Positions 1-64,000 of a DNA stretch of 64,000 nt are shown piece after piece. Each line of letters opens with the position of its first letter. Positions within the stretch are counted from its first letter, which is position 1. Position numbers and translations under genes: made by a program. Under the pieces are notes generated by a model that was given only the letters and a program-made list of their open reading frames with translations, ran no database searches and was not told where the DNA came from. The stretch lies in the sequence record phage_1. One strand, written 5' to 3'.

Positions 1-117
1 TATTAAGATCTTAAAACGCGTGCAGGCGCGCGCGTGATCCTTATTAAGAGATCGTGATCGGACGGAAGTCCTAGTTTGGGTACCCTGTGTATTTTTTACG
101 TGGTTTCCCTATCGTGT

Positions 118-327
118 GTTCAGACCACCACTCGATGTCCAAAAACCCATAGCTTCGGTGGTCGCCTCCCTGGTCGGTAGACTCTGACAAGTCGACCCAC
201 AACACCAACCCGTCCGGGGACGGATTTTTATTCCAACGACAAGCTCCACGAAAATCCCCGCAGAGGGACTCACTGCTGTGTGACTCACCGGCTCCTGGAC
301 GCCTACGCCTCGAGCCGGTAATTTTTT
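118..327 (+). ncRNA. Candidate structured ncRNA 1 (~210 nt)
   Basis: No credible ORF. Starts at a TTAC-N15-TGTG motif (96-118). Stems GACCACC 123-129/GGTGGTC 157-163 and ACCGGCTC 287-294/GAGCCGGT 312-319, the latter followed by a T6 run. Structure judged by eye. Confidence 0.55.
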
Positions 328-351
328 GATTACGTGAGTTTGTTGTTATAT

Positions 352-925
352 GCGAATAGCGATTGACCGCGCCAATGGTCCAATCACTTTTAAACCCTGT
401 ACGCTAGGGCTCCAAGTCCTGGGATTGTTACCCAGGACGCTTTTTCGAAAATACCTACCGTGGTGTCTTCGACAAAGCGCAATCTAACACTGCGTGATTT
501 ATTATGTTCTGGAAAACTTTCGCCGTGGAACAGAACCGGTGAGCGTCGGCGGGGATTCCGACAATCACCACCCATTCAGGTACTCGGTAAATAACCGACC
601 TGCCGACGGTGCTACGTCGGGCGTAGTTCGGTTTGCGAGAGTGTCGAGAAAGTCGACTGCGCACCCATGACAAAATCCGAGTTGACCGTGGCAGCGCCAG
701 AGGACTGGGCAGCGGAGAGACGTCGTTGAACTTACCTCCGATAGTTATCGCTGATTCCGCTCTGGCGTCGGGCCAAAACTGATTCGAATTCGGCGTTGCG
801 TCGAAAAGGGGTCTGCGTGTAGAACCGCAGACTTGGGGGATGACTCCAGACGGAGGTGGTCATATCTTGCCGGCTCGGAACAGACGAGAGGGGTGGGTAC
901 TCCCGTTGAGAAACGACGGTACCTG
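352..925 (+). ncRNA. Candidate large structured ncRNA 2 (~570 nt)
   Basis: Starts at TTAC-N15-TATG (330-352). Near-continuous stems: 416-423/431-438, 603-608/615-620, 694-702/760-768, 811-817/826-832 and others. No credible ORF. Confidence 0.6.
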
Positions 926-984
926 GCTGATTAAAATTTACAGATTCTGCGTGAGGTATGATAAACCAAACGGAGAATTAAATC

Positions 985-1560
985 ATGAACTTGTATCGCA
1001 TCGGGTTTTACCGGAACGAGGTACCAGAATCGGTTTTGGTTGTCTTAGCCGAAAACGAGGAGCAGGCCAAATCCTTCTGGCCGGTTAGCGCAGAGCGTAC
1101 AGCGGTTGCGTGCTGCTACGACGGTCCAGTTGCCGCAACGGATGTCGCTGCAGGCGTAGTCCTGAAGATGGGCCGATGGGAAGATTACTCCCATCCCGGT
1201 TTGGAGTTTGTTTCCGAACCTGCCAGACATTCCTGGGAATTTCCCTCAGGCAACACCGAGACGTATTTCGGATTTCAGGTTAAACAACCTTCGACGCTCA
1301 AACTGTACCTGGTGTACAGCGACGCCGCTACCGAAGACTACGTCGATTCCGGAATCATCGTCGGGGCAACAACCCCTGCTGCGGCATTCGCACATTGGGA
1401 CGGTGATAAACCCGGAATCGTTTCGGTCTGTGAGCTACCACTTGAAGCCGGTTTGGTTACGAACATCAAGTGTGAGCAAGGCCAGGAGCTGACTTGGATC
1501 CGCCAGGATTACCTGACGGAAACGACATTCGAGTACACACCGAGGAAGGTGACCCAATGA
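985..1560 (+). CDS. Hypothetical protein with two tandem copies of a small phage domain (paralog of 2283..2525)
   Basis: GGAG SD. Repeats MNLYRI..VLVVLAENEEQA and LKLYLV..IIVGATTPAAA resemble MNLYLL..IIVAAPTEQAA of ORF 2283. Confidence 0.8.
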   Translation: MNLYRIGFYRNEVPESVLVVLAENEEQAKSFWPVSAERTAVACCYDGPVAATDVAAGVVLKMGRWEDYSHPGLEFVSEPARHSWEFPSGNTETYFGFQVKQPSTLKLYLVYSDAATEDYVDSGIIVGATTPAAAFAHWDGDKPGIVSVCELPLEAGLVTNIKCEQGQELTWIRQDYLTETTFEYTPRKVTQ

Positions 1561-2048
1561 CCACGATAGCGTTCGATGGAAAAGTCTTAGCTGCTGACGG
1601 CCAGTTAACCCGTGGGTCGAATATCTGCAACCTGAATACCCAGAAGTTATTCGTCTGTCCTCCTGACGAGGAGTGGTGGATTACCGGTGAACGAATTGTG
1701 GTGTTCGGGGTAAGCGGCGACATCACAGGACAATTGGCCCTGCTGGAAACGGTCCGCTTGAGACCCGGCTACAAGGGGTTAACACAAAGCTCGCAGTTAC
1801 CTGCGAAGATGGATTTTACTTTCCTGATGCTTTTGGCCTCAGGAAAAGCGATAGTCGGTGGGAAGCGTGAAGACGACGTGTCGTTGTGGTGGAGTGAAGC
1901 CACACCACCTCTGGCAACCGGAAGCGGTTACGAGTATGCGTTGGGTGCGATGAAGATGGGCGCGAATGCGGTTCGTGCTGTTGAGATTGCGTCCGAATGC
2001 GATATCTACACCGGTGGTGAGATTAGCACTTACGAACTACGGAGGTGA
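1557..2048 (+). CDS. Ntn-hydrolase / HslV-like peptidase-family protein
   Basis: ATGA overlap with the upstream stop. Begins M-TTIAFDGKVLAADGQ (N-terminal Thr) and has ATGSGYEYALGAM, both typical of the proteasome-beta/HslV fold. True start is 1557, not 1494. Confidence 0.65.
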   Translation: MTTIAFDGKVLAADGQLTRGSNICNLNTQKLFVCPPDEEWWITGERIVVFGVSGDITGQLALLETVRLRPGYKGLTQSSQLPAKMDFTFLMLLASGKAIVGGKREDDVSLWWSEATPPLATGSGYEYALGAMKMGANAVRAVEIASECDIYTGGEISTYELRR

Positions 2049-2140
2049 ATCATGCGGGAGTCAGAAGCACGCAAGCTTGACCCCATCAATCGCCTGCGAT
2101 AACGGGGTAGCGCATCCGTATAAACACGTTAAAGAATTCT

Positions 2141-2216
2141 AGGAAAGTGACGCAATTGGTAGCGTACCGGTCTCCAAAACCGGCTGTTTAGAGTTCGAGT
2201 CTCTACTTTCCTGCCA
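2141..2216 (+). tRNA. trnW: tRNA-Trp (CCA)
   Basis: Full cloverleaf: acceptor AGGAAAG/CTTTCCT, D stem ACGC/GCGT, anticodon arm CCGGT-CTCCAAA-ACCGG (CCA at 2174-2176), T loop TTCGAGT, encoded 3' CCA. Confidence 0.95.
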
Positions 2217-2282
2217 CATTTAGCCAACAAGGCCATGATTCAAAGCAGAATGACACCGAATGTCTAACTGCGGAGAATAATC

Positions 2283-2525
2283 ATGAACTTGTATTTGCTA
2301 GAACGAACTGACGATATCGGGTATGATGAATTTGATTCCATAATCGTGGCGGCTCCTACGGAGCAAGCTGCGTGTGCAATTCCTCCCGACTGTGGTCATT
2401 GGATGGACTGCCGCTGGTTACCGAAAGAGCGCTGGGATGAAGGGCTTACCCTGACCGTTACTCTTATCGGTACTACGCACTATCCTGCTGGGACCGTCGT
2501 TCATGAATCGTTCAATGCTGGCTAA
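2283..2525 (+). CDS. Small hypothetical phage protein (paralog of 985..1560)
   Basis: GGAG SD. The 5' DNA cggagaat(t)aa(a)tcatgaacttgtat is shared with ORF 985. Confidence 0.8.
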   Translation: MNLYLLERTDDIGYDEFDSIIVAAPTEQAACAIPPDCGHWMDCRWLPKERWDEGLTLTVTLIGTTHYPAGTVVHESFNAG

Positions 2526-2704
2526 ACAGTGGGCTTCGGCCCACTAACCCTATTCGAGCCGTGATACTTACTCAGATTGTGCGGGTTGATGTCCCGCATG
2601 AGCCGGTAGCAGCTCAGACCTACGGTAGACCAATAAATCCGTAGCAGCCAGGTACACAAAGCACCAGGTCGCTTGTACAGGATGCTGGGTATCTGACCGG
2701 TCAT
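2522..2704 (-). CDS. Possible 60-aa hypothetical protein
   Basis: GAGGT SD 5' of the ATG on the minus strand; converges on the 2528-2545 hairpin. Confidence 0.35.
   Translation of the reverse strand: MTGQIPSILYKRPGALCTWLLRIYWSTVGLSCYRLMRDINPHNLSKYHGSNRVSGPKPTV
2528..2545. terminator. Hairpin with TTCG loop
   Basis: AGTGGGC-TTCG-GCCCACT directly after the ORF 2283 stop; no T-run. Confidence 0.5.
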
Positions 2705-2732
2705 AACCTCATTCGATACGAGACACGTTTAT

Positions 2733-3105
2733 GCATGAAATACTCCAGTACATCAGGATGTTGATTTCCAACGTCCGGTTCTGGGTATTCAATCATGTTT
2801 GGTTTACAGGCGATGGGTTTTCCCGCAAGGGCCCCACTTACAGACTGGCGTCTCCACGACAACCGTCCCTAGGGGACAGGCAAGCACCGGCCCATTAAGC
2901 CGCCACGCTACGCCTGTAAATCCACAATCTGATAACCGAATGGGATTGAGTTCCCAGTGTTAGGGTGACTATGTGTCACCGTAGGCGCGGTACCTCATAC
3001 GGCCGGTACGCCACGAATGTACGTGATAGCGGGTGGTGCTTGGAGACGCTAAGACCTGACCTTGCGGCCAGGCTCAGAAGAAGAAGTCCATCACCCGCAT
3101 TCAGA
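2733..3105 (+). ncRNA. Candidate structured ncRNA block 3
   Basis: Starts at the G of a TATG (2730-2733). Stems 2756-2763/2769-2776, 2801-2812/2911-2923 (ends ...ATCCA) and 3029-3038/3089-3098, plus a CCC-GCAA-GGG GNRA hairpin. Confidence 0.55.
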
Positions 3106-3300
3106 AATGAATTTAGGTTAATTATTGGAAGTGATGAAATCGTTTACGTGATAACTTAGTAGTATGCAACGAACAATACCAGAGTGACTTTACGAGGTTA
3201 CTGTGGTATATGTCGGTGCTCCGGGCAACGTGTTGCCGTAGATAAGCCCGAGGGAGCTGAGTGCACTAACACACACCGGGATGCACCGGCACCTTACAAT

Positions 3301-3369
3301 GGCTTTGTAGCTCAGGTAGGTAGAGCAACCTCTTCGAGGAAGGTCGCCGGTTCGAGTCCGGTCAAAGCA
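3301..3369 (+). ncRNA. tRNA-like element with shortened anticodon arm
   Basis: Acceptor GCTTTG/CAAAGC, TA at 8-9, D arm GCTC-AGGTAGGTA-GAGC, variable AGGTC and T arm GCCGG-TTCGAGT-CCGGT are canonical. The anticodon arm is only 13 nt (ACCTCTTCGAGGA) versus 17. No encoded CCA. Confidence 0.75.
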
Positions 3370-3370
3370 A

Positions 3371-3452
3371 GAGCAGCGAAGTTAGAGGAATTAACACCCG
3401 ACTCATAATCGGATATTTCGACGGTTCGAATCCGTGCCGTTTGCTCGCCCCA
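3371..3452 (+). pseudogene. Degenerate tRNA-Met/Ile2 (CAT)
   Basis: Anticodon arm CCGA-CTCATAA-TCGG (CAT at 3404-3406) and T loop GGTTCGAATCC are present. The acceptor stem is bulged and U8 is missing. Confidence 0.6.
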
Positions 3453-3790
3453 TTTGTGTTATCCTTATCCCGAAGGCATTCGAAATAAGACGCGTATCCA
3501 CACACGGGTCAAGGGTAACACGAACCACTTCCGCGGTCACCGTGTCCATTGCCGCCTACCTGCATGGGCTGTCCTCCGACACGGTGACTTCGGGCCAACT
3601 TACAGGCCAGGGCCGTTTGGGTTTTTCTTACGCATCCATCCAGAGCCACCTCGCGCCCTAGTCTGTTACCCCTTTTCTGTTCCTGGTTTGCCAACTAAAT
3701 CAATTAAGCCTGGTGCGTTGCCCTGGGAACAGAAAAACTTATTCGGTTACACACCGAACCCACCCACGAGGGATATGTCGTGGACTACCA
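3453..3790 (+). ncRNA. Candidate structured ncRNA block downstream of the tRNA-like pair
   Basis: Two perfect 11-bp stems (3536-3546/3578-3588 and 3673-3683/3726-3736). The overlapping N-terminal extension of ORF 3454 is not credible. Confidence 0.5.
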
Positions 3791-3828
3791 ATAGAAGCAG
3801 CAATAGTAGAAGTAAGAAGGAAAGCAAC

Positions 3829-4650
3829 ATGTTTACAGTTAAACGTGTAATTGATGGTGACCGCATTATTACCGAACATGAAAAAGTTCGTATCGGTGAC
3901 CGTAAGTCTCGTGTATTCCGCGAGGCGTTAAAGATGCTCGAGAACGAGCGCTTCGACATCGTTGTCGATGATGAAAAGTTAGCCCTTAATCCGGGGTTAA
4001 AACGCGTTGCCCCTGATGTGGCTGATCCGAACACCATGCATTTGTCTGACTACTGCAGCTGGTCGCACAGATTATATAAAAGTCAGGTTTATGCACACAC
4101 GTATTTGCGGCAGCTTTTCCCCAACCTTATTATCCCCGATTTGGAAACGGTCGAGGTGTTTAACTGCAACGCACGCGAGTTTATTAGCTACGTGCTAGAT
4201 AATAAGGGCAATGCTATCTTGGTATTGGACACAAATTCCCGCATACCTGATGCTGTGGCTAGCATACGTGGTGAAATCATCGGTTACGGTACTCCCCCAG
4301 AGAAATTAGGCTGGTACAAACCATCTCCTGATAGCGACATGGCGATCATTGTCTACACTCAGGAAGAACTGCAACAAGTCGAATTAGAGCCTGGTCCATC
4401 TATCGAGTTCACTGATGTCCAGGAGCAGTCGCAGTGGATTAACGGTGAGTCTGTTGTTACTGTTTTAAAAGGCGCTCGCCCTGGCGACCGGTCAGTCGAT
4501 GAACTGATTGGCGCAATGTGCATCGAAGAAGAATCTGGATACGATCCTGATAACCAGATCAGTACCGGTGCGTTGTACGAACTGTTTTATAAAGGCGACG
4601 AAGTCTACGTGGTTAACTCTCACGGTAAGACTACCGACGTCCTTCGCTGA
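3829..4650 (+). CDS. Hypothetical protein (273 aa)
   Basis: AAGGA SD before ATG 3829; terminator downstream. Confidence 0.8.
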   Translation: MFTVKRVIDGDRIITEHEKVRIGDRKSRVFREALKMLENERFDIVVDDEKLALNPGLKRVAPDVADPNTMHLSDYCSWSHRLYKSQVYAHTYLRQLFPNLIIPDLETVEVFNCNAREFISYVLDNKGNAILVLDTNSRIPDAVASIRGEIIGYGTPPEKLGWYKPSPDSDMAIIVYTQEELQQVELEPGPSIEFTDVQEQSQWINGESVVTVLKGARPGDRSVDELIGAMCIEEESGYDPDNQISTGALYELFYKGDEVYVVNSHGKTTDVLR

Positions 4651-4740
4651 ATTAGCTAACGCCCAGTAGCTATGTTCCTGACGATTAGCCCTCGTCTGAC
4701 CTTGTAAGACCTTGTAGATTTACATGCCAACACCAGGGAA

Positions 4741-4782
4741 GTCCTCACTCTTCGGAGTGAGGACAACTCTTTTATTTTTTTT
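4741..4782 (+). terminator. Intrinsic terminator
   Basis: GTCCTCACTC-TTCG-GAGTGAGGAC, then a T-rich tract. Confidence 0.85.
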
Positions 4783-4800
4783 TGTATCCCAAATATTCAC

Positions 4801-4816
4801 AGATAGATATTACCTA
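4801..4816 (+). promoter_or_regulatory. Class A phage promoter motif (AGATAGATATTAYCT)
   Basis: One of 8 intergenic or upstream copies of the motif; precedes ORF 4875. Confidence 0.7.
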
Positions 4817-4874
4817 AGTGAGATGAGAAAGCCTCATCTGAATTTCCCCAACTCGACTATAAAAGGTAAGCATC

Positions 4875-5825
4875 ATGTACAGACCAAGTAATCCTAGTGC
4901 TATTGAAGGATTAAACCAGGATGGCTTCAGCCTCGCAGAAGCAACCCGCATTCGACCTTTCTTACCTCGCAGATTCTTCCCTTTCGGTTCGTTATACAGA
5001 ACGAATTTCGACGCTTGGGAAGCGATACGTGCTGTAAAAGATGCACTACAGTACAAGAACTTCGAATTCCGATTTGTTTTCAAATGGGGCAACGGCGAAT
5101 TGCTCCACCACTTCGGATTCCAACAGAACGAGTTCATTGAGTATACCTCACCTACGTACCACACCAGGTTCTTAAGTATCGAATTCGTTCGCCATTTCGG
5201 CGATGCACTCTTTACGGAACGGGCTACAGATGAAAACCACGGACGTAGGCTGATGTTAACGAACGGCGCACTGCGCATCAAGATGAATCGTTTACGGGAA
5301 GCGTATAACCAGCTTATCAATCCTGAACCGGTAATGTTTCCAACTGTAGCTGATTTGAACATTACACCGCTCCAGTTGCCTGTGGATGTGGATAGACCGA
5401 TTCTGGCAATCCACGCTCTCCAGGCAGGCTATGCAAACTGGTATAAAGAGCACAGTCTCCCGAACACCAGATTGAACATCGCACCGTTTGAGTTGTGCCT
5501 GTTCTTAACGTTACGCAAACAGCTCGAGCCAGAAAACTTAGACTTACGTTATCTGGCTAAAACAGATAGCGGTAATTACTACCCAACGACCTGGATGCTG
5601 GCGGCTGTACTACCCGGCGGTGAAATTATCGGTAACCCAGTCACCGATGTTCAACAGTTACCATCACCGTTAGCACCACCGAAAGATTCAATCTATCCGT
5701 ACGCTTCGTGGTACGCGAGCAGTATTGGCGTGAGATGGTTAATGTTACACGTTCCTGAAGAGGTCTATAATTTATTCCCGCATGAGCAATGGCTCCGTGC
5801 GTATGAAAATCGGTTTGGTTACTAG
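4875..5825 (+). CDS. Hypothetical protein (316 aa)
   Basis: AAGGT SD, long ORF, flanked by a promoter motif and a terminator. Confidence 0.85.
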   Translation: MYRPSNPSAIEGLNQDGFSLAEATRIRPFLPRRFFPFGSLYRTNFDAWEAIRAVKDALQYKNFEFRFVFKWGNGELLHHFGFQQNEFIEYTSPTYHTRFLSIEFVRHFGDALFTERATDENHGRRLMLTNGALRIKMNRLREAYNQLINPEPVMFPTVADLNITPLQLPVDVDRPILAIHALQAGYANWYKEHSLPNTRLNIAPFELCLFLTLRKQLEPENLDLRYLAKTDSGNYYPTTWMLAAVLPGGEIIGNPVTDVQQLPSPLAPPKDSIYPYASWYASSIGVRWLMLHVPEEVYNLFPHEQWLRAYENRFGY

Positions 5826-5836
5826 TCGATGCTTTT

Positions 5837-5871
5837 GGGGGAACTTCGGTTCCCTCTTTTTTTTCTTTTTT
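5837..5871 (+). terminator. Intrinsic terminator
   Basis: GGGGGAAC-TTCG-GTTCCCTC plus T-run. Confidence 0.85.
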
Positions 5872-5907
5872 CACGACTGCCTCAGAATCTTAATGGAGGA
5901 AGTTACC

Positions 5908-6324
5908 ATGATTACGCAGTGCTCATACCAGACGCAAGATTTATTTAAAGCATTGGAAGAAAATAAGCTACCCACGACTTTAAGACCGCAGTGCAGTTAT
6001 TCAAGAATGCTTGCAAGTGAGGTCTTTCCGGTGCTAATGCAGTTGCCTCAATTCCAACCGTGGCTCGACTCGCTAGATGTGGTAGATGTTGTGGCTATCT
6101 ACACTGGGTCAGACACACCAACAATAAATACAAGCGAGTGTTTATCCCGTAGCGAATCGTCGGCGATAAATGAAATGCCGCAGCTAATGCCTTCTTTATT
6201 CGATTCGATGTGCGCTGCAGTTATGCAGAAACGACTACCTTATGAGGAAGTATTCGCCATTGTGTTAGACAGCATCCACGCAATGAATTATAAACACTAT
6301 AAAACCCTCGGAACCTTACACTGA
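5908..6324 (+). CDS. Hypothetical protein
   Basis: GGAGG SD before ATG 5908. Confidence 0.75.
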   Translation: MITQCSYQTQDLFKALEENKLPTTLRPQCSYSRMLASEVFPVLMQLPQFQPWLDSLDVVDVVAIYTGSDTPTINTSECLSRSESSAINEMPQLMPSLFDSMCAAVMQKRLPYEEVFAIVLDSIHAMNYKHYKTLGTLH

Positions 6325-6391
6325 CTTTTTTACGGCAGGCACCTATCTTGTAGGGAGTCTGTGCTGTAATAGATTCCAAAGGAGATGCTCG

Positions 6392-6781
6392 ATGAAAAAC
6401 AAACTGCGTCCGCTGGACGTGATTATGGCGCATCCGGATACCCTCAAGAAAATTAAAGTGGTCAATGAACTTGACCGTGGTCTCCTGGATACTATTCAAT
6501 GGGGTTTTACTTTCCACCCCGATGAAGAGAACAACACGCGTCAATTAGATGTCTGCGACGGCGTAGAAATTGATTGGTCTTCTAACGAAGGCTTCAACGA
6601 TGTCGTCGATTATGTCAAACAAGCCACCGTTCCACCTGTGTTTCCCGTAGCTGGTTTAGCGGAACACACAATTTCTCTCCGCCGACTGGTTAACGCTCAA
6701 CCAGAAATCGTGCGTGAAGGCGAGGCGTGGACGTCAGGCATTACCCATCATCTTAAGGATGTGCTGGGTGTTGCCGGTTAA
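6392..6781 (+). CDS. Hypothetical protein (129 aa)
   Basis: AAGGAG SD; TTAC-N15-TGTA motif at 6330-6352. Confidence 0.8.
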   Translation: MKNKLRPLDVIMAHPDTLKKIKVVNELDRGLLDTIQWGFTFHPDEENNTRQLDVCDGVEIDWSSNEGFNDVVDYVKQATVPPVFPVAGLAEHTISLRRLVNAQPEIVREGEAWTSGITHHLKDVLGVAG

Positions 6782-6832
6782 AAAAGAAGAAGTACCTCTA
6801 CTCACGTAGAGGTACGGAATCTTTCTTTTTTT
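6781..6832. terminator. Bidirectional terminator
   Basis: GTACCTCTAC-TCAC-GTAGAGGTAC flanked by A- and T-runs between convergent genes. Confidence 0.8.
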
Positions 6833-6833
6833 G

Positions 6834-7646
6834 TTACGACTTGAAGCGTCCACCGTTCATGTAGTTCCAACGGTTTCCGATGTTGTCGTTGTGGACCAGA
6901 CAACGTTGCATTTTCGGCAAGGTGTCTTCGAACATTTGACCCGCGTCCGAGTAACCTTCAATAACGTTTCTGAAGGCACCGAACTCCATACCATTTTCCA
7001 GTTTACCGGAGTCCATGTCGAAGATCATGGTGTTGTAAATATATTGCTTAACAGCCATGACTGCCAGCTCACCTACAACCGGATAGAATGCTGGTTTGAT
7101 TTCGTTCATCTCCTGGGATAGTTCGTACTTCACCACGAGTTTGGTAGAGTAAACGAACATGCCTGGGTCTTTGATACGGATGGTATTCGGGCCGAGTACC
7201 TCGACCTCTGGTGAGGCGATACGTGGCATCGCCGACTGACTATCAACCACTTGTTGGGTGGATGCTAATACGCCAGAGGTGGCACCGTCCAGATATGAAC
7301 CTGCGGGAGGCATGGTGTACGCCTGTCCGGCAACGGGTGTTACAGAAATGTGGGCATCCAGAATAGGACGACCGCCTGTTTTGATGTCGTCGAGATAATA
7401 CACGCGACTGAAATAATCTTGCGTGTCGTTATCCCAAGGGACACCTTGCAAATCTACTTCTTGATACTGCCCCATTCTGGAGATTTCAGGGACCAGAATC
7501 TCACGAATAACACGTTGTTGGATTTCGTTATCTACAGAGCTTGCAATTCCCAGTAACTTGAGGTTTTCTGGAACAAAAGCCGCCTGTAGAATCGGGGCAG
7601 GAATATGCTGTCTGATTTTACGCAGACAGTAGTCGATAACATTCAT
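6834..7646 (-). CDS. Conserved jumbo-phage protein, probably virion structural (270 aa)
   Basis: GGAG SD before MNVIDYCL. The minus-strand orientation matches other structural genes in the window; function is inferred. Confidence 0.7.
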   Translation of the reverse strand: MNVIDYCLRKIRQHIPAPILQAAFVPENLKLLGIASSVDNEIQQRVIREILVPEISRMGQYQEVDLQGVPWDNDTQDYFSRVYYLDDIKTGGRPILDAHISVTPVAGQAYTMPPAGSYLDGATSGVLASTQQVVDSQSAMPRIASPEVEVLGPNTIRIKDPGMFVYSTKLVVKYELSQEMNEIKPAFYPVVGELAVMAVKQYIYNTMIFDMDSGKLENGMEFGAFRNVIEGYSDAGQMFEDTLPKMQRCLVHNDNIGNRWNYMNGGRFKS

Positions 7647-7766
7647 TCTAAGGCTCCTATGAAGCTCGTAGGACAACTCATACCATCGGGTAATGCTATC
7701 CCATTGCCTGACATTAAAATACGTTTTACGACCTTTATGTGCGCACCATACTCGAAGAAATTTTGC

Positions 7767-7780
7767 ATAGATATTATCTT
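7767..7780 (+). promoter_or_regulatory. Class A phage promoter motif
   Basis: ATAGATATTATCTT upstream of ORF 7810. Confidence 0.7.
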
Positions 7781-7809
7781 CGTGAATTATCCTTAAGGAG
7801 CATTTCTCG

Positions 7810-8130
7810 ATGACGCGCATGTTCTTTAATTTCTCTCCAGGGACAAATGAACAGATTGTGCCTGCGGACATGTTACTGTGCGCGATACAAGAAGTCATTT
7901 ATCCCGGCACGCATGAGTTTCCACGCGAGTGGACACGCATTGCCGAAAGTTATTTTGGCACGGAAGCGTGGTTTGTTATTTCGGCGTTGGGCCGAAACCA
8001 TAGCTATCCCTTTCATTACAAAAATGGAGTTGTGCAAACGTGGTCAGAATATACCTCGAACCAGCTGCGGTTCATTCTAGCTTCTGGGGGCCTGTCGATG
8101 CTTCCCAGTACGCTACCGCTCTGCGGATGA
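7810..8130 (+). CDS. Hypothetical protein
   Basis: AAGGAG SD; first gene of a coupled operon. Confidence 0.8.
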   Translation: MTRMFFNFSPGTNEQIVPADMLLCAIQEVIYPGTHEFPREWTRIAESYFGTEAWFVISALGRNHSYPFHYKNGVVQTWSEYTSNQLRFILASGGLSMLPSTLPLCG

Positions 8131-8690
8131 GCCAAAAAGAACGCGAGATGTTAACTGTACAACTGTTACACACTGCGCTCGAAGATATCTTTTACTCCGT
8201 TCCGGAAATGCCTAATGCACGTATGGAACCTTTGCTGGAACCTTATACTGACGCTTTTAATCTCACGATGATGTTGGTGGCTGACCAGATCATACTTCCA
8301 CCGAAAACAGTTCCTGTGGAACGTACACACGTTTCCAGTGGCGGTTTGGGTACTCCGGTTAATAAGACGAAAGAGACCGTAGCGATTTTACGTTCTACCG
8401 AATATCTTATCGGATTAGCATTCGAAGACTGTTACAACAGTTTCCTGGACAGTATCCATGCGCTTGTGGAGAATGCTGTGAAAGCCGCCAAACACCCGTT
8501 TAATCGTTATGCGACGATTAAACTGGAACCACACATAACCCGTCGTGGGCAGGTGCAATCTCTGGAGTTACAAAATGGAGAAGACATCAGATTCATCCAC
8601 TACCGCCAATGCTTCCCAAACAAACGATATCGTCCGTCTGGTACTGATCGATCACATTGCCTCGACGGCATACGTCAGGATATTGAATGA
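8127..8690 (+). CDS. Hypothetical protein
   Basis: ATGA overlap with the previous stop. Confidence 0.75.
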   Translation: MSQKEREMLTVQLLHTALEDIFYSVPEMPNARMEPLLEPYTDAFNLTMMLVADQIILPPKTVPVERTHVSSGGLGTPVNKTKETVAILRSTEYLIGLAFEDCYNSFLDSIHALVENAVKAAKHPFNRYATIKLEPHITRRGQVQSLELQNGEDIRFIHYRQCFPNKRYRPSGTDRSHCLDGIRQDIE

Positions 8691-8703
8691 CCCCAGCGAC
8701 ATC

Positions 8704-9012
8704 ATGTTCAGCATGTATGATGTTAACACGGGGTTGAAGCATATCATTCTCTGTATGCTCGAATACATGATTCCGACATTTACAGAACACGGTGCGTGGG
8801 ACACAGAAACAGTCTCACTGATTGTTAGGTGTTATCGTCCCAGAAGTCATTCGCGGGAAATCCACACCATCGCGTCACACGTTCATCGTGCTATCTGTGA
8901 GGAAATGGGCATTCCTCCGAAAGGGTATCGGTATCATTATAATCAAGCAGACAGAATTCTCCGTTTCATTCCACGTAAGGTAACAGATGTCTATGATGAC
9001 GGTTTATACTGA
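8704..9012 (+). CDS. Hypothetical protein (start uncertain)
   Basis: Fills the gap in the operon. Confidence 0.6.
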   Translation: MFSMYDVNTGLKHIILCMLEYMIPTFTEHGAWDTETVSLIVRCYRPRSHSREIHTIASHVHRAICEEMGIPPKGYRYHYNQADRILRFIPRKVTDVYDDGLY

Positions 9013-9394
9013 GTTCGTGCGATTGACTTGCCGACTCACCGCACTCGTCAAAGAGAATCTCGGCATCGATTACCAGGATGCTGCGGTAGAGCTTGACGAC
9101 TATATCGAGCAAATTGTTCGGTTGCATGTTCTGCGGAAAAAATATGGCGTTATCGATAGCATGATACGCCAGTTCTTTATGGAGTATGTTCACGATAACC
9201 CAATCATTACTCCAACCACGTCGGCAAAATACTGGGCTCTTTGTCGATTTGAGTTGTTGATACGGGACACCGATTGCATCTGGCAAGCAATCGACGAGGA
9301 CATGACTTATTTACCACAATCCGACTTCCTCCTTTGGCATGTAGGAGATGGTGTCTGGAAAATGTTAACTACAGGGGTTACTTACAATGATTGA
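8987..9394 (+). CDS. Hypothetical protein
   Basis: Overlapping ORF in the operon. Confidence 0.7.
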   Translation: MSMMTVYTEFVRLTCRLTALVKENLGIDYQDAAVELDDYIEQIVRLHVLRKKYGVIDSMIRQFFMEYVHDNPIITPTTSAKYWALCRFELLIRDTDCIWQAIDEDMTYLPQSDFLLWHVGDGVWKMLTTGVTYND

Positions 9395-9896
9395 GCGATC
9401 TCATTTTTATATCCCCGGCTATCAGTTATTGGCTGGGCCGTTAACGGAGTTTTCGCCAAACGATGTGCTCCGCGAAGTGAATGACGATTTGAACTCGATA
9501 ATCAATACCGCCATGAGCTTCGTGGAACGTGGAACCATTGGTAGTGAGTTAAAGTTTATGATGAACAATACCTTTGGGTTTGTTTCTCGTACACTGAATG
9601 CGCACGGCGTTGTGTTGGAAAATGTGCAAGTAATCACTTACGGCACCGCAATTCAAAACATCGGTCGTGCGTATATGACCGCCGTATCGCAGTCTCCTTA
9701 TTGGTTTACTCACTACGGTCGTTGGGTCGGTGCACAATACACAACGCGCAATCCGGCGGATGTCGAATTCTTATTAGACTATAACGGTGGTGATAAATTC
9801 CCACAGTTTGCCAGCCAAGAAGCGTACGAGCGAATCACCCCACAACTTCTGCCTGTTATCGATTTGCTTATCGGTAATCTCGGAGGTCGTGTATGA
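9387..9896 (+). CDS. Hypothetical protein
   Basis: Overlapping ORF; GGGG SD-like sequence. Confidence 0.75.
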   Translation: MIERSHFYIPGYQLLAGPLTEFSPNDVLREVNDDLNSIINTAMSFVERGTIGSELKFMMNNTFGFVSRTLNAHGVVLENVQVITYGTAIQNIGRAYMTAVSQSPYWFTHYGRWVGAQYTTRNPADVEFLLDYNGGDKFPQFASQEAYERITPQLLPVIDLLIGNLGGRV

Positions 9897-10381
9897 GTGT
9901 TCTGTTTGATGTGGCGGATATTGCGAACCAATATAGCGCGACTCGGTTTTACGAGCATGTTCGTGAAGCGGCATTGCGTGTACTGGAAGCCAGTAACCTG
10001 GAGATTGATGAAACACAGATACGTGATTTTTATCAACGTTTTGCGTTTGCGTATATCATCGGTGTGAAAACTCGTGACCCTTCGACGATGGTTGATTTGT
10101 TACAGGAAGACACGCTTGAACCTCTGGGCAATTGGGAGTTGGTGTCCGATGGTCTGTCCGTTGACCAGTTCGCTAAGGAAACGTCTGTCGATACGACGTT
10201 TCTGGCAGCACAAGGTTCGCCCGAACAACATCAAGCCGCCTTCGGCGCTGCGGTAAGTTTGCTGGCCGAAGAGTTAACAAACTTAACTGGTTTTGCTGGA
10301 CTGATAGAGTCGCTGTATCCGGGGCGATATCAAACGTATGTAGGTGATAGTTTTAACGATGTGGTGTTAATCTGCGAATGA
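9893..10381 (+). CDS. Hypothetical protein
   Basis: GGAGG SD, ATGA overlap. Confidence 0.8.
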   Translation: MSVLFDVADIANQYSATRFYEHVREAALRVLEASNLEIDETQIRDFYQRFAFAYIIGVKTRDPSTMVDLLQEDTLEPLGNWELVSDGLSVDQFAKETSVDTTFLAAQGSPEQHQAAFGAAVSLLAEELTNLTGFAGLIESLYPGRYQTYVGDSFNDVVLICE

Positions 10382-10809
10382 AACTGTACATGACCATAGG
10401 CGAAGTCTTCAAATATGAGTCGTTGTTGGCACGGGCCGAGATTGCTGATACTAGCGAGATCGAGCCCGCTGTCGCTTATTTGTTTCTGGCCAGTTACGCC
10501 GAATTAACGGTACGTTCTATTGTTAATGGGCTAGGTAAGGGTAAGAACTTTCTTACTTTTATTCCCCCGGACCCTGCGTTGATACTGGAACAGTTGCGCG
10601 GGCTGTGGGGTACTGAAAAGGTGCTGCCTCTAAACTGCTACAGCATGAGCAGTGGGATTAAGGATGATGTTCGGTTCTATGAAATCCTTTCCGTGATAGA
10701 ACGTGTGTGGGGCATGGCTGGCTTGACTCCAGAAGACGGAGCAAAAAAGACAAAGGTTTCACTCCTTATGAATGAAATTGGCAACGCACTCATCTGTGTT
10801 GAATGTTAA
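10378..10809 (+). CDS. Hypothetical protein
   Basis: ATGA overlap. Confidence 0.75.
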   Translation: MKLYMTIGEVFKYESLLARAEIADTSEIEPAVAYLFLASYAELTVRSIVNGLGKGKNFLTFIPPDPALILEQLRGLWGTEKVLPLNCYSMSSGIKDDVRFYEILSVIERVWGMAGLTPEDGAKKTKVSLLMNEIGNALICVEC

Positions 10810-10818
10810 GGAGTACGA

Positions 10819-11418
10819 ATGATCTACAAGGTGATCGCCAACCACTTGATTAATGTGGACTTGGGGGTCGTGGGGTATCTTCCGGACGGTATGCGGTTTT
10901 TGGATTTGGTGGTTGACACCGTGGTCCGCCTACCGCGTATCACCGTGGAGATACCCGTAAAAGAATTGGACCAGGACGAGATACACGAACTTATACGTGA
11001 AACGCTGACTAGCTATACGTACGAGTTTCGCTGCATGTTGCCTCGCACCGACCTTACGTTCTTGCACGACTTCTTTACGTTACTGACTGACGAGTACCGT
11101 CGGTGGAAGTTTAATGTTGCAATGGAAGCCAGCACTGAGTCACATTTTAACGGGCTGACACCATTGTTAGATTTAGCGTTGGTGTACAAAGAGCAAGACA
11201 GTTCACACTGGGCTACGCTCAAGCACTACACGTTGGATCTAATGGCGACCGCCGTAACGGAGGCAGTTATGGCGCATTATGTTGAGCCGGTGAAGATGTT
11301 CTTAGAGGCGCATAATGGCGCTATCCGTACGTTGGTTCTCAAGGTGGACTTCCCGAAAACACCAGTGACCAATGCTTTGGATATGAGGCTGCTTATTGAT
11401 GTTCCTGAGGAGGAATAA
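10819..11418 (+). CDS. Hypothetical protein
   Basis: AAGGAG SD. Confidence 0.8.
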   Translation: MIYKVIANHLINVDLGVVGYLPDGMRFLDLVVDTVVRLPRITVEIPVKELDQDEIHELIRETLTSYTYEFRCMLPRTDLTFLHDFFTLLTDEYRRWKFNVAMEASTESHFNGLTPLLDLALVYKEQDSSHWATLKHYTLDLMATAVTEAVMAHYVEPVKMFLEAHNGAIRTLVLKVDFPKTPVTNALDMRLLIDVPEEE

Positions 11419-11828
11419 TGTTCGATTTACGCACACTGGTCGCTGGGCAAAAAGTTAACATTGTTTACGACACCCCTTTGAAAGGGCAAGAGACGCGTGT
11501 AATTATTCTGGCAACCGGCGTTGGCTACGAGATGGCCAAAAGTTATATGGATGTGATGGCGGAGCAGAAGAATATCTACTCGTCCATCGTTTCCCAGCCA
11601 GAAGATAATGTGAACAAATACACGTATCTGATTTTCAAAGGTGTTGACGGCAAACCAAAAGTCGCTGCCGATGCCTGGATTCGTGATGTTCAGATTATCG
11701 AAAACACGAAGGTGCGCTTCACCGTCACCCTGGATAACAAACAGGAGATTGACGACCTTAAACGCGCCCTGGCTGCCAATGGTTTCAATGACGTCGATTT
11801 TGAAATCGTTGAGAGTATTGCCGGTTAA
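11418..11828 (+). CDS. Conserved hypothetical protein upstream of the DNA polymerase
   Basis: GAGG SD, TAATG overlap, terminator follows. Confidence 0.85.
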   Translation: MFDLRTLVAGQKVNIVYDTPLKGQETRVIILATGVGYEMAKSYMDVMAEQKNIYSSIVSQPEDNVNKYTYLIFKGVDGKPKVAADAWIRDVQIIENTKVRFTVTLDNKQEIDDLKRALAANGFNDVDFEIVESIAG

Positions 11829-11831
11829 AGT

Positions 11832-11871
11832 AAGCCCACACTTCGGAGTGGGTTATTTTTTTTTCTTTTTT
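11832..11871 (+). terminator. Intrinsic terminator
   Basis: AGCCCAC..TTCG..GTGGGTT plus a long T-run. Confidence 0.8.
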
Positions 11872-11919
11872 CACGTATCCCGCAAGTCTTATAGCTGAGT
11901 AAAAACCAAGGGGCCAGAC

Positions 11920-14211
11920 ATGGACTACAATTCACCATTTCGTCTTAGTCAAGACGAGTATCATCGCGACATTGACGTTATCGATGCGTACTACGAACAA
12001 CTGGCGCTCTACATTCATACCGTCACCAACGGGAAATATTCTTTGGAGTTCTGTCGACAGCAGGTCGAAGAAATGTTCCAACCTGGTGGTGAGTTAGTAC
12101 ACGAATTCCCCGTGTGTAAGATGTGGGTGCGCAATCAAAAGACCGGCGATCGCGAAGAAAAATACACCACGGTAGATAAACTGTTCCGTACAGTGATTGA
12201 TAAGCAGATTATCTCTGCACCGTCGCTGACCTTTTATCTGCCTGAGCACGTCAAGCGCTCTAAGCTTGCTGAATTTACCGCAGAGAACGTGCGTAAGCGT
12301 GCGGTTGTTAAGAAAGAGATGTACGCAGCAGGTGCTGCGGGTAATGAAGTTCTGCGTATTAACAAAAAGAACGAACAGAACGCTGTTAAGACGTTGAACA
12401 ACGGGATGTCGGGTGCATTCTCATCACCGTACACGGTAATCTTTAACCAGTCTTCGCACTCTGTATTGACGTCAACCTGCCGTACGGCTACATCGTTCGG
12501 TAACGCGGGCAACGAACGTCTACTGGGCGGTAATCGTCACTACGACACGCCGTCCCGTGTTATCGACCACTTACTGTCTATTGGTACACTGACTAACTTT
12601 GCGGAGTTCAAGAAGTGTATGGAACTCTATAACCTCCACTACCCAACAGTGGACGAGGTTATGGAAGTGGTTATGTACTCTGCAGAGTTTTACTTCCGTA
12701 ACGACGAAGGGCTGGAGTTCATTCGTCACTACGTCGGTAATTGTAGCCCGCTGGTACGTGCAGCGTTTGTCTACATGGGTGACTTCTACCACCTGGCGAA
12801 ATACAACGATGAATTCATGCGCGGATTTATCGGTGCGCTGATTGCCGAGGAGATGGAAGACGAGATCACCGATTGGGATGCTGCTGAGCGCTCTATCGAC
12901 GGTGACATGCAGATCATTATCTCGCAGTTCCGTACTGATATCGTGCCGTTAGGTAAGTCGTTCTCTGACGTTAAACTCAAAGACGAAAACACGAACAAAG
13001 CGGAACCGTGGGATAAGCAGGAAAAATACAAAGAGCTGATTCGCTCAGCTGTGTATCTGCAGAAAACCATCGGTAAGTACGCGTGCTTGATTCGTAATAT
13101 CCTGACTACCAAAAACCTGCCGATTAACATTGCCAGGATGCCTGACGTGGTTCGTCGTGTCGGTGTGGTATCTGATACCGACTCCACGATGATGACTGCA
13201 CAGTGGTGGGCACAGTGGTATACCGGTCAACATTACGGTCGTGAAGCTACGCGCGTATCGGATGCGATGATTTATATTGCAACCCAGCACTTACGTCATC
13301 TGATGGCGAGCATGTCGGCGAACATTGGCGTGGCGAAAGAGCGTCTGTTTTTGTACGCAATGAAGAACGAATTTAAGTTCGACTCCTTTGCGTTAACCAC
13401 AAAAGCAAAACACTACTTCTCCATCATCACTGGCCAGGAAGGACAATTGAAGTCCGACCCTGAGTTAGAAGTTAAAGGTGTGTCTTTACGTACGTCGAAC
13501 ATACCGCCTGTGGTCATGAAAGAGTTCAAACGCACGATTAAAGAACTCTGTGAGATTGTAGCGCGCGGCGATAAGATTAAGATTCTGCCTCTGCTGGAAA
13601 AGGTTGCTGCAATTGAGCACGTTGTGGTGGACTCTATTCGTGCTGGTAAAGCAGGCTACCTGAAAACAACCAACGTCAAAGACCGTAGTGCGTACTCTGA
13701 AGATGATGAAAAGAGCTACCACTACCACCGCATGTACAACGCCATCTTTGGACCGAAGTACGGCTACCTGGACGAACCGCCTTATGACGCCGTGAAACTT
13801 CCGGTAAACCTGGAGAACAAAACAGCCGTTAAAGAGTGGCTGGAAAACATTAAAGACCCGATGATTAAGACCACTGCAACACGGTGGTTCGAAGAGAACA
13901 ACTATCGCACCTATCGTACTCTGATACTGCCAGAGTTCTTGGTGGAAAACTTCGGTATTCCTCCGGAGCTGATTGATGCTGCAGACACACGTCGAAGCGC
14001 ATTCTCCACAGTAGAACCTTACTATCACATCCTGGAATGTCTGGGTGTGTTCATGATGGACAAGAATAGAACTCGTCTGCTTTCGGATTACTACGGCGAG
14101 TCCGTAGACTCCGTCAAGGAAGAATTAGGTAGCGGCGAGTACGTTAAGAAATCTGAACGTGATGGAGAGGAAGAAGATGGGGAAGAAGATGGGGAAGAAG
14201 CGGAGGAGTAA
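11920..14211 (+). CDS. Family B DNA polymerase, palm/thumb subunit (phiKZ gp50-like half of the split polymerase)
   Basis: Motif B-like KTLNNGMSG, motif C VSDTDS, KAKHYF and KGVSLR; acidic C-terminal tail. Confidence 0.85.
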   Translation: MDYNSPFRLSQDEYHRDIDVIDAYYEQLALYIHTVTNGKYSLEFCRQQVEEMFQPGGELVHEFPVCKMWVRNQKTGDREEKYTTVDKLFRTVIDKQIISAPSLTFYLPEHVKRSKLAEFTAENVRKRAVVKKEMYAAGAAGNEVLRINKKNEQNAVKTLNNGMSGAFSSPYTVIFNQSSHSVLTSTCRTATSFGNAGNERLLGGNRHYDTPSRVIDHLLSIGTLTNFAEFKKCMELYNLHYPTVDEVMEVVMYSAEFYFRNDEGLEFIRHYVGNCSPLVRAAFVYMGDFYHLAKYNDEFMRGFIGALIAEEMEDEITDWDAAERSIDGDMQIIISQFRTDIVPLGKSFSDVKLKDENTNKAEPWDKQEKYKELIRSAVYLQKTIGKYACLIRNILTTKNLPINIARMPDVVRRVGVVSDTDSTMMTAQWWAQWYTGQHYGREATRVSDAMIYIATQHLRHLMASMSANIGVAKERLFLYAMKNEFKFDSFALTTKAKHYFSIITGQEGQLKSDPELEVKGVSLRTSNIPPVVMKEFKRTIKELCEIVARGDKIKILPLLEKVAAIEHVVVDSIRAGKAGYLKTTNVKDRSAYSEDDEKSYHYHRMYNAIFGPKYGYLDEPPYDAVKLPVNLENKTAVKEWLENIKDPMIKTTATRWFEENNYRTYRTLILPEFLVENFGIPPELIDAADTRRSAFSTVEPYYHILECLGVFMMDKNRTRLLSDYYGESVDSVKEELGSGEYVKKSERDGEEEDGEEDGEEAEE

Positions 14212-14315
14212 GAATAAGTCACGATCGTGTGTACCACAAACAATAACCGTTACGGGGGTGGACCCAGCACCGGTACCGACGGCGTTACTCAATCTTTGGT
14301 TATCTTATCTAAAGG

Positions 14316-14597
14316 ATGAACATTATGTCGAAACGAAACAGTAAAGCAAATAACTGGGGCTGGCGACAGCTCTATTTGCACAGCCAGCCTAACCTGGTAC
14401 GGCAGCATGTGTTGTCTTTGCCAACGCAGTTTCAAACACTGGCATCGTGTGAAGGTTCAGTGTCGCCACGCGACGATCGTTGGAAAACCATGAAACCGGT
14501 TGTGTCTATTGACAAGCAATTTGACAATCCTCTCGACGGTTGGTTTGCAGCAATAGGCGGTTTAAACGTGCTGGTGGAAGGGTATGTATCGAAATAG
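14316..14597 (+). CDS. Hypothetical protein
   Basis: AAGGA SD; the start may be 14325. Confidence 0.65.
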   Translation: MNIMSKRNSKANNWGWRQLYLHSQPNLVRQHVLSLPTQFQTLASCEGSVSPRDDRWKTMKPVVSIDKQFDNPLDGWFAAIGGLNVLVEGYVSK

Positions 14598-14781
14598 CGG
14601 GAAGTCCACAGAGATGATAACCGCAATCCGTCGCGACCTCGAAGAACGGGGTTGCGTGGATATTGAGTTACATCAGGCAGGCGAAACGGTGCATATCACG
14701 GCATTGGATGCCAAACGGAAACGTAGTATCACTGTGTGGGGTAAACCGTACGCAAGTGATTTCATGGAGACGATAAAATGA
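14584..14781 (+). CDS. Hypothetical protein
   Basis: Overlaps both neighbours. Confidence 0.6.
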   Translation: MYRNSGKSTEMITAIRRDLEERGCVDIELHQAGETVHITALDAKRKRSITVWGKPYASDFMETIK

Positions 14782-15449
14782 GTGATGAACAAGATTTGAA
14801 GTTACCAATGTCAATACCCGAATTGACTTATCTCACCGTCAACCGAGACGATCTCATTAATCAAGTAAGCAAACGCGTAGAGAAAGCCTTTGCTCAGAGT
14901 GGTTATAGTGAAGCGATTCGTAATTTCCGTACACCACTGGCACAATCAGTTACACAACCGCATGGTAAAGGCACTCAGTTATTAGTCGCTGTTCACCCGA
15001 CCTCACCTCTGGCAAAACAGCTGCTTACTGAAATGAACTGGCACTATAAGTGTGTTGAAGAAGTTCAGTCAGCTAATATCGAATGGGCTATGTCGCACAA
15101 GTCTCGCGAAGTGGCGTTAGTCGAATACCTGCGAAAACTACCTTGGGTTGGTGATTCTGCTGTTCTCCGCGATGGCGTAGGTGGGCCGGAAGTCTGGTCA
15201 CCTAATGCGGTGATTGATGTCGATTTCGTGGTTATCGATCCGGGTAGCAATACGCATGTCGTTCGTTTTACGGATGCGAATGTCGCTTCTGTGTGTAAAC
15301 AGTTGGGTATTGCCTACTATCAATGCGGGAAGAAAAAGAAGTCGTCGAGTGTTGAAATTGAGGTGGCGTTTACTGCGGTACAAACCCTAGATCCCGCTGC
15401 GGTTGAACATGCTTTAAACTTCCTCAAGAACCACCCAGACAGCAAATAA
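14778..15449 (+). CDS. Hypothetical protein (223 aa)
   Basis: GGAG SD, ATGA overlap. Confidence 0.8.
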   Translation: MSDEQDLKLPMSIPELTYLTVNRDDLINQVSKRVEKAFAQSGYSEAIRNFRTPLAQSVTQPHGKGTQLLVAVHPTSPLAKQLLTEMNWHYKCVEEVQSANIEWAMSHKSREVALVEYLRKLPWVGDSAVLRDGVGGPEVWSPNAVIDVDFVVIDPGSNTHVVRFTDANVASVCKQLGIAYYQCGKKKKSSSVEIEVAFTAVQTLDPAAVEHALNFLKNHPDSK

Positions 15450-15482
15450 AAAAAGAACTACACACCGAAGTGTGTAGTTTTT
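15447..15482. terminator. Bidirectional terminator
   Basis: AACTACACAC-CGAA-GTGTGTAGTT with A/T flanks. Confidence 0.8.
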
Positions 15483-15531
15483 GTATATAGTATGAATACT
15501 CGAAAGAGTGTTCGCGAGGAGAGAGTAAGTC

Positions 15532-16599
15532 TTATTTTTCTTCTAGCTCTGTCGTCAACGGGATAATCAAATCCCGTTGGATAAAGTTATAGAAGGATTT
15601 AGTCAGACGTGTGAGGACTTTAGAGTCCACATAACGCGCCAAATCAACCAACATCGTACGTTTATGCTTTTCCATATTCCCCTGGTTGTATTGAAGACAA
15701 AACAGTGCCCAGTACCAGTTCACCATGTTCTGGTGCCAGGTGTTCTGCAGTGTTTGACCTGGTTCTCGAAAGACAATCAGTTCCAGTGCTGTGTGGCCTT
15801 CTTCATCAGGGTGTTGGAAGAACAATGGGATGTTGTTTAAGACTTGTCCCGGTAACGGGTTGGCAGCCAGTAGTTTACTACGGATGCCTTTTGCGTGCTT
15901 CACAGCTAAAGCTTGAAGCGGCGGAACAGGAATGACACGTAATGTTTCATCCGGTTCAATCTCTTTCCCGAAGGCTATCGCACGATGTATATTTACAAAG
16001 GCGATATCCATGTAGCTCGGCAACATGCGAGAGATCACATGTCGTTGGAGATACACAGGTGTGGCAATAGGTTCGGTACCGCGACTGTAGTGCTGCTGAC
16101 CTTTGACATATTGCCAAAGCAAAGCAACCAGGTTGATTTCGATCACCGTAACACCTCGGGGCCGTCCGTCACCGAACTTCCAATTGAGGTTGGTATACTC
16201 ATGGTAGAGGTAACGTGCGGGGGTGTAGTCGCGGAACGAAAGGTCTGGATTTACTGGGCGGGCTACGAGAGAGATTACCTCATCTTGGCCCTGGATAAAC
16301 TTGCTATTAAAGATTTGACCGTACTCACCAACAGACGTCAAGCGTAAGGCGTTACCGATCTGAACAAGTTTGCGACGGCAAGCCCATTCGATGTCTTCGT
16401 ACTCTGGTTCACCGGCATAGCCGATGGCAGACAACACCTCTTGCAACAAATGGCCATTACCAGCACTGCGATTAAGCTGTTCGTAGTAGTTGCGTATACG
16501 CTGGCTGTTGTTTTTTACGTGAGCCGCTAATGTTATAGCGGAGGGGTCCGTGCTGTGACCCTTTATGGCCACTTGGTTTAACTCGGCTTGGCTGAACAT
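15532..16599 (-). CDS. Conserved protein divergent from chimallin, probably virion structural
   Basis: AAGGAG SD before MFSQAEL; syntenic with the phiKZ gp52 region (inference). Confidence 0.7.
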   Translation of the reverse strand: MFSQAELNQVAIKGHSTDPSAITLAAHVKNNSQRIRNYYEQLNRSAGNGHLLQEVLSAIGYAGEPEYEDIEWACRRKLVQIGNALRLTSVGEYGQIFNSKFIQGQDEVISLVARPVNPDLSFRDYTPARYLYHEYTNLNWKFGDGRPRGVTVIEINLVALLWQYVKGQQHYSRGTEPIATPVYLQRHVISRMLPSYMDIAFVNIHRAIAFGKEIEPDETLRVIPVPPLQALAVKHAKGIRSKLLAANPLPGQVLNNIPLFFQHPDEEGHTALELIVFREPGQTLQNTWHQNMVNWYWALFCLQYNQGNMEKHKRTMLVDLARYVDSKVLTRLTKSFYNFIQRDLIIPLTTELEEK

Positions 16600-16651
16600 G
16601 GCAGACTCCTTAGATTCCACATAGGAAGTCAGTCACAGTCAAAAATATCTC

Positions 16652-16760
16652 AGATTGATATTATCTATGTGACAGTTCCTGAGAAATGTCTGGACTATGT
16701 GCCTTGTAAGTAAGCGACGGCGTACTTGCATTCCATGAAATTACAGGCAGATATTATCTC
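16652..16760 (+). promoter_or_regulatory. Two class A promoter motifs upstream of chimallin
   Basis: AGATTGATATTATCTA at 16652-16667 and AGATATTATCTC at 16749-16760. Confidence 0.7.
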
Positions 16761-16805
16761 TGCGAACCGAACTATGATTGCAATCACTATTAAGGAATAT
16801 TTAAA

Positions 16806-18659
16806 ATGGTAAAAATCGTTGACTCTAACAACAACGCTCAGCAGAACAACACTCAGACTCAAGACACCGCACCACTGGGCGGTCTGGGCAACGAGACTGT
16901 AAAAGTGCAAACTGCTGTGCCGGGTACTTCTACTGTCAGCCAATTCGATAACGCATTTGGCATCCGCAACATCAGCACCTATGCAATGCACTTCGTCAAC
17001 CTCCTGGACGAGCTGAAGAAAAGCAACGAATACCTCAACGCTTTCCGCTGGGGCACCATCGCCGGCGTGGGTAACGAAATGGGTTCCGCGGCGTATGTCG
17101 CAGGCCAATGGCAGGGCCACTGGCTGTATGGTATCATCTTCTTTGAACGCGGTCAGTCTCTGCGTCTGAAAGAAACTACCAACAACGGCCAGGAAGACTA
17201 CTACACCATCACTGAACTGTTCAACAAAGACGTGCTGGCAGTAGTACAGAAAAACATCATGGAAGCGCATGGTCTGACCAATGCGAACTTCATGATCATC
17301 AACTCCGTACCAGACCTGGGTAAAGTTCTGGATGCTGAGTGGGCACGTACTCTGATGGGTCAGATGATGATGGGCATCTTCGGTCGTATCGCAGGCTACC
17401 TGGGTACGCTGAACCTGCGTAAGCATGACCGTTATCAGGCTGCAGTAATGCCGCTGGAAGATGGTGCGGTTGTGGATGCTAACGGCCACGCACAACGTGC
17501 TGATTTCGCAATCACCGTTGAGCACAGCCCAAGCAACGTATCCGACGCCACTCCGACTCTGCTGGACACCAATCAGGTACAGGTGTATCCGCGTGTATCC
17601 GGTACTGGTTTCGTCAACATGCGTTTCACCGGTCAGAAGCCTGTCGTTAACGGCGTCTACGACCTGAAACAGCTGCAGGCTGAAATCGTAGTAAGTCTGG
17701 TCGATTCTCAAACTGAAGGTGCAATGGCACCGTATGAACGTCAACTGCTGCTGCTGGCTGCATTTGCAGAAATCGCGGCAATCGGTGGCTGGCGTGACCT
17801 GTTTGTGAAACGTCTGAACAAACAAGATCGCAAGTTCTCCCGTGTGGCAGAATACCTGTCCTGGGGTGCTGACGCTCGTCCTGATGTATCCAAAATCGAC
17901 GGTAGCCGTGAAGCTATCGAAGGTTGCCTGGATATGTTCGCACCGCGTGAAGCAGCACTGGTAGTTAGCCATCGTGCCGGTAACGGTCTGGGTGGTCTGT
18001 CTACTATGCTGTCTGAAATTGCGGTCGGTTACGACAACTCTCTGAAACAGCTGCTCGCTATTCTGAATTCCATGTCCCCGCGTGATCAGAACGGCGAAGT
18101 TGTTGCAGCGACCAGCTTCACTGCAGTATTTGCTTCTGCACTGAAAGCACAGCTGGGCGATGCCTTCAATGGTACCATCCATTGCAGCCACATCGTGAAA
18201 GCAGCCGTACCGACTGTTTCCGGTGTTTACACCGGTACTGCACAGAAACGTAGCTTCCAGGATATGGACCTGATTTCCGTTGTTACCAAACTGGGTGATA
18301 ACGCGAACGACGTCTATAGCTACCTGAACGCACAGTCCTACAGCCACCGTGAACTGAACGAGCGTCAACAGCGTATCTACATGCTGAAACTGGCCGCTTC
18401 TCTGTTCGCATCCAAAGCACCGCAAGCTACCGGTGAATCTCTGGATATGGCTATCAACCCGATCTTCGGTAAATGCCTGCTGGACTTCGTCCGTAACAAC
18501 TGCACCTGGTCTATGACTGGTGTAAATGCCTACAACACGATGGCGACCTCTCTGTTCTTCAACAACGGTGGGGAAGACTTCACGCTGTCTGGCAACGGCC
18601 TGTCTGCAAGCGGTTCCGATTTCGGTCTGGGCGTGTCTCTGAGCAACTTCAAACTGTAA
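16806..18659 (+). CDS. chmA: Chimallin (phage nuclear shell protein; phiKZ gp54-like)
   Basis: 617 aa with a low-complexity N/Q-rich N-terminus and strongly biased, highly-expressed codon usage. Sits between the DNA polymerase and the nvRNAP beta-prime N gene, as in Chimalliviridae. Confidence 0.8.
   Translation: MVKIVDSNNNAQQNNTQTQDTAPLGGLGNETVKVQTAVPGTSTVSQFDNAFGIRNISTYAMHFVNLLDELKKSNEYLNAFRWGTIAGVGNEMGSAAYVAGQWQGHWLYGIIFFERGQSLRLKETTNNGQEDYYTITELFNKDVLAVVQKNIMEAHGLTNANFMIINSVPDLGKVLDAEWARTLMGQMMMGIFGRIAGYLGTLNLRKHDRYQAAVMPLEDGAVVDANGHAQRADFAITVEHSPSNVSDATPTLLDTNQVQVYPRVSGTGFVNMRFTGQKPVVNGVYDLKQLQAEIVVSLVDSQTEGAMAPYERQLLLLAAFAEIAAIGGWRDLFVKRLNKQDRKFSRVAEYLSWGADARPDVSKIDGSREAIEGCLDMFAPREAALVVSHRAGNGLGGLSTMLSEIAVGYDNSLKQLLAILNSMSPRDQNGEVVAATSFTAVFASALKAQLGDAFNGTIHCSHIVKAAVPTVSGVYTGTAQKRSFQDMDLISVVTKLGDNANDVYSYLNAQSYSHRELNERQQRIYMLKLAASLFASKAPQATGESLDMAINPIFGKCLLDFVRNNCTWSMTGVNAYNTMATSLFFNNGGEDFTLSGNGLSASGSDFGLGVSLSNFKL
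17675..17732 (+). repeat. 58-bp direct repeat, copy A (inside chmA)
   Basis: GCAGGCTGAAATCGTAGTAAGTCT (24 bp identical to copy B) ... GAAGGTGCAATGGCACCG (18 bp identical). Confidence 0.9.
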
Positions 18660-18675
18660 TCGAATCGGTTACTGA

Positions 18676-18732
18676 GCAGGCTGAAATCGTAGTAAGTCTA
18701 TCGATTCCAAACTTGAAGGTGCAATGGCACCG
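18676..18732 (+). repeat. 57-bp direct repeat, copy B (chmA-RNAP spacer, includes SD and ATG of beta-prime)
   Basis: Near-identical to 17675-17732 apart from a few small indels. Confidence 0.9.
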
Positions 18733-20109
18733 ATTGACAGAATGAGAAAGGTACCAAAATTCTACGGAATATCCGGCCGGTTGGTTAGTCAGGATAACTA
18801 TTTGTCCGATTTGCAAATAGAAGCTGCTGCCAAAGGTATTAAACCACCCACTATTATTAACGATGTCGCCGTTAACGGGGATGCGATCGAGGTTGCTGAA
18901 CTTATCGATCGCATGGTACAGAACAGAATCGTTGACGAAGAACTGAACTCTGCACCGATTTGTAGTTTGGATTGTCCGGCACCGATCGCGCATCGTTACA
19001 ATCTCGGTTGTAAGTGTCCGACGTGTGGCTATGTTGTAACTGAACATCGAATTGAATCCGATGTCTGGTTACGTGCACCTGATGAAATGGGTAACTTCGT
19101 CAACCCACGATTCTGGGCAATGTTCAATGCTTTCTTTAATAGCAAGTTGAAGAAGTTTGAACGTAACAAGGTCACTATCGAACGCGGTAATGACTTGATG
19201 ATGTGGATGATTGACCCGTATTACCGTATAGAAGAACCAGACGGTAAACGCGCACATGCTGTGAAACGTGTATTGGAAGAACATGGTTTCGTTCGTGGCT
19301 TGCGCAATCTGGTTGATAACCACGTTAGTATCTTTAACATCCTTACCACGCCAGAAGCCTGGAAGGAAATCTTCGCACCTAATCGGCATAACGCCGCTGA
19401 AGGTGAACGCTTACGTTTACAATGGAAGGAGCTATTCGAAACGCAACGTCACGCATTCTTTCCAAGACATTTACCGCTAATCTCCTCTAAACTTATCGTT
19501 ACTGAGGAAGGTCGTCGTGGTGTCATGGTAGACCCAGTGTTCACGGGTGCTATTGACGCGGTGAAAAATATCGCGTTGCTCTATACGCGGCGTAAAGCGA
19601 TCGAACCACGTTTTCTGATTAGTCGTGCTTTGAAGGCGAACCGTCAGCTAACGTACTTCCACATGGACTTCCGTCGTGAGTCTATGGAAGGTAAACCGGG
19701 TGACTATCGTGCGAAATTGGGTTCTACCCATATCCCGTTCGGTGGTCGTGCAACCATCTCACCTATCTCAGAACCACACGATGCCTGGAAGTTAAAAGCA
19801 CCGTGGCGTTGGATGGTTGGGTTGATGTCGACCCACATCGAGAACAAACTGCTACGACGGGGTTATTCGTCGCGGCAATGTGAGCGTATCGTTGCAAAAG
19901 CGGCAATGCAGTATGACCCGCTTGTAGACGAAATCTTTAAAGAACTGATTCGTGAATCCCCAGGCGGTCTTGGGATCATGGTCATACCGTTACGTAACCC
20001 AACGCTGGTACAGTTGTCTATTCAAACGCTGTACATCGATGAAGTTGTTACCGATGTTAACCAGTGTTCGCTGCGTATCTCTGACCGTGTGATCAAGATG
20101 GCTAACGGT
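18724..20109 (+). CDS. rpoC: Non-virion RNAP beta-prime N-terminal subunit, exon 1 (phiKZ gp55-like)
   Basis: Zn ribbon CSLDC..CKCPTC, GGRATISP and RNPTL. Ends ..KMANG at the predicted 5' splice site. Confidence 0.85.
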
Positions 20110-20465
20110 TCGAAAAGAGCCCCATCGGACGGGAAACCTCTGATGCGTATTCTCCTGAAATGCTGGGAAACCCTAAAGCGTATCTACCAGAAATGGGGAC
20201 GAAAGTCTGAAACAACAGATACGATGGCCTACGCTAAACAATACTGCTAACGGTTGTGATAATGGGTAATCAGCAGCGAAGCCTCGTGAGAGGAACGTTC
20301 AACGACTATCGCTGAAATGCGAGTAGGGGTCCCAGTGGACTTCGAAGTGGGAGAACACCTAAGGCGATAGCTATGGTGAAGATATAGTCTGTGCCTTATC
20401 GAGAGATAAGGAGGGTGTCTTAGCACACCTGCTGTATACGGAAACGGTATACGATGGACAAACAG
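20110..20465 (+). mobile_element. Group I self-splicing intron, 356 nt, no homing endonuclease
   Basis: P1 GGTTC-GAAAA-GAGCC has a U-G pair at 20109. Conserved elements: P AAATGCTGGGAAA (20158), Q AATCAGCAG (20268), R GTTCAACGACTA (20297), S GAAGATATAGTCT (20378). P7 GACTAT/ATAGTC, P9 CCTTATC-GAGA-GATAAGG, terminal G at 20465. Splicing restores NGDFDGD in frame. Confidence 0.92.
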
Positions 20466-20693
20466 GATTTCGATGGTGACCAGTTCCAGGTACGTTTGCC
20501 AGTCGATGAAACTGAGATGAAGTTGGCGCTCCAATTCCGTCCAGATAACGGCTTTATGTCTTCTACTGATGTGGACCGCGTAGAACACGGCATGGTTTTA
20601 CATAACGAGCTAATCAGTATGCAGAACCAGTTCCTTATTGAAGCAGATGAGGATGATGAAGAAGGCATTCCGTTGGAAGCGGTGATGGGCTAA
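20466..20693 (+). CDS. rpoC: Non-virion RNAP beta-prime N-terminal subunit, exon 2 (spliced product 537 aa)
   Basis: Begins with DFDGDQ, the catalytic aspartate triad. Confidence 0.88.
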   Translation, partial: DFDGDQFQVRLPVDETEMKLALQFRPDNGFMSSTDVDRVEHGMVLHNELISMQNQFLIEADEDDEEGIPLEAVMG

Positions 20694-20706
20694 TAGGAGT
20701 ATTGTA

Positions 20707-21288
20707 ATGTGGCTACAAGGTAGCACGGTGTGGACGAAACAGACCGAAGGTAGCGGGGCACTCAGCGTATTCAAAGAATCGTTTTCGCTGTCTAGCCTGG
20801 CACCCGATCTCGTTGACCGTGTAAAAGAACATTGTCAGGACTTAATCTCACTGGAGCGTTTCCGTGAAACATTCAGTACCGCACGTAAATTACGTTATAG
20901 CGATGCGGTAGAGATGGTAAGACAGATCGAAGAGTTGGGTGAATTCCAGTTCGCCAATGCTGCTTTACAGCCATTCCTCGTTGCCATGCCGGAATATCGT
21001 AAGTTGTATAATGACGGTATGGCGACTGGTTATGAGAACGGCTTTTCGCGGTTGGATGTGTTCAAAGGCAATGCGTATATGCGTACCGATGACCACTTCC
21101 GCGAAGCAACATCGGGCATTTCGACGAAGTACGACGAAGATAAGATTTGGCAATGGGCTACCAATGAAGATCGTGCAGTACGACTGAGTCGAATCGATAA
21201 AGTGGATATTCAACTTAACTGGGCACGCATGTCAGCTTTCGACTGGGAAGATGATGATCCCTGTTCGGAACTTGGCGCTACGTGTTAA
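20707..21288 (+). CDS. Conserved hypothetical protein
   Basis: AGGAG SD, 193 aa. Confidence 0.8.
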   Translation: MWLQGSTVWTKQTEGSGALSVFKESFSLSSLAPDLVDRVKEHCQDLISLERFRETFSTARKLRYSDAVEMVRQIEELGEFQFANAALQPFLVAMPEYRKLYNDGMATGYENGFSRLDVFKGNAYMRTDDHFREATSGISTKYDEDKIWQWATNEDRAVRLSRIDKVDIQLNWARMSAFDWEDDDPCSELGATC

Positions 21289-21295
21289 AAAAGAT

Positions 21296-21320
21296 GGGGA
21301 TTCGGCCCCCCTTTTTTTCT
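21296..21320 (+). terminator. Intrinsic terminator
   Basis: GGGG(A)-TTCG-(G)CCCC plus T-run. Confidence 0.65.
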
Positions 21321-21370
21321 TCACTGGGGGCTGTATGCAGCATCCTACCTTGAATTTGACAGGAGCTAAC

Positions 21371-21757
21371 ATGATTGCGGTAGGAACCTTATCCACACGT
21401 GGCTGGGCACGTACACCCCAGGAAAAGGCGCGTGAGTTGATGAACCATTACACCGAGTCTGGCTATAGCCAATCGGTGGTATATCGTGGGAACATTAAAT
21501 CACTTGCGTATACGCAAGCTGTGTTTGCACAAGATCCCGACGGGATGGTTGCCCAGATTAAAATGGATTTGGAGAACCTCTACGGGAACGTATTTCCTGC
21601 TGGCGTTGAAGTTGAAACCAGCTGGGAGTTTTTAAAAGATTCAGATGTGCGTTACCGCATCTTCATTAGTGTCCGTGTGCAAGAAGTTGTAGACGGTGAA
21701 TGGTACGATGTTGAGCGGTACGTGGATACCGAGTCGAGTGCGATTGAGGATATGTAA
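21371..21757 (+). CDS. Hypothetical protein, possibly gp25-like baseplate wedge
   Basis: AGGAG SD before ATG 21371. Size and C-terminal beta pattern suggest gp25-like (weak). Confidence 0.55.
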   Translation: MIAVGTLSTRGWARTPQEKARELMNHYTESGYSQSVVYRGNIKSLAYTQAVFAQDPDGMVAQIKMDLENLYGNVFPAGVEVETSWEFLKDSDVRYRIFISVRVQEVVDGEWYDVERYVDTESSAIEDM

Positions 21758-22431
21758 TGAGCCAGGAACCTACATTTAACGGTGTACCGTTAAGTCAGAT
21801 GAATGAGCAGATGCGCTTTGAGTATAACAAACTCAAAGAGATTGAAAACGATTTGGCGGAAAGCCAGAACGTCTGTAGTGTCTTCACCGAAGCACAGTTC
21901 CGTCGACAGGGCTTACCACTGCTGTCCGGGATGCTTGATGGTACTTTTAACGAAGAGACCTGGACGGCTTACGTAGGAAGTCCATTTGTACCCCTACAGA
22001 TTGTGGACGATGCTGATAACAGCAAACTGCTATTTACCATCCCTGCTCTGCTGAACACCGGCCGCTCGTTAATCACCGTTGACGGCGAACCCTCCCTCTC
22101 CGATGAGACTGAGTACATCCGTCGTCAGGTTGATGTGATTGCAACCGTCGGTGAAACCCAGATGTACAAGATGATCGATTACACCTTAACCGGGATCGAA
22201 AATATGTCTCTGGCTGAAAATTCAGTTCGTGCGAAGTACATTATTGACTTGCTGAACTGGATTTTCCGACGCTACGGTGTGGGTGGTCAATTGCCATATC
22301 CGGAAGGGTTGGTTGAATACGTCGATAAAATTACCGGCGGTAAAAACACGGCGACAGCTGCAGAGACTTCGGTGCAAGCCCCAGCTCAAACGCAGCCAAT
22401 CGTAGGGATCGGTGATGGAGAAGATTACTAA
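21757..22431 (+). CDS. Conserved hypothetical protein
   Basis: GAGG SD, TAATG overlap. Confidence 0.8.
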   Translation: MSQEPTFNGVPLSQMNEQMRFEYNKLKEIENDLAESQNVCSVFTEAQFRRQGLPLLSGMLDGTFNEETWTAYVGSPFVPLQIVDDADNSKLLFTIPALLNTGRSLITVDGEPSLSDETEYIRRQVDVIATVGETQMYKMIDYTLTGIENMSLAENSVRAKYIIDLLNWIFRRYGVGGQLPYPEGLVEYVDKITGGKNTATAAETSVQAPAQTQPIVGIGDGEDY

Positions 22432-23563
22432 ACCTCCTAAGAAACCAGAAGGCGTTAAGCGCCTTTTGAACACTAACGATATCCATTTGTTGCATAAGCG
22501 TGTGCCTACTTGGCACATCGTGGATGTGATACGTGAGGTACTCATTAGCTGCGAAAATACGCTTGACGCCTTTTATATAGCAGGGGATTTATTTGATGAT
22601 TCCCGACATCTTCGCCAGGAAGATTCTCAAGAAGCTGTGGGCTTCTTGACGTGGTTGCTCCAGTGGTCTAAGGCCACTAATACCGCAGTTCGCATCGTTG
22701 AGGGAACACCATCCCATGACCATGGCCAGTCCAAAATAGTTGAGTCGCTGAACATCAGTATAGGCGCAGACTGTTTGTATTTGGCAGGGATCGGGATATT
22801 TTACGATCCGGCTCTCGATGCGATGGTAGGTTGGGTGCAGGACGAATATAAAGCTGCTGGCGTCGATGAAATTAATGCTGCTGCCACTGAGGCAGAAATG
22901 GCAGAACTGATGGCGACACGAGGCTTGGAGAAGTTAGACTTTATCTTCATGCACGGCTGCTTCCAGTTTCAACTCCCTGTCGAGTCCCCTCGTTCTTTCC
23001 ACGAGGAGTTCTGGTTGCCGAGAGTCAAGCACCTGATATTTATCGGGCATGACCATCGACCCAAGGAATTAGACAAGATAAGAGTTGTAGGTAGTCCTGA
23101 GCGACTATCTCAAGGTGAAGAGGAGGACAAAGGCGTAGCTCTTGTCGATTTCACCGATACGGTTGCCAGGGATTATTTCCTGGTTAACCCACGCGCGTGC
23201 CCGCAGAAAAAGATTCGGGCACAGGAAGACTTTGATGCGCAGTTAGCAGCTTGTCTTTCTGCATTAGAATACATCGACAATCATCCCTCGTCCGCTATTG
23301 GGCGATTTGAGGTCGAGTATTACGCAGGCTCACCGATGGCCGAATACGTCAGTCGGTGGAAAAAAGAATACACGTTCCACATTTCTGGAGAGCGTGTGCG
23401 CTCCTCTGAAGAGGAGGAGTTGTTAGTGAAGAGTTTTTCGAACGAAGCCCCAGTGTACGAAAAACCTACTCCTGAGAACTTCGAACGGTTGGTTCTCGAA
23501 GAGCTAACATCAGTGAAGTACGACCCTGATGTTGTTACTGCAATCATTAGGAAAATAGAATGA
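22412..23563 (+). CDS. sbcD: SbcD/Mre11-like metallophosphoesterase nuclease
   Basis: Calcineurin-like motifs DIH, GDLFD, GTPSHD, MHG and GHDH. Confidence 0.8.
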   Translation: MMEKITKPPKKPEGVKRLLNTNDIHLLHKRVPTWHIVDVIREVLISCENTLDAFYIAGDLFDDSRHLRQEDSQEAVGFLTWLLQWSKATNTAVRIVEGTPSHDHGQSKIVESLNISIGADCLYLAGIGIFYDPALDAMVGWVQDEYKAAGVDEINAAATEAEMAELMATRGLEKLDFIFMHGCFQFQLPVESPRSFHEEFWLPRVKHLIFIGHDHRPKELDKIRVVGSPERLSQGEEEDKGVALVDFTDTVARDYFLVNPRACPQKKIRAQEDFDAQLAACLSALEYIDNHPSSAIGRFEVEYYAGSPMAEYVSRWKKEYTFHISGERVRSSEEEELLVKSFSNEAPVYEKPTPENFERLVLEELTSVKYDPDVVTAIIRKIE

Positions 23564-24396
23564 ATCCAATCAGTGTTGATCGCACTTTCGGGTTCTATTC
23601 AGTGTCAATCGCCAGTTCGCTGGCGTTTGAAGGTCTGCTGCATACCGGCGAATACGCCGACTGGAAAGGCGAATTGCCTATCCATTCCTATCAGGAAATA
23701 TACCTGAATCTCCGGACATTGTTCCGTAACGCCTTCTATGCGTTTGAAGAGAATAGAGAACGGTTAACACCCGACGTGATGCTAACATCGATTGAAGAAG
23801 ATATTAATAATCTTACGGCTACCGCGAGAGCGGTAGCCCCTTCGGTGTTATGCGTTCCGTACCTTTGTAGCTATCGTAGCGCTAACAAAGTGTTTCCCGA
23901 AGCCTCGTTCAAAAACATTGCAGGCGGTCAGGATAAGATGACGCCAAACCAGCTGCACTATAATGCACTGGAACACGACACCTTAAAAATGTACGGTGAG
24001 AAACACGAAAATGACTTCCGTCAATTCGATGTTTTCCCAGAGGGTAGCCGCGACACACTGTTACTGACCCACATGCCAGCTGATCTCCTGGCACGTAAAG
24101 ATTTCCCTAAACTGGGTTTGTTGGAATCGCACACCGGTAAAGTGAAAACACAACTGGAGTGGTACACCAAACTTAACGGGAAACCCCAACATATTCCGTT
24201 TAACAAAGCGTTCCTGACGTTGTTTGGCGACGGGATAATGTTTTCACCCCTCGATCGCAAAACGCGTGGGGTGGTGTTAAAAACCGCAGAGAAGTACAGC
24301 TGGAAACAGGATACCACAATGGACCGTATTTATAACTGTCTAAAACTGGTGAATGAGCCATTTGTAATTGAACTGCTCCGCAGGCTTATGAAGTAA
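23560..24396 (+). CDS. Conserved protein, possibly 5'-3' exonuclease / T4 RNase H-like
   Basis: NLRTLFRN, THMPADL and LFGD resemble FEN/PIN-fold motifs (weak). Confidence 0.5.
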   Translation: MNPISVDRTFGFYSVSIASSLAFEGLLHTGEYADWKGELPIHSYQEIYLNLRTLFRNAFYAFEENRERLTPDVMLTSIEEDINNLTATARAVAPSVLCVPYLCSYRSANKVFPEASFKNIAGGQDKMTPNQLHYNALEHDTLKMYGEKHENDFRQFDVFPEGSRDTLLLTHMPADLLARKDFPKLGLLESHTGKVKTQLEWYTKLNGKPQHIPFNKAFLTLFGDGIMFSPLDRKTRGVVLKTAEKYSWKQDTTMDRIYNCLKLVNEPFVIELLRRLMK

Positions 24397-24404
24397 GTTA
24401 AAAT

Positions 24405-24427
24405 TTACGTTAGTGGGAAATCATGTG
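24405..24427 (+). promoter_or_regulatory. Class B promoter motif TTAC-N15-TGTG
   Basis: AAAATTTAC, 15 nt, TGTG; same spacing as 8 other copies. Confidence 0.65.
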
Positions 24428-24461
24428 TGAACCACTAGACTGCTTTTCCGAAAAGGATGAA

Positions 24462-25115
24462 ATGATGATTAACCAAGAAATTTTCAAAGACAAATGGCTT
24501 TACCCGCAGACCGAACCGGATCAGCAAAACCGTACGCGTAAACTCAACATCGAACCGAATGATTTCAACGGCGATGTTGAAACTATGAAGTTTAGCTACT
24601 CCTTTGGTAAGGGCGAAGGTCTCTATTTCTCTGCGCCAATTACGGTTTGTCGTACCATTATCGAAGCTCTGCAGGATTGTCTGCGTAAGAGCGAAAAGAG
24701 TATGCTGAAGTTTACTAACGAAAACGGCAACAAACCGCCCGTTAGTCTGATTGTTGGCCGTGAAGACAACCTGGTACCGTTCATCGCTATTGCCGGTGAA
24801 ATCCAGGGCGTTGGTGCCCGCCAGAAGAAGTTCTACTTCTCCTACCCGAAAGGCTTCCGTATTTTCCGCGACGGTCAGCAGGTTTCTGATTTAGAACTTG
24901 CCGAGCGCTGCGCACGTGCGTTTATCACTAACTTCGAGAAGTTCTTACAGAACCTGGAAGAGAAATATAAGCCGCGTGAATTCCAGCAAGGGGGTGGTAG
25001 CTTCGGTCGTGGCGGATACGGCGGTGGCCAGGGTGGCGGTCAGCGTAGCGGCGGTTATCAACAGCAACAATCTGCACCTCCAGCAACCACTGATTCTTAC
25101 GACGAATTCCTCTAA
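24462..25115 (+). CDS. chmC: ChmC-like nucleus-associated RNA-binding protein (phiKZ gp67-like)
   Basis: About 217 aa with a Gly/Gln-rich disordered C-tail, directly upstream of the gp68-like nvRNAP subunit (the known ChmC position). Confidence 0.65.
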   Translation: MMINQEIFKDKWLYPQTEPDQQNRTRKLNIEPNDFNGDVETMKFSYSFGKGEGLYFSAPITVCRTIIEALQDCLRKSEKSMLKFTNENGNKPPVSLIVGREDNLVPFIAIAGEIQGVGARQKKFYFSYPKGFRIFRDGQQVSDLELAERCARAFITNFEKFLQNLEEKYKPREFQQGGGSFGRGGYGGGQGGGQRSGGYQQQQSAPPATTDSYDEFL

Positions 25116-25201
25116 GAAACAAAATAAAAAATACGCCCAAGGGAAACCTTGGGCTATTAACGCTTATGCGTGGTCCTGCAACACACACTGTAAGAAGATT
25201 T

Positions 25202-25217
25202 AGATAGATATTATCTC
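25202..25217 (+). promoter_or_regulatory. Class A phage promoter motif
   Basis: AGATAGATATTATCTC upstream of ORF 25251. Confidence 0.7.
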
Positions 25218-25250
25218 AGTGCAATCGACTATTCGCGGAGTTCAACTATA

Positions 25251-26885
25251 ATGAAAATTATGAAGATTAAAGACCGGATGACAATCGAGCATCATGGTCA
25301 AGAGGTCACATTTATTGGCTTACGTTATCGGAAGGATAACAACGCACCCGACTACATCACTGTTAAAGGTAAACAGATTGCACGCGACAACATTCTCTTC
25401 ATGGAATTACAACGCGTGTGGGATTATTTAACGCCAGACGAACAAGATGAACTGTTCATGGCGTATCTGATGCTGGACGAGCTGGCAAACGAATCGACGG
25501 AAACGCAGCGTAAGCACATGCCGAAGATTGTGCAGACGATTGCGAAGTTCCACAAGGCCGAAGTGTATCGTAAGCTGTATCCCATCGATAAGCTGTGGAT
25601 TCCGCAGAACATGGAAGATACGCACGATGAAATGAACAGTAATTATCCGGAAGCGATGACGTACATTCGTCCGGACTATTACGAGTTGTTGATACTGGTC
25701 CTGATGATTAAACCGTATATTCCGGTGTTCCTCACCATGGGGACGTTCCCGATAGGTAAGAACTTGCCAATCGAAACACATCGGAAAATGGTGTACAATC
25801 TGACATACTGTCTGGAGATGCTTCAAGACACAGAAGTCATGTCTTTACCTGCTATTCCGAAACTGCGTGGGTTCCTACAGACAGTGATGGAAAAGGTAGA
25901 AAAAGAACTGGCAAACAAAGGTACGAACAGCACCAGTTTGTCGGTACTAGCTACGGTGCGGGGCTATGGCACGGATATGATGGAAGATTATATCCTGGCG
26001 TATGCTATTATTAAATTGTTGGCTGTCCGTGAAGTCGGTGGTGAATTACCGGTTGAAATCATGGTTAACAACAATATCGTCACCGGCATGTATTTTCTGG
26101 TTAAACAAGAGATTGAAACAGGTTTTGCAAACAAAATCTCTAACCAGCCGGTGCTGTTAAAAGCGCATCCGGAAAGTGTGGTATTCAATGGCGAAAAGGG
26201 TAAGATAAACGCCATGGATTTGGTGCAGGCACGTTCTCCTGCACAGATGAAAGAATACGTCCGTACCGAGTACGTATTTAAAGAATACCGCTCTTTCTTG
26301 AAAACAATGCGTCTGGATAATGCCGCTCCAGCAGATGTTAAGTTATTGATTGATTCGCAACTGGCAACACATGACGGTCCTGTCTATACGTTGCACGAAT
26401 GGTTAGTCGCATTAGCACTCCATCGTAGCGTGCATTATAAGACGTATACTGAATGTGGACCAGAAGCGTTTCGCTACGGTATGGCGTTGGCACAGGCAAC
26501 TTATCTCAATTATGGAATGTATGACGTTGCGCAACTGTTAAGTTGCAATATGGTGCGTTCTGAGATGTCTGCCGGTTATGCAGCCGACCCAATTCGATCT
26601 GAACTCAAAGCAGATTTAGATAGATATTATCTTCAGGAGTATCGCAACCCGCGTAATCTCGAACCGCAATCTACACCACGGGAATCACTGACCTTGTTAC
26701 ACAAGGATCACATCAACCCGTATCTGTTCCATCTCAGGGCTACACCAGAAGCAGCTGCGCTGCTGAAGTGTGAGACGGATCAGCCAAACTATATACCTCA
26801 CTTGTCACTGCACAATAGCCTGGCGGAGTTTATGGTGTTGAATGCACGTCGCAAGTTAGAAGAAGTTGAATGGTTTAATTCTTAA
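25251..26885 (+). CDS. Non-virion RNAP promoter-specificity subunit (phiKZ gp68-like)
   Basis: 544 aa; size and synteny between the chmC-like and picA-like genes. No diagnostic motif. Confidence 0.65.
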   Translation: MKIMKIKDRMTIEHHGQEVTFIGLRYRKDNNAPDYITVKGKQIARDNILFMELQRVWDYLTPDEQDELFMAYLMLDELANESTETQRKHMPKIVQTIAKFHKAEVYRKLYPIDKLWIPQNMEDTHDEMNSNYPEAMTYIRPDYYELLILVLMIKPYIPVFLTMGTFPIGKNLPIETHRKMVYNLTYCLEMLQDTEVMSLPAIPKLRGFLQTVMEKVEKELANKGTNSTSLSVLATVRGYGTDMMEDYILAYAIIKLLAVREVGGELPVEIMVNNNIVTGMYFLVKQEIETGFANKISNQPVLLKAHPESVVFNGEKGKINAMDLVQARSPAQMKEYVRTEYVFKEYRSFLKTMRLDNAAPADVKLLIDSQLATHDGPVYTLHEWLVALALHRSVHYKTYTECGPEAFRYGMALAQATYLNYGMYDVAQLLSCNMVRSEMSAGYAADPIRSELKADLDRYYLQEYRNPRNLEPQSTPRESLTLLHKDHINPYLFHLRATPEAAALLKCETDQPNYIPHLSLHNSLAEFMVLNARRKLEEVEWFNS

Positions 26886-26897
26886 GGAGTATTTAAA

Positions 26898-28598
26898 ATG
26901 CAGCTTGTAAATCTACTGATGTATCCGGTCTACGATGTTCCAGAGCAAGTTCGTCGCCGCATCGGCTTTAACGCATCGACGGGTGCACTGGATGACTTAG
27001 CAGCAGCGGTTGAACTGGGCGGGGAAAAAGCTGTGGGAACACAGCAGTATCAAGAAGCATTATCTGCCATCGTGGGCTTCGATGGCACCCAGAATGGTTT
27101 TGAGCGTCCATTCATCAACGTGTCCGATGATGACAATCGTCCTGTACAGTTCCAATGGGAATCACGTGATACCGGTATCTTTAACTTCGTGGCGGTGTTT
27201 ATTGCTAAACCTCTGAATGCAACACGCACTCAGGAAACGCAATACATCGTATCCGGTTATACCAGTCAGGCAGAAACCAGCCTGGGTAGCTTGCTGCCGG
27301 ACGATATGGTGTTGTACATTAACGACATCTACGGCTTACAGGCAACGTATACACACGATGCCCTGGGCGGCAAAACATTGAACCCAGACTCATTCCGTCT
27401 ACTGGATAACTACGTTTTATCGAAAGCGCTGTCTGTTGAAGGTCAAACAGAAAGTACGGTAGATATCATTTCGATCGCGAAAGCGGCGGATATGGTAAAA
27501 CGTATTGAAATGAATAGCGGTGAGAAGTTCGTCCCAACGAGCGACTCTGTGCTATCCGCAACCAGTAGCTCTGCACCACAGTTGATGGTATCCCAACTCC
27601 AGCGTCCAGAAAACTACGTATCTGCCATCAGTAATGCGTATCTGGCAAGCTCTGGGGTAGATACCGAACTCGGTAGCGTGGAAAGCTTCTTTGCAGGTAA
27701 TAACTCCATCGGCGTTGAATCTGAATTGAAGCAACGTGGTGTTATCCGTAACTACAGCAACCACGAACTGATTGCTGCGATGCGTCAAGCACTCCAGAAC
27801 GGGATGTCTGATGTATCTGGCGGCTGGAAAGCAACCAGTAAGGCGACGTTCCGTTTGGCTGATTTGCGTAATGCGATTGTCAACCCAATGCGGTTGGATG
27901 AATGTATCCGTGAATCGCTGGCGCTGGCAAGTCGCCGTGGGTTGGGTGCAGGGCTGGTTAACCAAACCGACCACTGGATTGGACGTAATGGCTTCTCCAC
28001 GCAGGGTAGTCTAGTTGCGTATGATCTGGCTATGTCTATCGGGCCGATTATGTCACGTAACCTGATTGGTGAAGTGAGCTTTGTCTTTGATAACCGCAAC
28101 ACAGATATCATGATAGAGCCTACGCTGGAAGTTATTCCTAACTCAGTCAGCAGCATCACGCACCATCAGTTACCTGCTGCATTAGGTCGTCGTTTCTTGC
28201 AGAACATGAAAGAAGCGATGGTTCAGGTTACTAAACATAACCATATTCGCTGCCACATGCTGGTCACCGCATTGTTGGGGACCGTTACTCGTATTGAAAT
28301 CCGTGTCGACGACGAACCGCTGGAATATTACACCTACGCGTCGTTTATGCAATTCCGTCTCCATACCGGCAACACCACCGATCTCAAATACGTTGGTGAG
28401 CTGGCACAGAACACCGCAACGCTGTTGAAAGCCGTGGAAGAAGGTTATACAGAATTCGAGAAAGGCCAAGGCCGGGGTCGAATGCTATCTAACATTCCAA
28501 CTAACACAGGTGGCTTAGATCCTCTTGGAGGTCTTGACCTGGGTGGTGGCTTAGCCGGTTTAGGCGGAAACGGACTCGGCAACGGTCTCATTGATTAA
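26898..28598 (+). CDS. picA: PicA/Imp1-like phage-nucleus import protein (phiKZ gp69-like)
   Basis: Synteny directly after the gp68-like gene. AAGGAG SD, class A motif at 26618-26633, Gly/Leu-rich tail. Confidence 0.6.
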   Translation: MQLVNLLMYPVYDVPEQVRRRIGFNASTGALDDLAAAVELGGEKAVGTQQYQEALSAIVGFDGTQNGFERPFINVSDDDNRPVQFQWESRDTGIFNFVAVFIAKPLNATRTQETQYIVSGYTSQAETSLGSLLPDDMVLYINDIYGLQATYTHDALGGKTLNPDSFRLLDNYVLSKALSVEGQTESTVDIISIAKAADMVKRIEMNSGEKFVPTSDSVLSATSSSAPQLMVSQLQRPENYVSAISNAYLASSGVDTELGSVESFFAGNNSIGVESELKQRGVIRNYSNHELIAAMRQALQNGMSDVSGGWKATSKATFRLADLRNAIVNPMRLDECIRESLALASRRGLGAGLVNQTDHWIGRNGFSTQGSLVAYDLAMSIGPIMSRNLIGEVSFVFDNRNTDIMIEPTLEVIPNSVSSITHHQLPAALGRRFLQNMKEAMVQVTKHNHIRCHMLVTALLGTVTRIEIRVDDEPLEYYTYASFMQFRLHTGNTTDLKYVGELAQNTATLLKAVEEGYTEFEKGQGRGRMLSNIPTNTGGLDPLGGLDLGGGLAGLGGNGLGNGLID

Positions 28599-28610
28599 GG
28601 ATTATTAACC

Positions 28611-29978
28611 ATGAAATTGATTGAATTCTACCGTTCGTTTCTGACCTCGCTCGGATACGGATTCGAAGGTGACATGCTGACTATCGATGATGGTCATCCG
28701 GCAATGTTCACCTACAACAAAGTGAAGCGCCGCTTGGTGCTTCCAACTGCAGCGATGATTAAGCGTGGGTTGGAAGATGACGAAGGTAGTGAATGTCATG
28801 CGTTCCACCCGCTGTGTGAATCGGTGCTGGCTGGCGAATCTGGAACGATTCGTTTCCTGAAGAAAGCCATCAACGCGAACCTCTTCCTGAAAAGCTTCGA
28901 GTTAATCGATGCGATTTTGGAAACAGCAGCCGAAGGAAAAAATATCCGTCTGGCAGCGTACAAGAAGTTTTTAAGCGATGTGGTTTGTGCTGACCTGAAA
29001 GATCCAACGATGGATAAGAAACTGGTTCAGAGCTGGCACGCAGTGAAGAACTACGTTTACGGGTTGCTGGAAGAAGATAAAAAGACAAAGATCACCAGTA
29101 TCTTCATCTCCAGCGATATGACCATTGAAGGTATCAAATATATCCGTGTGGCGAACTACAAACACATGTTTGAAGAAGAGTCACTGGATGGTACGGCAAC
29201 ATTCTTCGGTGCCAAGCTCCAGCGTAAGCAGGATAAGGTCATTATCTTTAACCTGCTAACTGCAGTGTTTGGTTGGTATCCTTCGGTTACTGGTTCTAAC
29301 GATCCGCGTCCGTACTTCGGTTCTTTGGCACGCGGTTGGGCACAATACGTGACCAACTACAATCAAGTGGTTCGTGGTCTGCGTGACCACACTCCACTGC
29401 GTCCGTTAGAAGAAGAATGGATTGGCCAACTGGATAACATGAGCGTTTATGATAACGTTATCCAAACTCTGCCGTATAATACCGGCCCACGCACCGATCA
29501 GGCAACAGACACCACCGCAACGGATTTCCGTATCGGGCGTACACCTGCCGGCACAAAGCCGGTCGTTGCTTTAGCTTCTCAACAAGCTCCGCAGGAAAAT
29601 CTTGATCTCAACGATCCGGTAAACTATTTCCGTGCGAAGAAAGCGCAACAGGCGTCTTCAGCTAATAGCTTCAATGCGTTAGCACCGAAGATTCAGGAAG
29701 CGCTGCGTGAGAACAACGGCCATTTACCGAAAGGGACAATTAAAGAACTGTCTCTCGGTGAAGCGCTGCGTGGTAATGCGGTGACGAAAGAAAGTGGTCT
29801 GGGTTCTGGTTTGCTGGTAAGTAGTAATAATCTCTTGGGGGGTAGCACGCAGTTGGGCGGCGGTAGCACCAACCTCTTAGGAGGGAGTAGTGACGTGTTA
29901 GGTGGTCTGGGTGGTTTAGGTGGCGGAAGTAGCAGCAGTTTAGGCAACCTACCATTCTCATCAGCTAATTTACGTTAA
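28611..29978 (+). CDS. Conserved chimallivirus core protein (phiKZ gp70-like)
   Basis: AAGGA SD, synteny, long LGG-repeat tail. Confidence 0.7.
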   Translation: MKLIEFYRSFLTSLGYGFEGDMLTIDDGHPAMFTYNKVKRRLVLPTAAMIKRGLEDDEGSECHAFHPLCESVLAGESGTIRFLKKAINANLFLKSFELIDAILETAAEGKNIRLAAYKKFLSDVVCADLKDPTMDKKLVQSWHAVKNYVYGLLEEDKKTKITSIFISSDMTIEGIKYIRVANYKHMFEEESLDGTATFFGAKLQRKQDKVIIFNLLTAVFGWYPSVTGSNDPRPYFGSLARGWAQYVTNYNQVVRGLRDHTPLRPLEEEWIGQLDNMSVYDNVIQTLPYNTGPRTDQATDTTATDFRIGRTPAGTKPVVALASQQAPQENLDLNDPVNYFRAKKAQQASSANSFNALAPKIQEALRENNGHLPKGTIKELSLGEALRGNAVTKESGLGSGLLVSSNNLLGGSTQLGGGSTNLLGGSSDVLGGLGGLGGGSSSSLGNLPFSSANLR

Positions 29979-29983
29979 GCGTT

Positions 29984-30016
29984 AGAAAGAAGGGACTGGG
30001 CGTCCCTTCTTTTTTT
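29984..30016. terminator. Bidirectional terminator
   Basis: AGAAGGGAC-TGGGC-GTCCCTTCT plus T-run between convergent genes. Confidence 0.8.
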
Positions 30017-30339
30017 CAAGATTCTACGATAGTCGATAAGATGTTACTTACCACACCGACACTAGGAACCAATAAGGTCCTTATCTCTGGCGTGAAATCA
30101 AACGGAGTAGAAATTCCGTTCATTAACATCATCGGATAAATAATACTATTATCGTACTGTTTGAGACGACAGTACGCGTAGAAACTGTGTACCTCTGGGT
30201 AGGCATATTTTGGGTCAACAACTTCTTCTGTAGTATCTGGGTGTTTGCGAAGGAAGTCTGTATAGTCATGCAACACCTTATACTTGGTCGAATCAGGCGA
30301 AGGTATCATTTCGGATAAGGTAGCAAATTTATCTAGCAT
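30016..30339 (-). CDS. Small virion protein, possibly LysM / T4 gp53-like baseplate wedge
   Basis: GGAG SD. YPMMLMNGISTPFDF resembles the gp53/LysM pattern (weak). Confidence 0.55.
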   Translation of the reverse strand: MLDKFATLSEMIPSPDSTKYKVLHDYTDFLRKHPDTTEEVVDPKYAYPEVHSFYAYCRLKQYDNSIIYPMMLMNGISTPFDFTPEIRTLLVPSVGVVSNILSTIVES

Positions 30340-30360
30340 CGTCTCTCCTTAAAATAAAAC

Positions 30361-30376
30361 AGATAGATATTATCTT
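30361..30376 (+). promoter_or_regulatory. Class A phage promoter motif
   Basis: AGATAGATATTATCTT upstream of the RNAP beta gene. Confidence 0.7.
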
Positions 30377-30405
30377 ACCGAGGTAACCAAAAGGAGCATT
30401 TACGA

Positions 30406-32643
30406 ATGAAAACACCAGTCGAACTCATGTCAAGCGTTGCTGACCGTGAGGTGAATATCACTGGCGTATCTGGGGCACGTGCCTCAATGGTGGGTGGACA
30501 TATGAAGTCGGCGGTACCACTGGACAATCCAGATCCGACTATCCATTTTACCGGCGCTGATGTGAACTACCACGATTATTGTTTTAACGATATCGTGGAA
30601 GACAGTGGTACCGTGTGCAGTTACACAACCAAAGAAGGTGTTACTCGTGCAGCTGTTTTTGCACGCTATGGTCGTGAAGGGGATCACGATCCGCTCCAAC
30701 ATGTTATCTTCTTCACGCGCGCAGATTTAACCAACCAGCGCAAAGTGATGATTGATGTAATCGATATCAAGTATTACACCAACCACGATAACATTTTCTC
30801 GTCTAAGAAAGAGGCTACTGGGAAACTTCAGGCGTTGCTGCGCGGGCAGACTCAGCACCTGGAAAAAGATGAAATGCTTACCGTGCTGCCGGCACAGAAA
30901 GACGGTGAGTTTGTCGATGGGGTCAACCTGCACACCGTGACAATGTCGCACCCGGACATTATCGAGGACTCGTACACCATCTCCGAAACTGCAGCGAAGG
31001 CGATGCACGCTTATGGTTTGCGTGCAATTGACTTTACCCTCCGTGACGACGAGTACCTGCTTGACACGTATGGGACAACGGGTATTGATGGCGTTCGTCG
31101 ACCACAGTACCTACCCAATAAAGGACAGGCAATTCGTGATGATGGGTTGGTTATTGCCGCGCGCCGTTTCGATAAGCTATGGGCAGCCATTGACTCGCAC
31201 GTAGGTGAAACACAACATATCTCTCCGCACTTCGACCGTTGTGAGTATGTTGATGCTGACCCTGAGCATTACAAAGCGCGTCAGGCTGGCGACTTTGAAA
31301 AGATGGAACGTACTGGTTCTCGTGTCGTTGATATTCAGGTATGGCGGGACGAAACCAAATGCGATCGTGGTGTTAACAATATCGCATGTACCGAAGAGAA
31401 CAAACGCGAGTTAGATCACTACGCGAACGCTTTGAAACGTTTTTACAATGATATCGTGCGGTTCTATTTTGCGATGTCCAAGGACAAGAATATTGTCTGG
31501 TCACCGAAAGCGTTTGAGATTCTTGACAAGGCGTTCTGTTCTGAGACGTATGAAGTCTATAACGACTTCCGTGAAGAGATTGGTCGTGAATACGATGAAG
31601 CCATGCGTAAAGGTGAGTATAACCGTTCTGCTGATAAGAACGTGTTGAACAAACTGGCGCAGCCGGTTCAGCGTGGTCTCTGGGACCCAATTGGTAGCTA
31701 CACGATACGCATCGTGGTACGTTATCCAATCCCAGTTACCGTCTCATCGAAAATCACCGACCGTTCAGGTACAAAAGGTATCGTGGGCGCAGTGCGGCCT
31801 GATGAAGAAATGCCGATTAACGAGTTCGGAGAACGTGTGCATGTCATTCGTTCCATGAACGCCGTAATTCGTCGTTCGACTTATGCTGCGCTGTTCCACA
31901 TGTATTGGTCTGCTGCATCCGAGCAGTTGAAGATGCGGTTGAAACCATTACTTGCTGCCAACCAGGTTGATGAAGCCTGGGAAATCCTGATGGACTATAT
32001 CGATCGCTATAACCCACGCTGGACATTCTATCTCAATGCCAGTCACCCAGATACTGAGTCACGTCTGGAACTCTTTAAAGAGATTTACGACTTCACGATT
32101 CGTATCTGGCTTCCCCACGAATTGAATGCCACCCAGGTAGAAATCTGCCGTGCTCTAGGCGAGTATGCACCACGCAAGTCTAAGCTACTGATTACTAACT
32201 ATCAGGGTGAGAAAGAGTGGACGAAGAACCAGTTCTACGTCGGCATGGTAGAGACTCTGCGCCTGGATAAAACCGGTCGTGAGTTCTCCAGTATCTCATC
32301 GATGTACACGAACTATTTGGGTTGTATTGATGCATCCAACCAAGGACGTGGTTCATATCCGATTAACCTGAAAGGGTTGAAGTGGGGTGGTCCTTCCGAG
32401 CAGCGTCTTACCGACGGCTTTGGTCCGGGCAACTTCCCCGAAACTCATGACCGCGCTAATAACCCTGCGGTACACCGTGCGATCGTAACGGGGTTGTATA
32501 ACTCGCCAACACCAACCAATCCGGGGGTGCTGGTCGATCGTAAGAAACTGCCAATGGGAGATTCGCAGATTGACAGGATGATACGTAACATCCATCGCTG
32601 TGAAGGTTTTGAATTAGTGCGTCCAATTCGGGAGGATAAATAA
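30406..32643 (+). CDS. rpoB: Non-virion RNAP beta C-terminal subunit (phiKZ gp71-73-like), uninterrupted
   Basis: HMKSAVPL, EDSYTIS and SKITDRSGTKGIV (GDK..RHGNKG equivalent). Confidence 0.88.
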   Translation: MKTPVELMSSVADREVNITGVSGARASMVGGHMKSAVPLDNPDPTIHFTGADVNYHDYCFNDIVEDSGTVCSYTTKEGVTRAAVFARYGREGDHDPLQHVIFFTRADLTNQRKVMIDVIDIKYYTNHDNIFSSKKEATGKLQALLRGQTQHLEKDEMLTVLPAQKDGEFVDGVNLHTVTMSHPDIIEDSYTISETAAKAMHAYGLRAIDFTLRDDEYLLDTYGTTGIDGVRRPQYLPNKGQAIRDDGLVIAARRFDKLWAAIDSHVGETQHISPHFDRCEYVDADPEHYKARQAGDFEKMERTGSRVVDIQVWRDETKCDRGVNNIACTEENKRELDHYANALKRFYNDIVRFYFAMSKDKNIVWSPKAFEILDKAFCSETYEVYNDFREEIGREYDEAMRKGEYNRSADKNVLNKLAQPVQRGLWDPIGSYTIRIVVRYPIPVTVSSKITDRSGTKGIVGAVRPDEEMPINEFGERVHVIRSMNAVIRRSTYAALFHMYWSAASEQLKMRLKPLLAANQVDEAWEILMDYIDRYNPRWTFYLNASHPDTESRLELFKEIYDFTIRIWLPHELNATQVEICRALGEYAPRKSKLLITNYQGEKEWTKNQFYVGMVETLRLDKTGREFSSISSMYTNYLGCIDASNQGRGSYPINLKGLKWGGPSEQRLTDGFGPGNFPETHDRANNPAVHRAIVTGLYNSPTPTNPGVLVDRKKLPMGDSQIDRMIRNIHRCEGFELVRPIREDK

Positions 32644-34748
32644 TGGCGGGTCGTTCTGTACACGTGCGTGATTTGCGTATGCTTAACTCTGATCAGGTGT
32701 GGAAACTACGCGGGCGTTATTACGTGACATTCGACGATGGTAAGTCGTTGGAAATGTCTAGTCGCCACATCAAACTCAGCTGGCCGTATTGGGGTGTGTC
32801 GCGTCTGTATCCGCAGGTGCCCACTCCATCGACCATGGCGTATCGTCCAGGTCAGGTAGCAACAGATGACCTGCATCTGGACTTTATGTCGGAAGCAGCG
32901 GTACTGGCCCGTAAAGCAGGTGTCGACCTTGCTGAAACGCGTTATATCCTGAGTCAACATGTCTACGCCGATGCGTTCAACATGACAGTGAAGAACTTGC
33001 TGTCGTATTGTACGACAATCGACTTTGACACGATGATGGAGATCTACGACCACCCGAACTTCGAACTCATCCGTCAGTGGGAAGTGCAATACCCTACTGG
33101 CTACGATGAAGATGGTCAGGATATGGTTGAAGAAGCGTACAAGCTTATCGAGAAAATCTTCAAAGACCCTGCGCTACGGTATAACCCGGTCGTGATGTCG
33201 GTACTGGACGGTACTGTGAAGATGAACCAGGTACTGCAAGCCTTCGTGCGTGGTAAAACGTCAGAAATTGACTCACGTGTATACACCAATCAGGTGTGGG
33301 AAGGCTTCTTTACCGGAATGCACTCGGTTATTTCGCGTTTGAAAGAATCCGGTGCAACATCACGTTCCCACTTGTACAACACTGACAAGATTGCCGAAGC
33401 AGAATACGCCTCACGTAAACTGCAGCTGGCAGCAAACGTACTGATGTATTTCACGTACGACGACTGCGGTACAACTCACGCACACCGCTACACGTTTAAG
33501 GATACGCAGCTGGATGAGCGTGCCTATAAAGCGATGGTGGGGATGCGTTATCGTTTAGAAGGCGATAATGGTCCGTGGTTGAGATTTGAGAAAGGTGGAT
33601 ACGCAGACCTGGTTGGTAAACCGCTGGTCTTCCGTAGTGCAATGACCTGTAAAGAGATGGCGAATCAGTCCATCTGTGCGACCTGCATGGGGGATTTGAT
33701 TTATAACCTCTCTGAAGGCACGTCACCGGGTCACCTGGCATCCACTTCCATCTCAGAAAAGGGTACACAGGGAATTCTCTCCACCAAGCACCTTGACTTC
33801 TTGCGTTATCTGCTCAACCTGGTACTCACGCCGAGAATGCGTGAGTACATGACCGAATACAAACATAACTCTCTGAAAGGGTTGTGCTTGCTACCAAAAC
33901 CACAGCGTGGTAATTGGTCAGAATACGAGTTGGTCGTTACCGACAAAGTTTATTCGGAGCTGAGCCAGATTGCGTATCATGAAGATCTCGATGCAATCGA
34001 TGAAACAGCATTGCCGGAAATCACCGACTTGACATTCCAGCGTCGTTTAGAAGATGGGCAAATCATCGCTGCAGATTCTATCGATGTGCGAATGGGTGTT
34101 TGTGGGAACTTCTCTAAACCGTTCTTGCATTACTTCTTGAAACAACGTGCGAACATTCGTATCGAGAAGAAGACGGTTCAGATTCCTTTGAAAGGATGGA
34201 ACCCGAAACACCCGGTACTGGTCTACACCAACCGTTCTGAATCGATGGCAGAATTCGTGGCAGGGTTAGAAACCAAGCTACGTTCAATCGCAGCCGATAA
34301 GAACGAAGACATTGTGGAAATCATCAACACAGCCTCGACTGTGAAGTTGAACAAGAAACAAGGTCGTGTGAAACCGGTAACGTTGGTTGAAATGGGTGGT
34401 GCTACAGAGAAACAGTGTACTTATGCGTTGATGGATACGTTTAAGTACATCCAGCGTAAGCTGAGCGGTATACCGATGACGCACATTGCGATTATGTTGG
34501 CGATATCTCGTGTAGAGTCACCAACCAATCCGTTCCCGGCAGTAGGATTTGACAGTGAGGATTCTACTAATGCCACCGGGAAACGGTTTGTCGATCACAA
34601 CACGCTCATTAGTTTGCGCTCGGCAATTCCGATGTTGTTGTTTGAAGGACAGCAGGGGAATATCGATCGCGTTGGTTTTTATACCGAGTACAAAATCCCG
34701 GCATCGTTGTACGATGACCTAGGAGCCGCTGTGGTAATTGAGTTGTAA
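32643..34748 (+). CDS. rpoC: Non-virion RNAP beta-prime C-terminal subunit (phiKZ gp74-like)
   Basis: EYASRKL (bridge helix), DCGT, RSAMTC..ICATC (Zn) and SISEKGTQGILSTKH (trigger loop). Confidence 0.88.
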   Translation: MAGRSVHVRDLRMLNSDQVWKLRGRYYVTFDDGKSLEMSSRHIKLSWPYWGVSRLYPQVPTPSTMAYRPGQVATDDLHLDFMSEAAVLARKAGVDLAETRYILSQHVYADAFNMTVKNLLSYCTTIDFDTMMEIYDHPNFELIRQWEVQYPTGYDEDGQDMVEEAYKLIEKIFKDPALRYNPVVMSVLDGTVKMNQVLQAFVRGKTSEIDSRVYTNQVWEGFFTGMHSVISRLKESGATSRSHLYNTDKIAEAEYASRKLQLAANVLMYFTYDDCGTTHAHRYTFKDTQLDERAYKAMVGMRYRLEGDNGPWLRFEKGGYADLVGKPLVFRSAMTCKEMANQSICATCMGDLIYNLSEGTSPGHLASTSISEKGTQGILSTKHLDFLRYLLNLVLTPRMREYMTEYKHNSLKGLCLLPKPQRGNWSEYELVVTDKVYSELSQIAYHEDLDAIDETALPEITDLTFQRRLEDGQIIAADSIDVRMGVCGNFSKPFLHYFLKQRANIRIEKKTVQIPLKGWNPKHPVLVYTNRSESMAEFVAGLETKLRSIAADKNEDIVEIINTASTVKLNKKQGRVKPVTLVEMGGATEKQCTYALMDTFKYIQRKLSGIPMTHIAIMLAISRVESPTNPFPAVGFDSEDSTNATGKRFVDHNTLISLRSAIPMLLFEGQQGNIDRVGFYTEYKIPASLYDDLGAAVVIEL

Positions 34749-34751
34749 ACC

Positions 34752-34777
34752 GAGGGGCCTTGCGCCCCTCTTTTTTT
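34752..34777 (+). terminator. Intrinsic terminator
   Basis: GAGGGGC-CTTGC-GCCCCTC plus T7. Confidence 0.85.
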
Positions 34778-34794
34778 GGGCGAAGAGGGGCAGC

Positions 34795-37539
34795 ATGGTA
34801 GAAATTCAAATGACTTACACGAGTATGGGGGTACGGGTTGAAGTCCCCATCCGCCAGGCTGAAAGGGCCATACTCGCGTGGGCCGAAGAGAATATGCACG
34901 CCCCAAAGATGGGCAAGCAACATGGACGAATAACCACGGAACGCGGCGATGCGTACTACGCCCACATTCCGTCTTTAAGGACATTCATTTTCCATAAAGT
35001 GTTCGCTGAGAAGATTAAACATATCCTCCAACGGGCAGCAATTGAATACGCTTTTCAGTACAAGCTTACAGAGCACCATCCTGAACGAGGAACACCTTAC
35101 AGCTGTACATTTGATAACTACGGTTTCTCGATGGTAGAAAGCGATCCGGAGTCGCGGTTCTATTATCAGAACGAGGTTGTGGATGCAGCATCCGATCCAA
35201 ACCGACCACAGACAATCTTTGCCATTCAGACAGGGAGAGGAAAATGCTGTGCTCATGGTACGCGTGTGCGTGTACCGGGTGGTTGGAAGAACATTGAGGA
35301 TATACAGCTAGGTGATTACGTTACGGGGCGTGACGGAAAACCAGCAATGGTCTCTGGAGTGTTCCCACAGGGTGTGGTTGACCTGTATCAGGTGACGTTT
35401 TGGGATGGTAGGAGTGTTGACGTATGTGGCGAGCACTTGTGGCAAAGCTACTACGTTAATACCACCGAGAATCGTCGCTGGGGTGTACGTGATACCCTAG
35501 AGATGAAACGTTTAATTTCGATGCCTAATCCACGGGTATACATCCCATTACCAGAACCAGAGGAAATGCCAGCTAAGGATTTTGTCATTCATCCGTATTT
35601 ACTCGGTATCCTCTTGGGTGATGGCTCCCTATCGATGCCTGGTGTTTTATACACCAAAGGCGATGTGGAGATTCGTGACCGTGTTGCTGAGGTCATGCCC
35701 GCTGGACATGCAATCCATGATTCATCGTACAGCGATGGGATAACGAAGTGCATCTCTTGTCCCGGCGGTGTTAACCTTGTCCGCAGAGAGCTTGAGCGGT
35801 TAGGGTTAATTGGCTGCAGGTCTTGGGAAAAGTTCATACCTGGAGATTACTTCGAAACGTCCATCGAACAACGGTGGGAGTTGTTGCGTGGCTTGATGGA
35901 TACTGACGGTACTGTGGATAAGGATGGTGGTACGCCTTCTTTCTGTTCCACCAGTAAAGAATTGGCTTTAGGTGTTCAGGAACTTGTGCGGTCTTTAGGA
36001 GGGATTGCAACACTACGCGAGAAACGTCCGTTCTTCACACACAACGGCGAACGTCGTGAAGGTCGTTTGGCTTATAACGTCTCCATCCGCCACAAAACAC
36101 CATCGAAACTGTTCCACCTTCCAAGGAAGAAAGAACTGTGTCGTGATAACGGACAATACACCGATATACTGAAACTCCGTGTTAAGTCTATCGAACCCAT
36201 TGGTCGTGATCTTGCCACGTGTATTCGTGTCGAGAACGACGATGCGTTGTTTGTGGTGGACAAGTGGATCGTTACGCACAACACCAAGACCTGTATGAAG
36301 TCGATGGTTAAACGGGGAACCCGTACCGCATTGATTCACCGTCCGTCATACGTTCCCAAATGGCTGTTTGACGTCTGTGATGATGAAACAGGACTTCGTA
36401 TACTTCGTGACGAGGTGTTAGTTTGTACAGGCGTACAGGCGATTTACGACGCACTGGAGATGGGTAAGTCGGGAGAGCTAGATAGACGCGGTATTAAGGT
36501 AATAATCCTCCCCACGGTCTCTCTACAGCGTTTCCTGAAGGAGTACATTAACACTGCTGCGACTAACCCTGTGGACCTGGATACGTTTTATGATGTTCTG
36601 GGTGTGGGTCTGGTGGCGATGGATGAGGTGCACGAGCATTTTCACCTCGTTTACATGGCTGGTATAATGTTGAACCCGCCGGCATCGATAGAGATGTCTG
36701 CAACTCTTAAACCGGGTAGCAGTAAAGCCTTTATCGCGGAGCGGTATTTAGAACGTTTCCCAATGGAGTACCGAATCAGTATTCCAATCATTCCGGTGGT
36801 TGACGTGAAAGCGTTGTACTATCGACTGGATGATAAGAAGTTCGCGTGGTGGGCGTCGAAGATGACGCCGTATAACCACAAACTCTTCGAAGGGAAGCTG
36901 ATTAAAGAGAACTTGCATTTAGAATACGCGAACATGATCTGGGATGTGGTTGAGAAATCGTTCCTTAAACGGTATCAACCCGGCCAGAAGTGTTTGCTGC
37001 TATTTGCCACGGTTGCAATGTGTGAGTTCTTTACCGAGTATGTGAAAGATAAGTTATCGCGTGACCCTGTATTCCATCCACTGATGGTGGCGAAATATAA
37101 TGCAGGCGATTCGTATGACGACTTTATCCAAGCAGACTTCTCTATCTCCACACCGGGGAAAGCGGGGACTGCGGTCGATAAACCTGGGTTGGTGCACATG
37201 TACATTTCAACCCCGGTAGAAGACCAGCAACTGAACGAACAGATGGCCGGTCGTCCACGTAAGATTCTCCACAACGAGTGGGGTGAAATAGACCCAACGG
37301 TGTGGTTATTCCATGCGTATAACGTACCGAAGCATTGCAATTACTTGAATGCCCGCCAGAAATCACTCAAGGATGTCGTATTGTCGTTCCGTATCGCGAC
37401 ATCCCCCTACGTTGTAAGGAAATCACATGCTCACTCCGCCGCGTCCAGCAGAGCCACTGCCGCCCTACATCGGAATGACTTTAGCAAGTTTTCTCGAAAA
37501 CATTCTAAAGGCGTATCCCGGCGTAGAAGACGTCGCTAA
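34795..37539 (+). CDS. SF2 (DEAD/DEAH-like) helicase with intein (phiKZ gp75-like)
   Basis: Walker A QTGRGK/T split by the intein; DEVH Walker B, SAT motif III and QMAGR motif VI. Confidence 0.88.
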   Translation: MVEIQMTYTSMGVRVEVPIRQAERAILAWAEENMHAPKMGKQHGRITTERGDAYYAHIPSLRTFIFHKVFAEKIKHILQRAAIEYAFQYKLTEHHPERGTPYSCTFDNYGFSMVESDPESRFYYQNEVVDAASDPNRPQTIFAIQTGRGKCCAHGTRVRVPGGWKNIEDIQLGDYVTGRDGKPAMVSGVFPQGVVDLYQVTFWDGRSVDVCGEHLWQSYYVNTTENRRWGVRDTLEMKRLISMPNPRVYIPLPEPEEMPAKDFVIHPYLLGILLGDGSLSMPGVLYTKGDVEIRDRVAEVMPAGHAIHDSSYSDGITKCISCPGGVNLVRRELERLGLIGCRSWEKFIPGDYFETSIEQRWELLRGLMDTDGTVDKDGGTPSFCSTSKELALGVQELVRSLGGIATLREKRPFFTHNGERREGRLAYNVSIRHKTPSKLFHLPRKKELCRDNGQYTDILKLRVKSIEPIGRDLATCIRVENDDALFVVDKWIVTHNTKTCMKSMVKRGTRTALIHRPSYVPKWLFDVCDDETGLRILRDEVLVCTGVQAIYDALEMGKSGELDRRGIKVIILPTVSLQRFLKEYINTAATNPVDLDTFYDVLGVGLVAMDEVHEHFHLVYMAGIMLNPPASIEMSATLKPGSSKAFIAERYLERFPMEYRISIPIIPVVDVKALYYRLDDKKFAWWASKMTPYNHKLFEGKLIKENLHLEYANMIWDVVEKSFLKRYQPGQKCLLLFATVAMCEFFTEYVKDKLSRDPVFHPLMVAKYNAGDSYDDFIQADFSISTPGKAGTAVDKPGLVHMYISTPVEDQQLNEQMAGRPRKILHNEWGEIDPTVWLFHAYNVPKHCNYLNARQKSLKDVVLSFRIATSPYVVRKSHAHSAASSRATAALHRNDFSKFSRKHSKGVSRRRRRR
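35245..36282 (+). mobile_element. Intein (346 aa) with LAGLIDADG homing endonuclease
   Basis: Starts CCAHGTRV..IEDIQLGD, block B CGEH, motifs YLLGILLGDG and LLRGLMDTDG, ends IVTHN followed by Thr(+1). Confidence 0.93.
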
Positions 37540-37810
37540 GAAACTCTGCACCGACGCCACTATCAACCAGGCGTTTCATTACTACATGGTCACTGAACAT
37601 TACAGCGGCCTGTTCCTTAACCAACGCGGGTTGACGTATTACGTCACCCGCACGTCAAGTATCCGTAACACTTCGTCGTACGAGTTATATACGTACGTGT
37701 TGTGGAATGAGAACCCGGCCGGTAGTGTCGATCAGAATCCAAAGATGGCTTATCGTCTTTACTCTGAAAAATGGCACGATTGGGTGACTGTTCCACACGA
37801 TGCAAGTTAA
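37427..37810 (+). CDS. Hypothetical protein overlapping the helicase 3' end
   Basis: AAGGA SD; 113-nt overlap. Confidence 0.7.
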   Translation: MLTPPRPAEPLPPYIGMTLASFLENILKAYPGVEDVAKKLCTDATINQAFHYYMVTEHYSGLFLNQRGLTYYVTRTSSIRNTSSYELYTYVLWNENPAGSVDQNPKMAYRLYSEKWHDWVTVPHDAS

Positions 37811-37870
37811 TCACGTTTTGGGTGTATATTGTTTATACCCCCAACCCCTAATTGCAAAAGGATTATTACG

Positions 37871-38491
37871 ATGAGTCGTCGCAAAAAGAAACCCGCTTAT
37901 AACCCACGTAAAGACGCACGCGATTTCGTCAAGGCGATGATGCAGTCTGTGTTGAAAAAACAAGCTGTGTTTATCGAAAGTACCGAATTCCTGTCAGGCA
38001 AAATTGATCGGGAGCGTGAAGTAACTGAAGCCATTGCGCACGAAGAGCTGAAAGCTTTCACGTTGAAAGCGCTGGATGAAGCACAAGCGGCATTCCTCGG
38101 CATGTGCCAACAAGGCAAAGAGCTGTTCGGTAAACTGATTGTTGAGGCAGATGCTAAGGCTGTGCCGGTGTTTGACATGCTGAACGATAACAGCAAAACC
38201 TGGAAAGAGGTTAAAGACCAGTTCCACGTCGACCACACCGAGCTGTCTTTGATTGACCAGCGGGCGAATATGCTCGCGATGGATATCCAGGGCACCAGTA
38301 TCGAAATCTTCTCTACGTATAACGCGAAAGTGAAGTTCGTGAAGCAGGCGCTGAATAACGGGCATACCGTGGAACAAGCCGAAGTTCTGTTGGCCGAAGC
38401 TCTGGCTAATAATTCGAAAGAACTCCCTAAAAACGCCATCGTCGATCACAACGACGTTGTAGTAGAAACCGAGGAAGCGGCACATGTCTGA
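37871..38491 (+). CDS. Hypothetical protein
   Basis: AAGGA SD; basic N-terminus MSRRKKK. Confidence 0.8.
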   Translation: MSRRKKKPAYNPRKDARDFVKAMMQSVLKKQAVFIESTEFLSGKIDREREVTEAIAHEELKAFTLKALDEAQAAFLGMCQQGKELFGKLIVEADAKAVPVFDMLNDNSKTWKEVKDQFHVDHTELSLIDQRANMLAMDIQGTSIEIFSTYNAKVKFVKQALNNGHTVEQAEVLLAEALANNSKELPKNAIVDHNDVVVETEEAAHV

Positions 38492-40454
38492 GATCCAAGA
38501 TCAGCGTCCGGGTAATGCCCGTCNCCCTAATCCCGATCAGCCAGCCCCTGTGGCGGCTGCTACCCAACAAGAGATGATTCTTCCGACCGTGCCTGATGAC
38601 GCGAATCCGGATGCAATCATCATGNCTATTAAACANNNNNACCCCNATTTTNNTTTTGCCCGTGCAGAAGAAGTTTATCACCAACATTATCATCAGCCGG
38701 AGCCTAAGCTCGAGCGTCCGACGTTTGTAGAAGAAGCTTTGCCCGAACCTGCTGCACCGGTACAGCCTGTATCCCAGACCTTCTCTGAACAGGTGCATGA
38801 GCATATTCATCACACCCCAGAACCGGNGGNAGAGAAANCGCCNGNGGNANAACCNNCNCCCCNNCNAAAAACNCCGGNNGGGGGNGNCCCNNNNAACCCG
38901 GGGNNAAAAAAAAAGNAAAACNCNNCNCCNAAGGTTCCGGAANAANAACAGGNCCNNGNGANTNACTTNGGTAANACCCATTTAGCTGAAACCGCCGAAA
39001 TGGGTGAAGATGAAGCTGATCGTATCCTGACACAGTCGAAGATGTTGATTGGTCTGAAACAAGACCCTAACATCATTGCAGACTCTCTGCAAAAGTTCCT
39101 CGGTAACATTAAACGTTCACCGAAAGACGGTCGGCTGCTGTTCGAAAGCCCTGAACAACAACAGGTTTACGACGACATCTATCGTGCTTTGAACATGACA
39201 CCGCCACGTCTACAGGACGGCGTACCGGCATTCGCTGGTGCACTGGACCGTGGTGACACCGCTTGGGAACAGCGTGTGATGTTGCCGGACGGTAAGGCAT
39301 CTGGTGCTATTGCACCGCGTGACAATATGCACACTGGCGCGCTGGCTGCTTTGCGTCGTGTACGTAAGTCGGGTATTCCGAACATGGTTTGGCTGCCGGC
39401 CACAGGTATCTACGTGNGCTTCCNCGCACCACATGAACGCGACCTTTGTGACTTCGACATGCGTCTAACACTGGAAACTGCGACCATCGGTATGCAGACC
39501 TACGGATTGATGCTGTCGTCGTCTTCTGGCGTGTACATGCGTCACATGGTTGAATTCGCACTTCAGTTTGTTACCGAAGCAACCATCGATTGTGCAGGTA
39601 ACGATCTGCGTACGGTGCTGTTGGATACCATTGATCTGGCTGACTACTGGCTGGTTATTCTGGGTCCGTTGCAGGCGAAGTGGCCGTCTGGTATTCCATG
39701 GACGCTGATGTGTGGCGAAGACGGTTGCACTCAGCAGGAAGATGTGAAGCTGAATATCGCACGTTGTATCCGTTTTGGTTCCGGTCTGTTTAGCGACCTG
39801 CAGAAANAACNGTGGGNACGTCAGCGCGGTACTGAGCGTCCAGTGATTTCTATTGCTGAACAGCGCGAATATATCGCGGCGCATCAGGTTGACCCATCCT
39901 CGGTATTTGAATACCACGACGTGCGTGTTGAATTTGGCCGTTCTACCCTGGGTAGCTTCTTTGACTCCACCGAGAAGTGGATTGAAGACGTTAACGCGTC
40001 AACTACGGCAGCGCTGTCTGAATTTGCTACCGAGCGTGAACGTGAATCCCATATGCGTTTAACTGCGGAAGCCCGTCGCTTAACGCGCTACGCTCACATG
40101 GTGAAATCTATCACTGTTAATGAGCAACGTGAAGTAAACGGTGAAATGCAGGTTATCCCACAAACTGAAACCGACACAGCGAAAATCGTTGAGATGCTGG
40201 AAGAGCTGTCTTCCGACCGTATCTACGTTGGTCAGTTTGAAAACGCGATTGCTGAATACAACGAACGTACACGTTTAGCGGTATTCGGTTACATGGGTAA
40301 ACGCTGCCCGGCGTGCGGTAAAACACACGGCGAGAAAGACGGTCTGTATCGCGGTATTGTTACCATCTCACCGGACAGGGTTTTTTTCGTGCTCTCTCGA
40401 GTGGTGTCCGAGATTCAGAAATTCTTGCTGGATCAATACGCCGATATTGGCTAG
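38484..40454 (+). CDS. Conserved protein with CxxC-type Zn motifs; putative tail/baseplate assembly chaperone
   Basis: GAGG SD; CGEDGC and CPAC; slippery T TTT TTC near the 3' end. The N-terminal part is N-rich. Confidence 0.65.
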   Translation: MSEIQDQRPGNARXPNPDQPAPVAAATQQEMILPTVPDDANPDAIIMXIKXXXPXFXFARAEEVYHQHYHQPEPKLERPTFVEEALPEPAAPVQPVSQTFSEQVHEHIHHTPEPXXEKXXXXXXXPXXKXPXGXXXXNPGXKKKXNXXXKVPEXXQXXXXXXGXTHLAETAEMGEDEADRILTQSKMLIGLKQDPNIIADSLQKFLGNIKRSPKDGRLLFESPEQQQVYDDIYRALNMTPPRLQDGVPAFAGALDRGDTAWEQRVMLPDGKASGAIAPRDNMHTGALAALRRVRKSGIPNMVWLPATGIYVXFXAPHERDLCDFDMRLTLETATIGMQTYGLMLSSSSGVYMRHMVEFALQFVTEATIDCAGNDLRTVLLDTIDLADYWLVILGPLQAKWPSGIPWTLMCGEDGCTQQEDVKLNIARCIRFGSGLFSDLQKXXWXRQRGTERPVISIAEQREYIAAHQVDPSSVFEYHDVRVEFGRSTLGSFFDSTEKWIEDVNASTTAALSEFATERERESHMRLTAEARRLTRYAHMVKSITVNEQREVNGEMQVIPQTETDTAKIVEMLEELSSDRIYVGQFENAIAEYNERTRLAVFGYMGKRCPACGKTHGEKDGLYRGIVTISPDRVFFVLSRVVSEIQKFLLDQYADIG

Positions 40455-40870
40455 ACCAGGAAGACGTTCCGTCCGAGCAAATCATTACAACGCTCAAGAT
40501 GGATACCACCTCTCTCTTCAAGCAGCGTAGCACACGTCCTATTACGTATCAGGAAGCCCATAACGAGCTTCTGGAAGCGTATGACCGTACACTGGCTCTT
40601 AATACCGGCGACCATCAGGTAGGGTTGTCAGATTTTGAAAACCCGGTATACGGTAGTCTTTACGATATCTGGTACGCCACTTACTTACGTGAAGAGGTCG
40701 GTGAAAACTACCGGATGTCGATAGACGAGTTCCTCGACCGTCCCCNCTGGCAGATACTNCTNATGCNCGACAATGCCCGTCGCCCCAATGNGTTTTTCCC
40801 CAAANCCGGGGAATACGCGGCGGGTAAACGCGGGCAAAAGGAGCCGGATAAATATATGACGGGATATTAA
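40388..40870 (+). CDS. -1 frame extension ORF (annotated start 40499); putative frameshift product
   Basis: Open from 40322 in the -1 frame of ORF 38484; ATG 40499 has no SD. Confidence 0.6.
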   Translation, partial: RALSSGVRDSEILAGSIRRYWLDQEDVPSEQIITTLKMDTTSLFKQRSTRPITYQEAHNELLEAYDRTLALNTGDHQVGLSDFENPVYGSLYDIWYATYLREEVGENYRMSIDEFLDRPXWQIXXMXDNARRPNXFFPKXGEYAAGKRGQKEPDKYMTGY

Positions 40871-40950
40871 AANAAATTNGGGGNTTCGGCCCCGTTTTCT
40901 TTTTTTTATTCGCCTTGGTATGAATGCCCTTTTCACTATGGAACAGAGCC

Positions 40951-41808
40951 ATGATTGATATTTATACCGACTATGCGGCTGTATTGACAGTCAACCGTCA
41001 CGAAGGTCGTGCAGCACCGATGCTAGATTTAGTGACGCTCGGTATGGATTACGGTTACGATGTGGCGTTATCCGATGTTTATAGCAACCCGTTGTCTGAC
41101 CCTGCGGACGAAACTGTTCGTCTGGAATCCATTATCGTGAAGGTAGCGGTTGGGTTAGGCAACCGCCTCGGTATCGGACTTAATCCACAAATCGTCTTCC
41201 AGAAACCGAAAGAAACCGTACGTATCCTTCACGGTGTGTTGGAAGCCTTCGAAGAGTTCGAAGACAGTGATGCCCTTTACGGGATTGTCTCCTCTGGTGA
41301 GACACCAGAGTATATCCTGGAGAACATGTGTCGTTATGTTTACGGTGACGAAAACCTGCACTTCGAAGACCTGATTACTGTTGTCAGCCCACGCGTGCTT
41401 ACCGTGATGGAAAACTTCTTAGCGGCAGAGTCGTTGGAAAGCCAGAAAAGAAATGGCGATGATGAGCGCCAAGAGCGTATCGTCACTTACTTGCGGTTGT
41501 TCCCTGAGAACCCGTCAGCGTTTGTCTTTATGAATCTGCCTGCTGAACCAGACTTAACAGTGGTGCAACAATCGTTAGAATTTCGCGTAGAAGACATTAG
41601 CGAAATTGATTTGCTGACGATGTATGCGGTAGGTTTATCGATTATTCCTCATGCGGAGTTTGACGGGGCTTACGGTGACTTAGAAAAGAACCTTGCCTTG
41701 TTGAACGTCGACAACGTCCCGCCTGGAGAAATCTTGCGGAAAGGATTGGAAGCGTTGAAAGTCATATACGCTAGTGGGGTCGCGGAGGTAGATGATGAAC
41801 AAGATTGA
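40951..41808 (+). CDS. Conserved hypothetical, probably virion protein
   Basis: Long ORF after a terminator; TATG upstream. Confidence 0.7.
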   Translation: MIDIYTDYAAVLTVNRHEGRAAPMLDLVTLGMDYGYDVALSDVYSNPLSDPADETVRLESIIVKVAVGLGNRLGIGLNPQIVFQKPKETVRILHGVLEAFEEFEDSDALYGIVSSGETPEYILENMCRYVYGDENLHFEDLITVVSPRVLTVMENFLAAESLESQKRNGDDERQERIVTYLRLFPENPSAFVFMNLPAEPDLTVVQQSLEFRVEDISEIDLLTMYAVGLSIIPHAEFDGAYGDLEKNLALLNVDNVPPGEILRKGLEALKVIYASGVAEVDDEQD

Positions 41809-43090
41809 TTATCTGGTTGCTGCGTGTAAAGCAGAAGCTTGGCGTAGACTGGTGTGGCGTATTGCGGTTTTCAACGTGGCCATCTTTAATGAAAAAGGTG
41901 AGCCACCTGAGCAATACGACCTGAACTACATTGACGGCTTACCCCACTACTGGGAAAACGAAGAAACCAAGTGGGTGCCGATTGAAGGGTGCAAAAAAGA
42001 TGAAGAGCTGTTCGTGCCGGAAGAGCAGTTTGAATTGCGTCCTGAGATGTACCCAGGTTTAGCTGGTCCCATTCCAACTACTGTGGGTCGCTATGTCTTT
42101 AACTGGATTGCTATCTACTATGCTTTCGGTACCCGTCTCCCGTATCTGGCAGAGTCTCGTGACCCGCTAGCCTACCGTAAAGAGATGTATGAGCGTTGTG
42201 TGGAATATGATGACACCGATCCAGACAACGAAGACGCGATTCGACCGTACATGATAGGACGCTTTGTAGGGGGTCTGCACGAGCTTGCTCCGTTGTGTCG
42301 TGGGATTGCCCCAACAGGAACTATTAGAAGCCTTACAACGCATCCTGACGCGTATAAGGTACGAGATGCGTTGCTGTTGAAGCACAAAGACGAACTGGAT
42401 AACCCTGCGGTTATCGTTATGATTGAAAAAGCTCTCGACGAACTTGATAAAGAGTGGTTGAGTGGCGACCAGTCCGTTGAGTTCTACAGCTCTCCTAAAG
42501 CGCGTATGCGTCGCCGTAAGCTGATGCTGATGTACGGTATTCAGACCGCTTTTAAAGAAGGTGCAGATTTTACCTTAATCCCAACGAGCCTGATGGAAGT
42601 TGATCAGACCGGGATGAAGTATCTGGTAGAGAAATTCAATGATACGCGAGAAGGTTCCTTCATGCGTGGTGCAGAAACTGCCAAGGGCGGGGAGCAAGTA
42701 CGTATCATCCAGATGATTTTCCAGAACCACAAAATCGTGCCTGGGGATTGCGGGACAAAACTGACACATGCACTTGTAATTAACCAGTATAACTACAAGC
42801 GTTATGTTGGCATGAACGCGATGATTAACGGTAAAGTTACCCAACTTACTGAAGAGTATTTGAAAACGCAATTTGGTAAAGTTGTTCGACTCCGCCGACC
42901 CATCTTATGTCAGCAAGGTCACGTAGACTGTTGNGCGGCGTGCGCCTCTGCACACAAAGCAGAAGAGCCACGGGCAATCGCTGCGGATATCTCTTCCGGC
43001 TTCTCGAACGTTATGACCACTGCAATGGGTGCGATGCACGGTCGCGAAACCGTGGTTAAAGAGTACATCCCTAAATTCCACATCACCTAA
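41795..43090 (+). CDS. Virion RNAP beta-prime middle subunit (phiKZ gp80-like)
   Basis: GAETAKGG, DCGT, RRPILC..DC.AC (Zn) and AMHG. Confidence 0.8.
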   Translation: MNKIDYLVAACKAEAWRRLVWRIAVFNVAIFNEKGEPPEQYDLNYIDGLPHYWENEETKWVPIEGCKKDEELFVPEEQFELRPEMYPGLAGPIPTTVGRYVFNWIAIYYAFGTRLPYLAESRDPLAYRKEMYERCVEYDDTDPDNEDAIRPYMIGRFVGGLHELAPLCRGIAPTGTIRSLTTHPDAYKVRDALLLKHKDELDNPAVIVMIEKALDELDKEWLSGDQSVEFYSSPKARMRRRKLMLMYGIQTAFKEGADFTLIPTSLMEVDQTGMKYLVEKFNDTREGSFMRGAETAKGGEQVRIIQMIFQNHKIVPGDCGTKLTHALVINQYNYKRYVGMNAMINGKVTQLTEEYLKTQFGKVVRLRRPILCQQGHVDCXAACASAHKAEEPRAIAADISSGFSNVMTTAMGAMHGRETVVKEYIPKFHIT

Positions 43091-43103
43091 GGATTGTTTC
43101 CTC

Positions 43104-43604
43104 ATGACTAAGAAAGACACTACTACCCTTGACCCGCGTACAGAAGGCGTGGTCCGTGATAGCGCTTCTTACAGCAACGACGACCAATATCATGTTAAAC
43201 TGATCACCACAATGCTTGATGAAGCAGGTAACAATGCCGGCCCACGTAAAGCATCTGGTACCCAGGCTGAGAAAGATGCGTATAATAAGCTGCATCACTC
43301 TTTCCGTGAGCTGTTTAAACTGCGCGGTCAGGCCTTCCTGGACGGTTTCTACGCCTTTGTAGAAGCGGCTAATAAGCACCGTAACGGTATTTTCTACGCA
43401 CCGGCTGCTAATAACCGTATCAGTGAGAACTTCCCGAATCGTGACGAGCGTGAAGTCTTCGTTATCTTTATTAACATGCTGATTCGTTACGCACGTTGCG
43501 CCGATAAAGGCCGTTTCCGTGATACCAACGATGTTGACCGTCTGGCTCGTCGCCTGAACGACCCGGACCTGCGTTCGCTGGTTATGCACGCCTTTGGCGG
43601 TTAA
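43104..43604 (+). CDS. Hypothetical, probably virion protein
   Basis: AAGGA SD before ATG 43104. Confidence 0.75.
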   Translation: MTKKDTTTLDPRTEGVVRDSASYSNDDQYHVKLITTMLDEAGNNAGPRKASGTQAEKDAYNKLHHSFRELFKLRGQAFLDGFYAFVEAANKHRNGIFYAPAANNRISENFPNRDEREVFVIFINMLIRYARCADKGRFRDTNDVDRLARRLNDPDLRSLVMHAFGG

Positions 43605-43650
43605 ATAAAAGTACCTCTCTACCCTAGGGTAGAGAGGCCTTTCTTTTTTT
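43605..43650. terminator. Bidirectional terminator
   Basis: CCTCTCTACCC-TA-GGGTAGAGAGG with flanking A/T runs. Confidence 0.8.
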
Positions 43651-43653
43651 GTT

Positions 43654-45438
43654 TTAGAACCCGCAGATGTACTCCATAGGCTCTGTCACTACTTCCCCTT
43701 GCTTACGTAAGAACGTAGACAGGACAGTGTCTTTGTCCGGTAAGCAGAAGAAGTCTGTCGCTATTTCCATGGCATTAACTCGCCCAGCAGTTAAGTTGAC
43801 GCCCGTGCGACGTCGAATCTCTTCACTAACCCCATTGATGGACAGTAGTTCGATGAGTGTGGTCTCACGAGATTGGTTCATCATGTTTGTGGCCGAAGGG
43901 TAGGCCTGGGTTAAGTCCGCATCCGCAGTTTGTCCACGGAACGCAGAGTAATATTCGTCAATCTCCTCCAGAATGTTATTCAGACCGTTCTCAGCATTCA
44001 TACATGCTGTCAGGGTAACAATCCAACCGTCTGTACCGATAACCTCTTCATCGTAATCGTTACGCATTGCAGACCCTACGGAACCGATGACGTATCCTTT
44101 GTCATACAGATAATAGGTAAAGGCCACGCAGATACGTTTTGGTAGCGACGGGAAGATATCGTACATCGAGAAACCTGCCAGAATGGATATTGCCGAAGAC
44201 AAGTCGTTCGTTTTCTTATCCAACAACACGATTAACAAGTTATCCATCATGTTGTATACGGCATATTCGGCAGGGTAGTCCCGTTGTGCTTTTATGTGCC
44301 ATTGCAGGTTATCTTCATACGGCAGTCCAGGAATGTCGAGTTTGTGTAAACCGAGTTCGGTGTACAGTATGGCAGATAACTTGTACGAAGGACGTTGCCC
44401 TTCGTGGACACGCAACGAACGGAATAACACCATGGCATCCACACAGTAGAAAGACGCAGTACAGTAGAGTACGTGCCACTGTTGTGACGGTGCTTTGGTG
44501 AGTGACTTGGATTCCGTCTTTTTGTTCGCCTGGTCTTCTTTAAACCACAGACGACGGTATTTCTCCGGCACATCCGGATGGTTAAAGACGCCCAGTGGAT
44601 CGATACCTTCTTTCTGCAAGGTTTCCAACATGCGTGAAATATCGAACTGGTGGTTCCATGCGACCAGCAAATCAGGAAGACGCGGATGAATCTCTTCGAA
44701 CATCCTGACGATGCACTGCCCTGCCGTAGCGCAGGTATAGGTGAAGATTTTATAACCNCTGATAATGTCTTTGGTCTTTGTCNCCTTTTCGCCGGTCTTT
44801 TTGTCTTTNTCNTCGNATTCGNTTTTGNTTAAGAGTTCCTGCGCTTTTTTGANAATGACTTCTTCCGCGTTTTTACCGATGCGGTCCATGTAGTTCTTAG
44901 CACCAAAGAAATGGATTTCGTCGTCTAAGATAAATGACACGATCCACGGTTCCTTCGTGCCGTCCATTTCGTTGGTCTCCACGTCGTATACGCAAAGACG
45001 GTTAGGGCTGATGTTGTTCGGCCAGCGCTTTAAATATTTCTGTTTAATCCAGCTGGTAATCGGTAAGTCGGCCCAATAAACGTACGGGCTAGTACAGACA
45101 CGACGCAGGTTCTTTTTCGGGTCAGGGAAACGTGCACCTAAACCCATCTGCAACGTCTTCGCCATCTGCGCATCAGTAGTCCAGAGTTCTTGACATTTTC
45201 CTTTTTCTTCGAACTCTTTTTTCTCCTGGTGGTTACGATATTCTTCACGGGTAACGTACACCGGACGCTTTAAATTCTCACGCATTACCAAGCGCGGGAT
45301 AAGCCTGCCATCCTTAGTATGGATGACCTCTTTGATGAGGACAAAGTCATTTTCTTTTTCTTCGTCCGTCGCATAAGCGACGTGTTTGCACTCTTTAGCG
45401 ATGACATCCTCGGGTGCGTAATAGGTATTGATTTCCAT
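43654..45438 (-). CDS. Family B DNA polymerase, 3'-5' exonuclease plus motif A subunit (phiKZ gp82-like)
   Basis: ExoI YDVET, ExoII NHQFD, ExoIII YNMMD and motif A DADLTQAYPS. Confidence 0.85.
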   Translation of the reverse strand: MEINTYYAPEDVIAKECKHVAYATDEEKENDFVLIKEVIHTKDGRLIPRLVMRENLKRPVYVTREEYRNHQEKKEFEEKGKCQELWTTDAQMAKTLQMGLGARFPDPKKNLRRVCTSPYVYWADLPITSWIKQKYLKRWPNNISPNRLCVYDVETNEMDGTKEPWIVSFILDDEIHFFGAKNYMDRIGKNAEEVIXKKAQELLXKXEXXXKDKKTGEKXTKTKDIIXGYKIFTYTCATAGQCIVRMFEEIHPRLPDLLVAWNHQFDISRMLETLQKEGIDPLGVFNHPDVPEKYRRLWFKEDQANKKTESKSLTKAPSQQWHVLYCTASFYCVDAMVLFRSLRVHEGQRPSYKLSAILYTELGLHKLDIPGLPYEDNLQWHIKAQRDYPAEYAVYNMMDNLLIVLLDKKTNDLSSAISILAGFSMYDIFPSLPKRICVAFTYYLYDKGYVIGSVGSAMRNDYDEEVIGTDGWIVTLTACMNAENGLNNILEEIDEYYSAFRGQTADADLTQAYPSATNMMNQSRETTLIELLSINGVSEEIRRRTGVNLTAGRVNAMEIATDFFCLPDKDTVLSTFLRKQGEVVTEPMEYICGF

Positions 45439-45508
45439 GGTCTACTCTCAAATATGGTGTCTGCTATACTGATTTGTGGGTAACGTATTTTCTAAAAGGA
45501 ACGTCTAA

Positions 45509-46861
45509 ATGGGACACNGGNAAAANNANANAANCCCNTTGGCNNNCGNNAAANCCGNGGCCNCNGAANCCNNNGNNTTCNAAAAAAAAAAAAAANNCCC
45601 CTNTTTGGNGGNAGNGGNANGNANGTTNCGTGNTGCGGGNGACTTCTCGCCAGNGGGTTATCAGAGTTCTGGTATTGCTGCCTGGGTCTTTGACAACAAC
45701 GGTATTACAGTCCTGCCTCGTAACGGGTCCGACTTAGGTGTGGCGGACGTTGTGTTTGCGGGTGTGGAGCCGCCGAAGCTCGATGCGAACAACCCAATCA
45801 TCGCCGACCTGCAACGCAAGATGGTGCAGGGTAACACCGACCTGGATGTCTACAGTAAGTTCTTAAAAGAGAACGAACTGAACGGCGAGTTCGACGATAA
45901 AAATGCGAAGCTTTCAGGCGAACTCAGCAAGGTGCCGTCCCCACTTTGGCTGACCCCGAAACTACTGACCAGTATCGACTTAACGGATTTAGAAGTCGCG
46001 GCGATTATTCTACATGAAGTCGGCCACGTCTATTACTATTTCCGTACCTTGATGCGTACGGTGGTAACGAACCTGATTGCGGATGCTGCAGCGAACCGCA
46101 TGATGCAAACCGAAGACCCGACAGTGCGTTTGAAAGTCGTAAAAGACGTTGAACGTATGCTGAACACCAAAGTGAATCAGCCGGAAACTATCTGCAAAGA
46201 GATGTCTAAAGAGAACATCTACATGCATCTGGTGACGGACATTCTGCTTGAGCGTCCATTTGTTACCGGTTCGGAAGGGTTCGCTAACCGTACCTGGGAA
46301 CGTGCTGCAGATGACTTCGCAGCTCGCTTTGGTGCAGCCCCGTACCTGGCGTCAGCCCTGTACAAAATCGAAACGTCCCAATTCTATCTCTGCCGGAACG
46401 CGTCGTACATGAACTACGGTGTGCATCTGATGCTGGAAATGCTTAACGTTTCGCTGCTGATTGTGGCTTCGACTAATCCAGTTGGCCTGTTCTTCACGAC
46501 TATCTCGGTGGCGTTCGGTCTGATTGTGAACGACCCACGCAACACCATCTACGATCCGCCGCAGGAACGTTTTGAGACGATGCGTCGTAACTTAGTGGAA
46601 GAGCTGAACACCTTAAAAGGTAGCACCACGAAAGAAGCGAACGAACATCGTAAACGTATTCTGCAGGGCATTGCGTCTATCGACGAATTACTGAAAACCG
46701 TGAAAGACAAAGACAACGTCTTTAGCTTCATCATGAAAACGCTGACCCCTGGCGGTCGCCGTGAGCGCGCTGGTGTGGATTATCAGCGTACGATGGAGCG
46801 NTATCTTTCTAATGACCTGCGTGTGGCTTCATCAAAGCTAAGCCGGGCTACCGTTTCTTAA
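45509..46861 (+). CDS. Virion head protein with zincin-like HExxH motif
   Basis: LHEVGH plus ERAADDFA; hydrophobic segment near the C-terminus; 5' end is N-rich. Confidence 0.65.
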   Translation: MGHXXXXXXXLXXXKXXAXEXXXFXKKKKXPXLXXXXXXXRXAXDFSPXGYQSSGIAAWVFDNNGITVLPRNGSDLGVADVVFAGVEPPKLDANNPIIADLQRKMVQGNTDLDVYSKFLKENELNGEFDDKNAKLSGELSKVPSPLWLTPKLLTSIDLTDLEVAAIILHEVGHVYYYFRTLMRTVVTNLIADAAANRMMQTEDPTVRLKVVKDVERMLNTKVNQPETICKEMSKENIYMHLVTDILLERPFVTGSEGFANRTWERAADDFAARFGAAPYLASALYKIETSQFYLCRNASYMNYGVHLMLEMLNVSLLIVASTNPVGLFFTTISVAFGLIVNDPRNTIYDPPQERFETMRRNLVEELNTLKGSTTKEANEHRKRILQGIASIDELLKTVKDKDNVFSFIMKTLTPGGRRERAGVDYQRTMEXYLSNDLRVASSKLSRATVS

Positions 46862-46876
46862 GTAAGGGTACTTAAC

Positions 46877-47320
46877 ATGACGCATAAAGTTTCTTTAAAT
46901 AACCTGGTACTGGATTTCAAACGTACCAACGAAGGGAAAGGTGTACACGCCCAGCGTGCTTTGACCGGTCTGGTTGCTTTCTCACTGGCGTATAACGCGG
47001 TATTGGCTGACAATGGCCAATATGGCGCTGCAGAGGCCGCTGGGACGTTTTTACGTCCGGTAATGCGTAATATCGTCTCTGACGTTAACGAGCTGTACTG
47101 TGTTGATTTAGGCGTGATTGAGGACATGACCGTGGGTCTGTACTGCAATCGTTACTGCAACGTGTATGGCGGCGCTAAAGCTCTGGAAAGTTTCTCAGTT
47201 CGTGAGATTTTCAACCAGGCACTCGGGGAAGATATCTGGGAAACCGTCGGTCTGTGGATTAGCCGCTTTATGGAAGTGGTTGGTTTCTACATGGCAGAAC
47301 TGAAAGGGCAGATTTCATGA
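46877..47320 (+). CDS. Probable virion protein
   Basis: AAGGG SD; within the structural block. Confidence 0.7.
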   Translation: MTHKVSLNNLVLDFKRTNEGKGVHAQRALTGLVAFSLAYNAVLADNGQYGAAEAAGTFLRPVMRNIVSDVNELYCVDLGVIEDMTVGLYCNRYCNVYGGAKALESFSVREIFNQALGEDIWETVGLWISRFMEVVGFYMAELKGQIS

Positions 47321-49050
47321 GCATGGAAATGACAGGTAACGCCACCCACCCCAAATGGCGTTTGGGGGAGATCGGTGAAGTCCTGCGTTCACGTATGGCC
47401 GAGCGTATTGATTCTGNCANCCANCTCAATCTGTACATGCAACGCAACGAAGCCGACTTAATCTACGGCTCTCGACTGATTCTGCAAATAGACGCGATTC
47501 TTGATGAGGTGCGACGCGCTGGCCTATCGAAAGATGTCGCTGTCGCTGTTGAATCTTCCCGCCCAGGCACAATTCCCGAAGCTGTCCGCAAAATCCTGAC
47601 CTCTAACTATACCCGCACGCACCAGAAAGAGACTATTGTTGCGCTCGAGTCCTGGGCAAATGCAGGTAAAGTGGGATTGGTTGTGTTAATCATGACCGCG
47701 ATTATCAAAATCATCGGTTGGATTATCAGCAACGGTAACGGGTTTGCTGGTAATGGCGAATTCGACGGCGAAGGTTACGCTGAGAAAGTCGGCGAAAAAG
47801 CAGAGAGTTTCTCCCAGACCGAAAACACTATCATCGGTCAGCTGAAAATCAGCGCAGTGAAAGATGCATACATCGAAGCCTCTAAGGGTCTGAAAGGTCG
47901 TGACCTGGAAAACCTGAACTTGGCTATCGCGATGGCCGACGAAGTGTTTACGAACATGAACGCGGAAGAGTATCTGAACGACTTGAGCAGCGCGCTGGGC
48001 CGTTCGCCGTTCACTGAATTGTTCAAAGGTTACACTAAGAAACGCCAATCGAGCCAGCAGGTTATTCACGACCTGTTAGATACCCTGTTACAACACAACG
48101 TAACTTACGGTATCTATCCGATTGAGGTGGGTAAGAAAGCCTGGCAGGCATTGCCGAAGTCTGCACGTGAAGCCGGTGTACGTATTCCGAACCTGTTGAA
48201 CTTCCAACAGATGTCGAATGTTGCCAGCGAACTTATCGGCTACTTTGGCTCCCTCCAAAGTGCCTTTAAAGCAATGATCGACCCAAGCGTTGCCGAGGGT
48301 TTTAAGAATCAGCAAGGTTCAACCACTACCCATAACGGTAAGCAGGTCAATAAAGCAGCACACGACACCGCGCTTATCTTCGGCCAGGCGTTAGCGCAGC
48401 TGAACACCACGATGAACTTCATCATCAGCGACGTTTCCCGCAAAGGATTCGAATACGCTACTGCACCTTTGGTCGTTATCCCAGAAAACAAAGTTCGCGG
48501 TTTAGTGGGTCATGACGATGGTGTGGACTTCGTGCCTGGTAAGGTATTGGTTAATGCACAAGCATCGGCGTTCTTGGGACGTGAATGCTTAGAGCAAATG
48601 CGCCAAGCGGGCACGTTATCGGTTGGCGACGAACGTGAGCTGCTGGCCGTGGTAGTAACGCTAGGTAAACAAGGTTTTACTAACGACACCGCCGCGACTA
48701 ACCTGAACCGTTACAGTGCACTGGATAAGGCGGTTAATAACACGATTAAAGTGTTGGAGCAGTTCCAGAAAGCAACCAAGGATAACGCTGAATACGTTAA
48801 CCTGATTAGCGAAGTCATTATGAACGAGCTTAATCAACCTTCTGGTCTGCGCACCGACGGTCGTGAACTCTCGATGGTGTTATTCTCCCCAGACGGTGAT
48901 GAAGACCTCTTCGTCGGCTTGCGTCGTAACCTGTCGTTGGTGCGTCGTTGTTGCGGTGCTGCCGCTACACTGCAGACGATACTGAACCTGGCCAAACGTA
49001 ACCCGTTGGTGAAAGGCAATAATCGCAAAAACATGCTTGACGGCGAATAA
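47317..49050 (+). CDS. Virion head (ejection-type) protein
   Basis: AxE-S processing-like sites (VAVES, VALES) followed by a hydrophobic helix. Confidence 0.7.
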   Translation: MSMEMTGNATHPKWRLGEIGEVLRSRMAERIDSXXXLNLYMQRNEADLIYGSRLILQIDAILDEVRRAGLSKDVAVAVESSRPGTIPEAVRKILTSNYTRTHQKETIVALESWANAGKVGLVVLIMTAIIKIIGWIISNGNGFAGNGEFDGEGYAEKVGEKAESFSQTENTIIGQLKISAVKDAYIEASKGLKGRDLENLNLAIAMADEVFTNMNAEEYLNDLSSALGRSPFTELFKGYTKKRQSSQQVIHDLLDTLLQHNVTYGIYPIEVGKKAWQALPKSAREAGVRIPNLLNFQQMSNVASELIGYFGSLQSAFKAMIDPSVAEGFKNQQGSTTTHNGKQVNKAAHDTALIFGQALAQLNTTMNFIISDVSRKGFEYATAPLVVIPENKVRGLVGHDDGVDFVPGKVLVNAQASAFLGRECLEQMRQAGTLSVGDERELLAVVVTLGKQGFTNDTAATNLNRYSALDKAVNNTIKVLEQFQKATKDNAEYVNLISEVIMNELNQPSGLRTDGRELSMVLFSPDGDEDLFVGLRRNLSLVRRCCGAAATLQTILNLAKRNPLVKGNNRKNMLDGE

Positions 49051-49095
49051 AATAAAAGGCTACCCTCTCCTTCGGGAGAGGGTAGTGCTTTTTTT
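49051..49095. terminator. Bidirectional terminator
   Basis: GCTACCCTCTCC-TTCG-GGAGAGGGTAGT with A/T flanks. Confidence 0.85.
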
Positions 49096-52054
49096 ATTCT
49101 TTTTCGGTATCGTGACGGTTGTACGACAGTACGATGTCATCTTTCAAACCGATGTCGCCGTTGGCTTCAATATCGAGTTTCTTACCAATTGTAGCTCGCG
49201 CTGCTTCGGTAATGACAGTGAACAGTCGCAGGTCTTTATCTGGCCCCATGTCGTCGAGTTCAACACCGATAATGGCATCGTTAAGCGTATTGCGTAACGC
49301 ATTACCGATCTCGGTTGCTGAAACGGTCAGATGTGTTGACAGATAGTCGTTAATGACTTGCGAAGTCCGTTTCCGGATTTGTGCCAGAAGCTCGCTGTTT
49401 GCTCGGTTCGCTGCCGTGAGGTAATATTTGACAGTGAACTGGTTTTCAGCAGGCAACGGTGACACAACTCCGTCTTCGGTACGTACATCGATATAACCCA
49501 TCGTGGTAATAGGAACAAAGAAGCCTTCAGTTTGCTCCAACAGCAGCGGTTTCAGATTCGGTAGTACCACCGTAACGTAGTTGATGATATTGTCAATCAC
49601 GCTATCAAGGTACGCTTTAACCGCTTTCGAGGTTGCGAACTTATAACGGGCATCGAAGACAGCCATTTCACTACGGAACTTAATACTGCGCGGCTTCGCA
49701 ATAATAGGCTGACCGTTCCCGTCGAAGATTTGTTCCCCAACGTGGTGTGCGATTTCTTGCTCACCGGTGGCCGGGTCTATTTTCGGATCGCCTTTGCGAT
49801 GCAGGTACGTGATTTGCAACGGTGGAACAGCATCAGGGTCGTACGTGTACTCAGGTGTTACGCCATCGTCTTTGGTTTTAATAACATCCTTTTCCCAATA
49901 CGCCAGAACGTCCTCCTGGTAGTATTCGTAGTTGATGCTGTCCGTTACTGCACGTGCTTTTCGCCNGTAATAGGACATGGCTTTACCCAGCTCGATTTTG
50001 AAAATCTCATGAGTAATCCCAATACCATCACGCGCAGGTGGTACAATCATTGTATCCATTTCAGCACGTTCGTAATTACCGGGGTAGTAACCCGTACAGC
50101 CGTAGAACACGTTATACTCGGTTAACAACGGTGCAGGTGTGTCCACATCCACTTCGGTGGTGATTCGGGTGTTGTTGATAATCAGCTCATCGTTACGGTC
50201 AACGTCGAGATTGGTTTTCAACAAGAATTCCCATACACGCTCCGAACCTTGACGACCCACTAAGGTGCCGTTGATGTACNCCAACTTACCGTNNGNGTTA
50301 CGCGGCGAGAAGGAAATCTGCGCAAAGACTTGGTCATCACTTAACGCCTGGTATGGCGGTTCTGATTTAGTCACAGTGCGCAGGATATAACCTTCGGCCG
50401 TTTTCTCAATCTGATAATCTGCAGTGACAACACTCAGCTCCGTTGTCACGTTGGTGCTAACGAAACGTTTTGAGTTCAACTGCGGTTTATCGAGTTGGTA
50501 AATACGAACATCGCAAGATTTGTTGTTAATGTCCACCACGTAATGGAACGGCGTGAACAGGTAACGGTTAGTGTTACCCGCGTTAACCAAATCTTCTTTA
50601 CGCATGGTCTTCGCAAGGATGGTCATCTCCGCATCGATTTGTAGACTGGTATCCGTAAAGCGATACAGCGTATCTGGCTCAATTGTCAAACGGTTGCCGT
50701 TAATACGGACCGTCGGCAGTTTCACCAGTTCATCCCAGCTAAAGTACAGCGGGGCGGTGATGGTCCCGATAGGGGAACTCACTTTAGATAACGTGGATTC
50801 CGGCATCGGCGCGGTCAGGAAGTAAGTACGCCCAGTTACGTAATCGTTCGGCTTAGACAAGGTCAGGCCGTAATCCGATACCGTGGCTTCTAACTGTTTC
50901 TCTGTTACTGGCAGTTTGCGAATCCCCACTGCATTGTTTACCANACGGTCACGCAACTCATCAAACGAAAGTTGTGTACGGCCCCCGGTGGCGTAACTGC
51001 CTTCTTCCGCAACCAGCATTTTGATGGAGAATGATTTCAACGGGTTGATGTATCCCGCATCGTATTCACCGTTCAAGTCTCGCAATGAGAAGGTGTACTC
51101 GTCCGCCGGGAATGCAGAAACGTCGAGGTCGAGTGGCCCGATGGTCGTATATACGTCCATGCGGATTTCACCACTTACCAGGTTCTTCGCCATGTAGATA
51201 GACGGTATCGTACAACGAATGGACTGGTTAACGACTTGAATCAGCGCCGTAGGCGTGTTTGGATCGTAAACGTCACGACTGTGCGTGTGGTGGATTTCTG
51301 TCCAGGTGTTTGAATTGGACGGTTTATTCCACACCCGTGCGTAGAAGAACTTGTTGGTGAACGTGCGCGTCATCACAAACGTGTTCTGCCCCAACAACGT
51401 ATCGTTCTCGTCCTTTACACTGTACTGCATCACCGGAATACGGATAGCCAGTATCTGCGACGGTGTGCTAGGAACACTTGTCAACTCCCAGTCCAACGCG
51501 TTAGTGGTTACGGGCGATATCGGTGACTGAGTTTCGGTAATCCACAAGACCTGGAAGGCTGGATTATCAACGGTACCATACGGCAGCACTCGAATTTCGA
51601 TAGGATACTGGATGGCAAAGTTGTAACCTGAAACAGTAAAGACGGTATCCCGTGGAATCACGACTTTACGAATACCTGCCACGTTTAACGGCATCGCCTT
51701 CGCTAATAGAGAGTCGACATCTAGAAGCAGCAGTAAGGTCGCTTGTGATGGCTGGGCAAAAACATCGACATAATCCACGTCAGACATGTGGCGGAACAGA
51801 TCGTCGTGAGTTTGTGCCATAGAGGGGAACATTTTCGGAATGGTGTCCCGATCGCCCTGGATAATAGTGTGGCCCATCGTAATTCCGACCTCGGTCATGT
51901 AGACCACCGGGTCGGTCGGGTCACGTAGCAGAATTTGCCCGTCGGCGTCCTGCACGTCTTGGAGCTGGTTCAGCATTAATGACTGCATTGCCGATGGGTT
52001 ATGTGCCATCAGCAGCAAGTCTTTCGATAATGCGTCGTACGTTTTCGTAGTCAT
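49094..52054 (-). CDS. Large virion structural protein, probably baseplate wedge
   Basis: 986 aa, beta-rich; syntenic with the phiKZ gp87 region (inference). Confidence 0.65.
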   Translation of the reverse strand: MTTKTYDALSKDLLLMAHNPSAMQSLMLNQLQDVQDADGQILLRDPTDPVVYMTEVGITMGHTIIQGDRDTIPKMFPSMAQTHDDLFRHMSDVDYVDVFAQPSQATLLLLLDVDSLLAKAMPLNVAGIRKVVIPRDTVFTVSGYNFAIQYPIEIRVLPYGTVDNPAFQVLWITETQSPISPVTTNALDWELTSVPSTPSQILAIRIPVMQYSVKDENDTLLGQNTFVMTRTFTNKFFYARVWNKPSNSNTWTEIHHTHSRDVYDPNTPTALIQVVNQSIRCTIPSIYMAKNLVSGEIRMDVYTTIGPLDLDVSAFPADEYTFSLRDLNGEYDAGYINPLKSFSIKMLVAEEGSYATGGRTQLSFDELRDRXVNNAVGIRKLPVTEKQLEATVSDYGLTLSKPNDYVTGRTYFLTAPMPESTLSKVSSPIGTITAPLYFSWDELVKLPTVRINGNRLTIEPDTLYRFTDTSLQIDAEMTILAKTMRKEDLVNAGNTNRYLFTPFHYVVDINNKSCDVRIYQLDKPQLNSKRFVSTNVTTELSVVTADYQIEKTAEGYILRTVTKSEPPYQALSDDQVFAQISFSPRNXXGKLXYINGTLVGRQGSERVWEFLLKTNLDVDRNDELIINNTRITTEVDVDTPAPLLTEYNVFYGCTGYYPGNYERAEMDTMIVPPARDGIGITHEIFKIELGKAMSYYXRKARAVTDSINYEYYQEDVLAYWEKDVIKTKDDGVTPEYTYDPDAVPPLQITYLHRKGDPKIDPATGEQEIAHHVGEQIFDGNGQPIIAKPRSIKFRSEMAVFDARYKFATSKAVKAYLDSVIDNIINYVTVVLPNLKPLLLEQTEGFFVPITTMGYIDVRTEDGVVSPLPAENQFTVKYYLTAANRANSELLAQIRKRTSQVINDYLSTHLTVSATEIGNALRNTLNDAIIGVELDDMGPDKDLRLFTVITEAARATIGKKLDIEANGDIGLKDDIVLSYNRHDTEKE

Positions 52055-53316
52055 TACAGTAAGCCCGCTCGTTTAAGGATGAATTGGTAATCTGCCTGAT
52101 AAACATACCAGGTCAGTTTACGACGCAGGGAGTCGATGTGCGGATAGCCGTAGTAGTTGAACAGCGGTAGTAGCTGTGGTGCAATCGGCACAAGCTGGTC
52201 TTCAGCAATCGGGATAAAGTTGCCCGCTGCAACACTCCCTGGTTGCGGCATCATATCCGGGTTAAACATAGACACCGTCAAGTTGAACATCTCCATGTAC
52301 AATGGGTCATCGAAGCGCGCCCCGATACATTGCCAGTTGAGGTTAATTGTGGTGTCGTCATTTAATTGAGGCTTGGTGTTATCGACATTCGCCATTTGAC
52401 CGGCGTTATCGTTCATCGGCCAACAAACACACGCTGTCCAGAAACGAGTGATGTTTCCGAGCGCGTCGTATTTAAACCCGTACATCCTCGACTGGTAGTC
52501 AATGCGGCGTTGGATGGAGTTACGCATCTTCGGTTTGAACTTACCCATCTTAATGCCGGACATATACTCCAGCCACACGCCCATCATTCGCATGATAGGG
52601 TTGCCGTATGGGTTGTTCAGCGACATCGACATACTGTACTGGTTATTGATTTCATGTGTGGAGTCAACCATACCCCACTGTTCGCGCATTAAACCTTCTT
52701 CAGACATCCAGTTATCGACAGACTGGTCAGGCATCCCCGAGAGGCTCAGCATCTGCGTACTCAGCAATGGTATGAATGCCTGAAGATTGTCAAACATAAT
52801 GTCCTTCATGAATGGCGTGCCCAAACGGTTCTTTCTTCGCCCATCTTCCATCGGTGAATCAGAGAACCCCAATTCAAAATCTGGGTCTAACGCTGCCAGA
52901 ATGGAATAGTCGAGTGACGATTTCGGCTGAGAAGCCATGTTCGACATCTTGCGCGAGTTGGCAATGTTGTCAAAGCACAAGTTGAAGTCAGGGCGGGTAA
53001 TGAAGGTTAGGCCACCGTACTCACGGTTAACAGGCGTCGGGTTCGACGCCATCATATGGTTGAACCCCATGTAGGGGTTGGTCACACGCTGCGCAGCCAG
53101 ACCCAAACCTAACGTAAGACGGATACGGTCATTCCAACCCGATAACTCATCATTAACGTTGTACGCCGTGGTGGGTTTCGCATCGGACAGTCGACGGTCA
53201 AAGTAGTCGGCGACCGATGGTACTGCATCGATATTATTCGGGTTTTGATACGAATTGTCGTAGTCGGTATTCGGGTCATACCCCGGATCGTTCTTATCGG
53301 TCTCGTTACTCATCAT
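52054..53316 (-). CDS. Virion structural protein, possibly tail-tube-initiator-like
   Basis: 420 aa, coupled to the next gene; the tube-like fold is a guess. Confidence 0.6.
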   Translation of the reverse strand: MMSNETDKNDPGYDPNTDYDNSYQNPNNIDAVPSVADYFDRRLSDAKPTTAYNVNDELSGWNDRIRLTLGLGLAAQRVTNPYMGFNHMMASNPTPVNREYGGLTFITRPDFNLCFDNIANSRKMSNMASQPKSSLDYSILAALDPDFELGFSDSPMEDGRRKNRLGTPFMKDIMFDNLQAFIPLLSTQMLSLSGMPDQSVDNWMSEEGLMREQWGMVDSTHEINNQYSMSMSLNNPYGNPIMRMMGVWLEYMSGIKMGKFKPKMRNSIQRRIDYQSRMYGFKYDALGNITRFWTACVCWPMNDNAGQMANVDNTKPQLNDDTTINLNWQCIGARFDDPLYMEMFNLTVSMFNPDMMPQPGSVAAGNFIPIAEDQLVPIAPQLLPLFNYYGYPHIDSLRRKLTWYVYQADYQFILKRAGLL

Positions 53317-53338
53317 TAACTCCGGAGTTTAGTTAAAA

Positions 53339-54457
53339 ATGGCAGAAAAAACATTTGAGACATCGCTCGTCTCCTTTCTTTCTAAGTTTCCCATGCTGCT
53401 TCGCCAGCGGGCGGAATCGACGGAAGAATTCAACTCTGTGCTGTACAACGAGCACACCACGNTGGTTGAANAAAGTCTGTTGGGCTTAGATTACCTGCCA
53501 GGTATTCTGGAGAAAATCCAAATCCTGCTCGCGGGCAACCAACTTACCGCCATCTCAATTCTGGTAGGTGTTCCTGAGGTTGATATCCTTGGTACGCTTG
53601 ACCAGGTTAGCACCCGTCGTAATGCCCTCGATGCGGCTGCACGTTCGGGTTCTCGCTTAGCGTCTTTCGCAATCGGCGAGTCCTCCCGTCACGCGCTGCC
53701 GTCATACGATAAAATCGGGCTTGCGGTCGGTGAATCCCGTCGCCAGAAATCCGATAACAAAGTAGCGACTGAATCGTCCGCAGGTTCTGTGCTGCCGAAC
53801 AACACGCTGAAGCTCCTGCATGATCAAGAAGGTCTGTCCAACGGTAAACTGTTCTCTGTTACCTTCGAACGTGACGGTAATAAAGTCGAGCTGCCAATGC
53901 GTCTACGTCTTGATGTGAAGTCTCTGCCGACCGANGAAATGAAAACGNTCATTGCGTTCAGCGATCAAACCAAAACCTTCTGGGAACGTGTGCTGCGTGC
54001 GAAGGTCGGTTCTCTCAGCTACGCGAAAGATATCGCGCTGTGTAATGACCTCATTGAAGAATACCGTAAGAACCGCTTCCGTGATAAGTCCGGTTATTAC
54101 CGTAAGATGATGGAAAAGAAAAACGCCAACTGGCTGTCTGGCCTGCTGACGCTGAGCCCATCCATCAACAACGCGTCTTCGGTTATGGTGGTTTCTCAAG
54201 AAACTATCGACGATCTGACTGCTCAGCTGGGCGGTGACTTCGATGATTACAATATCCGCCAGCGTGTGTTCAAAGACACCCTGACTGTTTACTACGTGGT
54301 TGTCGACCAGACCTGGAACCGTGTAACCATTTATACGCGTGGCCAGACCGGGTCTCAAGAACTCGACAAATCAGACTTTAGCAAGGCGAAGTCCGGTAGC
54401 GGCGATGTAAACAAAATCATCGATGCCTATCGCGTCGGCGCGAATCCGGTACTGTAA
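53339..54457 (+). CDS. Virion head protein
   Basis: Structural block, AxE-S site (VATES), biased codons. Confidence 0.7.
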   Translation: MAEKTFETSLVSFLSKFPMLLRQRAESTEEFNSVLYNEHTTXVEXSLLGLDYLPGILEKIQILLAGNQLTAISILVGVPEVDILGTLDQVSTRRNALDAAARSGSRLASFAIGESSRHALPSYDKIGLAVGESRRQKSDNKVATESSAGSVLPNNTLKLLHDQEGLSNGKLFSVTFERDGNKVELPMRLRLDVKSLPTXEMKTXIAFSDQTKTFWERVLRAKVGSLSYAKDIALCNDLIEEYRKNRFRDKSGYYRKMMEKKNANWLSGLLTLSPSINNASSVMVVSQETIDDLTAQLGGDFDDYNIRQRVFKDTLTVYYVVVDQTWNRVTIYTRGQTGSQELDKSDFSKAKSGSGDVNKIIDAYRVGANPVL

Positions 54458-54467
54458 GGGGAAAAGA

Positions 54468-55400
54468 ATGCCGATTCCGAATATGTTGGCGATGTTGCTG
54501 CCGAGCTTCGAAGCCACGAACTTAAAAAACCAACTGTCATCTAACTGCGACTCGATTGCTGCGTTAGAGCCACAGTTCCAGAACCTCCAGGAACTGGTGG
54601 GAAGTGTCCAGGGTAAGCCATTTAAAGCGAAGCCTGTTGCAGACCTTTCTACTGAAATCGTTAAGTACCTGCATAGCTCCGGTTTGGAAGTTAAAGGGTT
54701 ACGTAACGCAAGTATGCTGGAGTACGTCATCGCGTCTATGCAGAACGTACAGGCGCTGCGACCTTTCCTGGAGCAGTGTATCGACCGCGACATCGGGAAG
54801 ACGTTGGTGACATCATCTCTAACGTTCAACAAACAAACCGTGTTGCAGTTGCTGGATATGATCGAATTCTTCGTCGGTTACGCTAGCACCCTGATTAACT
54901 ACATCACGGCCGAAGAGATTGCCGCTGTACAAGACTCGAACATTGCAGTGAAGGGAATCGGTCCGAAAGACCTTCAGTATCTGCAAACCCGTAAGACGTC
55001 TTTCTGTATTGCGGTGCGCGTCCTGGCAACCCCCATTACCAAACTGAAAGCAGACTACGCTGAGATACCTGAAGCGGTGTTTGACGAAGAGACATATAGC
55101 CAATTGGTTCAGCAGTTCGGTTCGAACACCACTGATCCACTGGGTATGTCCTCCGTTCCGTTCCCGCTGTCAATTGTCTACCGCGTGCGTCTGAATATTG
55201 CAGAATGGCAAATGGATCGTTATGACGAGTGCGTGGAAGCCGCGAAAGCGACTGAGCTGCGTATTCTGTTGTACAAGAAACAACAGGCTGCCGGTGAAGG
55301 GGACGTGCACATTGAGAAACTCATCGAAGCACACGAAAAGCGCTTGATGGAACTCAAGTACAAACGTGAACGTCTGGAGAAAAAATACGGTCTGGTTTAA
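54468..55400 (+). CDS. Virion head protein
   Basis: AAGGGG SD; structural block. Confidence 0.7.
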   Translation: MPIPNMLAMLLPSFEATNLKNQLSSNCDSIAALEPQFQNLQELVGSVQGKPFKAKPVADLSTEIVKYLHSSGLEVKGLRNASMLEYVIASMQNVQALRPFLEQCIDRDIGKTLVTSSLTFNKQTVLQLLDMIEFFVGYASTLINYITAEEIAAVQDSNIAVKGIGPKDLQYLQTRKTSFCIAVRVLATPITKLKADYAEIPEAVFDEETYSQLVQQFGSNTTDPLGMSSVPFPLSIVYRVRLNIAEWQMDRYDECVEAAKATELRILLYKKQQAAGEGDVHIEKLIEAHEKRLMELKYKRERLEKKYGLV

Positions 55401-55423
55401 GGCCGTATTATCAGGAGAGTCTC

Positions 55424-55981
55424 ATGTTTGACAATGACCAGAATTTTAACCTCGCCGAGAAGTTGATTAAAAACTACATGGCGAAACTGACCCAAAACCC
55501 CGTGCTGGTTCATGACGACGAACTGATACATGAAACCCTGGAAGCTGCAGCCGTTGTGCTGCCGTATTTCCGCATGATGGGCGCTGACTCTGTCCAACAA
55601 GTATTATATGACGAATATCCGCAGGTCGGTTTTACGTTTAATACGTTTTATAACGAATCTGCATCGTTCATACTTGACGGTAAACGCCGTACAGTGTCAA
55701 CAGGACAGTGGTCCGTTCTTCTGGTATCGTACATGAACGATATCCACTCTACTAAGCAAGTAGAGCGAACCGGTTCCCTGGGCTCACGACTTCTTGCTGC
55801 GGCTTACGGTCGTAGTGGGCAAGTTCGCCATATGGGAACTGCGCATCAGACGTACACGCCTGACCGGCGTCTATTATCTTATGCAGACCACGAACTGCTG
55901 GCACGTTGGTTGACACGTCCGAACGGGTTATCCGATATGATCTCGTCGTTAGCAGTGTTTTTAAAAATCGCACGTCCCTAA
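55424..55981 (+). CDS. Probable virion protein
   Basis: AGGAG SD. Confidence 0.7.
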   Translation: MFDNDQNFNLAEKLIKNYMAKLTQNPVLVHDDELIHETLEAAAVVLPYFRMMGADSVQQVLYDEYPQVGFTFNTFYNESASFILDGKRRTVSTGQWSVLLVSYMNDIHSTKQVERTGSLGSRLLAAAYGRSGQVRHMGTAHQTYTPDRRLLSYADHELLARWLTRPNGLSDMISSLAVFLKIARP

Positions 55982-56037
55982 GGGGGCCCCTTATCTAGGG
56001 GCGTGTAATTGGGTTATAACCAAAGGAACCGAAACAA

Positions 56038-57315
56038 ATGGCAAACTTTGTAAAAAGTAAACTCGCCCGCGAGTCCGTTGAAGCTACCGGCGACGTAATC
56101 GACGGTCTGAGCAACGTTGAACCGGCAGAAGAGAACATCGACGTTCAGCTGGCAGAAGTTGCGTCTATCGACGGTCAGCTGGAACAGCTCGATGGTGACC
56201 AGGAAACCCTGGCTGCTGATACCGAGTGTACCGAAGCTGCTATCGACGCTGCTGACGAAAAAATCGAAAACGGTGAAGAGATGCCTGAAGAAGCCATCGC
56301 TCACACCGAAGTGGCGCAGGAATCTATCCGTAAACGTTGGGCTATCGATCGTACCAAACTGGCACGCGAATCTTATCGCCGTGGCCGTGGCATGACCAAA
56401 GCAGCTCAGGAAGGCTGGAAAGAAACCCTGAAAGATCTGTTCAAGCGCTTCGTTGAACTGTGTAAAGCAGTTATCGCGAAAGCGAAAGAGCTGAAACTGA
56501 AATACATCAACGTTGGTAAGTCTGCACAGAAACGTGCGAAAGCTTACCAAGAGATGCTGCGTAAGCTCGGTAAGCAGAAGAAAGAAAACATCTCTGGCGG
56601 CTTTATTAGCAAACTGTCTATCGAAGGCGACTTCGATGTGGCCAACTCCATCGCTATCGCGAAAGAGCTGACCGGCGGTAAAGCGAAAGACGCTATCAAC
56701 AAGCTGTCCTCTCAGGCGTCCGAATCTGCTGTAGCGATCACCAAAACCGCAGAAGGTACTGCAACGGCTGCTAAAGGCGCTGTTGATGTTGCCCTGTTCG
56801 GTACCGCTGCTAAGAAACTGCGCACCCTGCCGCAGTTCGAAGATGGCGAAGGCGGTCAGAAAGTTCTGGCACTGCCAGGCAACGCCTATGTGCAGATCGG
56901 TAGCAAAACTCTGGCCGGCGGCCAGGACTTCACTGCGGTGGCGTTCCTGTCAACTGGCGACTCTACCGACACGAAAGAGATTGCTACCCCGGCAATTACC
57001 GCACTGGCGTCTGCAGCAACCGCTCTTGATGCGATCGGTAAAGGCTTCGAGAAAGTGCTGCAGGACTTCCGCTCCTATGACGCCGATGTTGAGAAACTGG
57101 AGCAGGCTGCTAGCAAAGCTGCTGCTGCCCTGGATAAATCCAACGACGAAGGCGAGTGGGAAGCACTGCGTAATGCACGTACTGCAGCCGACCAGGCTGT
57201 GCGTAACTACCAGACTCTGAACCGTGCCGTGGCGCATGTTGGTAACACTGTTATCAGCGGCCTGAACGGTTACATCGGTGCTGGTATCGGCGCGTACGAA
57301 AAGTCTAAAGCTTAA
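56038..57315 (+). CDS. Abundant inner-head protein, paralog 1 (phiKZ gp93 family)
   Basis: Acidic propeptide with repeated AxE sites (LARES, VAQES, LARES, AAQE); highly biased codons. Confidence 0.75.
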   Translation: MANFVKSKLARESVEATGDVIDGLSNVEPAEENIDVQLAEVASIDGQLEQLDGDQETLAADTECTEAAIDAADEKIENGEEMPEEAIAHTEVAQESIRKRWAIDRTKLARESYRRGRGMTKAAQEGWKETLKDLFKRFVELCKAVIAKAKELKLKYINVGKSAQKRAKAYQEMLRKLGKQKKENISGGFISKLSIEGDFDVANSIAIAKELTGGKAKDAINKLSSQASESAVAITKTAEGTATAAKGAVDVALFGTAAKKLRTLPQFEDGEGGQKVLALPGNAYVQIGSKTLAGGQDFTAVAFLSTGDSTDTKEIATPAITALASAATALDAIGKGFEKVLQDFRSYDADVEKLEQAASKAAAALDKSNDEGEWEALRNARTAADQAVRNYQTLNRAVAHVGNTVISGLNGYIGAGIGAYEKSKA

Positions 57316-57392
57316 TCCGCTTTACGTACCAAACGTCGGTTGACATATCATTACAAACGGCACGCGTCTTATCGCCTAGCGGACCGAAAAAG

Positions 57393-58652
57393 ATGGCTAA
57401 CTTTGTAAAAAGTAAACTCGCGCGTGAATCTGTCGAAGGCACAGGTACTGTCGTTCCGGACGGTATCGAGCTGCCGGCTGAGTCCGTAGAAGGTACTCTG
57501 GCTGACATCGAGCACGACACTAAACCGATCGACCAGCTGGATGCTGAAGCAGATGTGCTGGCAGAAGACGGCGACGAAACCGACGCGCAGCTGGATGCAG
57601 TTGATGCTGCTGAAGCTGCTGCTGACGGTGAAGGTGAAGATGGCGAAGAGCCAATGGAAGTGGAAGAAGATATGCCTGACGAAGCTGCTGAGCAGCTGGA
57701 CGTTGCGCAGGAATCTATCCGTAAACGTTGGGCATTCGACCACCGCGTAAGCGTTGCGCAGGAATCTTACGGTGCACGTAAGCGCCGCCAGGTTGCTCGT
57801 GAAAGCCTGTGGGACGACATCAAAGCGTTCCTGCAGCGCATCTACGACTGGCTGAAAGAACAAGGCCGTAAGGTTAAAGACCGTTGGCTGAAGTTCAGCA
57901 ACCAGGGTAAATCCATTCAGGCGCGTGCTAAGAAATATGACGCTGCTCTGCGTGGCCTGGGCAAGCAGAAGAAAGACACCGTTAGCGGTGGGTTCATTAA
58001 GAACCTGACCACCGGTGGTAAGTTCGTCGGTGACGACATCAACGTCCTGAAAGAGCTTCTGTCTTCTATCGGCAGCATCTACGGTGAGCAGGATGCAGTT
58101 GTTGCAGCCGCTACCACTATGGTTGGCGCAGTTGAGGCTGGCAAACGGGTTGGCGGTTTCGCAGCAGCGGTTAACAAAGCAACTGCAGGTAAAGCGGGCG
58201 AAGTTCAGCTGCTGGGCAACCAGATCGGTAAAGCCGAAGTGAAAGTGAACGGGGATGACCTGGAAGCTTCCTTCAATGTTATCGACGCCGAAGGTAGCGT
58301 AGAGCAGTCTGTTTCTACTCCGTCTCTCACGACTCTGTCTTCCCTGGTTGCGTTCTTCAACCAGCTGGGTAAAGCAGTCGAAGAGAACGTGAAAGCATAC
58401 CACAAAAATAACCAGGCTCAAGAGCGTTACGAGCAGGCTATTGAGAAACTGCTGAAACGTATCGACGGCGTGAAGATCGACGACAACGCAGAACTGACTT
58501 CCAACGTCCGTGTTGCACGTCGTGCAATCACCGTTGCGAACCAGTACATCTCCTGGACCGAACGTTGCGTTGCANCCGGCCANAAAAACCTGATCGCCGG
58601 CGTTAACGGCTACATCNGCGAGGGTATCGGTGCGTACGAAAAGTATAAGTAA
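57393..58652 (+). CDS. Abundant inner-head protein, paralog 2
   Basis: Same MANFVKSKLARESVE start and GIGAYEK end as paralog 1. Confidence 0.75.
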   Translation: MANFVKSKLARESVEGTGTVVPDGIELPAESVEGTLADIEHDTKPIDQLDAEADVLAEDGDETDAQLDAVDAAEAAADGEGEDGEEPMEVEEDMPDEAAEQLDVAQESIRKRWAFDHRVSVAQESYGARKRRQVARESLWDDIKAFLQRIYDWLKEQGRKVKDRWLKFSNQGKSIQARAKKYDAALRGLGKQKKDTVSGGFIKNLTTGGKFVGDDINVLKELLSSIGSIYGEQDAVVAAATTMVGAVEAGKRVGGFAAAVNKATAGKAGEVQLLGNQIGKAEVKVNGDDLEASFNVIDAEGSVEQSVSTPSLTTLSSLVAFFNQLGKAVEENVKAYHKNNQAQERYEQAIEKLLKRIDGVKIDDNAELTSNVRVARRAITVANQYISWTERCVAXGXKNLIAGVNGYIXEGIGAYEKYK

Positions 58653-58663
58653 TTAGACTGGCG

Positions 58664-58703
58664 AATCCCCCACTTCGGTGGGGGATTTACCTTTTCTTTT
58701 TTT
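58664..58703 (+). terminator. Intrinsic terminator
   Basis: AATCCCCCAC-TTCG-GTGGGGGATT plus T tract. Confidence 0.85.
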
Positions 58704-58725
58704 GTCTCCGATTACAANAATTTTC

Positions 58726-58741
58726 AGATATATATTACCTA
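58726..58741 (+). promoter_or_regulatory. Class A phage promoter motif
   Basis: AGATATATATTACCTA upstream of ORF 58789. Confidence 0.65.
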
Positions 58742-58788
58742 GGTGAGATTGCATTGGTAATCTTTTAACCGACTATCACTTAAGGAAT

Positions 58789-59550
58789 ATGAAAATGAAA
58801 ACTATCAATCTGCTTACTCTGGCTAATGGCTCTATCGAACGTAGCGAAGATGACGGTGCTATCCTGCAAGCAACCAACGGCTTTAAAATTATACTGTCCC
58901 CAATTCAATTCACCGGCTTACAAGTCTGGCTGCGCGAAATCAACAAACGCAAACTACCGCGCCGTATGGCGGTTGGCGACCTGCTCTTTACACTGGATAA
59001 CGTTGACGGTGTTAAACCGGAACTGTACGAAGTTCAGTACAAAGCCGCAGTCGATACACTGCGCCTGAAGAAAGGGGAAGAAATCAAATTCATTCCGGTG
59101 ACCTATAATGGTAACAATTACCTGCAGATGGAAGACACTCCGTTCGCTGCGCACGTCACTGACACTGCTGTTGAATTGGTCATTGCCTTTGGTCTGGTTG
59201 CGACTCCGGCGGTACTGGAAATCAGCGAAGACCCACTGCAAGATTTCGGTACGCTGTTCGATACCATGCTGGGTGGCATGAAGCTCGGGAATATCACCAA
59301 GGTCATCCGCCGTATTCCGATTCTGAATGCGCAGCCGAAAGTGATGACCCTGGCAGAAAGCATGATGGAACACCCGGAGCTGACTGCTGAAGAAATTCAG
59401 GCGCAAGAAGACGCAATTGAAGAAGAACGTCAGAACGCCCAGCGTGAAGCCATGAAGCCGTTCCGTGGTTTCCTGGATGCTATCTTCGACTGTGCGAACT
59501 CGCTGATGAAACCAGTTGAAGTGAAAACCGCTGAAGAACCAGCAGCGTGA
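58789..59550 (+). CDS. Hypothetical protein, highly expressed codon bias
   Basis: AAGGA SD; 253 aa. Confidence 0.85.
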   Translation: MKMKTINLLTLANGSIERSEDDGAILQATNGFKIILSPIQFTGLQVWLREINKRKLPRRMAVGDLLFTLDNVDGVKPELYEVQYKAAVDTLRLKKGEEIKFIPVTYNGNNYLQMEDTPFAAHVTDTAVELVIAFGLVATPAVLEISEDPLQDFGTLFDTMLGGMKLGNITKVIRRIPILNAQPKVMTLAESMMEHPELTAEEIQAQEDAIEEERQNAQREAMKPFRGFLDAIFDCANSLMKPVEVKTAEEPAA

Positions 59551-59608
59551 ATATCACGTTACCCTCAAACCCTATGCAATCGACCATTAATCTTAAGGAG
59601 TATTTATA

Positions 59609-60154
59609 ATGAAACGTGTCAATCTTAAAGATATTATTAGCGTAAGTAACGATAAATCATCGCCCCTTTGGGATGAGGTTACTACGCTGCAATTTAGTAC
59701 CAGTGTCATGGCAATCCCACGTCCAGTTATGATTGGTCTGGGCGTATTCATTTTAGAATGCGACCGTCGTTCAGCAGGCACGCACATTCTAACGTACGGT
59801 GGGTACGAGTTTGTCGTCGAAAGCGAACTTAACAAACATTGCTCAGAGGGCATCATCGGTCTTTGGAAATACTTAATCGATGCGGGATTGTCCGACATGT
59901 CTAAAGTCTGTAGTCACGATTACGGTAAGTTGGAACATTTTGTTCGTCGTAACGGTGAGCGTGTTCCGGTGACGATTGATGGTTACCAGACCAAAATGGT
60001 CACCGCGCCTTACAGCGCTGAGGGGATACGTGCAACGCTTTACATTCGCCAGACGCTCGTACGTGATGACCTGTTAGACGAAGCAGAGCAAACTCTACAT
60101 GGTCGTGTTGTGAACCTCGCACCGTCTTACGACGCGCAGCGTATGGTTCAATGA
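59609..60154 (+). CDS. Hypothetical protein
   Basis: AAGGAG SD; TCAC-N15-TATG at 59554-59576. Confidence 0.8.
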   Translation: MKRVNLKDIISVSNDKSSPLWDEVTTLQFSTSVMAIPRPVMIGLGVFILECDRRSAGTHILTYGGYEFVVESELNKHCSEGIIGLWKYLIDAGLSDMSKVCSHDYGKLEHFVRRNGERVPVTIDGYQTKMVTAPYSAEGIRATLYIRQTLVRDDLLDEAEQTLHGRVVNLAPSYDAQRMVQ

Positions 60155-60160
60155 TTTAAT

Positions 60161-60190
60161 AAGGTGGCCTAACAAGCCACCTTCTTTTTT
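60161..60190 (+). terminator. Intrinsic terminator
   Basis: AAGGTGGC-CTAACAA-GCCACCTT plus T-run. Confidence 0.8.
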
Positions 60191-60198
60191 GGGATTGT

Positions 60199-60573
60199 GT
60201 GATGACTGATAAATTTAAATTTGAGATGACGCCAGAAACCGCAAACGTAGAACCGCAGATTCGCCTCCGTGTACGAGATGACGAATACTGTCTAGCGATA
60301 GTTGAAGAAGACCTGGCAGAGGCCTTGTTGCTGCTCGGCGACAGAGAATGGCTTGGCACGCTAACTATTAGGCTTAAGAGGCCGTTGGTTGGTAGTGGGA
60401 TGTTTGCAGGTTGCTGTACGAACAGTCTGTTGGTCGAAGTGGATGCCAGAACGGTATCACTGTCGGTGATTCTGGACTATCCGGTGACATTCTCGTATAG
60501 CCGTCTTGAATTTAGTCGTTATTTACGTCGCGCAATGAAAGAATTATCTAAAGCACGTAGGAGCAAACCATGA
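60199..60573 (+). CDS. Hypothetical protein
   Basis: ORF coupled to DHFR by an ATGA overlap. Confidence 0.7.
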   Translation: MMTDKFKFEMTPETANVEPQIRLRVRDDEYCLAIVEEDLAEALLLLGDREWLGTLTIRLKRPLVGSGMFAGCCTNSLLVEVDARTVSLSVILDYPVTFSYSRLEFSRYLRRAMKELSKARRSKP

Positions 60574-61121
60574 AACTCTCTATTATCGTCGCGATGGACC
60601 GCAACAACGCCATCGGTAAAAACAACGAACTGCCGTGGCGTCTGCCTGCCGACCTGGCTAACTTTAAGGCAATCACCACAGGGAAGAACGTTATCATGGG
60701 CAGTAAGACCTGGGAATCGTTAGGTTGTCGTCCTTTGCCTAACCGCGGCAACTTAATTGTTACTCGTAACCCAGAAGGGTATATCAGTGGCCGGGAAGAA
60801 CACACGGACATGCGTTTGGTGACGTTTCACACGAGTATTGATTTAGCCATCAAAGCTCTGGAACGTATCGAGAAAGATACCGGGAAAGAGCAAGAGGTGA
60901 TGATTATTGGCGGCGCATCAATTTATCAACAAACCCTCGCTCGTGCGGATCGTATTTATCTATCGCGTATTGACATTGCTGTTGAAGGTGCAGATGCTTT
61001 CTTCCCAGAAATTGACAGAGATGTTTTTCAAGTCGATTACACCATGACCCATTTACCCGACGGCCAGAAACACACGCACCGTTGGACGTATCAAATTTTA
61101 AATCGTATCGCTGGAGTTTAA
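60570..61121 (+). CDS. folA: Dihydrofolate reductase
   Basis: IVAMDRNNAIGKNNELPWRLPADLANFK, IMGSKTWES, RPLPNR and IIGGASIY. Confidence 0.97.
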   Translation: MKLSIIVAMDRNNAIGKNNELPWRLPADLANFKAITTGKNVIMGSKTWESLGCRPLPNRGNLIVTRNPEGYISGREEHTDMRLVTFHTSIDLAIKALERIEKDTGKEQEVMIIGGASIYQQTLARADRIYLSRIDIAVEGADAFFPEIDRDVFQVDYTMTHLPDGQKHTHRWTYQILNRIAGV

Positions 61122-61122
61122 A

Positions 61123-61452
61123 ATGGAAAAGAAATCTGTTAAAGGTTACGTGATGGAAGTAACCCCAAAAGCGGCTGAACTGGCGAGAGAATATACCGGA
61201 TGTATCGTGCCACTGACCTCAATCGTGGTGTGTGAGGGTTCCTTCTATCTCATCTTCGGCAGTAATGAGCCGGTCTATGCGTACATCGATGACCCTGATC
61301 AAGTTACAGCCCTCTCTATTGCGATGGGTAAAATGGTATCAGACAAGATGATTGAATTCGTTGTCGGGAAAACGATGGACATTATCCGCAATCCGGTTGG
61401 ACACAGCGGAATAAAATGTAAGAAGTGGCAGCTAGCTTGGCTGGCACATTAA
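61123..61452 (+). CDS. Hypothetical protein
   Basis: GGAG SD. Confidence 0.75.
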   Translation: MEKKSVKGYVMEVTPKAAELAREYTGCIVPLTSIVVCEGSFYLIFGSNEPVYAYIDDPDQVTALSIAMGKMVSDKMIEFVVGKTMDIIRNPVGHSGIKCKKWQLAWLAH

Positions 61453-61479
61453 ACGGTTATCTTCTTAAGGAGTATTAAA

Positions 61480-62070
61480 ATGCTTAGTGAACGTGCGCCC
61501 CGTTTAGAAGCGGCGGTATTGAAAATTGAACGTGTGAATATCAAATTGTTATCGAACGATGTTGGTCGGGCATCGTACAGTGACTTATGGAGTATCCCCG
61601 CACCACCGCGTACGTTGGTGGTGAACTGGTTAACGAATCGTTTGGGCTCATGCGATGTTAAAGCCAAGGATGTCGTACTAACGCTACCTGACGGCAAAAC
61701 AACTACCGGCGATGTGTTGATTGCCAGTGGTTCTAAATTGCGTATGGGCGATATTCGCTTGGGTGAGTCCTATCTTCCGGACGGTATGCGACCTATGCCG
61801 ATTGGCGAGGTAGAAAACCGAATTCTGGAAAAAGAAAGAGTGCTGGCGTTCATACGCCGCCCGCCGGATAGCACGGTGTCGTTTAAGCAACGTAAACCGG
61901 CTGCAGACAACACACCCGTTGTCGAGTGGCTCGAAAAGTATTTTGGCGAATATGGCATCAGTCCTGATGAGGTCATTCTCATCAACGGCCACGCCATGAT
62001 GCCGTTTAAGCCCAGCCCGTATTACACGATGGGACAACTGCGCGCTTCCTTCAAAGGGAAAGCACGCTAA
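61480..62070 (+). CDS. Hypothetical protein
   Basis: AAGGAG SD; terminator follows. Confidence 0.8.
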   Translation: MLSERAPRLEAAVLKIERVNIKLLSNDVGRASYSDLWSIPAPPRTLVVNWLTNRLGSCDVKAKDVVLTLPDGKTTTGDVLIASGSKLRMGDIRLGESYLPDGMRPMPIGEVENRILEKERVLAFIRRPPDSTVSFKQRKPAADNTPVVEWLEKYFGEYGISPDEVILINGHAMMPFKPSPYYTMGQLRASFKGKAR

Positions 62071-62075
62071 AGTGT

Positions 62076-62103
62076 GGGGGACTTCGGTCCCCTTTCTTTT
62101 TTT
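62076..62103 (+). terminator. Intrinsic terminator
   Basis: GGGGAC-TTCG-GTCCCC plus T-run. Confidence 0.85.
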
Positions 62104-62144
62104 GCGTTTTAGGCCAGTGATATGACTACAACGAGGGACAGCTA

Positions 62145-63647
62145 ATGCAACAGTATTTTGAAATTCCATCGTTGGACAAGACCATGCGCAAAGCTGTGGT
62201 CGACGGCGTCGTAGAACGTGTGCTAAACGAATCTGGTATTGAACGTGCCAGTGTTGTTTTCACGGATAGCTTCAACACCGCCCATCAGCCAGGCTCTACG
62301 CTCGGCGATGAGACACCGGTGGACTATTCAGCACCGAACCGTGTCTACGTCGAAGTGGAAGAAGAACGTGATGAACGCGCACGCATTAACCGTCAAGTTG
62401 GGTTAGCGGCAGAGATTCCATTCTTCCATAACCCCGAAGACCAAGTACGCGCCGCTCCTGTCCGCGTAATGTATAACGTGACTATCACGCTACGGCGTGT
62501 CGGCCCATCGCGTGACGAATTGTTACGTTGGGCGAACCGCCTGGATTCACTTATCGACATGGGTCGCTATTCAACCATGACGGAATCCGAAGCGTACTAC
62601 TTGATTCCAAAACCTGCGCTTAAGCTATTGAACGAATGCTATATCGCCGCAGGGACCCGTGTGCCGAAATACGATGACTTTAAAGATTATCTAAAGGCGC
62701 ACTTCACACCCGACGTTTTCACCACAGGTAATGTTGCCGGTGGTCAGAATGTCTTAGCGGTACGCTACGCACCAACCCGTATCGAGACGGTTTACGATGT
62801 TATCTCTCCTACCTGGGATAACGACGAAAACCGTTACGAGACCAGCTTCGTTATACGCTTCTCATATCAGCGACCCGAAGAGGTGGTGATTACCTACCCG
62901 TACATTATCAACCAGACACCGTTGCCTGATGAATGGTGGCCTGAGATAGACCCACCGTTTGTGAGTAATGAAGAGGGCGTGCAACGTCACCAACAGCAAA
63001 AGAACCTTGACGGCACTTGGTGGATTAATGAATCTCGCCAGTTCTTACGCCTACCGTATCTGCTGTCACCGACAGAACAGTTTGAACGTACACACTCGCC
63101 GCTAAAAGCAAAGCTTCTGCATGTGTTCGGCACCGATGTAGCATTCGGTGAAGAAAACATGACCGATCCTGAAGTTTGTAGCATTGACGACCTGCCGTAT
63201 GTTTGGAACGCTGAGGTGGTTCCTTATATCGAACACTGCCGCACGATAGACCCGACAGGTCAGACGGGCATTATCCGTATGGAGTTGTTCGAGAACGGTC
63301 AAATCATTGAACCACGTTTCTACCATTGGGAAAACGGTGTCTTCTCGCTACGTAACCGTGAAGTTCATGTCGAGAAAGCGTACTACTTAACAGAGTCGGC
63401 AATACACGACTGGCGTAATCTGGACTTATGGCCACTGCATCTTTATCCAAAAGCGGCAAAAGTGCTTATTGAGTGGTTATTCCCAGATTGGGATTGCCCG
63501 GATTGGTGGTGGGATAAACCTGTGTTACCACCAAGTGTGATTGATGAAATCACGAAGTTCTATCGCCGTGTCCTGTTGACGCAATTTAATACCACGATTA
63601 TAGCCATCAGAGGAGCCGATAATGCTCAAGGCGAACAAGAGGGGTGA
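62145..63647 (+). CDS. Conserved protein, probably virion structural (500 aa)
   Basis: GAGGG SD; TTGC-N15-TATG at 62102-62124. Confidence 0.75.
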   Translation: MQQYFEIPSLDKTMRKAVVDGVVERVLNESGIERASVVFTDSFNTAHQPGSTLGDETPVDYSAPNRVYVEVEEERDERARINRQVGLAAEIPFFHNPEDQVRAAPVRVMYNVTITLRRVGPSRDELLRWANRLDSLIDMGRYSTMTESEAYYLIPKPALKLLNECYIAAGTRVPKYDDFKDYLKAHFTPDVFTTGNVAGGQNVLAVRYAPTRIETVYDVISPTWDNDENRYETSFVIRFSYQRPEEVVITYPYIINQTPLPDEWWPEIDPPFVSNEEGVQRHQQQKNLDGTWWINESRQFLRLPYLLSPTEQFERTHSPLKAKLLHVFGTDVAFGEENMTDPEVCSIDDLPYVWNAEVVPYIEHCRTIDPTGQTGIIRMELFENGQIIEPRFYHWENGVFSLRNREVHVEKAYYLTESAIHDWRNLDLWPLHLYPKAAKVLIEWLFPDWDCPDWWWDKPVLPPSVIDEITKFYRRVLLTQFNTTIIAIRGADNAQGEQEG

Positions 63648-64000
63648 TACTAAATTCGTTCCTGTTGAACCNNAAATTCCGATTAACAATAAACCGCAGG
63701 NCGGGGTNAAAGAAGCCAGCAACTTGGTAACGATTCCAACCCGCACCACGGTAACGGACTTCGACAGGATTCCGAAACAGTATCTCCTGCAATACAACGA
63801 AGGTTCTGAATGGCCGGTTGATTTTTATCACGCGTTGTCGGGTCGCAACGATCCGAAGACGATGTTCGATACTCAGAATGACAGCCCTACGCAACAGCTG
63901 CTTAAGATTGTTAATCTGTCATTACGTGTTAACGCACCGCTCGACCGTACGCAGGACGAACAACGTAAGACTTTCGAACTGACCGGGACGTCGACCCTGG
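63622..64000 (+). CDS. Probable virion protein, 5' partial (runs off the window)
   Basis: AGGAG SD at 63611, ATG 63622 (MLKANKRG...), open to the window end. Confidence 0.75.
   Translation, partial: MLKANKRGDTKFVPVEXXIPINNKPQXGXKEASNLVTIPTRTTVTDFDRIPKQYLLQYNEGSEWPVDFYHALSGRNDPKTMFDTQNDSPTQQLLKIVNLSLRVNAPLDRTQDEQRKTFELTGTSTL

What the first reader, a model, noticed from the sequence alone, without database searches (positions are those of the whole stretch)
96..925. Two promoter-driven, ornate non-coding RNAs at the genome start (~210 nt and ~570 nt)
In an otherwise gene-dense genome, about 900 nt have no credible ORF but a very high density of stems: 123-129/157-163, 287-294/312-319, 416-423/431-438, 603-608/615-620, long-range 694-702/760-768, 811-817/826-832 and more. 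Each block begins just after a TTAC-N15-T(A/G)TG motif (96-118, 330-352), and block 1 ends in a hairpin plus T6. The size and multi-junction architecture recall large phage-associated ornate RNAs (ROOL/GOLLD/OLE class), but I recognise no family motif. This is a candidate undescribed large ncRNA of a nucleus-forming phage; a role as scaffold, decoy or export substrate is speculation.
Basis: partly seen in the sequence, partly recalled or inferred. Interest (0 to 1): 0.85.

Follow-up and report, generated by a model that had tools for sequence, protein, structure and literature searches.

The report
New large structured phage RNA gene
The gene-free stretch at the start of this jumbo-phage record holds a real, evolutionarily conserved, roughly 580-base folded RNA gene (plus a probable small RNA before it) that matches no described RNA family and whose job is still unknown.

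Summary
The window is Escherichia phage vB_EcoM_Lh1B, a Seoulvirus (SPN3US-like, a nucleus-forming group). Bases 96-925 lie in the right half of a 1.76-kb gene-free gap that is syntenic in at least five phage lineages.

- **Promoter motif:** it is a genuine recurrent class. It sits 26-39 nt before real genes and is 4.5-fold enriched in intergenic DNA.
- **Block 2 (352-~930):** this is a real plus-strand structured RNA. Two independent MAFFT alignments give 96-97% paired cells, against 35-52% when partners are slid. They show 17-18 compensatory pairs each, many conserved G:U pairs, a GNRA-capped terminal hairpin and an almost invariant 29-mer.
- **The U-run after hairpin 416-438:** it pairs with a conserved A-tract in all genera, so the RNA probably runs through it as one ~580-nt molecule.
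- **Folding energy:** it is not evidence. Coding controls from the same genome score alike.
- **Block 1 (118-327):** it has a promoter and two terminators, but covariation is underpowered.
- **Family and coding checks:** no Rfam family matches in any lineage, and there is no coding signal.
- **Function:** unknown. A stand-alone trans-acting RNA is favoured over a cis leader, because the downstream genes vary and most genomes place a promoter between the RNA and the next gene.
- **Transcription:** not demonstrated.

The parts
91..118 (+). Promoter P1: T-run, then TTAC-N15-TGTG; inferred start site at G118
   Evidence: The pattern is enriched. TTTTTTACGTGG and the TGTG are invariant in all Seoulvirus lineages. 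The same class sits 26-39 nt before ORFs at 6392, 11920 and L047:31995. Analogy: phiKZ T-3ATG+1 with an AT-rich element at -24 (PMC7598289).
118..327 (+). RNA-A (block 1): hairpin 123-163; large hairpin 165-223 followed by T5 (225-229); hairpin 287-319 followed by T6 (322-327)
   Evidence: Alignment A2 and RNAalifold; terminator scan. Covariation is weak: 4 pairs and a covariation term of +1.56. The motifs GACAAGTYGACC, CACGACA and CTGCTGTGTG are shared with Erskine- and Machinaviruses.
330..352 (+). Promoter P2: TTAC-N15-TATG; inferred start site at G352
   Evidence: Conserved in Seoul- and Erskineviruses. Absent from Machinaviruses.
352..931 (+). RNA-B (block 2): ~580-nt multi-domain structured RNA
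   Evidence: A3 (352-694): 97.3% of cells paired against 36-52% when slid, 18 compensatory pairs. A1 (673-931): 96.4% against 35-45%, 17 compensatory pairs. Covariance model R1 finds one copy per genome at 91-163 bits.
416..479 (+). Hairpin 416-438, then the U-tract helix CGCUUUUUCGAA (438-449) paired with UUCGACAAAGCG (468-479), which encloses hairpin 451-466
   Evidence: In A6 (15 sequences, all genera) UUU:AAA is paired in 15 of 15 and the flanking pairs covary. Also seen. The simple scan also scores it as terminator-like.
579..687 (+). Helix GGUACUCGG / CCGAGU(UG)ACC enclosing hypervariable hairpins 588-676
   Evidence: helix 8. By my own reading of the sequences, an equivalent helix can be drawn in Machinaviruses.
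690..774 (+). Long-range helix 690-699/763-774 enclosing the conserved loop GAACUUACC (728-736)
   Evidence: helices 2-3: 6 of 9 pairs covary. By my own reading, the strands are almost fully swapped in the E. coli 98232 lineage.
789..832 (+). Hairpins 789-805 and 811-832
   Evidence: helices 1 and 2: 3 of 7 and 6 of 7 pairs covary.
844..861 (+). Variable hairpin CUCC/GGAG followed by the conserved (G)GAGGUG(A/G)UC(C)
   Evidence: A 9-13 nt complement to the 16S 3' tail is present in 19 of 25 homologs but not in all lineages. This is also the insertion site of the HNH cassette in Kwan.
865..893 (+). Almost invariant 29-mer UCUUG.C.GCUCGGAA(C)AGACGAGAGGGG containing helix 874-877/885-888
   Evidence: Invariant columns in A1 and A4. 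It served as the search seed.
891..928 (+). Terminal 14-bp hairpin with a GNRA tetraloop (908-911)
   Evidence: 9 of 14 pairs covary and the loop is GAGA, GUGA, GCGA or GGGA.
938..960 (+). Promoter P3: TTAC-N15-TATG, 25 nt before ORF 985
   Evidence: Present in most lineages. Absent in SPAsTU, SNU29, SNU9, Huxley and mgL036.

Best explanation
Bases ~352-930 encode a stand-alone, plus-strand, roughly 580-nt structured non-coding RNA (RNA-B). It is preceded by a probable small RNA unit (RNA-A, 118 to ~229 or 327). Both would be transcribed by the phage's own non-virion RNA polymerase from TTAC-N15-TATG promoters.

The following is inferred. RNA-B folds into two domains. The 5' domain contains a hairpin whose trailing U-run is locked into a helix. 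The 3' domain is built on a long-range helix and ends in an almost invariant 29-mer and a GNRA-capped hairpin. I think it most likely acts in trans, as a folded RNA that binds a protein or RNA partner through its invariant unpaired segments. A phage-associated large RNA near tRNA genes is the ROOL/GOLLD situation.

Shown here: conservation, covariation, strand specificity, absence of coding signal, and recurrence of the promoter motif. Inferred: transcription, the RNA ends, trans action and the partner.
For: **Identity and synteny.** The window is phage Lh1B, and the locus is syntenic and gene-free in Seoul-, Erskine-, Machina- and Wellingtonviruses and in a 222-kb E. coli 'plasmid'.

**Conservation.** The flanking protein is only 48-60% identical across these genera, yet the RNA core is about 79% identical at nucleotide level.

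**Covariation.**
- A1: 96.4% of cells paired against 35-45% when slid, 17 compensatory pairs, 0 of 500 shuffles reach the observed score.
- A3: 97.3% against 36-52%, 18 compensatory pairs.
- A5: 95.6% against 34-44%.
- A6: the U-tract helix holds in all genera.

**Strand.** Conserved G:U pairs and GNRA loops work only on the plus strand.

**No coding signal.** Indels are mostly not multiples of three, substitutions show no periodicity, open frames are not conserved, and there are no Pfam or PHROG hits.

**Promoter class.** 10 matches against 4.1 expected. In 114 kb, 10 of 26 hits fall in the 8.5% that is intergenic. The T-rich subset is all on the plus strand and lies 26-39 nt before ORFs.

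**Against a cis role.**
- At least four unrelated gene types follow the RNA directly.
- Most lineages carry a promoter between the RNA and the next ORF.
Against: - There are no transcript data of any kind.
- No recognisable terminator follows the 3' hairpin, so RNA-B may simply be the 5' part of a longer mRNA.
- In five lineages P3 is missing and a ribosome-binding site follows within ~25-35 nt.
- Hairpin 416-438 plus its U-run could terminate many transcripts.
- Machinaviruses have no P2.
- Covariation in the 5' half rests on about four independent lineages.
- The folding-energy z-score is no better than that of coding controls.
- Kwan and Wellington tolerate a 634-nt HNH cassette inside the RNA.
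Confidence: 0.6

Rival explanations
1. RNA-B is a long structured 5' leader that acts in cis on the downstream operon (HslV-like peptidase, tRNA-Trp and neighbouring genes), for example as a riboswitch or a protein-binding operator.
For: - No terminator follows the terminal hairpin.
- In SPAsTU, SNU29, SNU9, Huxley and mgL036 there is no P3, and the RBS and ATG lie ~25-35 nt after the hairpin.
- In SPN3US, phiEaH2 and L020 the next ORF is the HslV-like gene.
Against: - The gene directly downstream belongs to at least four unrelated families.
- Most lineages place a promoter between the RNA and the ORF.
- The invariant segments do not involve the RBS.
- The HslV-like gene is common in unrelated phages that lack this RNA.
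Confidence: 0.2
2. The region is a string of several short promoter/terminator units (118-229, 118-327, 352-446) plus a separate RNA starting near the conserved UAUG at 503-506, rather than two RNAs.
For: - Terminator-like hairpins with U-runs sit at 225-229, 322-327 and 441-445.
- T(A/T)(G/T)TATGTTC at 499-509 and CCTAACAC at 483-490 are conserved in Seoul, Erskine and Machina lineages.
- For late phiKZ promoters the only conserved sequence found is TATG at the start site (PMC7598289).
Against: - The U-run at 441-445 is paired with a conserved A-tract in all genera, with covariation at the helix ends.
- The spacing between TAAC and TATG varies from 14 to 21 nt, unlike the fixed N15 of the promoter class. 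This is my own count from the sequences.
- The hairpin plus CUUUUUCGAGA is conserved beyond what a terminator needs.
Confidence: 0.12
3. The conserved features act at the DNA level, as a replication origin or packaging site with primer or activating transcripts next to the AT-rich centre of the gap.
For: - A ~110-nt pure A/T, partly palindromic block lies about 100 nt upstream of P1. It is flanked by alternating-GC blocks and conserved in all genera.
- Established precedent, from my own knowledge: T7 and T4 origins combine promoters with AT-rich elements.
Against: - Pairing in RNA-B depends on G:U pairs and GNRA loops, which make sense only in plus-strand RNA.
- GC skew does not switch at the locus.
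- Derbicusviruses keep an AT-rich gap but have no RNA.
Confidence: 0.05
4. The region is a decayed or unrecognised protein-coding gene, or the stems are chance.
For: - There are stop-free stretches of up to 134-159 codons on the minus strand in some strains.
- The energy z-score is no better than that of coding DNA.
Against: - The open frames are broken in SPFM4, SPLA1a and SNU29.
- Only 7 of 26 and 7 of 31 indels are multiples of three, and substitutions are not periodic.
- There are no family hits.
- Covariation far exceeds the controls.
Confidence: 0.03

Closest known systems
ROOL and GOLLD large ornate RNAs (Rfam RF03087, RF01998)
   Same: - Size class of 500-800 nt, with many helices and junctions.
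- Phage or prophage association.
- Location near tRNA genes. Here tRNA-Trp lies 1.2 kb downstream, or about 0.6 kb in SPN3US.
- Function unknown from sequence.
   Different: - No match to either covariance model in Lh1B or in seven homologous loci, even at E up to 5-10.
- The hosts are Enterobacterales jumbo phages rather than mainly Firmicutes and relatives.
- Oligomeric cage formation was not testable here.
Phage T4 stable RNAs species 1 and 2 (rnaC, rnaD) in the tRNA gene cluster (from my own knowledge)
   Same: Phage-encoded stable non-coding RNAs of unknown function that sit beside phage tRNA genes.
   Different: The T4 RNAs are ~120-140 nt and are processed from the tRNA precursor transcript. 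RNA-B is about four times larger and has its own promoter motif. No sequence relation was tested or expected.
phiKZ non-coding RNAs found by Grad-seq and ONT-cappable-seq (PMC10914365)
   Same: - They come from a nucleus-forming jumbo phage.
- Many arise from a phage promoter followed by a premature terminator in a 5' UTR, which is the arrangement seen for 118-229 and 352-446.
   Different: - The phiKZ candidates are 70-200 nt and are defined by transcript data.
- Here there are no transcript data, but there is strong covariation over ~580 nt.
- No sequence similarity to Pseudomonas phages was found by blastn.
phiKZ non-virion RNA polymerase promoters (T-3ATG+1, weak AT-rich element near -24; PMC7598289, PMC5312081)
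   Same: The motif ends in T(A/G)T(G/A) and has a T-run plus TTAC about 20-27 nt upstream. It lies 26-39 nt before start codons.
   Different: In this clade there is a fixed N15 spacer and a conserved T(T/C)AC(G) element. The start sites have not been mapped.

Membership tests
ROOL / GOLLD / OLE / HEARO / raiA (large bacterial and phage ncRNAs in Rfam) | Match to the family covariance model | tested here: not met
   The Rfam 15 E-value scan of window 1-5000 (E up to 10) and of 8 homologous loci (E up to 5) finds nothing at the locus.
ROOL / GOLLD | Phage context and proximity to tRNA genes | tested here: met
   tRNA-Trp lies at 2141-2216, with tRNA remnants at 3301-3445. tRNA clusters lie downstream in SPAsTU and SNU29.
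ROOL / GOLLD | Self-assembly into homo-oligomeric particles | not testable with these tools
   This needs native gels or cryo-EM.
Group I / group II introns | Match to the intron core models; flanking exons of a host gene | tested here: not met
   There is no Rfam hit and no interrupted ORF on either side.
RNase P RNA / tmRNA / SRP RNA / 6S RNA | Match to the covariance model or ARAGORN | tested here: not met
   The GGAAAGAC and AGAACC resemblances to RNase P conserved regions I and V occur in the wrong order (my own inspection).
Riboswitch or other cis-regulatory leader | A consistent downstream gene family, with no promoter between the element and the gene | tested here: not met
   At least four unrelated downstream gene types follow the RNA. 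P3 intervenes in most lineages.
T-box leader | Match to RF00230; conserved T-box sequence | tested here: not met
   There is no hit. The GGGUGGGUAC resemblance lies in a covarying stem and is not conserved.
Intrinsic terminator | G+C-rich hairpin directly followed by a U-run | tested here: met
   210-223 plus T5 and 416-438 plus T5 are found by the scan. 287-319 plus T6 is seen by inspection and. The 441-445 U-run is also part of a conserved helix, so its terminator role is uncertain.
Chimallivirus non-virion RNAP promoter (phiKZ type) | T-3ATG+1 at the start site with an AT-rich element near -24 | tested here: met
   The sequence motif is present, enriched and correctly placed before genes. 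The start sites themselves are not testable here.
Chimallivirus early (virion RNAP) promoter | A ~10-nt highly conserved AT-rich element, here AGATAGATATTATCT | tested here: not met
   The motif precedes genes at 4875, 7810, 16806, 25251 and 30406. By my reading of the sequence it does not occur in 96-925.
Structured RNA gene (generic) | Compensatory base changes above controls, strand asymmetry, no coding signature | tested here: met
   for block 2, and for coding. For block 1 the result is inconclusive.

The most novel reading that the evidence does not exclude
RNA-B is the founding member of a new class of large ornate RNA specific to a clade of nucleus-forming jumbo phages of Enterobacterales. 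It would be made inside the phage nucleus and act in trans, for example as a self-assembling particle like ROOL or GOLLD, or as a binder of tRNA, ribosomes or an export or defence factor. That would make large-RNA biology testable in a genetically tractable E. coli or Salmonella laboratory phage.
Probability: 0.3. Interest if true: 0.85.

Novelty: new variant of a known kind. Interest (0 to 1): 0.7.

Why it matters
Very few bacterial or phage RNAs above 400 nt with complex conserved folds are known, and most have turned out to be ribozymes or unusual particles. This one has three practical advantages.
- It sits in phages that grow on laboratory E. coli and Salmonella. A collection of sequenced SPN3US amber mutants exists, and antisense-oligomer knock-down has been published for phages that are hard to manipulate genetically.
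- It is single-copy (one copy in the 114 kb of this genome searched) and small enough to delete.
- It belongs to the nucleus-forming group, where transcription takes place inside the phage nucleus, apart from the ribosomes, so RNA must leave the nucleus to be translated.

The analysis also defines a likely middle/late promoter consensus, T-run-T(T/C)AC-N15-T(A/G)T(G/A), for the SPN3US clade. I found no published consensus for this clade in the library searched.

Tried and rejected
- **Folding-energy z-scores as evidence.** Rejected, because coding controls score the same.
- **A covariance model of the whole 259-nt core.** I modelled the 3' 156 positions instead.
- **The long-range pairs 686-689/870-873 and 371-374/689-692 from RNAalifold.** Rejected, because they clash with better-supported helices.
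- **RNase P, tmRNA, T-box, group I/II intron and U1-like (ACUUACCU) resemblances seen by eye.** None is supported by Rfam or conserved across lineages.
- **RNA-A/RNA-B complementarity (AAUCCCCGC at 254-262 with GCGGGGAUU at 550-558).** Found as an inverted repeat, but by my reading of the alignments it is not kept in SNU29 or the Erskineviruses.
- **Anti-Shine-Dalgarno complement GGAGGUGAUCC.**
  - It is conserved in 19 of 25 homologs.
  - Runs of at least 9 nt occur about once per 13 kb by chance.
  - The run is only 7 nt in phiEaH2 and the Huxley type, and by my reading the motif is degenerate in the E. coli 98232 lineage.
  - I keep it only as a weak lead.
- **A small ORF from the invariant UUG at 867.** Rejected, because a 1-nt indel shifts the frame between lineages while the nucleotides stay invariant.
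- **GC skew as an origin signal.** No switch at the locus.
- **Linkage to the HslV-like peptidase.** Rejected, because that gene is widespread in unrelated phages.
- **Seed matches L032, L040 and L048.** These are chance hits.
- **Literature.** I found no description of this RNA in the held library. Fremin et al. 2023 list more than 8,000 unnamed short candidates from IMG/VR, and their tables could not be checked.
Full report
**Identity and setting.**
The window is identical to Escherichia phage vB_EcoM_Lh1B (OK428535.1), genus Seoulvirus, which includes SPN3US. Window base 1 is record base 1. SPN3US is listed among phages shown to build a phage nucleus (PMC13282480).

The record start is a convention. 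The same locus lies at 11.4 kb in the SPLA records and at 193 kb in phage 1252.

The first annotated gene is 985-1560. It is followed by an HslV-family peptidase (1557-2048, phrog_1040) and tRNA-Trp (2141-2216). Upstream, at the end of the record, the last gene ends at 239427. The gene-free gap is therefore 1,757 nt, and the finding covers its right half.

A gap of 1.3-2.1 kb with only short or doubtful annotated ORFs occupies the same position in the following lineages. It always follows the phrog_8136 and phrog_9731 genes, sometimes with an extra ORF or two.
- Seoulviruses: SPLA5c, SPFM4, SPLA1a, SPAsTU, pEa_SNUABM_29.
- Erskineviruses: phiEaH2, Asesino.
- Machinaviruses: Caitlin, ChrisDB, Huxley, SNUABM_9.
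- Wellingtonviruses: Kwan, SNUABM_11.
- A 222-kb circular 'plasmid' of E. coli strain 98232 that has jumbo-phage synteny.

**The observation.**
All listed stems, the T6 run and the two motifs are present.

Energy does not set the region apart. The z-score is -2.9 (plus strand) and -2.75 (minus strand) for 352-925. It is -1.5 for 118-330 and -1.4 for 673-931. Thirteen coding windows of 580 nt from the same genome average -2.55 with sd 1.56.

**Promoter class.**
- TTAC-N15-TRTG occurs 10 times in the window against 4.1 expected, and no shuffle of 100 reaches 10.
- Five of the ten matches lie in the two non-coding stretches of the first 3.3 kb. A third copy at 938-960 lies 25 nt before ORF 985.
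- The relaxed form T(T/C)AC-N15-T(A/G)T(G/A), preceded by a T-run, sits before genes 5908, 6392, 11920 and 24465.
- Over 114 kb (the 50 kb left of the record end plus the window) there are 26 hits, and 10 fall in the 8.5% of crudely intergenic DNA.
- The T-rich subset of six is entirely on the plus strand. Its inferred start sites lie 26-39 nt before ORFs.
- TTTTTTACGTGG and the TGTG of P1, and P2, are conserved in all Seoulvirus lineages. P1 and P2 equivalents exist in Erskineviruses.
- This fits what is published for phiKZ non-virion RNAP promoters. A T-3ATG+1 motif overlaps the start site of late promoters, and a weak AT-rich motif lies near -24 in middle promoters (PMC7598289; PMC5312081).
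- A different motif, AGATAGATATTATCT, precedes another set of genes and is the likely early, virion-RNAP promoter. By my reading of the sequence it is not present in 96-925.

**Block 2 is a real RNA.**
blastn shows that SPAsTU (74%) and SNUABM_29 (71%) align over the whole region. Erskineviruses keep 685-977 at 78%. Machina- and Wellingtonviruses keep shorter cores. The neighbouring protein is only 48-60% identical across those genera.

An exact-motif scan of IMG/VR and metagenomes added nine more relatives.

*3' half (673-931).* A 21-sequence MAFFT alignment was folded by RNAalifold into 40 pairs, 17 of them with compensatory changes. On that unfitted alignment:
- 96.4% of cells pair, against 35-45% when the 3' partners are slid by 1-3 columns.
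- The covariation score is 0.365 against at most 0.098.
- No shuffle of 500 reaches the observed score.

The supported helices are:
- 789-805;
- 811-832;
- the invariant 874-877/885-888;
- a 14-bp terminal hairpin 891-928 whose loop is always GNRA.

A covariance model of the 3' 156 positions finds exactly one copy in every related genome (91-163 bits). It finds none elsewhere in the 114 kb of Lh1B that was searched, and none in Derbicusvirus loci. The model-fitted alignment also supports helix 811-832, with 6 of 7 pairs covarying.

Many pairs are conserved as G:U. For example, 17, 21, 16 and 15 sequences carry G:U at four positions. Together with the GNRA loops, this means the structure exists only in plus-strand RNA, not in the complement or in duplex DNA.

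*5' half (352-694).* Nine Seoul- and Erskinevirus sequences give 55 retained pairs. Of these cells 97.3% pair, against 36-52% when slid, and 18 pairs are compensatory. Many of these changes trace to the single Erskine lineage, so the number of independent events is small.

*The hairpin at 416-438.* The trailing CGCUUUUUCGAA (438-449) pairs with UUCGACAAAGCG (468-479). In a 15-sequence alignment of all four genera, the UUU:AAA pairs are kept in 15 of 15. The pairs at the helix ends and in the enclosed hairpin covary. The hairpin, the CUUUUUCGAGA sequence and a CCUAACAC box are conserved at sequence level in most lineages. The CCUAACAC box is not kept in the Wellington-like phages.

I therefore read the hairpin and U-run as part of the mature fold. 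They may also act as a partial terminator.

*The E. coli 98232 lineage.* It independently confirms two helices. Its long-range helix reads GCCUCUGGGG/CCCCAGAGGU where Lh1B has GCGCCAGAG/CUCUGGCGU. Its terminal stem has G-C to C-G swaps (my own reading).

**Not coding.**
- Against SPAsTU and SNUABM_29, only 7 of 26 and 7 of 31 indels are multiples of three.
- Substitutions show no three-base periodicity.
- The longest open stretches are on the minus strand, lack start codons and are broken in sister strains.
- Pfam and PHROGs find nothing.
- A 1-nt indel inside the otherwise invariant 29-mer rules out a conserved peptide there.

**Block 1.**
RNA-A has an invariant hairpin at 123-163. It has a large hairpin at 165-223 ending in T5, whose stem changes U:G to U:A to A:U between lineages. 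It also has the 287-319 hairpin plus T6, with compensatory changes.

Only about three independent sequences could be aligned, and the covariation term is positive at +1.56. Erskine- and Machinaviruses share only short motifs with it.

In Machinaviruses P2 and the following ~85 nt are missing. The GCUGUGU motif, which ends RNA-A in Seoulviruses, abuts the 416-type hairpin there. In that genus the two blocks are contiguous behind a single promoter.

**What it is not.**
Rfam 15 gives nothing at the locus in Lh1B or in seven other lineages, even at permissive E-values. This covers ROOL, GOLLD, OLE, HEARO, RNase P, tmRNA, introns, T-box and riboswitches.

E. coli genomes contain no similar sequence apart from the phage-like 'plasmid'. 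A scan of representative bacterial genomes found only a chance seed.

Derbicusviruses (CR5, Derbicus, Phobos) keep the flanking genes and an AT-rich gap of about 0.5 kb, but no RNA. The family is therefore confined to one clade of Enterobacterales jumbo phages.

**Function.**
A cis-regulatory leader is possible, for two reasons.
- No terminator follows the 3' hairpin.
- Five lineages lack P3.

It is disfavoured, for two reasons.
- The next gene is variously the HslV-like peptidase, a 191-aa ORF, a 129-aa ORF or a Machina/Wellington ORF family. Apart from a link between the last two types, these are unrelated.
- Most lineages insert a promoter between the RNA and the gene.

A DNA-level role does not explain the G:U-dependent pairing, and GC skew does not switch here.

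I therefore favour a stand-alone RNA that acts in trans through its invariant unpaired segments: GAACUUACC, GUGUAGAAC, UUGGGGGA, the 29-mer and GCUGA. The nearest analogies are ROOL and GOLLD by size, phage context and tRNA neighbourhood, and the T4 stable RNAs.

A conserved (G)GAGGUG(A/G)UCC is complementary to the 16S rRNA 3' tail in 19 of 25 homologs. It is only a weak lead.

In Kwan, Wellington and a metagenomic relative, a 634-nt cassette with an HNH endonuclease gene is inserted in the RNA. It lies about 75 nt from the 3' end, next to the invariant 29-mer. By my own knowledge, homing endonucleases typically target highly conserved sequence. Whether the RNA still works there is unknown.

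**Limits.**
There are no transcript data, and the library searched holds no RNA-seq study of this clade. The start and end points, the number of RNA species and the function are inferences.

Noticed in passing
Record 240090-240200 (L007:3891-4001) plus window 1-60: The centre of the 1.76-kb gap is about 110 nt of pure A/T and is partly palindromic. It is flanked by alternating-GC blocks (ACGCGTGCGCGTGCGCACAC and ACGCGTGCAGGCGCGCGCGTG) and GATC-rich arms. It is conserved in all genera, enlarged in the E. coli 98232 lineage, and an AT-rich gap persists in Derbicusvirus CR5. It could be a DNA unwinding element or origin. No GC-skew switch was found.
   Followed up: partly
L007:3229-3860 (left half of the gap, record 239428-240059): This half is also conserved across Seoulviruses, with hairpins that carry compensatory changes (GTAACCGACA/TGTCGGTTAC becomes GTATCCGACA/TGTCGGATAC in SNU29). 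It has two copies of TTTTTTAACCA. It may hold further small RNAs.
   Followed up: no
Window 2525-3830: This is a second gene-poor stretch. The same promoter class occurs at 3144-3166 and 3190-3212. Degenerate tRNA genes follow at 3301-3370 (Rfam tRNA 40.9 bits; ARAGORN silent) and 3373-3445 (21.5 bits). SPAsTU has intact tRNA-Tyr, Glu, Asp, Ile and Gln at the same place.
   Followed up: partly
Window, just upstream of the gene starts at 4875, 7810, 16806, 25251 and 30406 (+), and at 16599 and 30339 (-): The recurrent motif AGATAGATATTATCT lies before these genes, sometimes as divergent pairs. It is probably the early promoter recognised by the virion RNA polymerase in this clade.
   Followed up: partly
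Window 985-1560: This 191-aa ORF matches no family and is absent from SPN3US and SEGD1, where promoter P3 leads straight into the HslV-like peptidase gene. It is a recent gene gain or loss right after the RNA.
   Followed up: partly
L010:2369-3002 (Erwinia phage Kwan; also Wellington and metagenome L022): A 634-nt cassette with an HNH endonuclease ORF is inserted inside the RNA gene, next to its invariant 29-mer. A weak Rfam int-alpA hit (31 bits, threshold 35.8) lies at L010:2375-2440, just before the ORF.
   Followed up: partly
L049 (NZ_CP173450.1, 148309-155375): A 222-kb circular 'plasmid' of a urinary E. coli isolate carries the whole syntenic locus: structural gene, phrog_8136-like gene, a 2.1-kb gap with the RNA (R1 91 bits), a 501-nt ORF whose first codons (MTTIVF) resemble the HslV-like gene, and a tRNA.
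   Followed up: partly
Window about 40990-41010 and 45440-45500: Scattered N letters occur in intergenic DNA. The public record also has n's at L007:3259-3268.
   Followed up: no

What the first reader, a model, noticed from the sequence alone, without database searches (positions are those of the whole stretch)
96..62124. Bipartite promoter motif TTAC-N15-TATG with fixed spacing
Nine copies have exactly 15 nt between the elements: TTAC..TGTG 96-118, TTAC..TATG 330-352, 938-960, 3144-3166 and 3190-3212, TTAC..TGTA 6330-6352, TCAC..TATA 11871-11893, TTAC..TGTG 24405-24427 and TCAC..TATG 59554-59576. There is also TTGC..TATG at 62102-62124 and an N16 variant on the minus strand before the polymerase exonuclease gene (45465-45488). 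The motif combines the phiKZ middle element (AAanntTAC) with the TATG start element recognised by the nvRNAP. Four of the copies drive non-coding blocks, and at 3212 the final G is the first base of a stem.
Basis: partly seen in the sequence, partly recalled or inferred. Interest (0 to 1): 0.65.

Follow-up and report, generated by a model that had tools for sequence, protein, structure and literature searches.

The report
Middle-type promoter motif of a jumbo phage
The window is the left quarter of an SPN3US-like giant phage of E. coli, and the TTAC-N15-TATG motif is a real, conserved, rigidly spaced promoter signal placed before replication genes and small RNA genes; it is this phage group's version of the "middle" promoters of phage phiKZ, whose reading machinery is still unknown.

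Summary
All listed copies are at the stated coordinates. In the whole genome (Escherichia phage vB_EcoM_Lh1B, a Seoulvirus), TTAC-N15-TATG occurs 22 times, 14 of them in the 5.7% of DNA that is intergenic. Every other spacing from 8 to 23 gives 1-8 hits. Shuffled intergenic DNA gives 0.55 hits against 13 observed.

The same N15 peak appears in four relatives from other genera (SPAsTU, phiEaH2, Machina, CR5), but not in a phiKZ strain or in Ea35-70. Sites sit at orthologous positions: 63-68% of orthologues of motif-bearing genes keep a site, against about 3% of other genes. The two boxes are conserved (0.85 and 0.89 identity) while the spacer drifts (0.53).

The refined consensus is TTtTTTACR-N14-TRTG, ending about 33 nt before start codons, on the gene strand.

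It is a separate class from:
- an AGATAGATATTAC-N5-TG motif, homologous to phiKZ early promoters, which precedes the non-virion polymerase genes;
- TATG-only sites before structural genes.

It drives both DNA polymerase parts, the dihydrofolate reductase operon, tRNA-like genes and two terminator-bounded small RNAs. The mapped phiKZ middle promoter P78M has the same TTAC-N15-TATG geometry.

The start site and the polymerase are inferred, not shown. Copy 3190-3212 is doubtful, and copy 16515-16537 was missed.

The parts
96..118 (+). TTAC-N15-TGTG promoter-like site. The predicted +1 is G118. It heads a unit of about 115 nt that ends at terminator 210-230.
   Evidence: 26.5 bits. Related sites in phiEaH2 (165308) and Machina (241436). 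Terminator.
330..352 (+). TTAC-N15-TATG site. The predicted +1 is G352. It heads a unit of about 95 nt that ends at terminator 416-445.
   Evidence: 23.9 bits. The promoter, the RNA length and the terminator are kept in phiEaH2, whose terminator stem has a different sequence that still pairs. The fold has z = -2.8.
938..960 (+). TTAC-N15-TATG site, 25 nt before the ATG at 985.
   Evidence: 18.7 bits. Matching sites in SPAsTU and phiEaH2.
3144..3166 (+). TTAC-N15-TATG site that overlaps the end of annotated CDS 2971-3159. It lies upstream of the tRNA-like genes.
   Evidence: 24.3 bits. A strict N15 match with a very similar spacer lies at SPAsTU 135429-135451.
3190..3212 (+). Doubtful copy. The core boxes are present, but there is no T/A-rich upstream part, and the copy sits inside hairpin 3176-3209.
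   Evidence: Under 7 bits. Fold. No strict match listed in SPAsTU.
3301..3370 (+). tRNA-like gene downstream of the 3144 site. A second, degenerate one lies at 3373-3445.
   Evidence: Rfam tRNA at 40.9 bits, and 21.5 bits (below threshold) for the second. ARAGORN does not call either.
6330..6352 (+). TTAC-N15-TGTA site, 40 nt before the ATG at 6392.
   Evidence: 20.8 bits. There is a weak orthologous site in phiEaH2 at the same distance (10.5 bits).
11871..11893 (+). TCAC-N15-TATA site, 27 nt before the divergent family B DNA polymerase gene (11920-14211). It directly follows terminator 11833-11854.
   Evidence: 22.9 bits. The same TCAC..TATA variant stands before the orthologue in phiEaH2 (23.6 bits, 27 nt) and in Machina (18.6 bits, 33 nt), each with a different spacer. 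Pfam PF20286.
16515..16537 (+). It lies inside a minus-strand CDS, upstream of gene 16806-18659 and of the intron-split RNA polymerase beta gene.
   Evidence: 23.3 bits. Orthologous sites in phiEaH2 (182199) and Machina (18488).
24405..24427 (+). TTAC-N15-TGTG site, 38 nt before the ATG at 24465.
   Evidence: 26.2 bits. Orthologous sites at 38 nt in phiEaH2 and 42 nt in Machina.
45465..45488 (-). ATAC-N16-TATA variant, 27 nt before the DNA polymerase part encoded at 43654-45438 (minus strand).
   Evidence: It scores 19 bits if one spacer base is removed. The orthologous upstream region has TTAC-N16-TATA in phiEaH2 and TTAC-N15-TATA in Machina. phrog_3011, DNA polymerase.
59554..59576 (+). TCAC-N15-TATG site, 33 nt before the ATG at 59609. 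It heads the operon that holds dihydrofolate reductase.
   Evidence: 16.6 bits. Orthologous site in phiEaH2 at 32 nt (18.3 bits).
62102..62124 (+). TTGC-N15-TATG site, 21 nt before the ATG at 62145.
   Evidence: 23.5 bits. The TTGC variant is kept at the orthologous place in phiEaH2 (20.8 bits) and Machina (17.3 bits).
9260..9282 (+). Weak candidate, ATAC-N15-TCTG, inside a CDS and 105 nt before gene 9387.
   Evidence: 15.5 bits. phiEaH2 has an 11.2-bit site at 102 nt. It could be chance.

Best explanation
TTtTTTACR-N14-TRTG is the middle-class promoter of the SPN3US-like jumbo phages. The host polymerase does not read it.

Proposed mechanism:
- Transcription starts at the last purine of TRTG (G in 26 of 30 sites). 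TRTG acts as an initiator element, as TATG does in phiKZ.
- The TTAC box lies at -22 to -19, with a T- or A-rich stretch at -26 to -23.
- The TTAC box marks the class. It separates these promoters from TATG-only late-type promoters and from the unrelated AT-rich early promoters.
- The rigid 15-nt spacer (one copy has 16) implies that one protein assembly touches both boxes.
- That assembly is most likely the phage's non-virion RNA polymerase, together with a specificity subunit or an early phage DNA-binding protein.

The regulon covers DNA replication and nucleotide metabolism genes, tRNA-like genes, two small terminator-bounded RNAs at the left genome end, and some virion gene operons.

Shown: the motif, its spacing, its placement, its conservation, and its separateness from the other two classes.
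Inferred: the start site, the timing and the polymerase.
For: 1. Statistics. There is an N15 peak and strong intergenic enrichment.

2. Anatomy.
- The logo from 30 sites shows two conserved blocks and a nearly free spacer.
- Sites lie on the strand of the next gene, mostly 21-40 nt before its start codon.
- Many sites lie just after an intrinsic terminator.

3. Independent genomes.
- The N15 peak appears in SPAsTU (20 of 74 hits over N8-23), phiEaH2 (16), Machina (26) and CR5 (13).
- The Lh1B-trained matrix finds 22, 21 and 20 sites of at least 14 bits in Machina, phiEaH2 and CR5. Shuffles give 2.2, 2.0 and 3.0.

4. Positional conservation.
- Orthologues of motif-bearing genes keep a site in 15 of 24 cases (Machina) and 19 of 28 (phiEaH2).
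- Orthologues of genes without a site have one in 6 of 172 and 5 of 194 cases.
- A footprint that does not preselect sites gives identity 0.85 at TTAC, 0.89 at TRTG and 0.53 in the spacer.

5. Class separation.
- An AGATAGATATTAC-N5-TG motif has 18 copies, all on the + strand, 17 of them intergenic.
- It aligns with the phiKZ early promoter context AAGATcTATATTAC-N5-TG.
- It stands directly before the RNA polymerase genes at 30406-34748.
- TATG-only sites are conserved 27-39 nt before structural genes.

6. Downstream genes are of the replication type.

7. Literature.
- phiKZ middle promoters carry AAanTTACc at about -24, and TATG has G as +1 (PMC4666361).
- A second study places TACT about 22 nt upstream of the start (PMC8244752).
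- P78M has the same N15 geometry.
- In 201phi2-1, middle promoters also drive a tRNA and some structural genes (PMC11512511).
Against: - No 5' end has been mapped. The only public RNA runs that hold this phage are stored as contigs, which cannot show starts. The contig ends near two sites (131 against G118; 3155 against G3166) do not coincide with the predicted +1.
- Purified phiKZ nvRNAP does not transcribe P78M in vitro, and the TTAC element lowers its activity threefold. The polymerase or factor that reads this class is therefore unknown even in the model phage.
- Nine of 30 sites have TGTG, yet phiKZ nvRNAP tolerates no change in TATG.
- The T-rich stretch at -26 to -23 often coincides with the T-run of an upstream terminator, so it may not be a recognition element.
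- The temporal class is inferred from gene functions only.
Confidence: 0.7

Rival explanations
1. These are early promoters, read by the virion RNA polymerase that is injected with the DNA.
For: - Several sites lie at the left genome end and before small genes of unknown function.
- Some are in tandem with the AT-rich class, for example at genome positions 74824/74869, 96826/96876 and 112122/112154.
- The polymerase for phiKZ middle promoters has never been identified, and a modified vRNAP was one published option.
Against: - A different, much better conserved AT-rich motif matches the phiKZ early promoter almost base for base, and it precedes the non-virion polymerase genes.
- The TTAC class precedes replication genes and some virion operons.
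Confidence: 0.12
2. These are host promoters, read by sigma-70 or an alternative sigma factor.
For: tTTACg resembles TTGACA in 4 of 6 positions, and TATG could be the start of a -10 box.
Against: - The gap between TTTACG and TATG is 14 nt, outside the 16-18 nt range for sigma-70.
- The consensus scan finds no sigma-70-like site at any copy in 1-12500, and no excess of such sites overall (12 found, 15.3 expected).
- phiKZ-type phages transcribe independently of the host polymerase.
Confidence: 0.03
3. The motif is not a promoter. It is an operator for a phage DNA-binding protein, or a processing signal in RNA made from upstream promoters.
For: - No start site has been mapped.
- The phage encodes small helix-turn-helix proteins, for example at genome 96948-97313 (phrog_7126).
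- Many copies lie in read-through position behind terminators.
Against: - The motif has strict strand polarity, a constant 21-40 nt distance to start codons, and a place after terminators where a new start is needed.
- Stand-alone units of motif, about 100 nt and a terminator occur with no upstream gene (96-230, 330-445).
- The geometry equals that of a mapped phiKZ promoter.
Confidence: 0.08
4. The pattern is a chance recurrence of two short words.
For: Each box is only 4 nt long, and a few hits inside coding DNA are probably chance. Examples are 21012, and genome 171651, where the ATG of TATG is a start codon.
Against: Shuffles, the spacing scan, four independent genomes and orthologous placement all argue against it.
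Confidence: 0.01

Closest known systems
phiKZ middle promoters (AAanTTACc centred near -24; P62M and P78M also carry TATG at the start)
   Same: - A TTAC core lies about 20 nt upstream of the start.
- An A/T-rich stretch lies 5' of it.
- TATG lies at the start in some members. P78M has exactly TTAC-N15-TATG.
- The class is used for non-early genes, including tRNA and some virion genes in the relative 201phi2-1.
   Different: - In phiKZ the motif is weak and TATG is the exception. The phiKZ-strain genome shows no N15 peak and no excess of matrix hits (14 against 11.8 in shuffles).
- Here both boxes are nearly invariant and the spacing is rigid.
- The 5' flank here is mostly T-rich rather than A-rich.
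- Position -18 is G/A rather than C.
- TGTG and TATA are accepted at the start.
phiKZ late promoters (TATG with G as +1, read by the five-subunit non-virion RNA polymerase)
   Same: The same four-base element sits at the predicted start. Lh1B also has conserved TATG-only sites 27-39 nt before structural genes.
   Different: - The motif studied here has an obligatory upstream TTAC box.
- It tolerates G at -2 (9 of 30 sites), which abolishes phiKZ late promoter activity in vitro.
phiKZ-type early promoters (AT-rich extended element near -10, read by the virion RNA polymerase)
   Same: Both contain a TTAC or TTAT word, and both are phage-specific.
   Different: They are a different class. In Lh1B the early-type motif is AGATAGATATTAC-N5-TG, a contiguous block of about 20 nt with no N15 architecture. 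It precedes the RNA polymerase genes at 30406-34748.
AR9 late promoters (A-11 ACA, six bases, then TA/G+1)
   Same: A short upstream word lies at fixed distance from a start-site word, and a sigma-less multisubunit phage polymerase reads it.
   Different: The words and the spacing differ, and AR9 recognition depends on uracil in the template strand.
T4 middle promoters (MotA box at -30 plus a sigma-70 -10 box)
   Same: The logic is the same: a class-specific upstream box at fixed distance from a core element shared with other classes. This comparison rests on my own knowledge and was not tested here.
   Different: T4 uses the host polymerase with MotA and AsiA. The sequences are unrelated.

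Membership tests
phiKZ-type middle promoter | A TTAC-containing box about 19-24 nt upstream of the transcription start. | tested here: inconclusive
   The box is present at a fixed 15 nt from TRTG. No start site has been mapped in this phage, so its position relative to +1 is inferred from phiKZ.
phiKZ-type middle promoter | The same geometry as an experimentally mapped member that carries both boxes (P78M). | tested here: met
   The site 76 nt upstream of the PHIKZ078 orthologue in phage fnug reads AAAATTACC and has 15 nt between TTAC and TATG. The motif and the start at G are described in PMC4666361.
phiKZ-type middle promoter | An A-rich stretch 5' of TTAC (AAan) and C after it. | tested here: not met
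   Positions -26 to -23 are mostly T (17-23 of 30 sites), with A in 6-9 sites. Position -18 is G in 23 sites, A in 6, and never C. The flank is A/T-rich, but the strict consensus differs.
phiKZ-type middle promoter | Active in the middle period of infection. | not testable with these tools
   There are no time-resolved data. The only proxy is that downstream genes are of the replication or nucleotide-metabolism type.
phiKZ-type middle promoter | Distinct from the early and late classes of the same phage. | tested here: met
   A separate early-type motif and a separate TATG-only class before structural genes both exist.
phiKZ late promoter (non-virion polymerase initiator TATG) | An invariant TATG overlapping the start, with no conserved upstream element. 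| tested here: not met
   The upstream TTAC box is conserved, and -2 is G in 9 of 30 sites.
Bacterial sigma-70 promoter | -35 and -10 hexamers 16-18 nt apart. | tested here: not met
   The gap would be 14 nt. No consensus-scan hit falls at any copy in 1-12500, and there is no excess of such sites.

The most novel reading that the evidence does not exclude
SPN3US-like phages may use a two-point promoter code for their sigma-less polymerase. It would consist of an initiator (TRTG) plus a box at -20 that is read by a dedicated phage factor, with geometry closer to a TATA/initiator promoter than to a bacterial -35/-10 promoter. A candidate factor is the small helix-turn-helix protein at genome 96948-97313, which itself carries tandem early and TTAC-type promoters.

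The motif is sharp enough to predict the whole regulon from sequence, including two small RNAs at the genome end. These phages grow on E. coli and Salmonella. Together, this would make the unknown machinery of middle transcription in nucleus-forming phages directly findable.
Probability: 0.25. Interest if true: 0.7.

Novelty: new variant of a known kind. Interest (0 to 1): 0.5.

Why it matters
[quoted passage not shown] In phiKZ it is still unknown what reads middle promoters.

In the SPN3US group the middle-type signal is sharp. It has about 30 copies per genome, two near-invariant boxes and fixed spacing, and it is conserved over four genera. This has three consequences:
- It gives a sequence-only map of a temporal regulon.
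- It gives a clean template for spacer and box mutants.
- It gives a bait for finding the factor, in phages that grow on genetically easy hosts.

It also annotates non-coding units (two small RNAs and tRNA-like genes) that the deposited annotation leaves blank.

Tried and rejected
1. Public RNA data. One run search and one read-laying run. All holders are stored as contigs, mostly from wastewater. They cannot show starts, and the contig ends near two sites do not match the predicted +1. I treat this as no evidence either way.

2. Papers. Ceyssens et al. 2014 (the original phiKZ promoter paper) is not held. I used Yakunina 2015, Wicke 2021, Sokolova 2020 and Putzeys 2024 instead.

3. It maps instead to coding sequence of the RNA polymerase beta gene (Lh1B 20590-20613) and is conserved as protein. 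The true orthologues of 45465-45488 were found by the downstream gene.

4. A first conservation profile used sites preselected by the matrix in both genomes, so it was circular. I replaced it with alignments anchored on start codons.

5. Genome site 171651 is a ribosome-binding site plus start codon, not a promoter. Window sites 21012 and 9260 lie in coding DNA and are unconserved or weak.

6. Host sigma-70 reading: rejected.

7. phiKZ strain fnug and Ea35-70 show no N15 peak, so the sharp bipartite form is not general to all nucleus-forming phages.

8. A literature search for the two words together with phage and promoter found nothing.

The masked N positions were left as they are.

Full report
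**Identity of the window.** The window is bases 1-64000 of Escherichia phage vB_EcoM_Lh1B (OK428535.1, genus Seoulvirus). It matches at 100% identity. This is a 240-kb relative of Salmonella phage SPN3US, and so belongs to the phiKZ-like phages that carry a virion and a non-virion multisubunit RNA polymerase. I fetched the whole annotated record, so that the motif could be tested genome-wide and against the deposited gene map. The scattered N positions are masked in the record copy too. I left them untouched.

**The observation.**
- In the window, the loose pattern T[TC]AC-N15-T[AG]T[GA] has 16 hits, 14 on the + strand. Nine lie in the 7.3% of the window that is intergenic. Other spacings from 10 to 21 give 0-5 intergenic hits.
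- In the whole genome, the strict TTAC-N15-TATG has 22 hits, 14 of them intergenic (5.7% of the genome). Every other spacing from 8 to 23 gives 1-8 hits, with 0-2 intergenic.
- In 300 dinucleotide-preserving shuffles of the intergenic DNA, the strict motif at N15 is expected 0.55 +/- 0.74 times (maximum 3) against 13 observed. The loose motif is expected 4.0 +/- 2.1 times against 27 observed.

**Anatomy.**
- A matrix iterated from the intergenic hits converges on 50 genome sites of at least 12 bits, about 30 of them intergenic or evidently genuine.
- The logo of 30 sites shows T at -26, -25 and -23, then T-22 T-21 A-20 C-19, then G (23 sites) or A (6) at -18, and a weak T at -17.
- The spacer is almost free.
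- The start-site box is T-3, A (19) or G (9) at -2, T-1, and G (26) or A (4) at the last position.
- Sites lie on the strand of the next gene and mostly end 21-40 nt before its start codon.
- Many follow directly on the T-run of an intrinsic terminator.
- The consensus scan for sigma-70 promoters finds nothing at the copies in 1-12500, and no excess overall (12 found, 15.3 expected).

**Independent genomes.**
- The N15 peak recurs in SPAsTU, where 20 of 74 matches over N8-23 are at N15.
- It recurs in phiEaH2 (16) and Machina (26), against 0-6 at other spacings, and in CR5 (13, against about 4).
- The matrix trained on Lh1B alone finds 22, 21 and 20 sites of at least 14 bits in Machina, phiEaH2 and CR5. 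Block-wise dinucleotide shuffles give 2.2, 2.0 and 3.0. Nearly all these sites are on the gene strand.
- A phiKZ strain (fnug) and Ea35-70 show no peak. In fnug the matrix finds 14 hits against 11.8 in shuffles.
- The sharp bipartite form is therefore a trait of the SPN3US / Erskinevirus / Machinavirus / Derbicusvirus group, not of all phiKZ-like phages.

**Orthologous placement.**
- For Lh1B genes with a site of at least 14 bits upstream, the orthologue has a site of at least 12 bits upstream in 15 of 24 cases (Machina) and 19 of 28 (phiEaH2).
- For genes without a site the figures are 6 of 172 and 5 of 194.
- Distances to the start codon are kept, for example 27/33/27, 38/42/38, 33/34/34 and 29/29/31 nt.
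- A first conservation profile was circular, because sites were preselected in both genomes.
- A second profile aligned upstream regions from the start codon, without choosing sites in the relative. It gives identity 0.85 at TTAC, 0.89 at TRTG, 0.53 in the spacer, and 0.65 and 0.66 in the flanks, over 39 gene pairs.

**The minus-strand N16 copy.**
- 45465-45488 is ATAC-N16-TATA, 27 nt before the DNA polymerase part encoded at 43654-45438 (phrog_3011).
- The orthologous upstream region has TTAC-N16-TATA in phiEaH2 and TTAC-N15-TATA in Machina.
- The site is therefore real, and one extra base is tolerated there.
- A different conserved N16 match in the relatives turned out to be coding sequence.

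**Three promoter classes.** Reading the intergenic regions that lack the motif revealed a second, much longer motif: AGATAGATATTAC (or ..ATC), then five bases, then TG.
- It has 18 strict copies, all on the + strand, 17 of them intergenic.
- In the window it occurs at 4801, 16652, 25202, 26618, 30361 and 58726, with variants near 7766 and 16746.
- In the phiKZ strain, the word TATATTAC sits in a recurrent context AAGATcTATATTAC-N5-TG in about 25 + strand copies. [quoted passage not shown]
- The Lh1B motif aligns with it almost base for base, and one copy stands directly before the RNA polymerase genes at 30406-34748. I read this class as the early, virion-polymerase promoters.

A third class is TATG without an upstream TTAC, often as GTATGAcc.
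- It is conserved in all three genomes 27-39 nt before structural genes, for example tail sheath, virion proteins and the gene at 40951.
- This matches the phiKZ late promoter element.

The TTAC-N15-TRTG sites are thus a class of their own.
- They precede both DNA polymerase parts (PF20286 and phrog_3011), the dihydrofolate reductase operon, thymidylate kinase, an SMC-like protein, an endonuclease/RNase H pair, a pyrophosphohydrolase, tRNA-like genes and some virion operons.
- Some genes carry tandem early and TTAC-type sites (genome 74824/74869, 96826/96876 and 112122/112154). The same arrangement is reported for PHIKZ054.

**Comparison with the known system.**
- Yakunina et al. 2015 describe phiKZ middle promoters with AAanTTACc centred near -24, and late promoters with TATG whose G is +1. 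[quoted passage not shown] Purified non-virion polymerase does not use them, and the TTAC element lowers its activity threefold (PMC4666361).
- Wicke et al. 2021 place a TACT motif about 22 nt upstream of middle starts (PMC8244752).
- In phage fnug, the site 76 nt upstream of the PHIKZ078 orthologue reads AAAATTACC and has exactly 15 nt between TTAC and TATG. The geometry of the Lh1B motif thus equals that of a mapped phiKZ middle promoter.
- The differences are these. Here both boxes are near-invariant and the spacing is rigid. The 5' flank is mostly T-rich. Position -18 is G/A rather than C. TGTG and TATA are accepted at the start.

**The non-coding units.**
- Copies 96 and 330 are each followed by an intrinsic terminator about 100 nt downstream (210-230 and 416-445).
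- In phiEaH2 the same two units stand in tandem, with diverged interiors. For the second unit, the terminator stem has a different sequence that still pairs, and the RNA length is the same. The second unit folds better than shuffles (z = -2.8). These look like small RNA genes.
- Copy 3144 precedes a tRNA-like gene at 3301-3370 (Rfam, 40.9 bits) and a degenerate second one at 3373-3445 (21.5 bits, below threshold). ARAGORN calls neither.
- However, copy 3190 lacks the upstream part and scores under 7 bits. Its TTAC lies inside hairpin 3176-3209 of the RNA from 3166, and no strict match was listed in SPAsTU. I rate it doubtful.

**RNA evidence.** The run search found only contig-level data, mostly wastewater libraries.
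- Laid on 1-6000, one transcriptomic run has contigs ending at 131, 3047, 3155 and 4865 with adapter letters. Its contig depth on about 4800-5600, the gene behind the early-type site at 4801, is far higher than elsewhere.
- Contigs cannot show starts or rank genes, so I draw no conclusion from this. The predicted +1 positions remain untested.

**Mechanism and confidence.**
- I am about 90% sure that this is a promoter.
- I am about 70% sure of the full statement: a non-early, middle-type class with the start at the last base of TRTG.
- I am only slightly better than even that the non-virion polymerase reads it, probably with an added specificity factor.
- A small helix-turn-helix protein at genome 96948-97313 (phrog_7126), itself behind tandem early and TTAC-type sites, is a lead and no more.

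**Novelty.**
- I found no description of this motif for SPN3US-like phages in the held literature.
- It is a new, sharper variant of a known kind, not a new kind.

Noticed in passing
window 4801-4822, 16652-16673, 25202-25223, 26618-26639, 30361-30382, 58726-58747; variants near 7766-7790 and 16746-16770: A second promoter-like motif, AGATAGATATTAC(or ATC)-N5-TG. It has 18 strict copies in the genome, all on the + strand, 17 of them intergenic. It aligns with the phiKZ early promoter context AAGATcTATATTAC-N5-TG. One copy stands directly before the RNA polymerase genes at 30406-34748. It is probably the early, virion-polymerase promoter class.
   Followed up: partly
window 7679-7682 (minus strand), 40919-40922; elsewhere in the genome e.g. 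102491, 157523, 228772 (minus): TATG-only sites, often GTATGAcc, lie 27-39 nt before structural genes. They are conserved at the same places in Machina and phiEaH2 and have no TTAC box. They are probably the late-type class.
   Followed up: partly
window 20090-20411: A group I intron (Rfam RF00028, 69.4 bits) splits an RNA polymerase beta gene. The gene is annotated as two CDS, 18742-20250 and 20454-20693. An intron in the virion polymerase beta gene is also reported for 201phi2-1.
   Followed up: no
window 118-232 and 352-446: Two small RNA candidates, each bounded by a motif copy and an intrinsic terminator. Both units are kept in tandem in phiEaH2. There the second unit's terminator stem has a different sequence that still pairs. 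The record annotates nothing here.
   Followed up: partly
window 3301-3370 and 3373-3445: A tRNA-like gene (Rfam 40.9 bits) that ARAGORN does not call and the record does not annotate, plus a degenerate second one (21.5 bits). Relatives carry larger tRNA arrays in this region.
   Followed up: partly
window 25224-25235, 59579-59590 (variant at 58768); about 12 leaders genome-wide: A conserved box, ATCGACYATTA, lies at a fixed 27-30 nt before start codons, just upstream of the ribosome-binding site, mostly in leaders behind early-type promoters. It may be a translational or regulatory leader element.
   Followed up: partly
window 4801-5600: In one public transcriptomic run held as contigs, the contigs over the gene behind the early-type site at 4801 have depth in the tens of thousands, against about 400 on neighbouring contigs. 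Contig depth is not a reliable measure of expression, so this is only a hint.
   Followed up: no
window 984-1557: Contigs from two public runs join 984 directly to 1557. Some close relatives therefore lack gene 985-1560, which is the gene directly behind motif copy 938-960.
   Followed up: no
L003:32948-33313 (genome 96948-97313, outside the window): A 121-aa helix-turn-helix DNA-binding protein (phrog_7126) sits behind tandem TTAC-type and early-type sites. It is a candidate regulator of one of the promoter classes, but this is speculative.
   Followed up: no
window 3176-3209: A near-perfect hairpin in the RNA predicted to start at 3166 encloses the TTAC box of the doubtful copy 3190-3212. 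The region 3166-3300 folds with z = -4.7.
   Followed up: no

What the first reader, a model, noticed from the sequence alone, without database searches (positions are those of the whole stretch)
2730..3105. Structured RNA block containing a ~124-nt module ending in CCA
An irregular hairpin (2733-2798) starts at the G of TATG. It is followed by a module closed by GGTTTACAGGCG/CGCCTGTAAATCC (2801-2812/2911-2923) whose 3' end is ...TCCA, like an acceptor stem, with internal ATGGG/CCCAT pairing, a GNRA hairpin and a possible pseudoknot (TGGCG 2846-2850/CGCCA 2901-2905). A further three-way element is closed by 3029-3038/3089-3098. This may be a precursor processed into several small RNAs, including a non-tRNA RNA with a CCA end.
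Basis: partly seen in the sequence, partly recalled or inferred. Interest (0 to 1): 0.65.

Follow-up and report, generated by a model that had tools for sequence, protein, structure and literature searches.

The report
Small phage gene inside structured RNA
The flagged block is a real, conserved, heavily folded RNA of SPN3US-like jumbo phages at the head of their tRNA gene cluster, but it carries an unannotated small protein gene and is not a tRNA-like RNA with a CCA end.

Summary
The window is Escherichia phage vB_EcoM_Lh1B, an SPN3US-like jumbo phage. The hairpin 2733-2798 has z -5.4. The 12-bp stem 2801-2812/2911-2922 encloses GNRA-capped and other hairpins. The stem 3029-3038/3089-3098 is also there.

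Homologues occur once per genome in four genera (Seoulvirus, Machinavirus, Erskinevirus, Wellingtonvirus), always just upstream of the tRNA array. Covariation strongly supports the 3' half. On 27 sequences 91% of cells pair and the covariation score is 0.305, against 0.126 shuffled and 0.04-0.08 slid.

- The CCA at 2922-2924 is not conserved, even within Seoulvirus.
- The TGGCG/CGCCA pseudoknot is unsupported.
- The 3' element is one long hairpin, not a three-way junction.

It is kept in all 27 homologues and ends at one invariant UAA in a hairpin loop. Its N-terminal part (about 26 residues, a predicted helix) evolves like a protein. Its 3' half evolves like RNA.

No Rfam family matches, and tRNA, tmRNA, RNase P, group I intron, GOLLD/ROOL and T4 rnaC/rnaD were all rejected. 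Best reading: a new clade-specific dual-function transcript, a small-protein mRNA fused with a structured RNA. Its function is unknown.

The parts
2731..2898 (+). Small ORF (55 aa here; phrog_26199), unannotated in this record. The N-terminal residues 2-26 are a predicted helix and the C-terminal 29 residues are disordered.
   Evidence: An ATG ORF of 55-69 codons ending at the same TAA is present in all 21 distinct homologues first collected, and the ORF stretch is kept in the six further sequences found later. N-terminal pN/pS is 0.2-0.5. Substitutions follow codon position 3>1>2. Frame-0 BLOSUM scores far exceed the other two frames, with no stops. PHROG hit E 1e-4. AlphaFold gives a helix at residues 2-26 with pLDDT 81-84 and a tail below 50.
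2733..2798 (+). H0, a long irregular hairpin covering the N-terminal coding part. It begins at the G of the ATG.
   Evidence: z -5.38. Equivalent hairpins are predicted in all clades with different sequences.
2801..2922 (+). Domain closed by P1 (2801-2812 with 2911-2922) that holds hairpins H1-H4. It overlaps the last 32 codons of the ORF.
   Evidence: The inner 9 bp are invariant in 14 Seoulvirus and Machinavirus sequences, including synonymous sites, so there is no covariation. The outer 3 bp are not conserved. This stretch has 0 substitutions between Lh1B and SPAsTU while the adjacent N-terminal synonymous divergence is 0.68.
2815..2834 (+). H1, a GNRA-capped hairpin (CCC-GCAA-GGG, extended by GGG/CCC).
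   Evidence: Loops are GCAA, GUAA or GUGA. Stem pair C-G changes to U-A in 4 sequences. The outer extension covaries between subgroups.
2842..2853 (+). H2, a short hairpin (AGAC-TGGC-GTCT) whose form differs by lineage.
   Evidence: Local folds in all clades. In Erskinevirus and Wellingtonvirus this hairpin carries the GNRA loop, GAGA or GCAA.
2865..2877 (+). H3 hairpin.
   Evidence: At least four different stems sit at the same place: GUCCC/GGGAC, GUCCG/CGGAC, UUCAC/GUGAG and CGUCUA/UAGACG.
2883..2909 (+). H4 (AGC/GCU plus CCGG/CCG). Its 9-nt loop holds the ORF stop codon at 2896-2898.
   Evidence: The stem is invariant in Seoulvirus and Machinavirus. It changes from CCGG/CCGG to CCAG/CUGG in five sequences: SNU11 (L014), L016, L022, L026 and L050. 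Within the loop only the UAA is invariant.
2925..2941 (+). Invariant joint ACAAUCUGA plus a variable stretch complementary to 2797-2809, giving an alternative distal partner for the P1 5' strand.
   Evidence: 88% of cells pair in Seoulvirus and Machinavirus. This is the dominant closing helix in Erskinevirus and Wellingtonvirus. Cognate strand pairs are more stable than swapped ones. The pairing is weak in some Machinavirus sequences.
2941..2956 (+). Ha, an invariant hairpin (UGGGA-UURAGU-UCCCA).
   Evidence: 100% paired in 27 sequences, with no variation that could show covariation.
2964..2980 (+). Hb hairpin.
   Evidence: 4 of 6 pairs show changes on both sides in 9-11 sequences each.
2984..3012 (+). 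Hc, a variable hairpin cassette. The type found here is shared almost identically with pSal-SNUABM-04, L029, Asesino and L022.
   Evidence: Three to five alternative cassettes are distributed mosaically across genera. The loop resembles the L17-leader consensus but scores 22 bits against a 34.9-bit cut-off.
3025..3102 (+). Hd, a long irregular 3' hairpin. The main stem is 3029-3041/3084-3098 and the inner stem is 3049-3061/3066-3077. The internal loops are invariant.
   Evidence: 97% of cells pair in the outer helix and 7 pairs show changes on both sides. SNU4, Caitlin and L029 extend the inner helix by GGUU/AACC. G-U pairs fix the + strand.

Best explanation
Shown here. Window 2731 to about 3102 is one conserved + strand unit of SPN3US-like jumbo phages and combines two things.

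(a) A small protein gene (2731-2898, 55 aa). Only the N-terminal part, about 26 residues and a predicted single helix, is constrained as protein.

(b) A roughly 370-nt RNA fold that runs through and beyond the gene:
- a long hairpin over the N-terminal codons;
- a stem-closed domain of four hairpins, one GNRA-capped, over the C-terminal codons;
- about 200 nt of untranslated, more widely conserved RNA with an invariant joint, two hairpins, an exchangeable hairpin cassette and a long 3' hairpin.

The unit sits once per genome, co-oriented with and immediately upstream of the phage tRNA array.

Inferred. The transcript has two mutually exclusive states.
- Folded state: the start codon sits at the foot of the first hairpin and the ORF is buried in helices. 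The RNA is then a compact, stable non-coding particle whose invariant loops and joints are binding surfaces for a still unknown partner.
- Translated state: a ribosome must melt the first hairpin, P1 and H1-H4, and it stops at the invariant UAA in the H4 loop, 12 nt before the 3' strand of P1.

I consider the RNA the primary product, because it is conserved more tightly than the peptide. The ORF would then either supply a helical, basic-tailed peptide partner or act as an unfolding switch. It is not a tRNA-like, CCA-ended RNA.
For: Identity and distribution:
- The window is OK428535.1.
- Homologues are found only in Seoulvirus, Machinavirus, Erskinevirus, Wellingtonvirus and matching metagenome contigs, always before the tRNA array.
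- There is one copy in SPN3US.

ORF:
- It is retained with the same stop in every homologue.
- The coding signature appears only in the N-terminal half.
- It matches phrog_26199.
- The predicted structure is a helix at 2-26 plus a disordered tail.

RNA:
- The 3' half has 91% of cells paired and a covariation score of 0.305, against 0.126 shuffled and 0.04-0.08 slid.
- H0 is stable in all clades.
- H1, H3 and H4 show compensatory changes.
- The C-terminal codons show pN about equal to pS, and 0 changes where the neighbouring synonymous divergence is 0.68.
- Frequent G-U pairs fit only the + strand.

Expression: RNA-seq contigs of a close relative cover the unit at depths above the flanks.
Against: - No read-level data were available, so the transcript ends, the abundance of a discrete RNA and translation of the ORF are all unproven (one search gives contigs only).
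- P1 has no covariation, being invariant, and is replaced by another pairing in two genera.
- In Seoulvirus and Machinavirus the ATG lies in TATG, the phiKZ late-promoter motif whose G is +1 (PMC7598289). If that motif is used here, the transcript would lack the start codon.
- No Shine-Dalgarno sequence is clearly conserved.
- No partner, target or activity is known. The two-state mechanism is inference from anatomy.
Confidence: 0.5

Rival explanations
1. Pure non-coding RNA. Transcription starts at the G of TATG (2733), as at phiKZ-type late promoters, so the ATG is not in the RNA and the ORF is not translated. The product is a 5'-hairpin-capped structured ncRNA.
For: TATG precedes the unit in Seoulvirus and Machinavirus, and H0 starts exactly at its G. 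The phiKZ nvRNAP late promoters are T(-3)ATG(+1) (PMC7598289). In run X9 a contig starts at 2736 with higher depth than the one upstream, 8476 against 5582. Nucleotide conservation exceeds protein conservation in the 3' half of the ORF.
Against: The frame-0 coding signature is present in all three clades. The ORF and its stop are kept in every homologue, with length changes in multiples of three. Erskinevirus and Wellingtonvirus have ACATG or AAATG rather than TATG, and their hairpin starts 6-7 nt after the ATG. Contigs cannot show RNA ends.
Confidence: 0.2
2. One reading: a precursor cut into several small RNAs, including a ~124-nt RNA (2801-2924) with an acceptor-like stem and a CCA end, comparable to the T4 stable RNAs of the tRNA cluster.
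For: The 12-bp stem exists. The unit lies in a tRNA cluster. T4 rnaD ends in ACCA and rnaC has a T-arm, so the kind exists. Contig breaks and a roughly 4-fold depth drop occur at 2923-2952 in run X9.
Against: The CCA and the outer 3 bp are not conserved, even in SPAsTU and pEa_SNUABM_29. There is no T-loop, and the tRNA model and ARAGORN are silent here. The stem is replaced in two genera. The module overlaps a conserved ORF whose stop lies inside it. The element's model finds nothing in the T4 tRNA region.
Confidence: 0.07
3. Leader-peptide attenuator for the tRNA array. Ribosome progress through the ORF, whose conserved Trp codon opens the P1 5' strand, selects between two partners for that strand (2911-2922 or 2927-2941) and so controls read-through or processing into the downstream tRNAs.
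For: The unit always sits directly upstream of the array. The 5' strand has two mutually exclusive partners. The stop codon position is fixed 12 nt before the proximal partner.
Against: No terminator-like hairpin with a U-tract lies on the + strand. The distal pairing is weak or absent in several Machinavirus sequences. The unit is kept intact in Lh1B and SPN3US, where the array has decayed to pseudo-tRNAs. A 200-nt conserved 3' domain is more than an attenuator needs.
Confidence: 0.1
4. Translation-silenced small toxin or regulator mRNA (type I toxin-like, hok-style). The extensive fold only serves to keep a potent small protein untranslated until processing.
For: A small ORF lies fully inside stable helices, with its start codon at a helix foot. 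The mRNA is structured over its whole length.
Against: The peptide is not a hydrophobic transmembrane peptide. Its helix contains Arg, Asn, His and Gln, and its tail is basic and disordered. The most conserved part is the untranslated 3' domain with invariant loops. No antisense partner is known.
Confidence: 0.08
5. Ordinary protein-coding DNA: the annotated CDS 2971-3159 and/or 2522-2704 explain the conservation.
For: They are annotated as hypothetical proteins in OK428535.1.
Against: There are no PHROG or Pfam matches. They are not annotated in most relatives. Substitutions across 2964-3098 are compensatory in helices. Conservation stops at about 3102, inside the annotated CDS.
Confidence: 0.02

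Closest known systems
Phage T4 stable RNAs rnaC (species 1) and rnaD (species 2) in the tRNA gene cluster
   Same: Non-tRNA structured RNAs of unknown function encoded in a phage tRNA cluster on the same strand as the tRNAs.
   Different: The T4 RNAs lie at the distal end of the array, are 119-139 nt long and have tRNA-like ends, ACCA in rnaD and a T-arm in rnaC. This element lies at the head of the array, is about 370 nt long, has no T-arm or conserved CCA and contains an ORF. There is no sequence or structure match.
Large phage-associated structured RNAs often found beside tRNA genes (GOLLD RF01998, ROOL RF03087)
   Same: Multi-helix ncRNA of unknown function, phage-encoded and adjacent to tRNAs (the adjacency of GOLLD and ROOL to tRNAs is from my own knowledge of the literature).
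   Different: No Rfam match even at E up to 10. This element is about half the size or less, overlaps a conserved ORF and is restricted to one clade of jumbo phages.
Dual-function (coding plus structured) bacterial RNAs such as RNAIII/hld and SgrS/SgrT
   Same: One transcript carries both a small ORF under protein-level selection and RNA structure under nucleotide-level selection.
   Different: Here the structure overlaps the whole ORF, and the ORF's 3' half is constrained as RNA only. No base-pairing target is known. The context is a phage tRNA cluster.
Leader-peptide attenuators (trp-type)
   Same: A small ORF lies upstream of an RNA operon, and one strand inside the ORF has two alternative partners.
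   Different: There is no terminator hairpin with a U-tract. A large conserved 3' domain is present. The phage uses its own RNA polymerases.
L17 ribosomal-protein leader (RF03132)
   Same: The 19-nt loop and inner stem of the Hc cassette differ at one position from the family consensus. This is the only hit of that model in the SPN3US genome.
   Different: The score is 22 bits against a gathering score of 34.9. The outer helix is mismatched. Only one of several alternative Hc cassettes shows the resemblance.

Membership tests
tRNA / tRNA-like RNA with CCA end | Cloverleaf or at least acceptor plus T-arm recognised by tRNA models | tested here: not met
   Rfam RF00005 and ARAGORN find tRNAs at 2141-2216 and 3301-3370 but nothing in 2730-3105, even at E up to 10.
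tRNA / tRNA-like RNA with CCA end | Conserved 3' CCA after the closing stem | tested here: not met
   The positions of TCCA (2921-2924) read AUAC or CUAC in the other Seoulvirus and Machinavirus sequences. The outer stem pairs are unpaired in 4-5 of 14.
T4 rnaC/rnaD-type stable RNAs | Sequence or structure similarity to the T4 RNAs | tested here: not met
   Model R1 with filters off gives only noise (at most 5.8 bits) on the T4 tRNA region.
Group I intron | Match to RF00028 and a P7 helix with the G-binding pair | tested here: not met
   RF00028 hits only 20090-20411. The candidate GAC/GUC 'P7' is broken by an uncompensated C-to-G change in SNU4 and Caitlin, where a different pairing (GGUU/AACC) forms.
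tmRNA, RNase P RNA, SRP RNA, 6S RNA, GOLLD, ROOL, YrlA | Match to the curated covariance model | tested here: not met
   No hit in the element at E up to 10 in the window or in five relatives. ARAGORN finds no tmRNA.
Dual-function coding/structured RNA | ORF under purifying selection at the protein level | tested here: met
   pN/pS 0.2-0.5, codon-position bias and frame-specific BLOSUM excess, all for the N-terminal half.
Dual-function coding/structured RNA | RNA structure under selection | tested here: met
   Covariation in Hb and Hd, H1, H3 and H4 and H0.
Dual-function coding/structured RNA | Demonstrated non-coding activity (target or partner) | not testable with these tools
   Needs experiments.
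Leader-peptide attenuator | Mutually exclusive alternative helices involving an ORF-embedded strand | tested here: inconclusive
   Both partners exist, but the distal one is weak in several Machinavirus sequences and the proximal one is weak in Erskinevirus and Wellingtonvirus.
Leader-peptide attenuator | Terminator hairpin with U-tract before the regulated genes | tested here: not met
   No + strand terminator-like site in 1900-3900. The terminators of the phage RNA polymerases are unknown.
Type I toxin mRNA (hok-like) | Small hydrophobic membrane peptide | tested here: not met
   The sequence has charged and polar residues throughout its single helix and a basic disordered tail. No transmembrane predictor was run.
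L17 ribosomal protein leader RF03132 | Score at or above the gathering threshold | tested here: not met
   22.0-22.2 bits against 34.9.

The most novel reading that the evidence does not exclude
A new class of compact, ribozyme-grade structured phage RNA: at least 9 helices, a GNRA tetraloop, invariant single-stranded joints and an exchangeable hairpin cassette. It would act in trans on the host translation or RNA-processing machinery. One cassette type nearly copies the loop of the L17 ribosomal-protein leader. Translation of the embedded ORF would serve as a built-in unfolding switch or supply the RNA's peptide partner.
Probability: 0.12. Interest if true: 0.8.

Novelty: new variant of a known kind. 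Interest (0 to 1): 0.6.

Why it matters
SPN3US is the genetic model for nucleus-forming jumbo phages of enterobacteria, and its relatives are candidates for phage therapy and fire-blight control. This locus adds an RNA family that matches no Rfam model and an unannotated conserved small gene to their core early region.

It is also an unusually clean case of protein-level and RNA-level selection dividing a single short ORF between them. It offers a concrete, testable handle on how these phages organise expression or processing at the head of their tRNA arrays.

It corrects the annotation. The small ORF 2731-2898 is missing from the record, and the CDS 2971-3159 is probably spurious.

Tried and rejected
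- Rfam at gathering and at E up to 10, on the window and on five relatives: nothing in the element except a sub-threshold L17-leader resemblance.
- ARAGORN: no tRNA or tmRNA there.
- Group-I-like reading of the 3' hairpin (R/S-like motifs): rejected by an uncompensated change.
- RNase P CR-I-like and SRP-like resemblances: by eye only, with no model support.
- Pseudoknot TGGCG/CGCCA: rejected. ATGGG/CCCAT: not upheld, at 67% paired and competing with a local pairing.
- Loop-loop and joint pairings of the invariant motifs with the 3' hairpin: considered by eye and dropped, because the partners do not covary.
- Model R1 found no homologue in Derbicusvirus EarlPhillipIV, Goslar, RAY, PhiEaH1, the incomplete STsAS record or the T4 tRNA region. 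Pattern scans of metagenome and genome collections gave only close relatives or chance hits.
- blastn of the Hb-Hc cassette against E. coli genomes: no match.
- Word search for the window's peptide: no homologue. With the Parshik version, only Erwinia-phage proteins were found.
- The ESM Atlas call failed because the machine was busy.
- The motif TTATATATGC, tested as a general promoter: it occurs once in the Parshik genome and not at all in the window, so no promoter claim is made.
- Upstream 5'-UTR hairpins (about 2685-2722): predicted folds are weak and inconsistent, so they are not listed as parts.
- Whole-length consensus folding per clade was too noisy for long-range 5'-3' pairings.
- RNA-seq was available only as contigs, so RNA ends could not be determined.

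Full report
**Where the window comes from.** The window is identical to Escherichia phage vB_EcoM_Lh1B (OK428535.1, genus Seoulvirus, an SPN3US-like 240-kb jumbo phage), and window coordinates equal record coordinates. The flagged block 2730-3105 lies between tRNA-Trp (2141-2216) and a decayed tRNA pair (3301-3370 and 3373-3445). The record annotates only two hypothetical CDSs here, 2522-2704 on the minus strand and 2971-3159 on the plus strand. Neither has any PHROG or Pfam support.

- The whole block folds better than dinucleotide shuffles, z -3.26.
- The hairpin 2733-2798 is very stable, z -5.38.
- The 12-bp stem 2801-2812/2911-2922, the GCAA hairpin and the stem 3029-3038/3089-3098 are all present.
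- The 124-nt module alone is only marginally better than shuffles, z -2.1.

**Relatives.** blastn and pattern scans found homologues only in Seoulvirus, Machinavirus, Erskinevirus, Wellingtonvirus and matching IMG/VR or metagenome contigs, 27 distinct sequences in all.
- In every annotated relative the element sits on the same strand as a tRNA array and directly upstream of it.
- A covariance model of the 3' half (R1) finds exactly one copy in SPN3US.
- It finds none in the next-closest jumbo phages EarlPhillipIV, Goslar, RAY and PhiEaH1, nor in the T4 tRNA region.
- At the DNA level only about 2865-3102 is recognisably conserved across all four genera.

**The 3' half is a structured RNA.** I tested a structure on a 27-sequence MAFFT alignment of 2922-3111 (A3). 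The structure contains Ha (2941-2956), Hb (2964-2980) and a single long hairpin Hd (3025-3102).
- 91.4% of cells pair, and 14 pairs change on both sides.
- The covariation score is 0.305. Column shuffles give 0.126 (0 of 500 reach the observed value), and sliding the 3' partners gives 0.04-0.08.
- The interior is not a three-way junction. It is an internal loop of invariant purine-rich strands followed by a second stem and an apical loop.
- Many pairs are G-U in most sequences, for example 3036 with 3091. That fits only the + strand RNA.
- Ha and the joint ACAAUCUGA (2925-2933) are invariant.
- Between Hb and Hd lies Hc (2984-3012). It occurs as several unrelated hairpin cassettes that are distributed mosaically. 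pSal-SNUABM-04 and pEa_SNUABM_10 are nearly identical elsewhere but carry different Hb-Hc cassettes, while Lh1B, pSal-04, L029, Asesino and L022 share one type.

- On 14 Seoulvirus and Machinavirus sequences (A4) the inner 9 bp of the closing stem are invariant on both strands. This includes the synonymous sites of the Phe-Thr-Gly codons. It argues for an RNA-level constraint but gives no covariation.
- The outer three pairs and the following 'CCA' are not conserved. SPAsTU and pEa_SNUABM_29, both Seoulvirus, already read differently.
- The GNRA hairpin is supported. Loops are GCAA, GUAA or GUGA, and a stem pair changes C-G to U-A in four sequences.
- H3 (2865-2877) shows at least four different complementary stems at the same place.
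- H4 changes from CCGG/CCGG to CCAG/CUGG in five sequences.
- The proposed pseudoknot TGGCG/CGCCA is paired in only 59% of cells. ATGGG/CCCAT is paired in 67% and competes with a local extension of the GNRA hairpin that covaries between subgroups.
- In Erskinevirus and Wellingtonvirus the proximal 3' strand is degenerate. The 5' strand pairs instead with the invariant joint and the variable stretch after it.
- The same distal complementarity exists in Seoulvirus (-10.9 kcal/mol) but is weak in several Machinavirus sequences. The 5' strand thus has two alternative partners, whose relative strength differs by clade.

- The 'TATG' at 2730-2733 contains the ATG of an ORF, 2731-2898, of 55 codons.
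- Every homologue has an ATG ORF of 55-69 codons in the same position, ending at the same TAA. Length differences are multiples of three.
- Within the 9-nt loop of H4 that holds the stop, only the UAA is invariant.
- In Erwinia phages the ORF is annotated as a hypothetical protein (for example Parshik gp9) and defines phrog_26199. The window's version matches that family over residues 5-33 with E 1e-4.

The ORF splits into two halves that evolve differently.
- N-terminal half, about 27-34 codons. Within-clade pS is 0.26-0.79 against pN 0.08-0.29. Substitutions follow codon position 3>1>2, for example 11/2/16. Frame 0 has far higher BLOSUM scores than frames 1 and 2, which also contain stops, and column-shuffle p is 0.05 or less in most pairs.
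- C-terminal half, about 28 codons. pN is about equal to pS and both are low. Lh1B and SPAsTU have no difference at all there, while their N-terminal synonymous divergence is 0.68.

The N-terminal half is therefore constrained as protein and the C-terminal half as RNA, with only the reading frame and the stop kept. AlphaFold agrees. It predicts a single helix at residues 2-26 (pLDDT 81-84) followed by a disordered, basic tail with pLDDT below 50. The family is tiny and confined to these phages.

The N-terminal coding stretch folds into one long irregular hairpin in all clades despite different sequence, z -1.1 to -6.4 in 15 sequences. In Seoulvirus and Machinavirus it starts exactly at the G of the ATG. 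RNA structure thus runs through the whole ORF.

**Expression.** Four transcriptomic runs of one study hold a close relative, but only as assembled contigs. The contigs cover 1900-3060.
- In run X9 the contig over 2736-2952 has depth 8476. The contig over 2494-2765 has 5582 and the one over 2923-3302 has 2134.
- In three other runs the contigs stop at 3047-3060, and two of them run into sequencing adapter.
- This is compatible with an RNA enriched over the unit and with ends near 2733-2736, 2923-2952 and within or after Hd. Contigs cannot establish ends or levels, so I treat it as a hint only.

**TATG as a promoter?** phiKZ late promoters are defined by T(-3)ATG(+1) (PMC7598289, read). That makes a transcript starting at G2733, and so lacking the start codon, a live alternative for Seoulvirus and Machinavirus. 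Erskinevirus and Wellingtonvirus lack TATG but keep the ATG and the coding signature.

**What it is not.**
- No Rfam family matches, including tRNA, tmRNA, RNase P, SRP, 6S, group I, GOLLD, ROOL and YrlA.
- A group-I-like reading of Hd fails a covariation test.
- T4 rnaC and rnaD are the obvious precedent for a non-tRNA stable RNA in a phage tRNA cluster. They do have tRNA-like ends, but they are unrelated to this element.
- The only sub-threshold resemblance is between Hb-Hc (the type found here) and the L17 ribosomal-protein leader, at 22 bits against a 34.9-bit cut-off. It rests mainly on a 19-nt loop and inner stem that differ from the consensus at one position. It is the sole hit of that model in SPN3US.

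**Mechanism (inference).** The anatomy implies two exclusive states.
- In the folded RNA the start codon is at the foot of H0 and the ORF is inside helices.
- A translating ribosome must open H0, P1 and H1-H4, and it terminates in the H4 loop, 12 nt before the proximal P1 strand.

The untranslated 3' domain and the RNA-constrained half of the ORF are conserved more tightly than the peptide. The fold also has the hallmarks of a compact tertiary structure: a GNRA loop, invariant joints and internal loops, and a variable peripheral cassette. I therefore take the structured RNA to be the main product. The ORF is then either a switch or the source of a helical peptide with a basic tail that could stay with the RNA.

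They are listed with their evidence in the Rival explanations section. None can be finally excluded without read-level end mapping and translation data.

**Verdict.** This is a conserved, clade-restricted RNA family with no Rfam match, fused with and overlapping an unannotated small gene. It is of moderate to high interest for phage RNA biology, and its function is open.

Noticed in passing
window 3301-3370 and 3373-3445: A tRNA-like gene (Rfam 40.9 bits; not called by ARAGORN) whose anticodon loop is cut down to a short UUCG-type loop. It is followed by a weak tRNA with a CAU anticodon (21.5 bits). Relatives carry 6-12 intact tRNAs at this position, so the array has decayed in Lh1B and SPN3US while the structured RNA upstream is kept.
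   Followed up: partly
window 20090-20411: A group I intron (RF00028, 69.4 bits) at the end of ORF 18724-20250, which is annotated as an RNA polymerase beta subunit.
   Followed up: partly
window 2283-2525 and 2530-2545: The 80-aa gene (phrog_5444, function unknown) has RNA-seq contig depths up to about 145,000, against 2,600-8,500 around it. It is followed at once by a perfect GUGGGC-UUCG-GCCCAC hairpin, after which depth falls. This looks like a 3'-end or stabiliser hairpin.
   Followed up: no
window 2964-3012 (Hb-Hc): The Hb-Hc segment exists as several unrelated cassettes shared across genera but differing between near-identical phages, which suggests exchange by recombination. The cassette present here has a 19-nt loop and stem one base away from the L17 ribosomal-protein leader consensus, though the score is sub-threshold at 22 bits.
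   Followed up: partly
window 2522-2704 (-) and 2971-3159 (+): Both CDSs annotated in OK428535.1 lack any family match and are not annotated in most relatives. The second overlaps helices Hb-Hd, whose substitutions are compensatory, so it is probably spurious.
   Followed up: partly
window about 3296-3302: Many relatives (the SPFM and SPLA phages, and the phage in the RNA-seq runs) carry about 270 bp extra. Contigs join other sequence at 3296/3302, an insertion/deletion polymorphism just before the tRNA-like gene.
   Followed up: no
L015 and L016 (Wellington-type), equivalent of window 3039-3088: In phage Wellington and one metagenome contig the inner part of the 3' hairpin, including the otherwise invariant internal-loop motifs, is replaced by a shorter divergent sequence. 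The outer stem is kept with fully compensated changes.
   Followed up: no
L006, L008, L009 (Machinavirus), at the ORF start and about 60 nt after the 3' hairpin: The AT-rich motif TATATATGC occurs both at the ATG of the small ORF and again downstream of the element, before the next gene or the tRNAs. The 10-mer TTATATATGC occurs only once in the whole Parshik genome, so it is not a general promoter word.
   Followed up: partly
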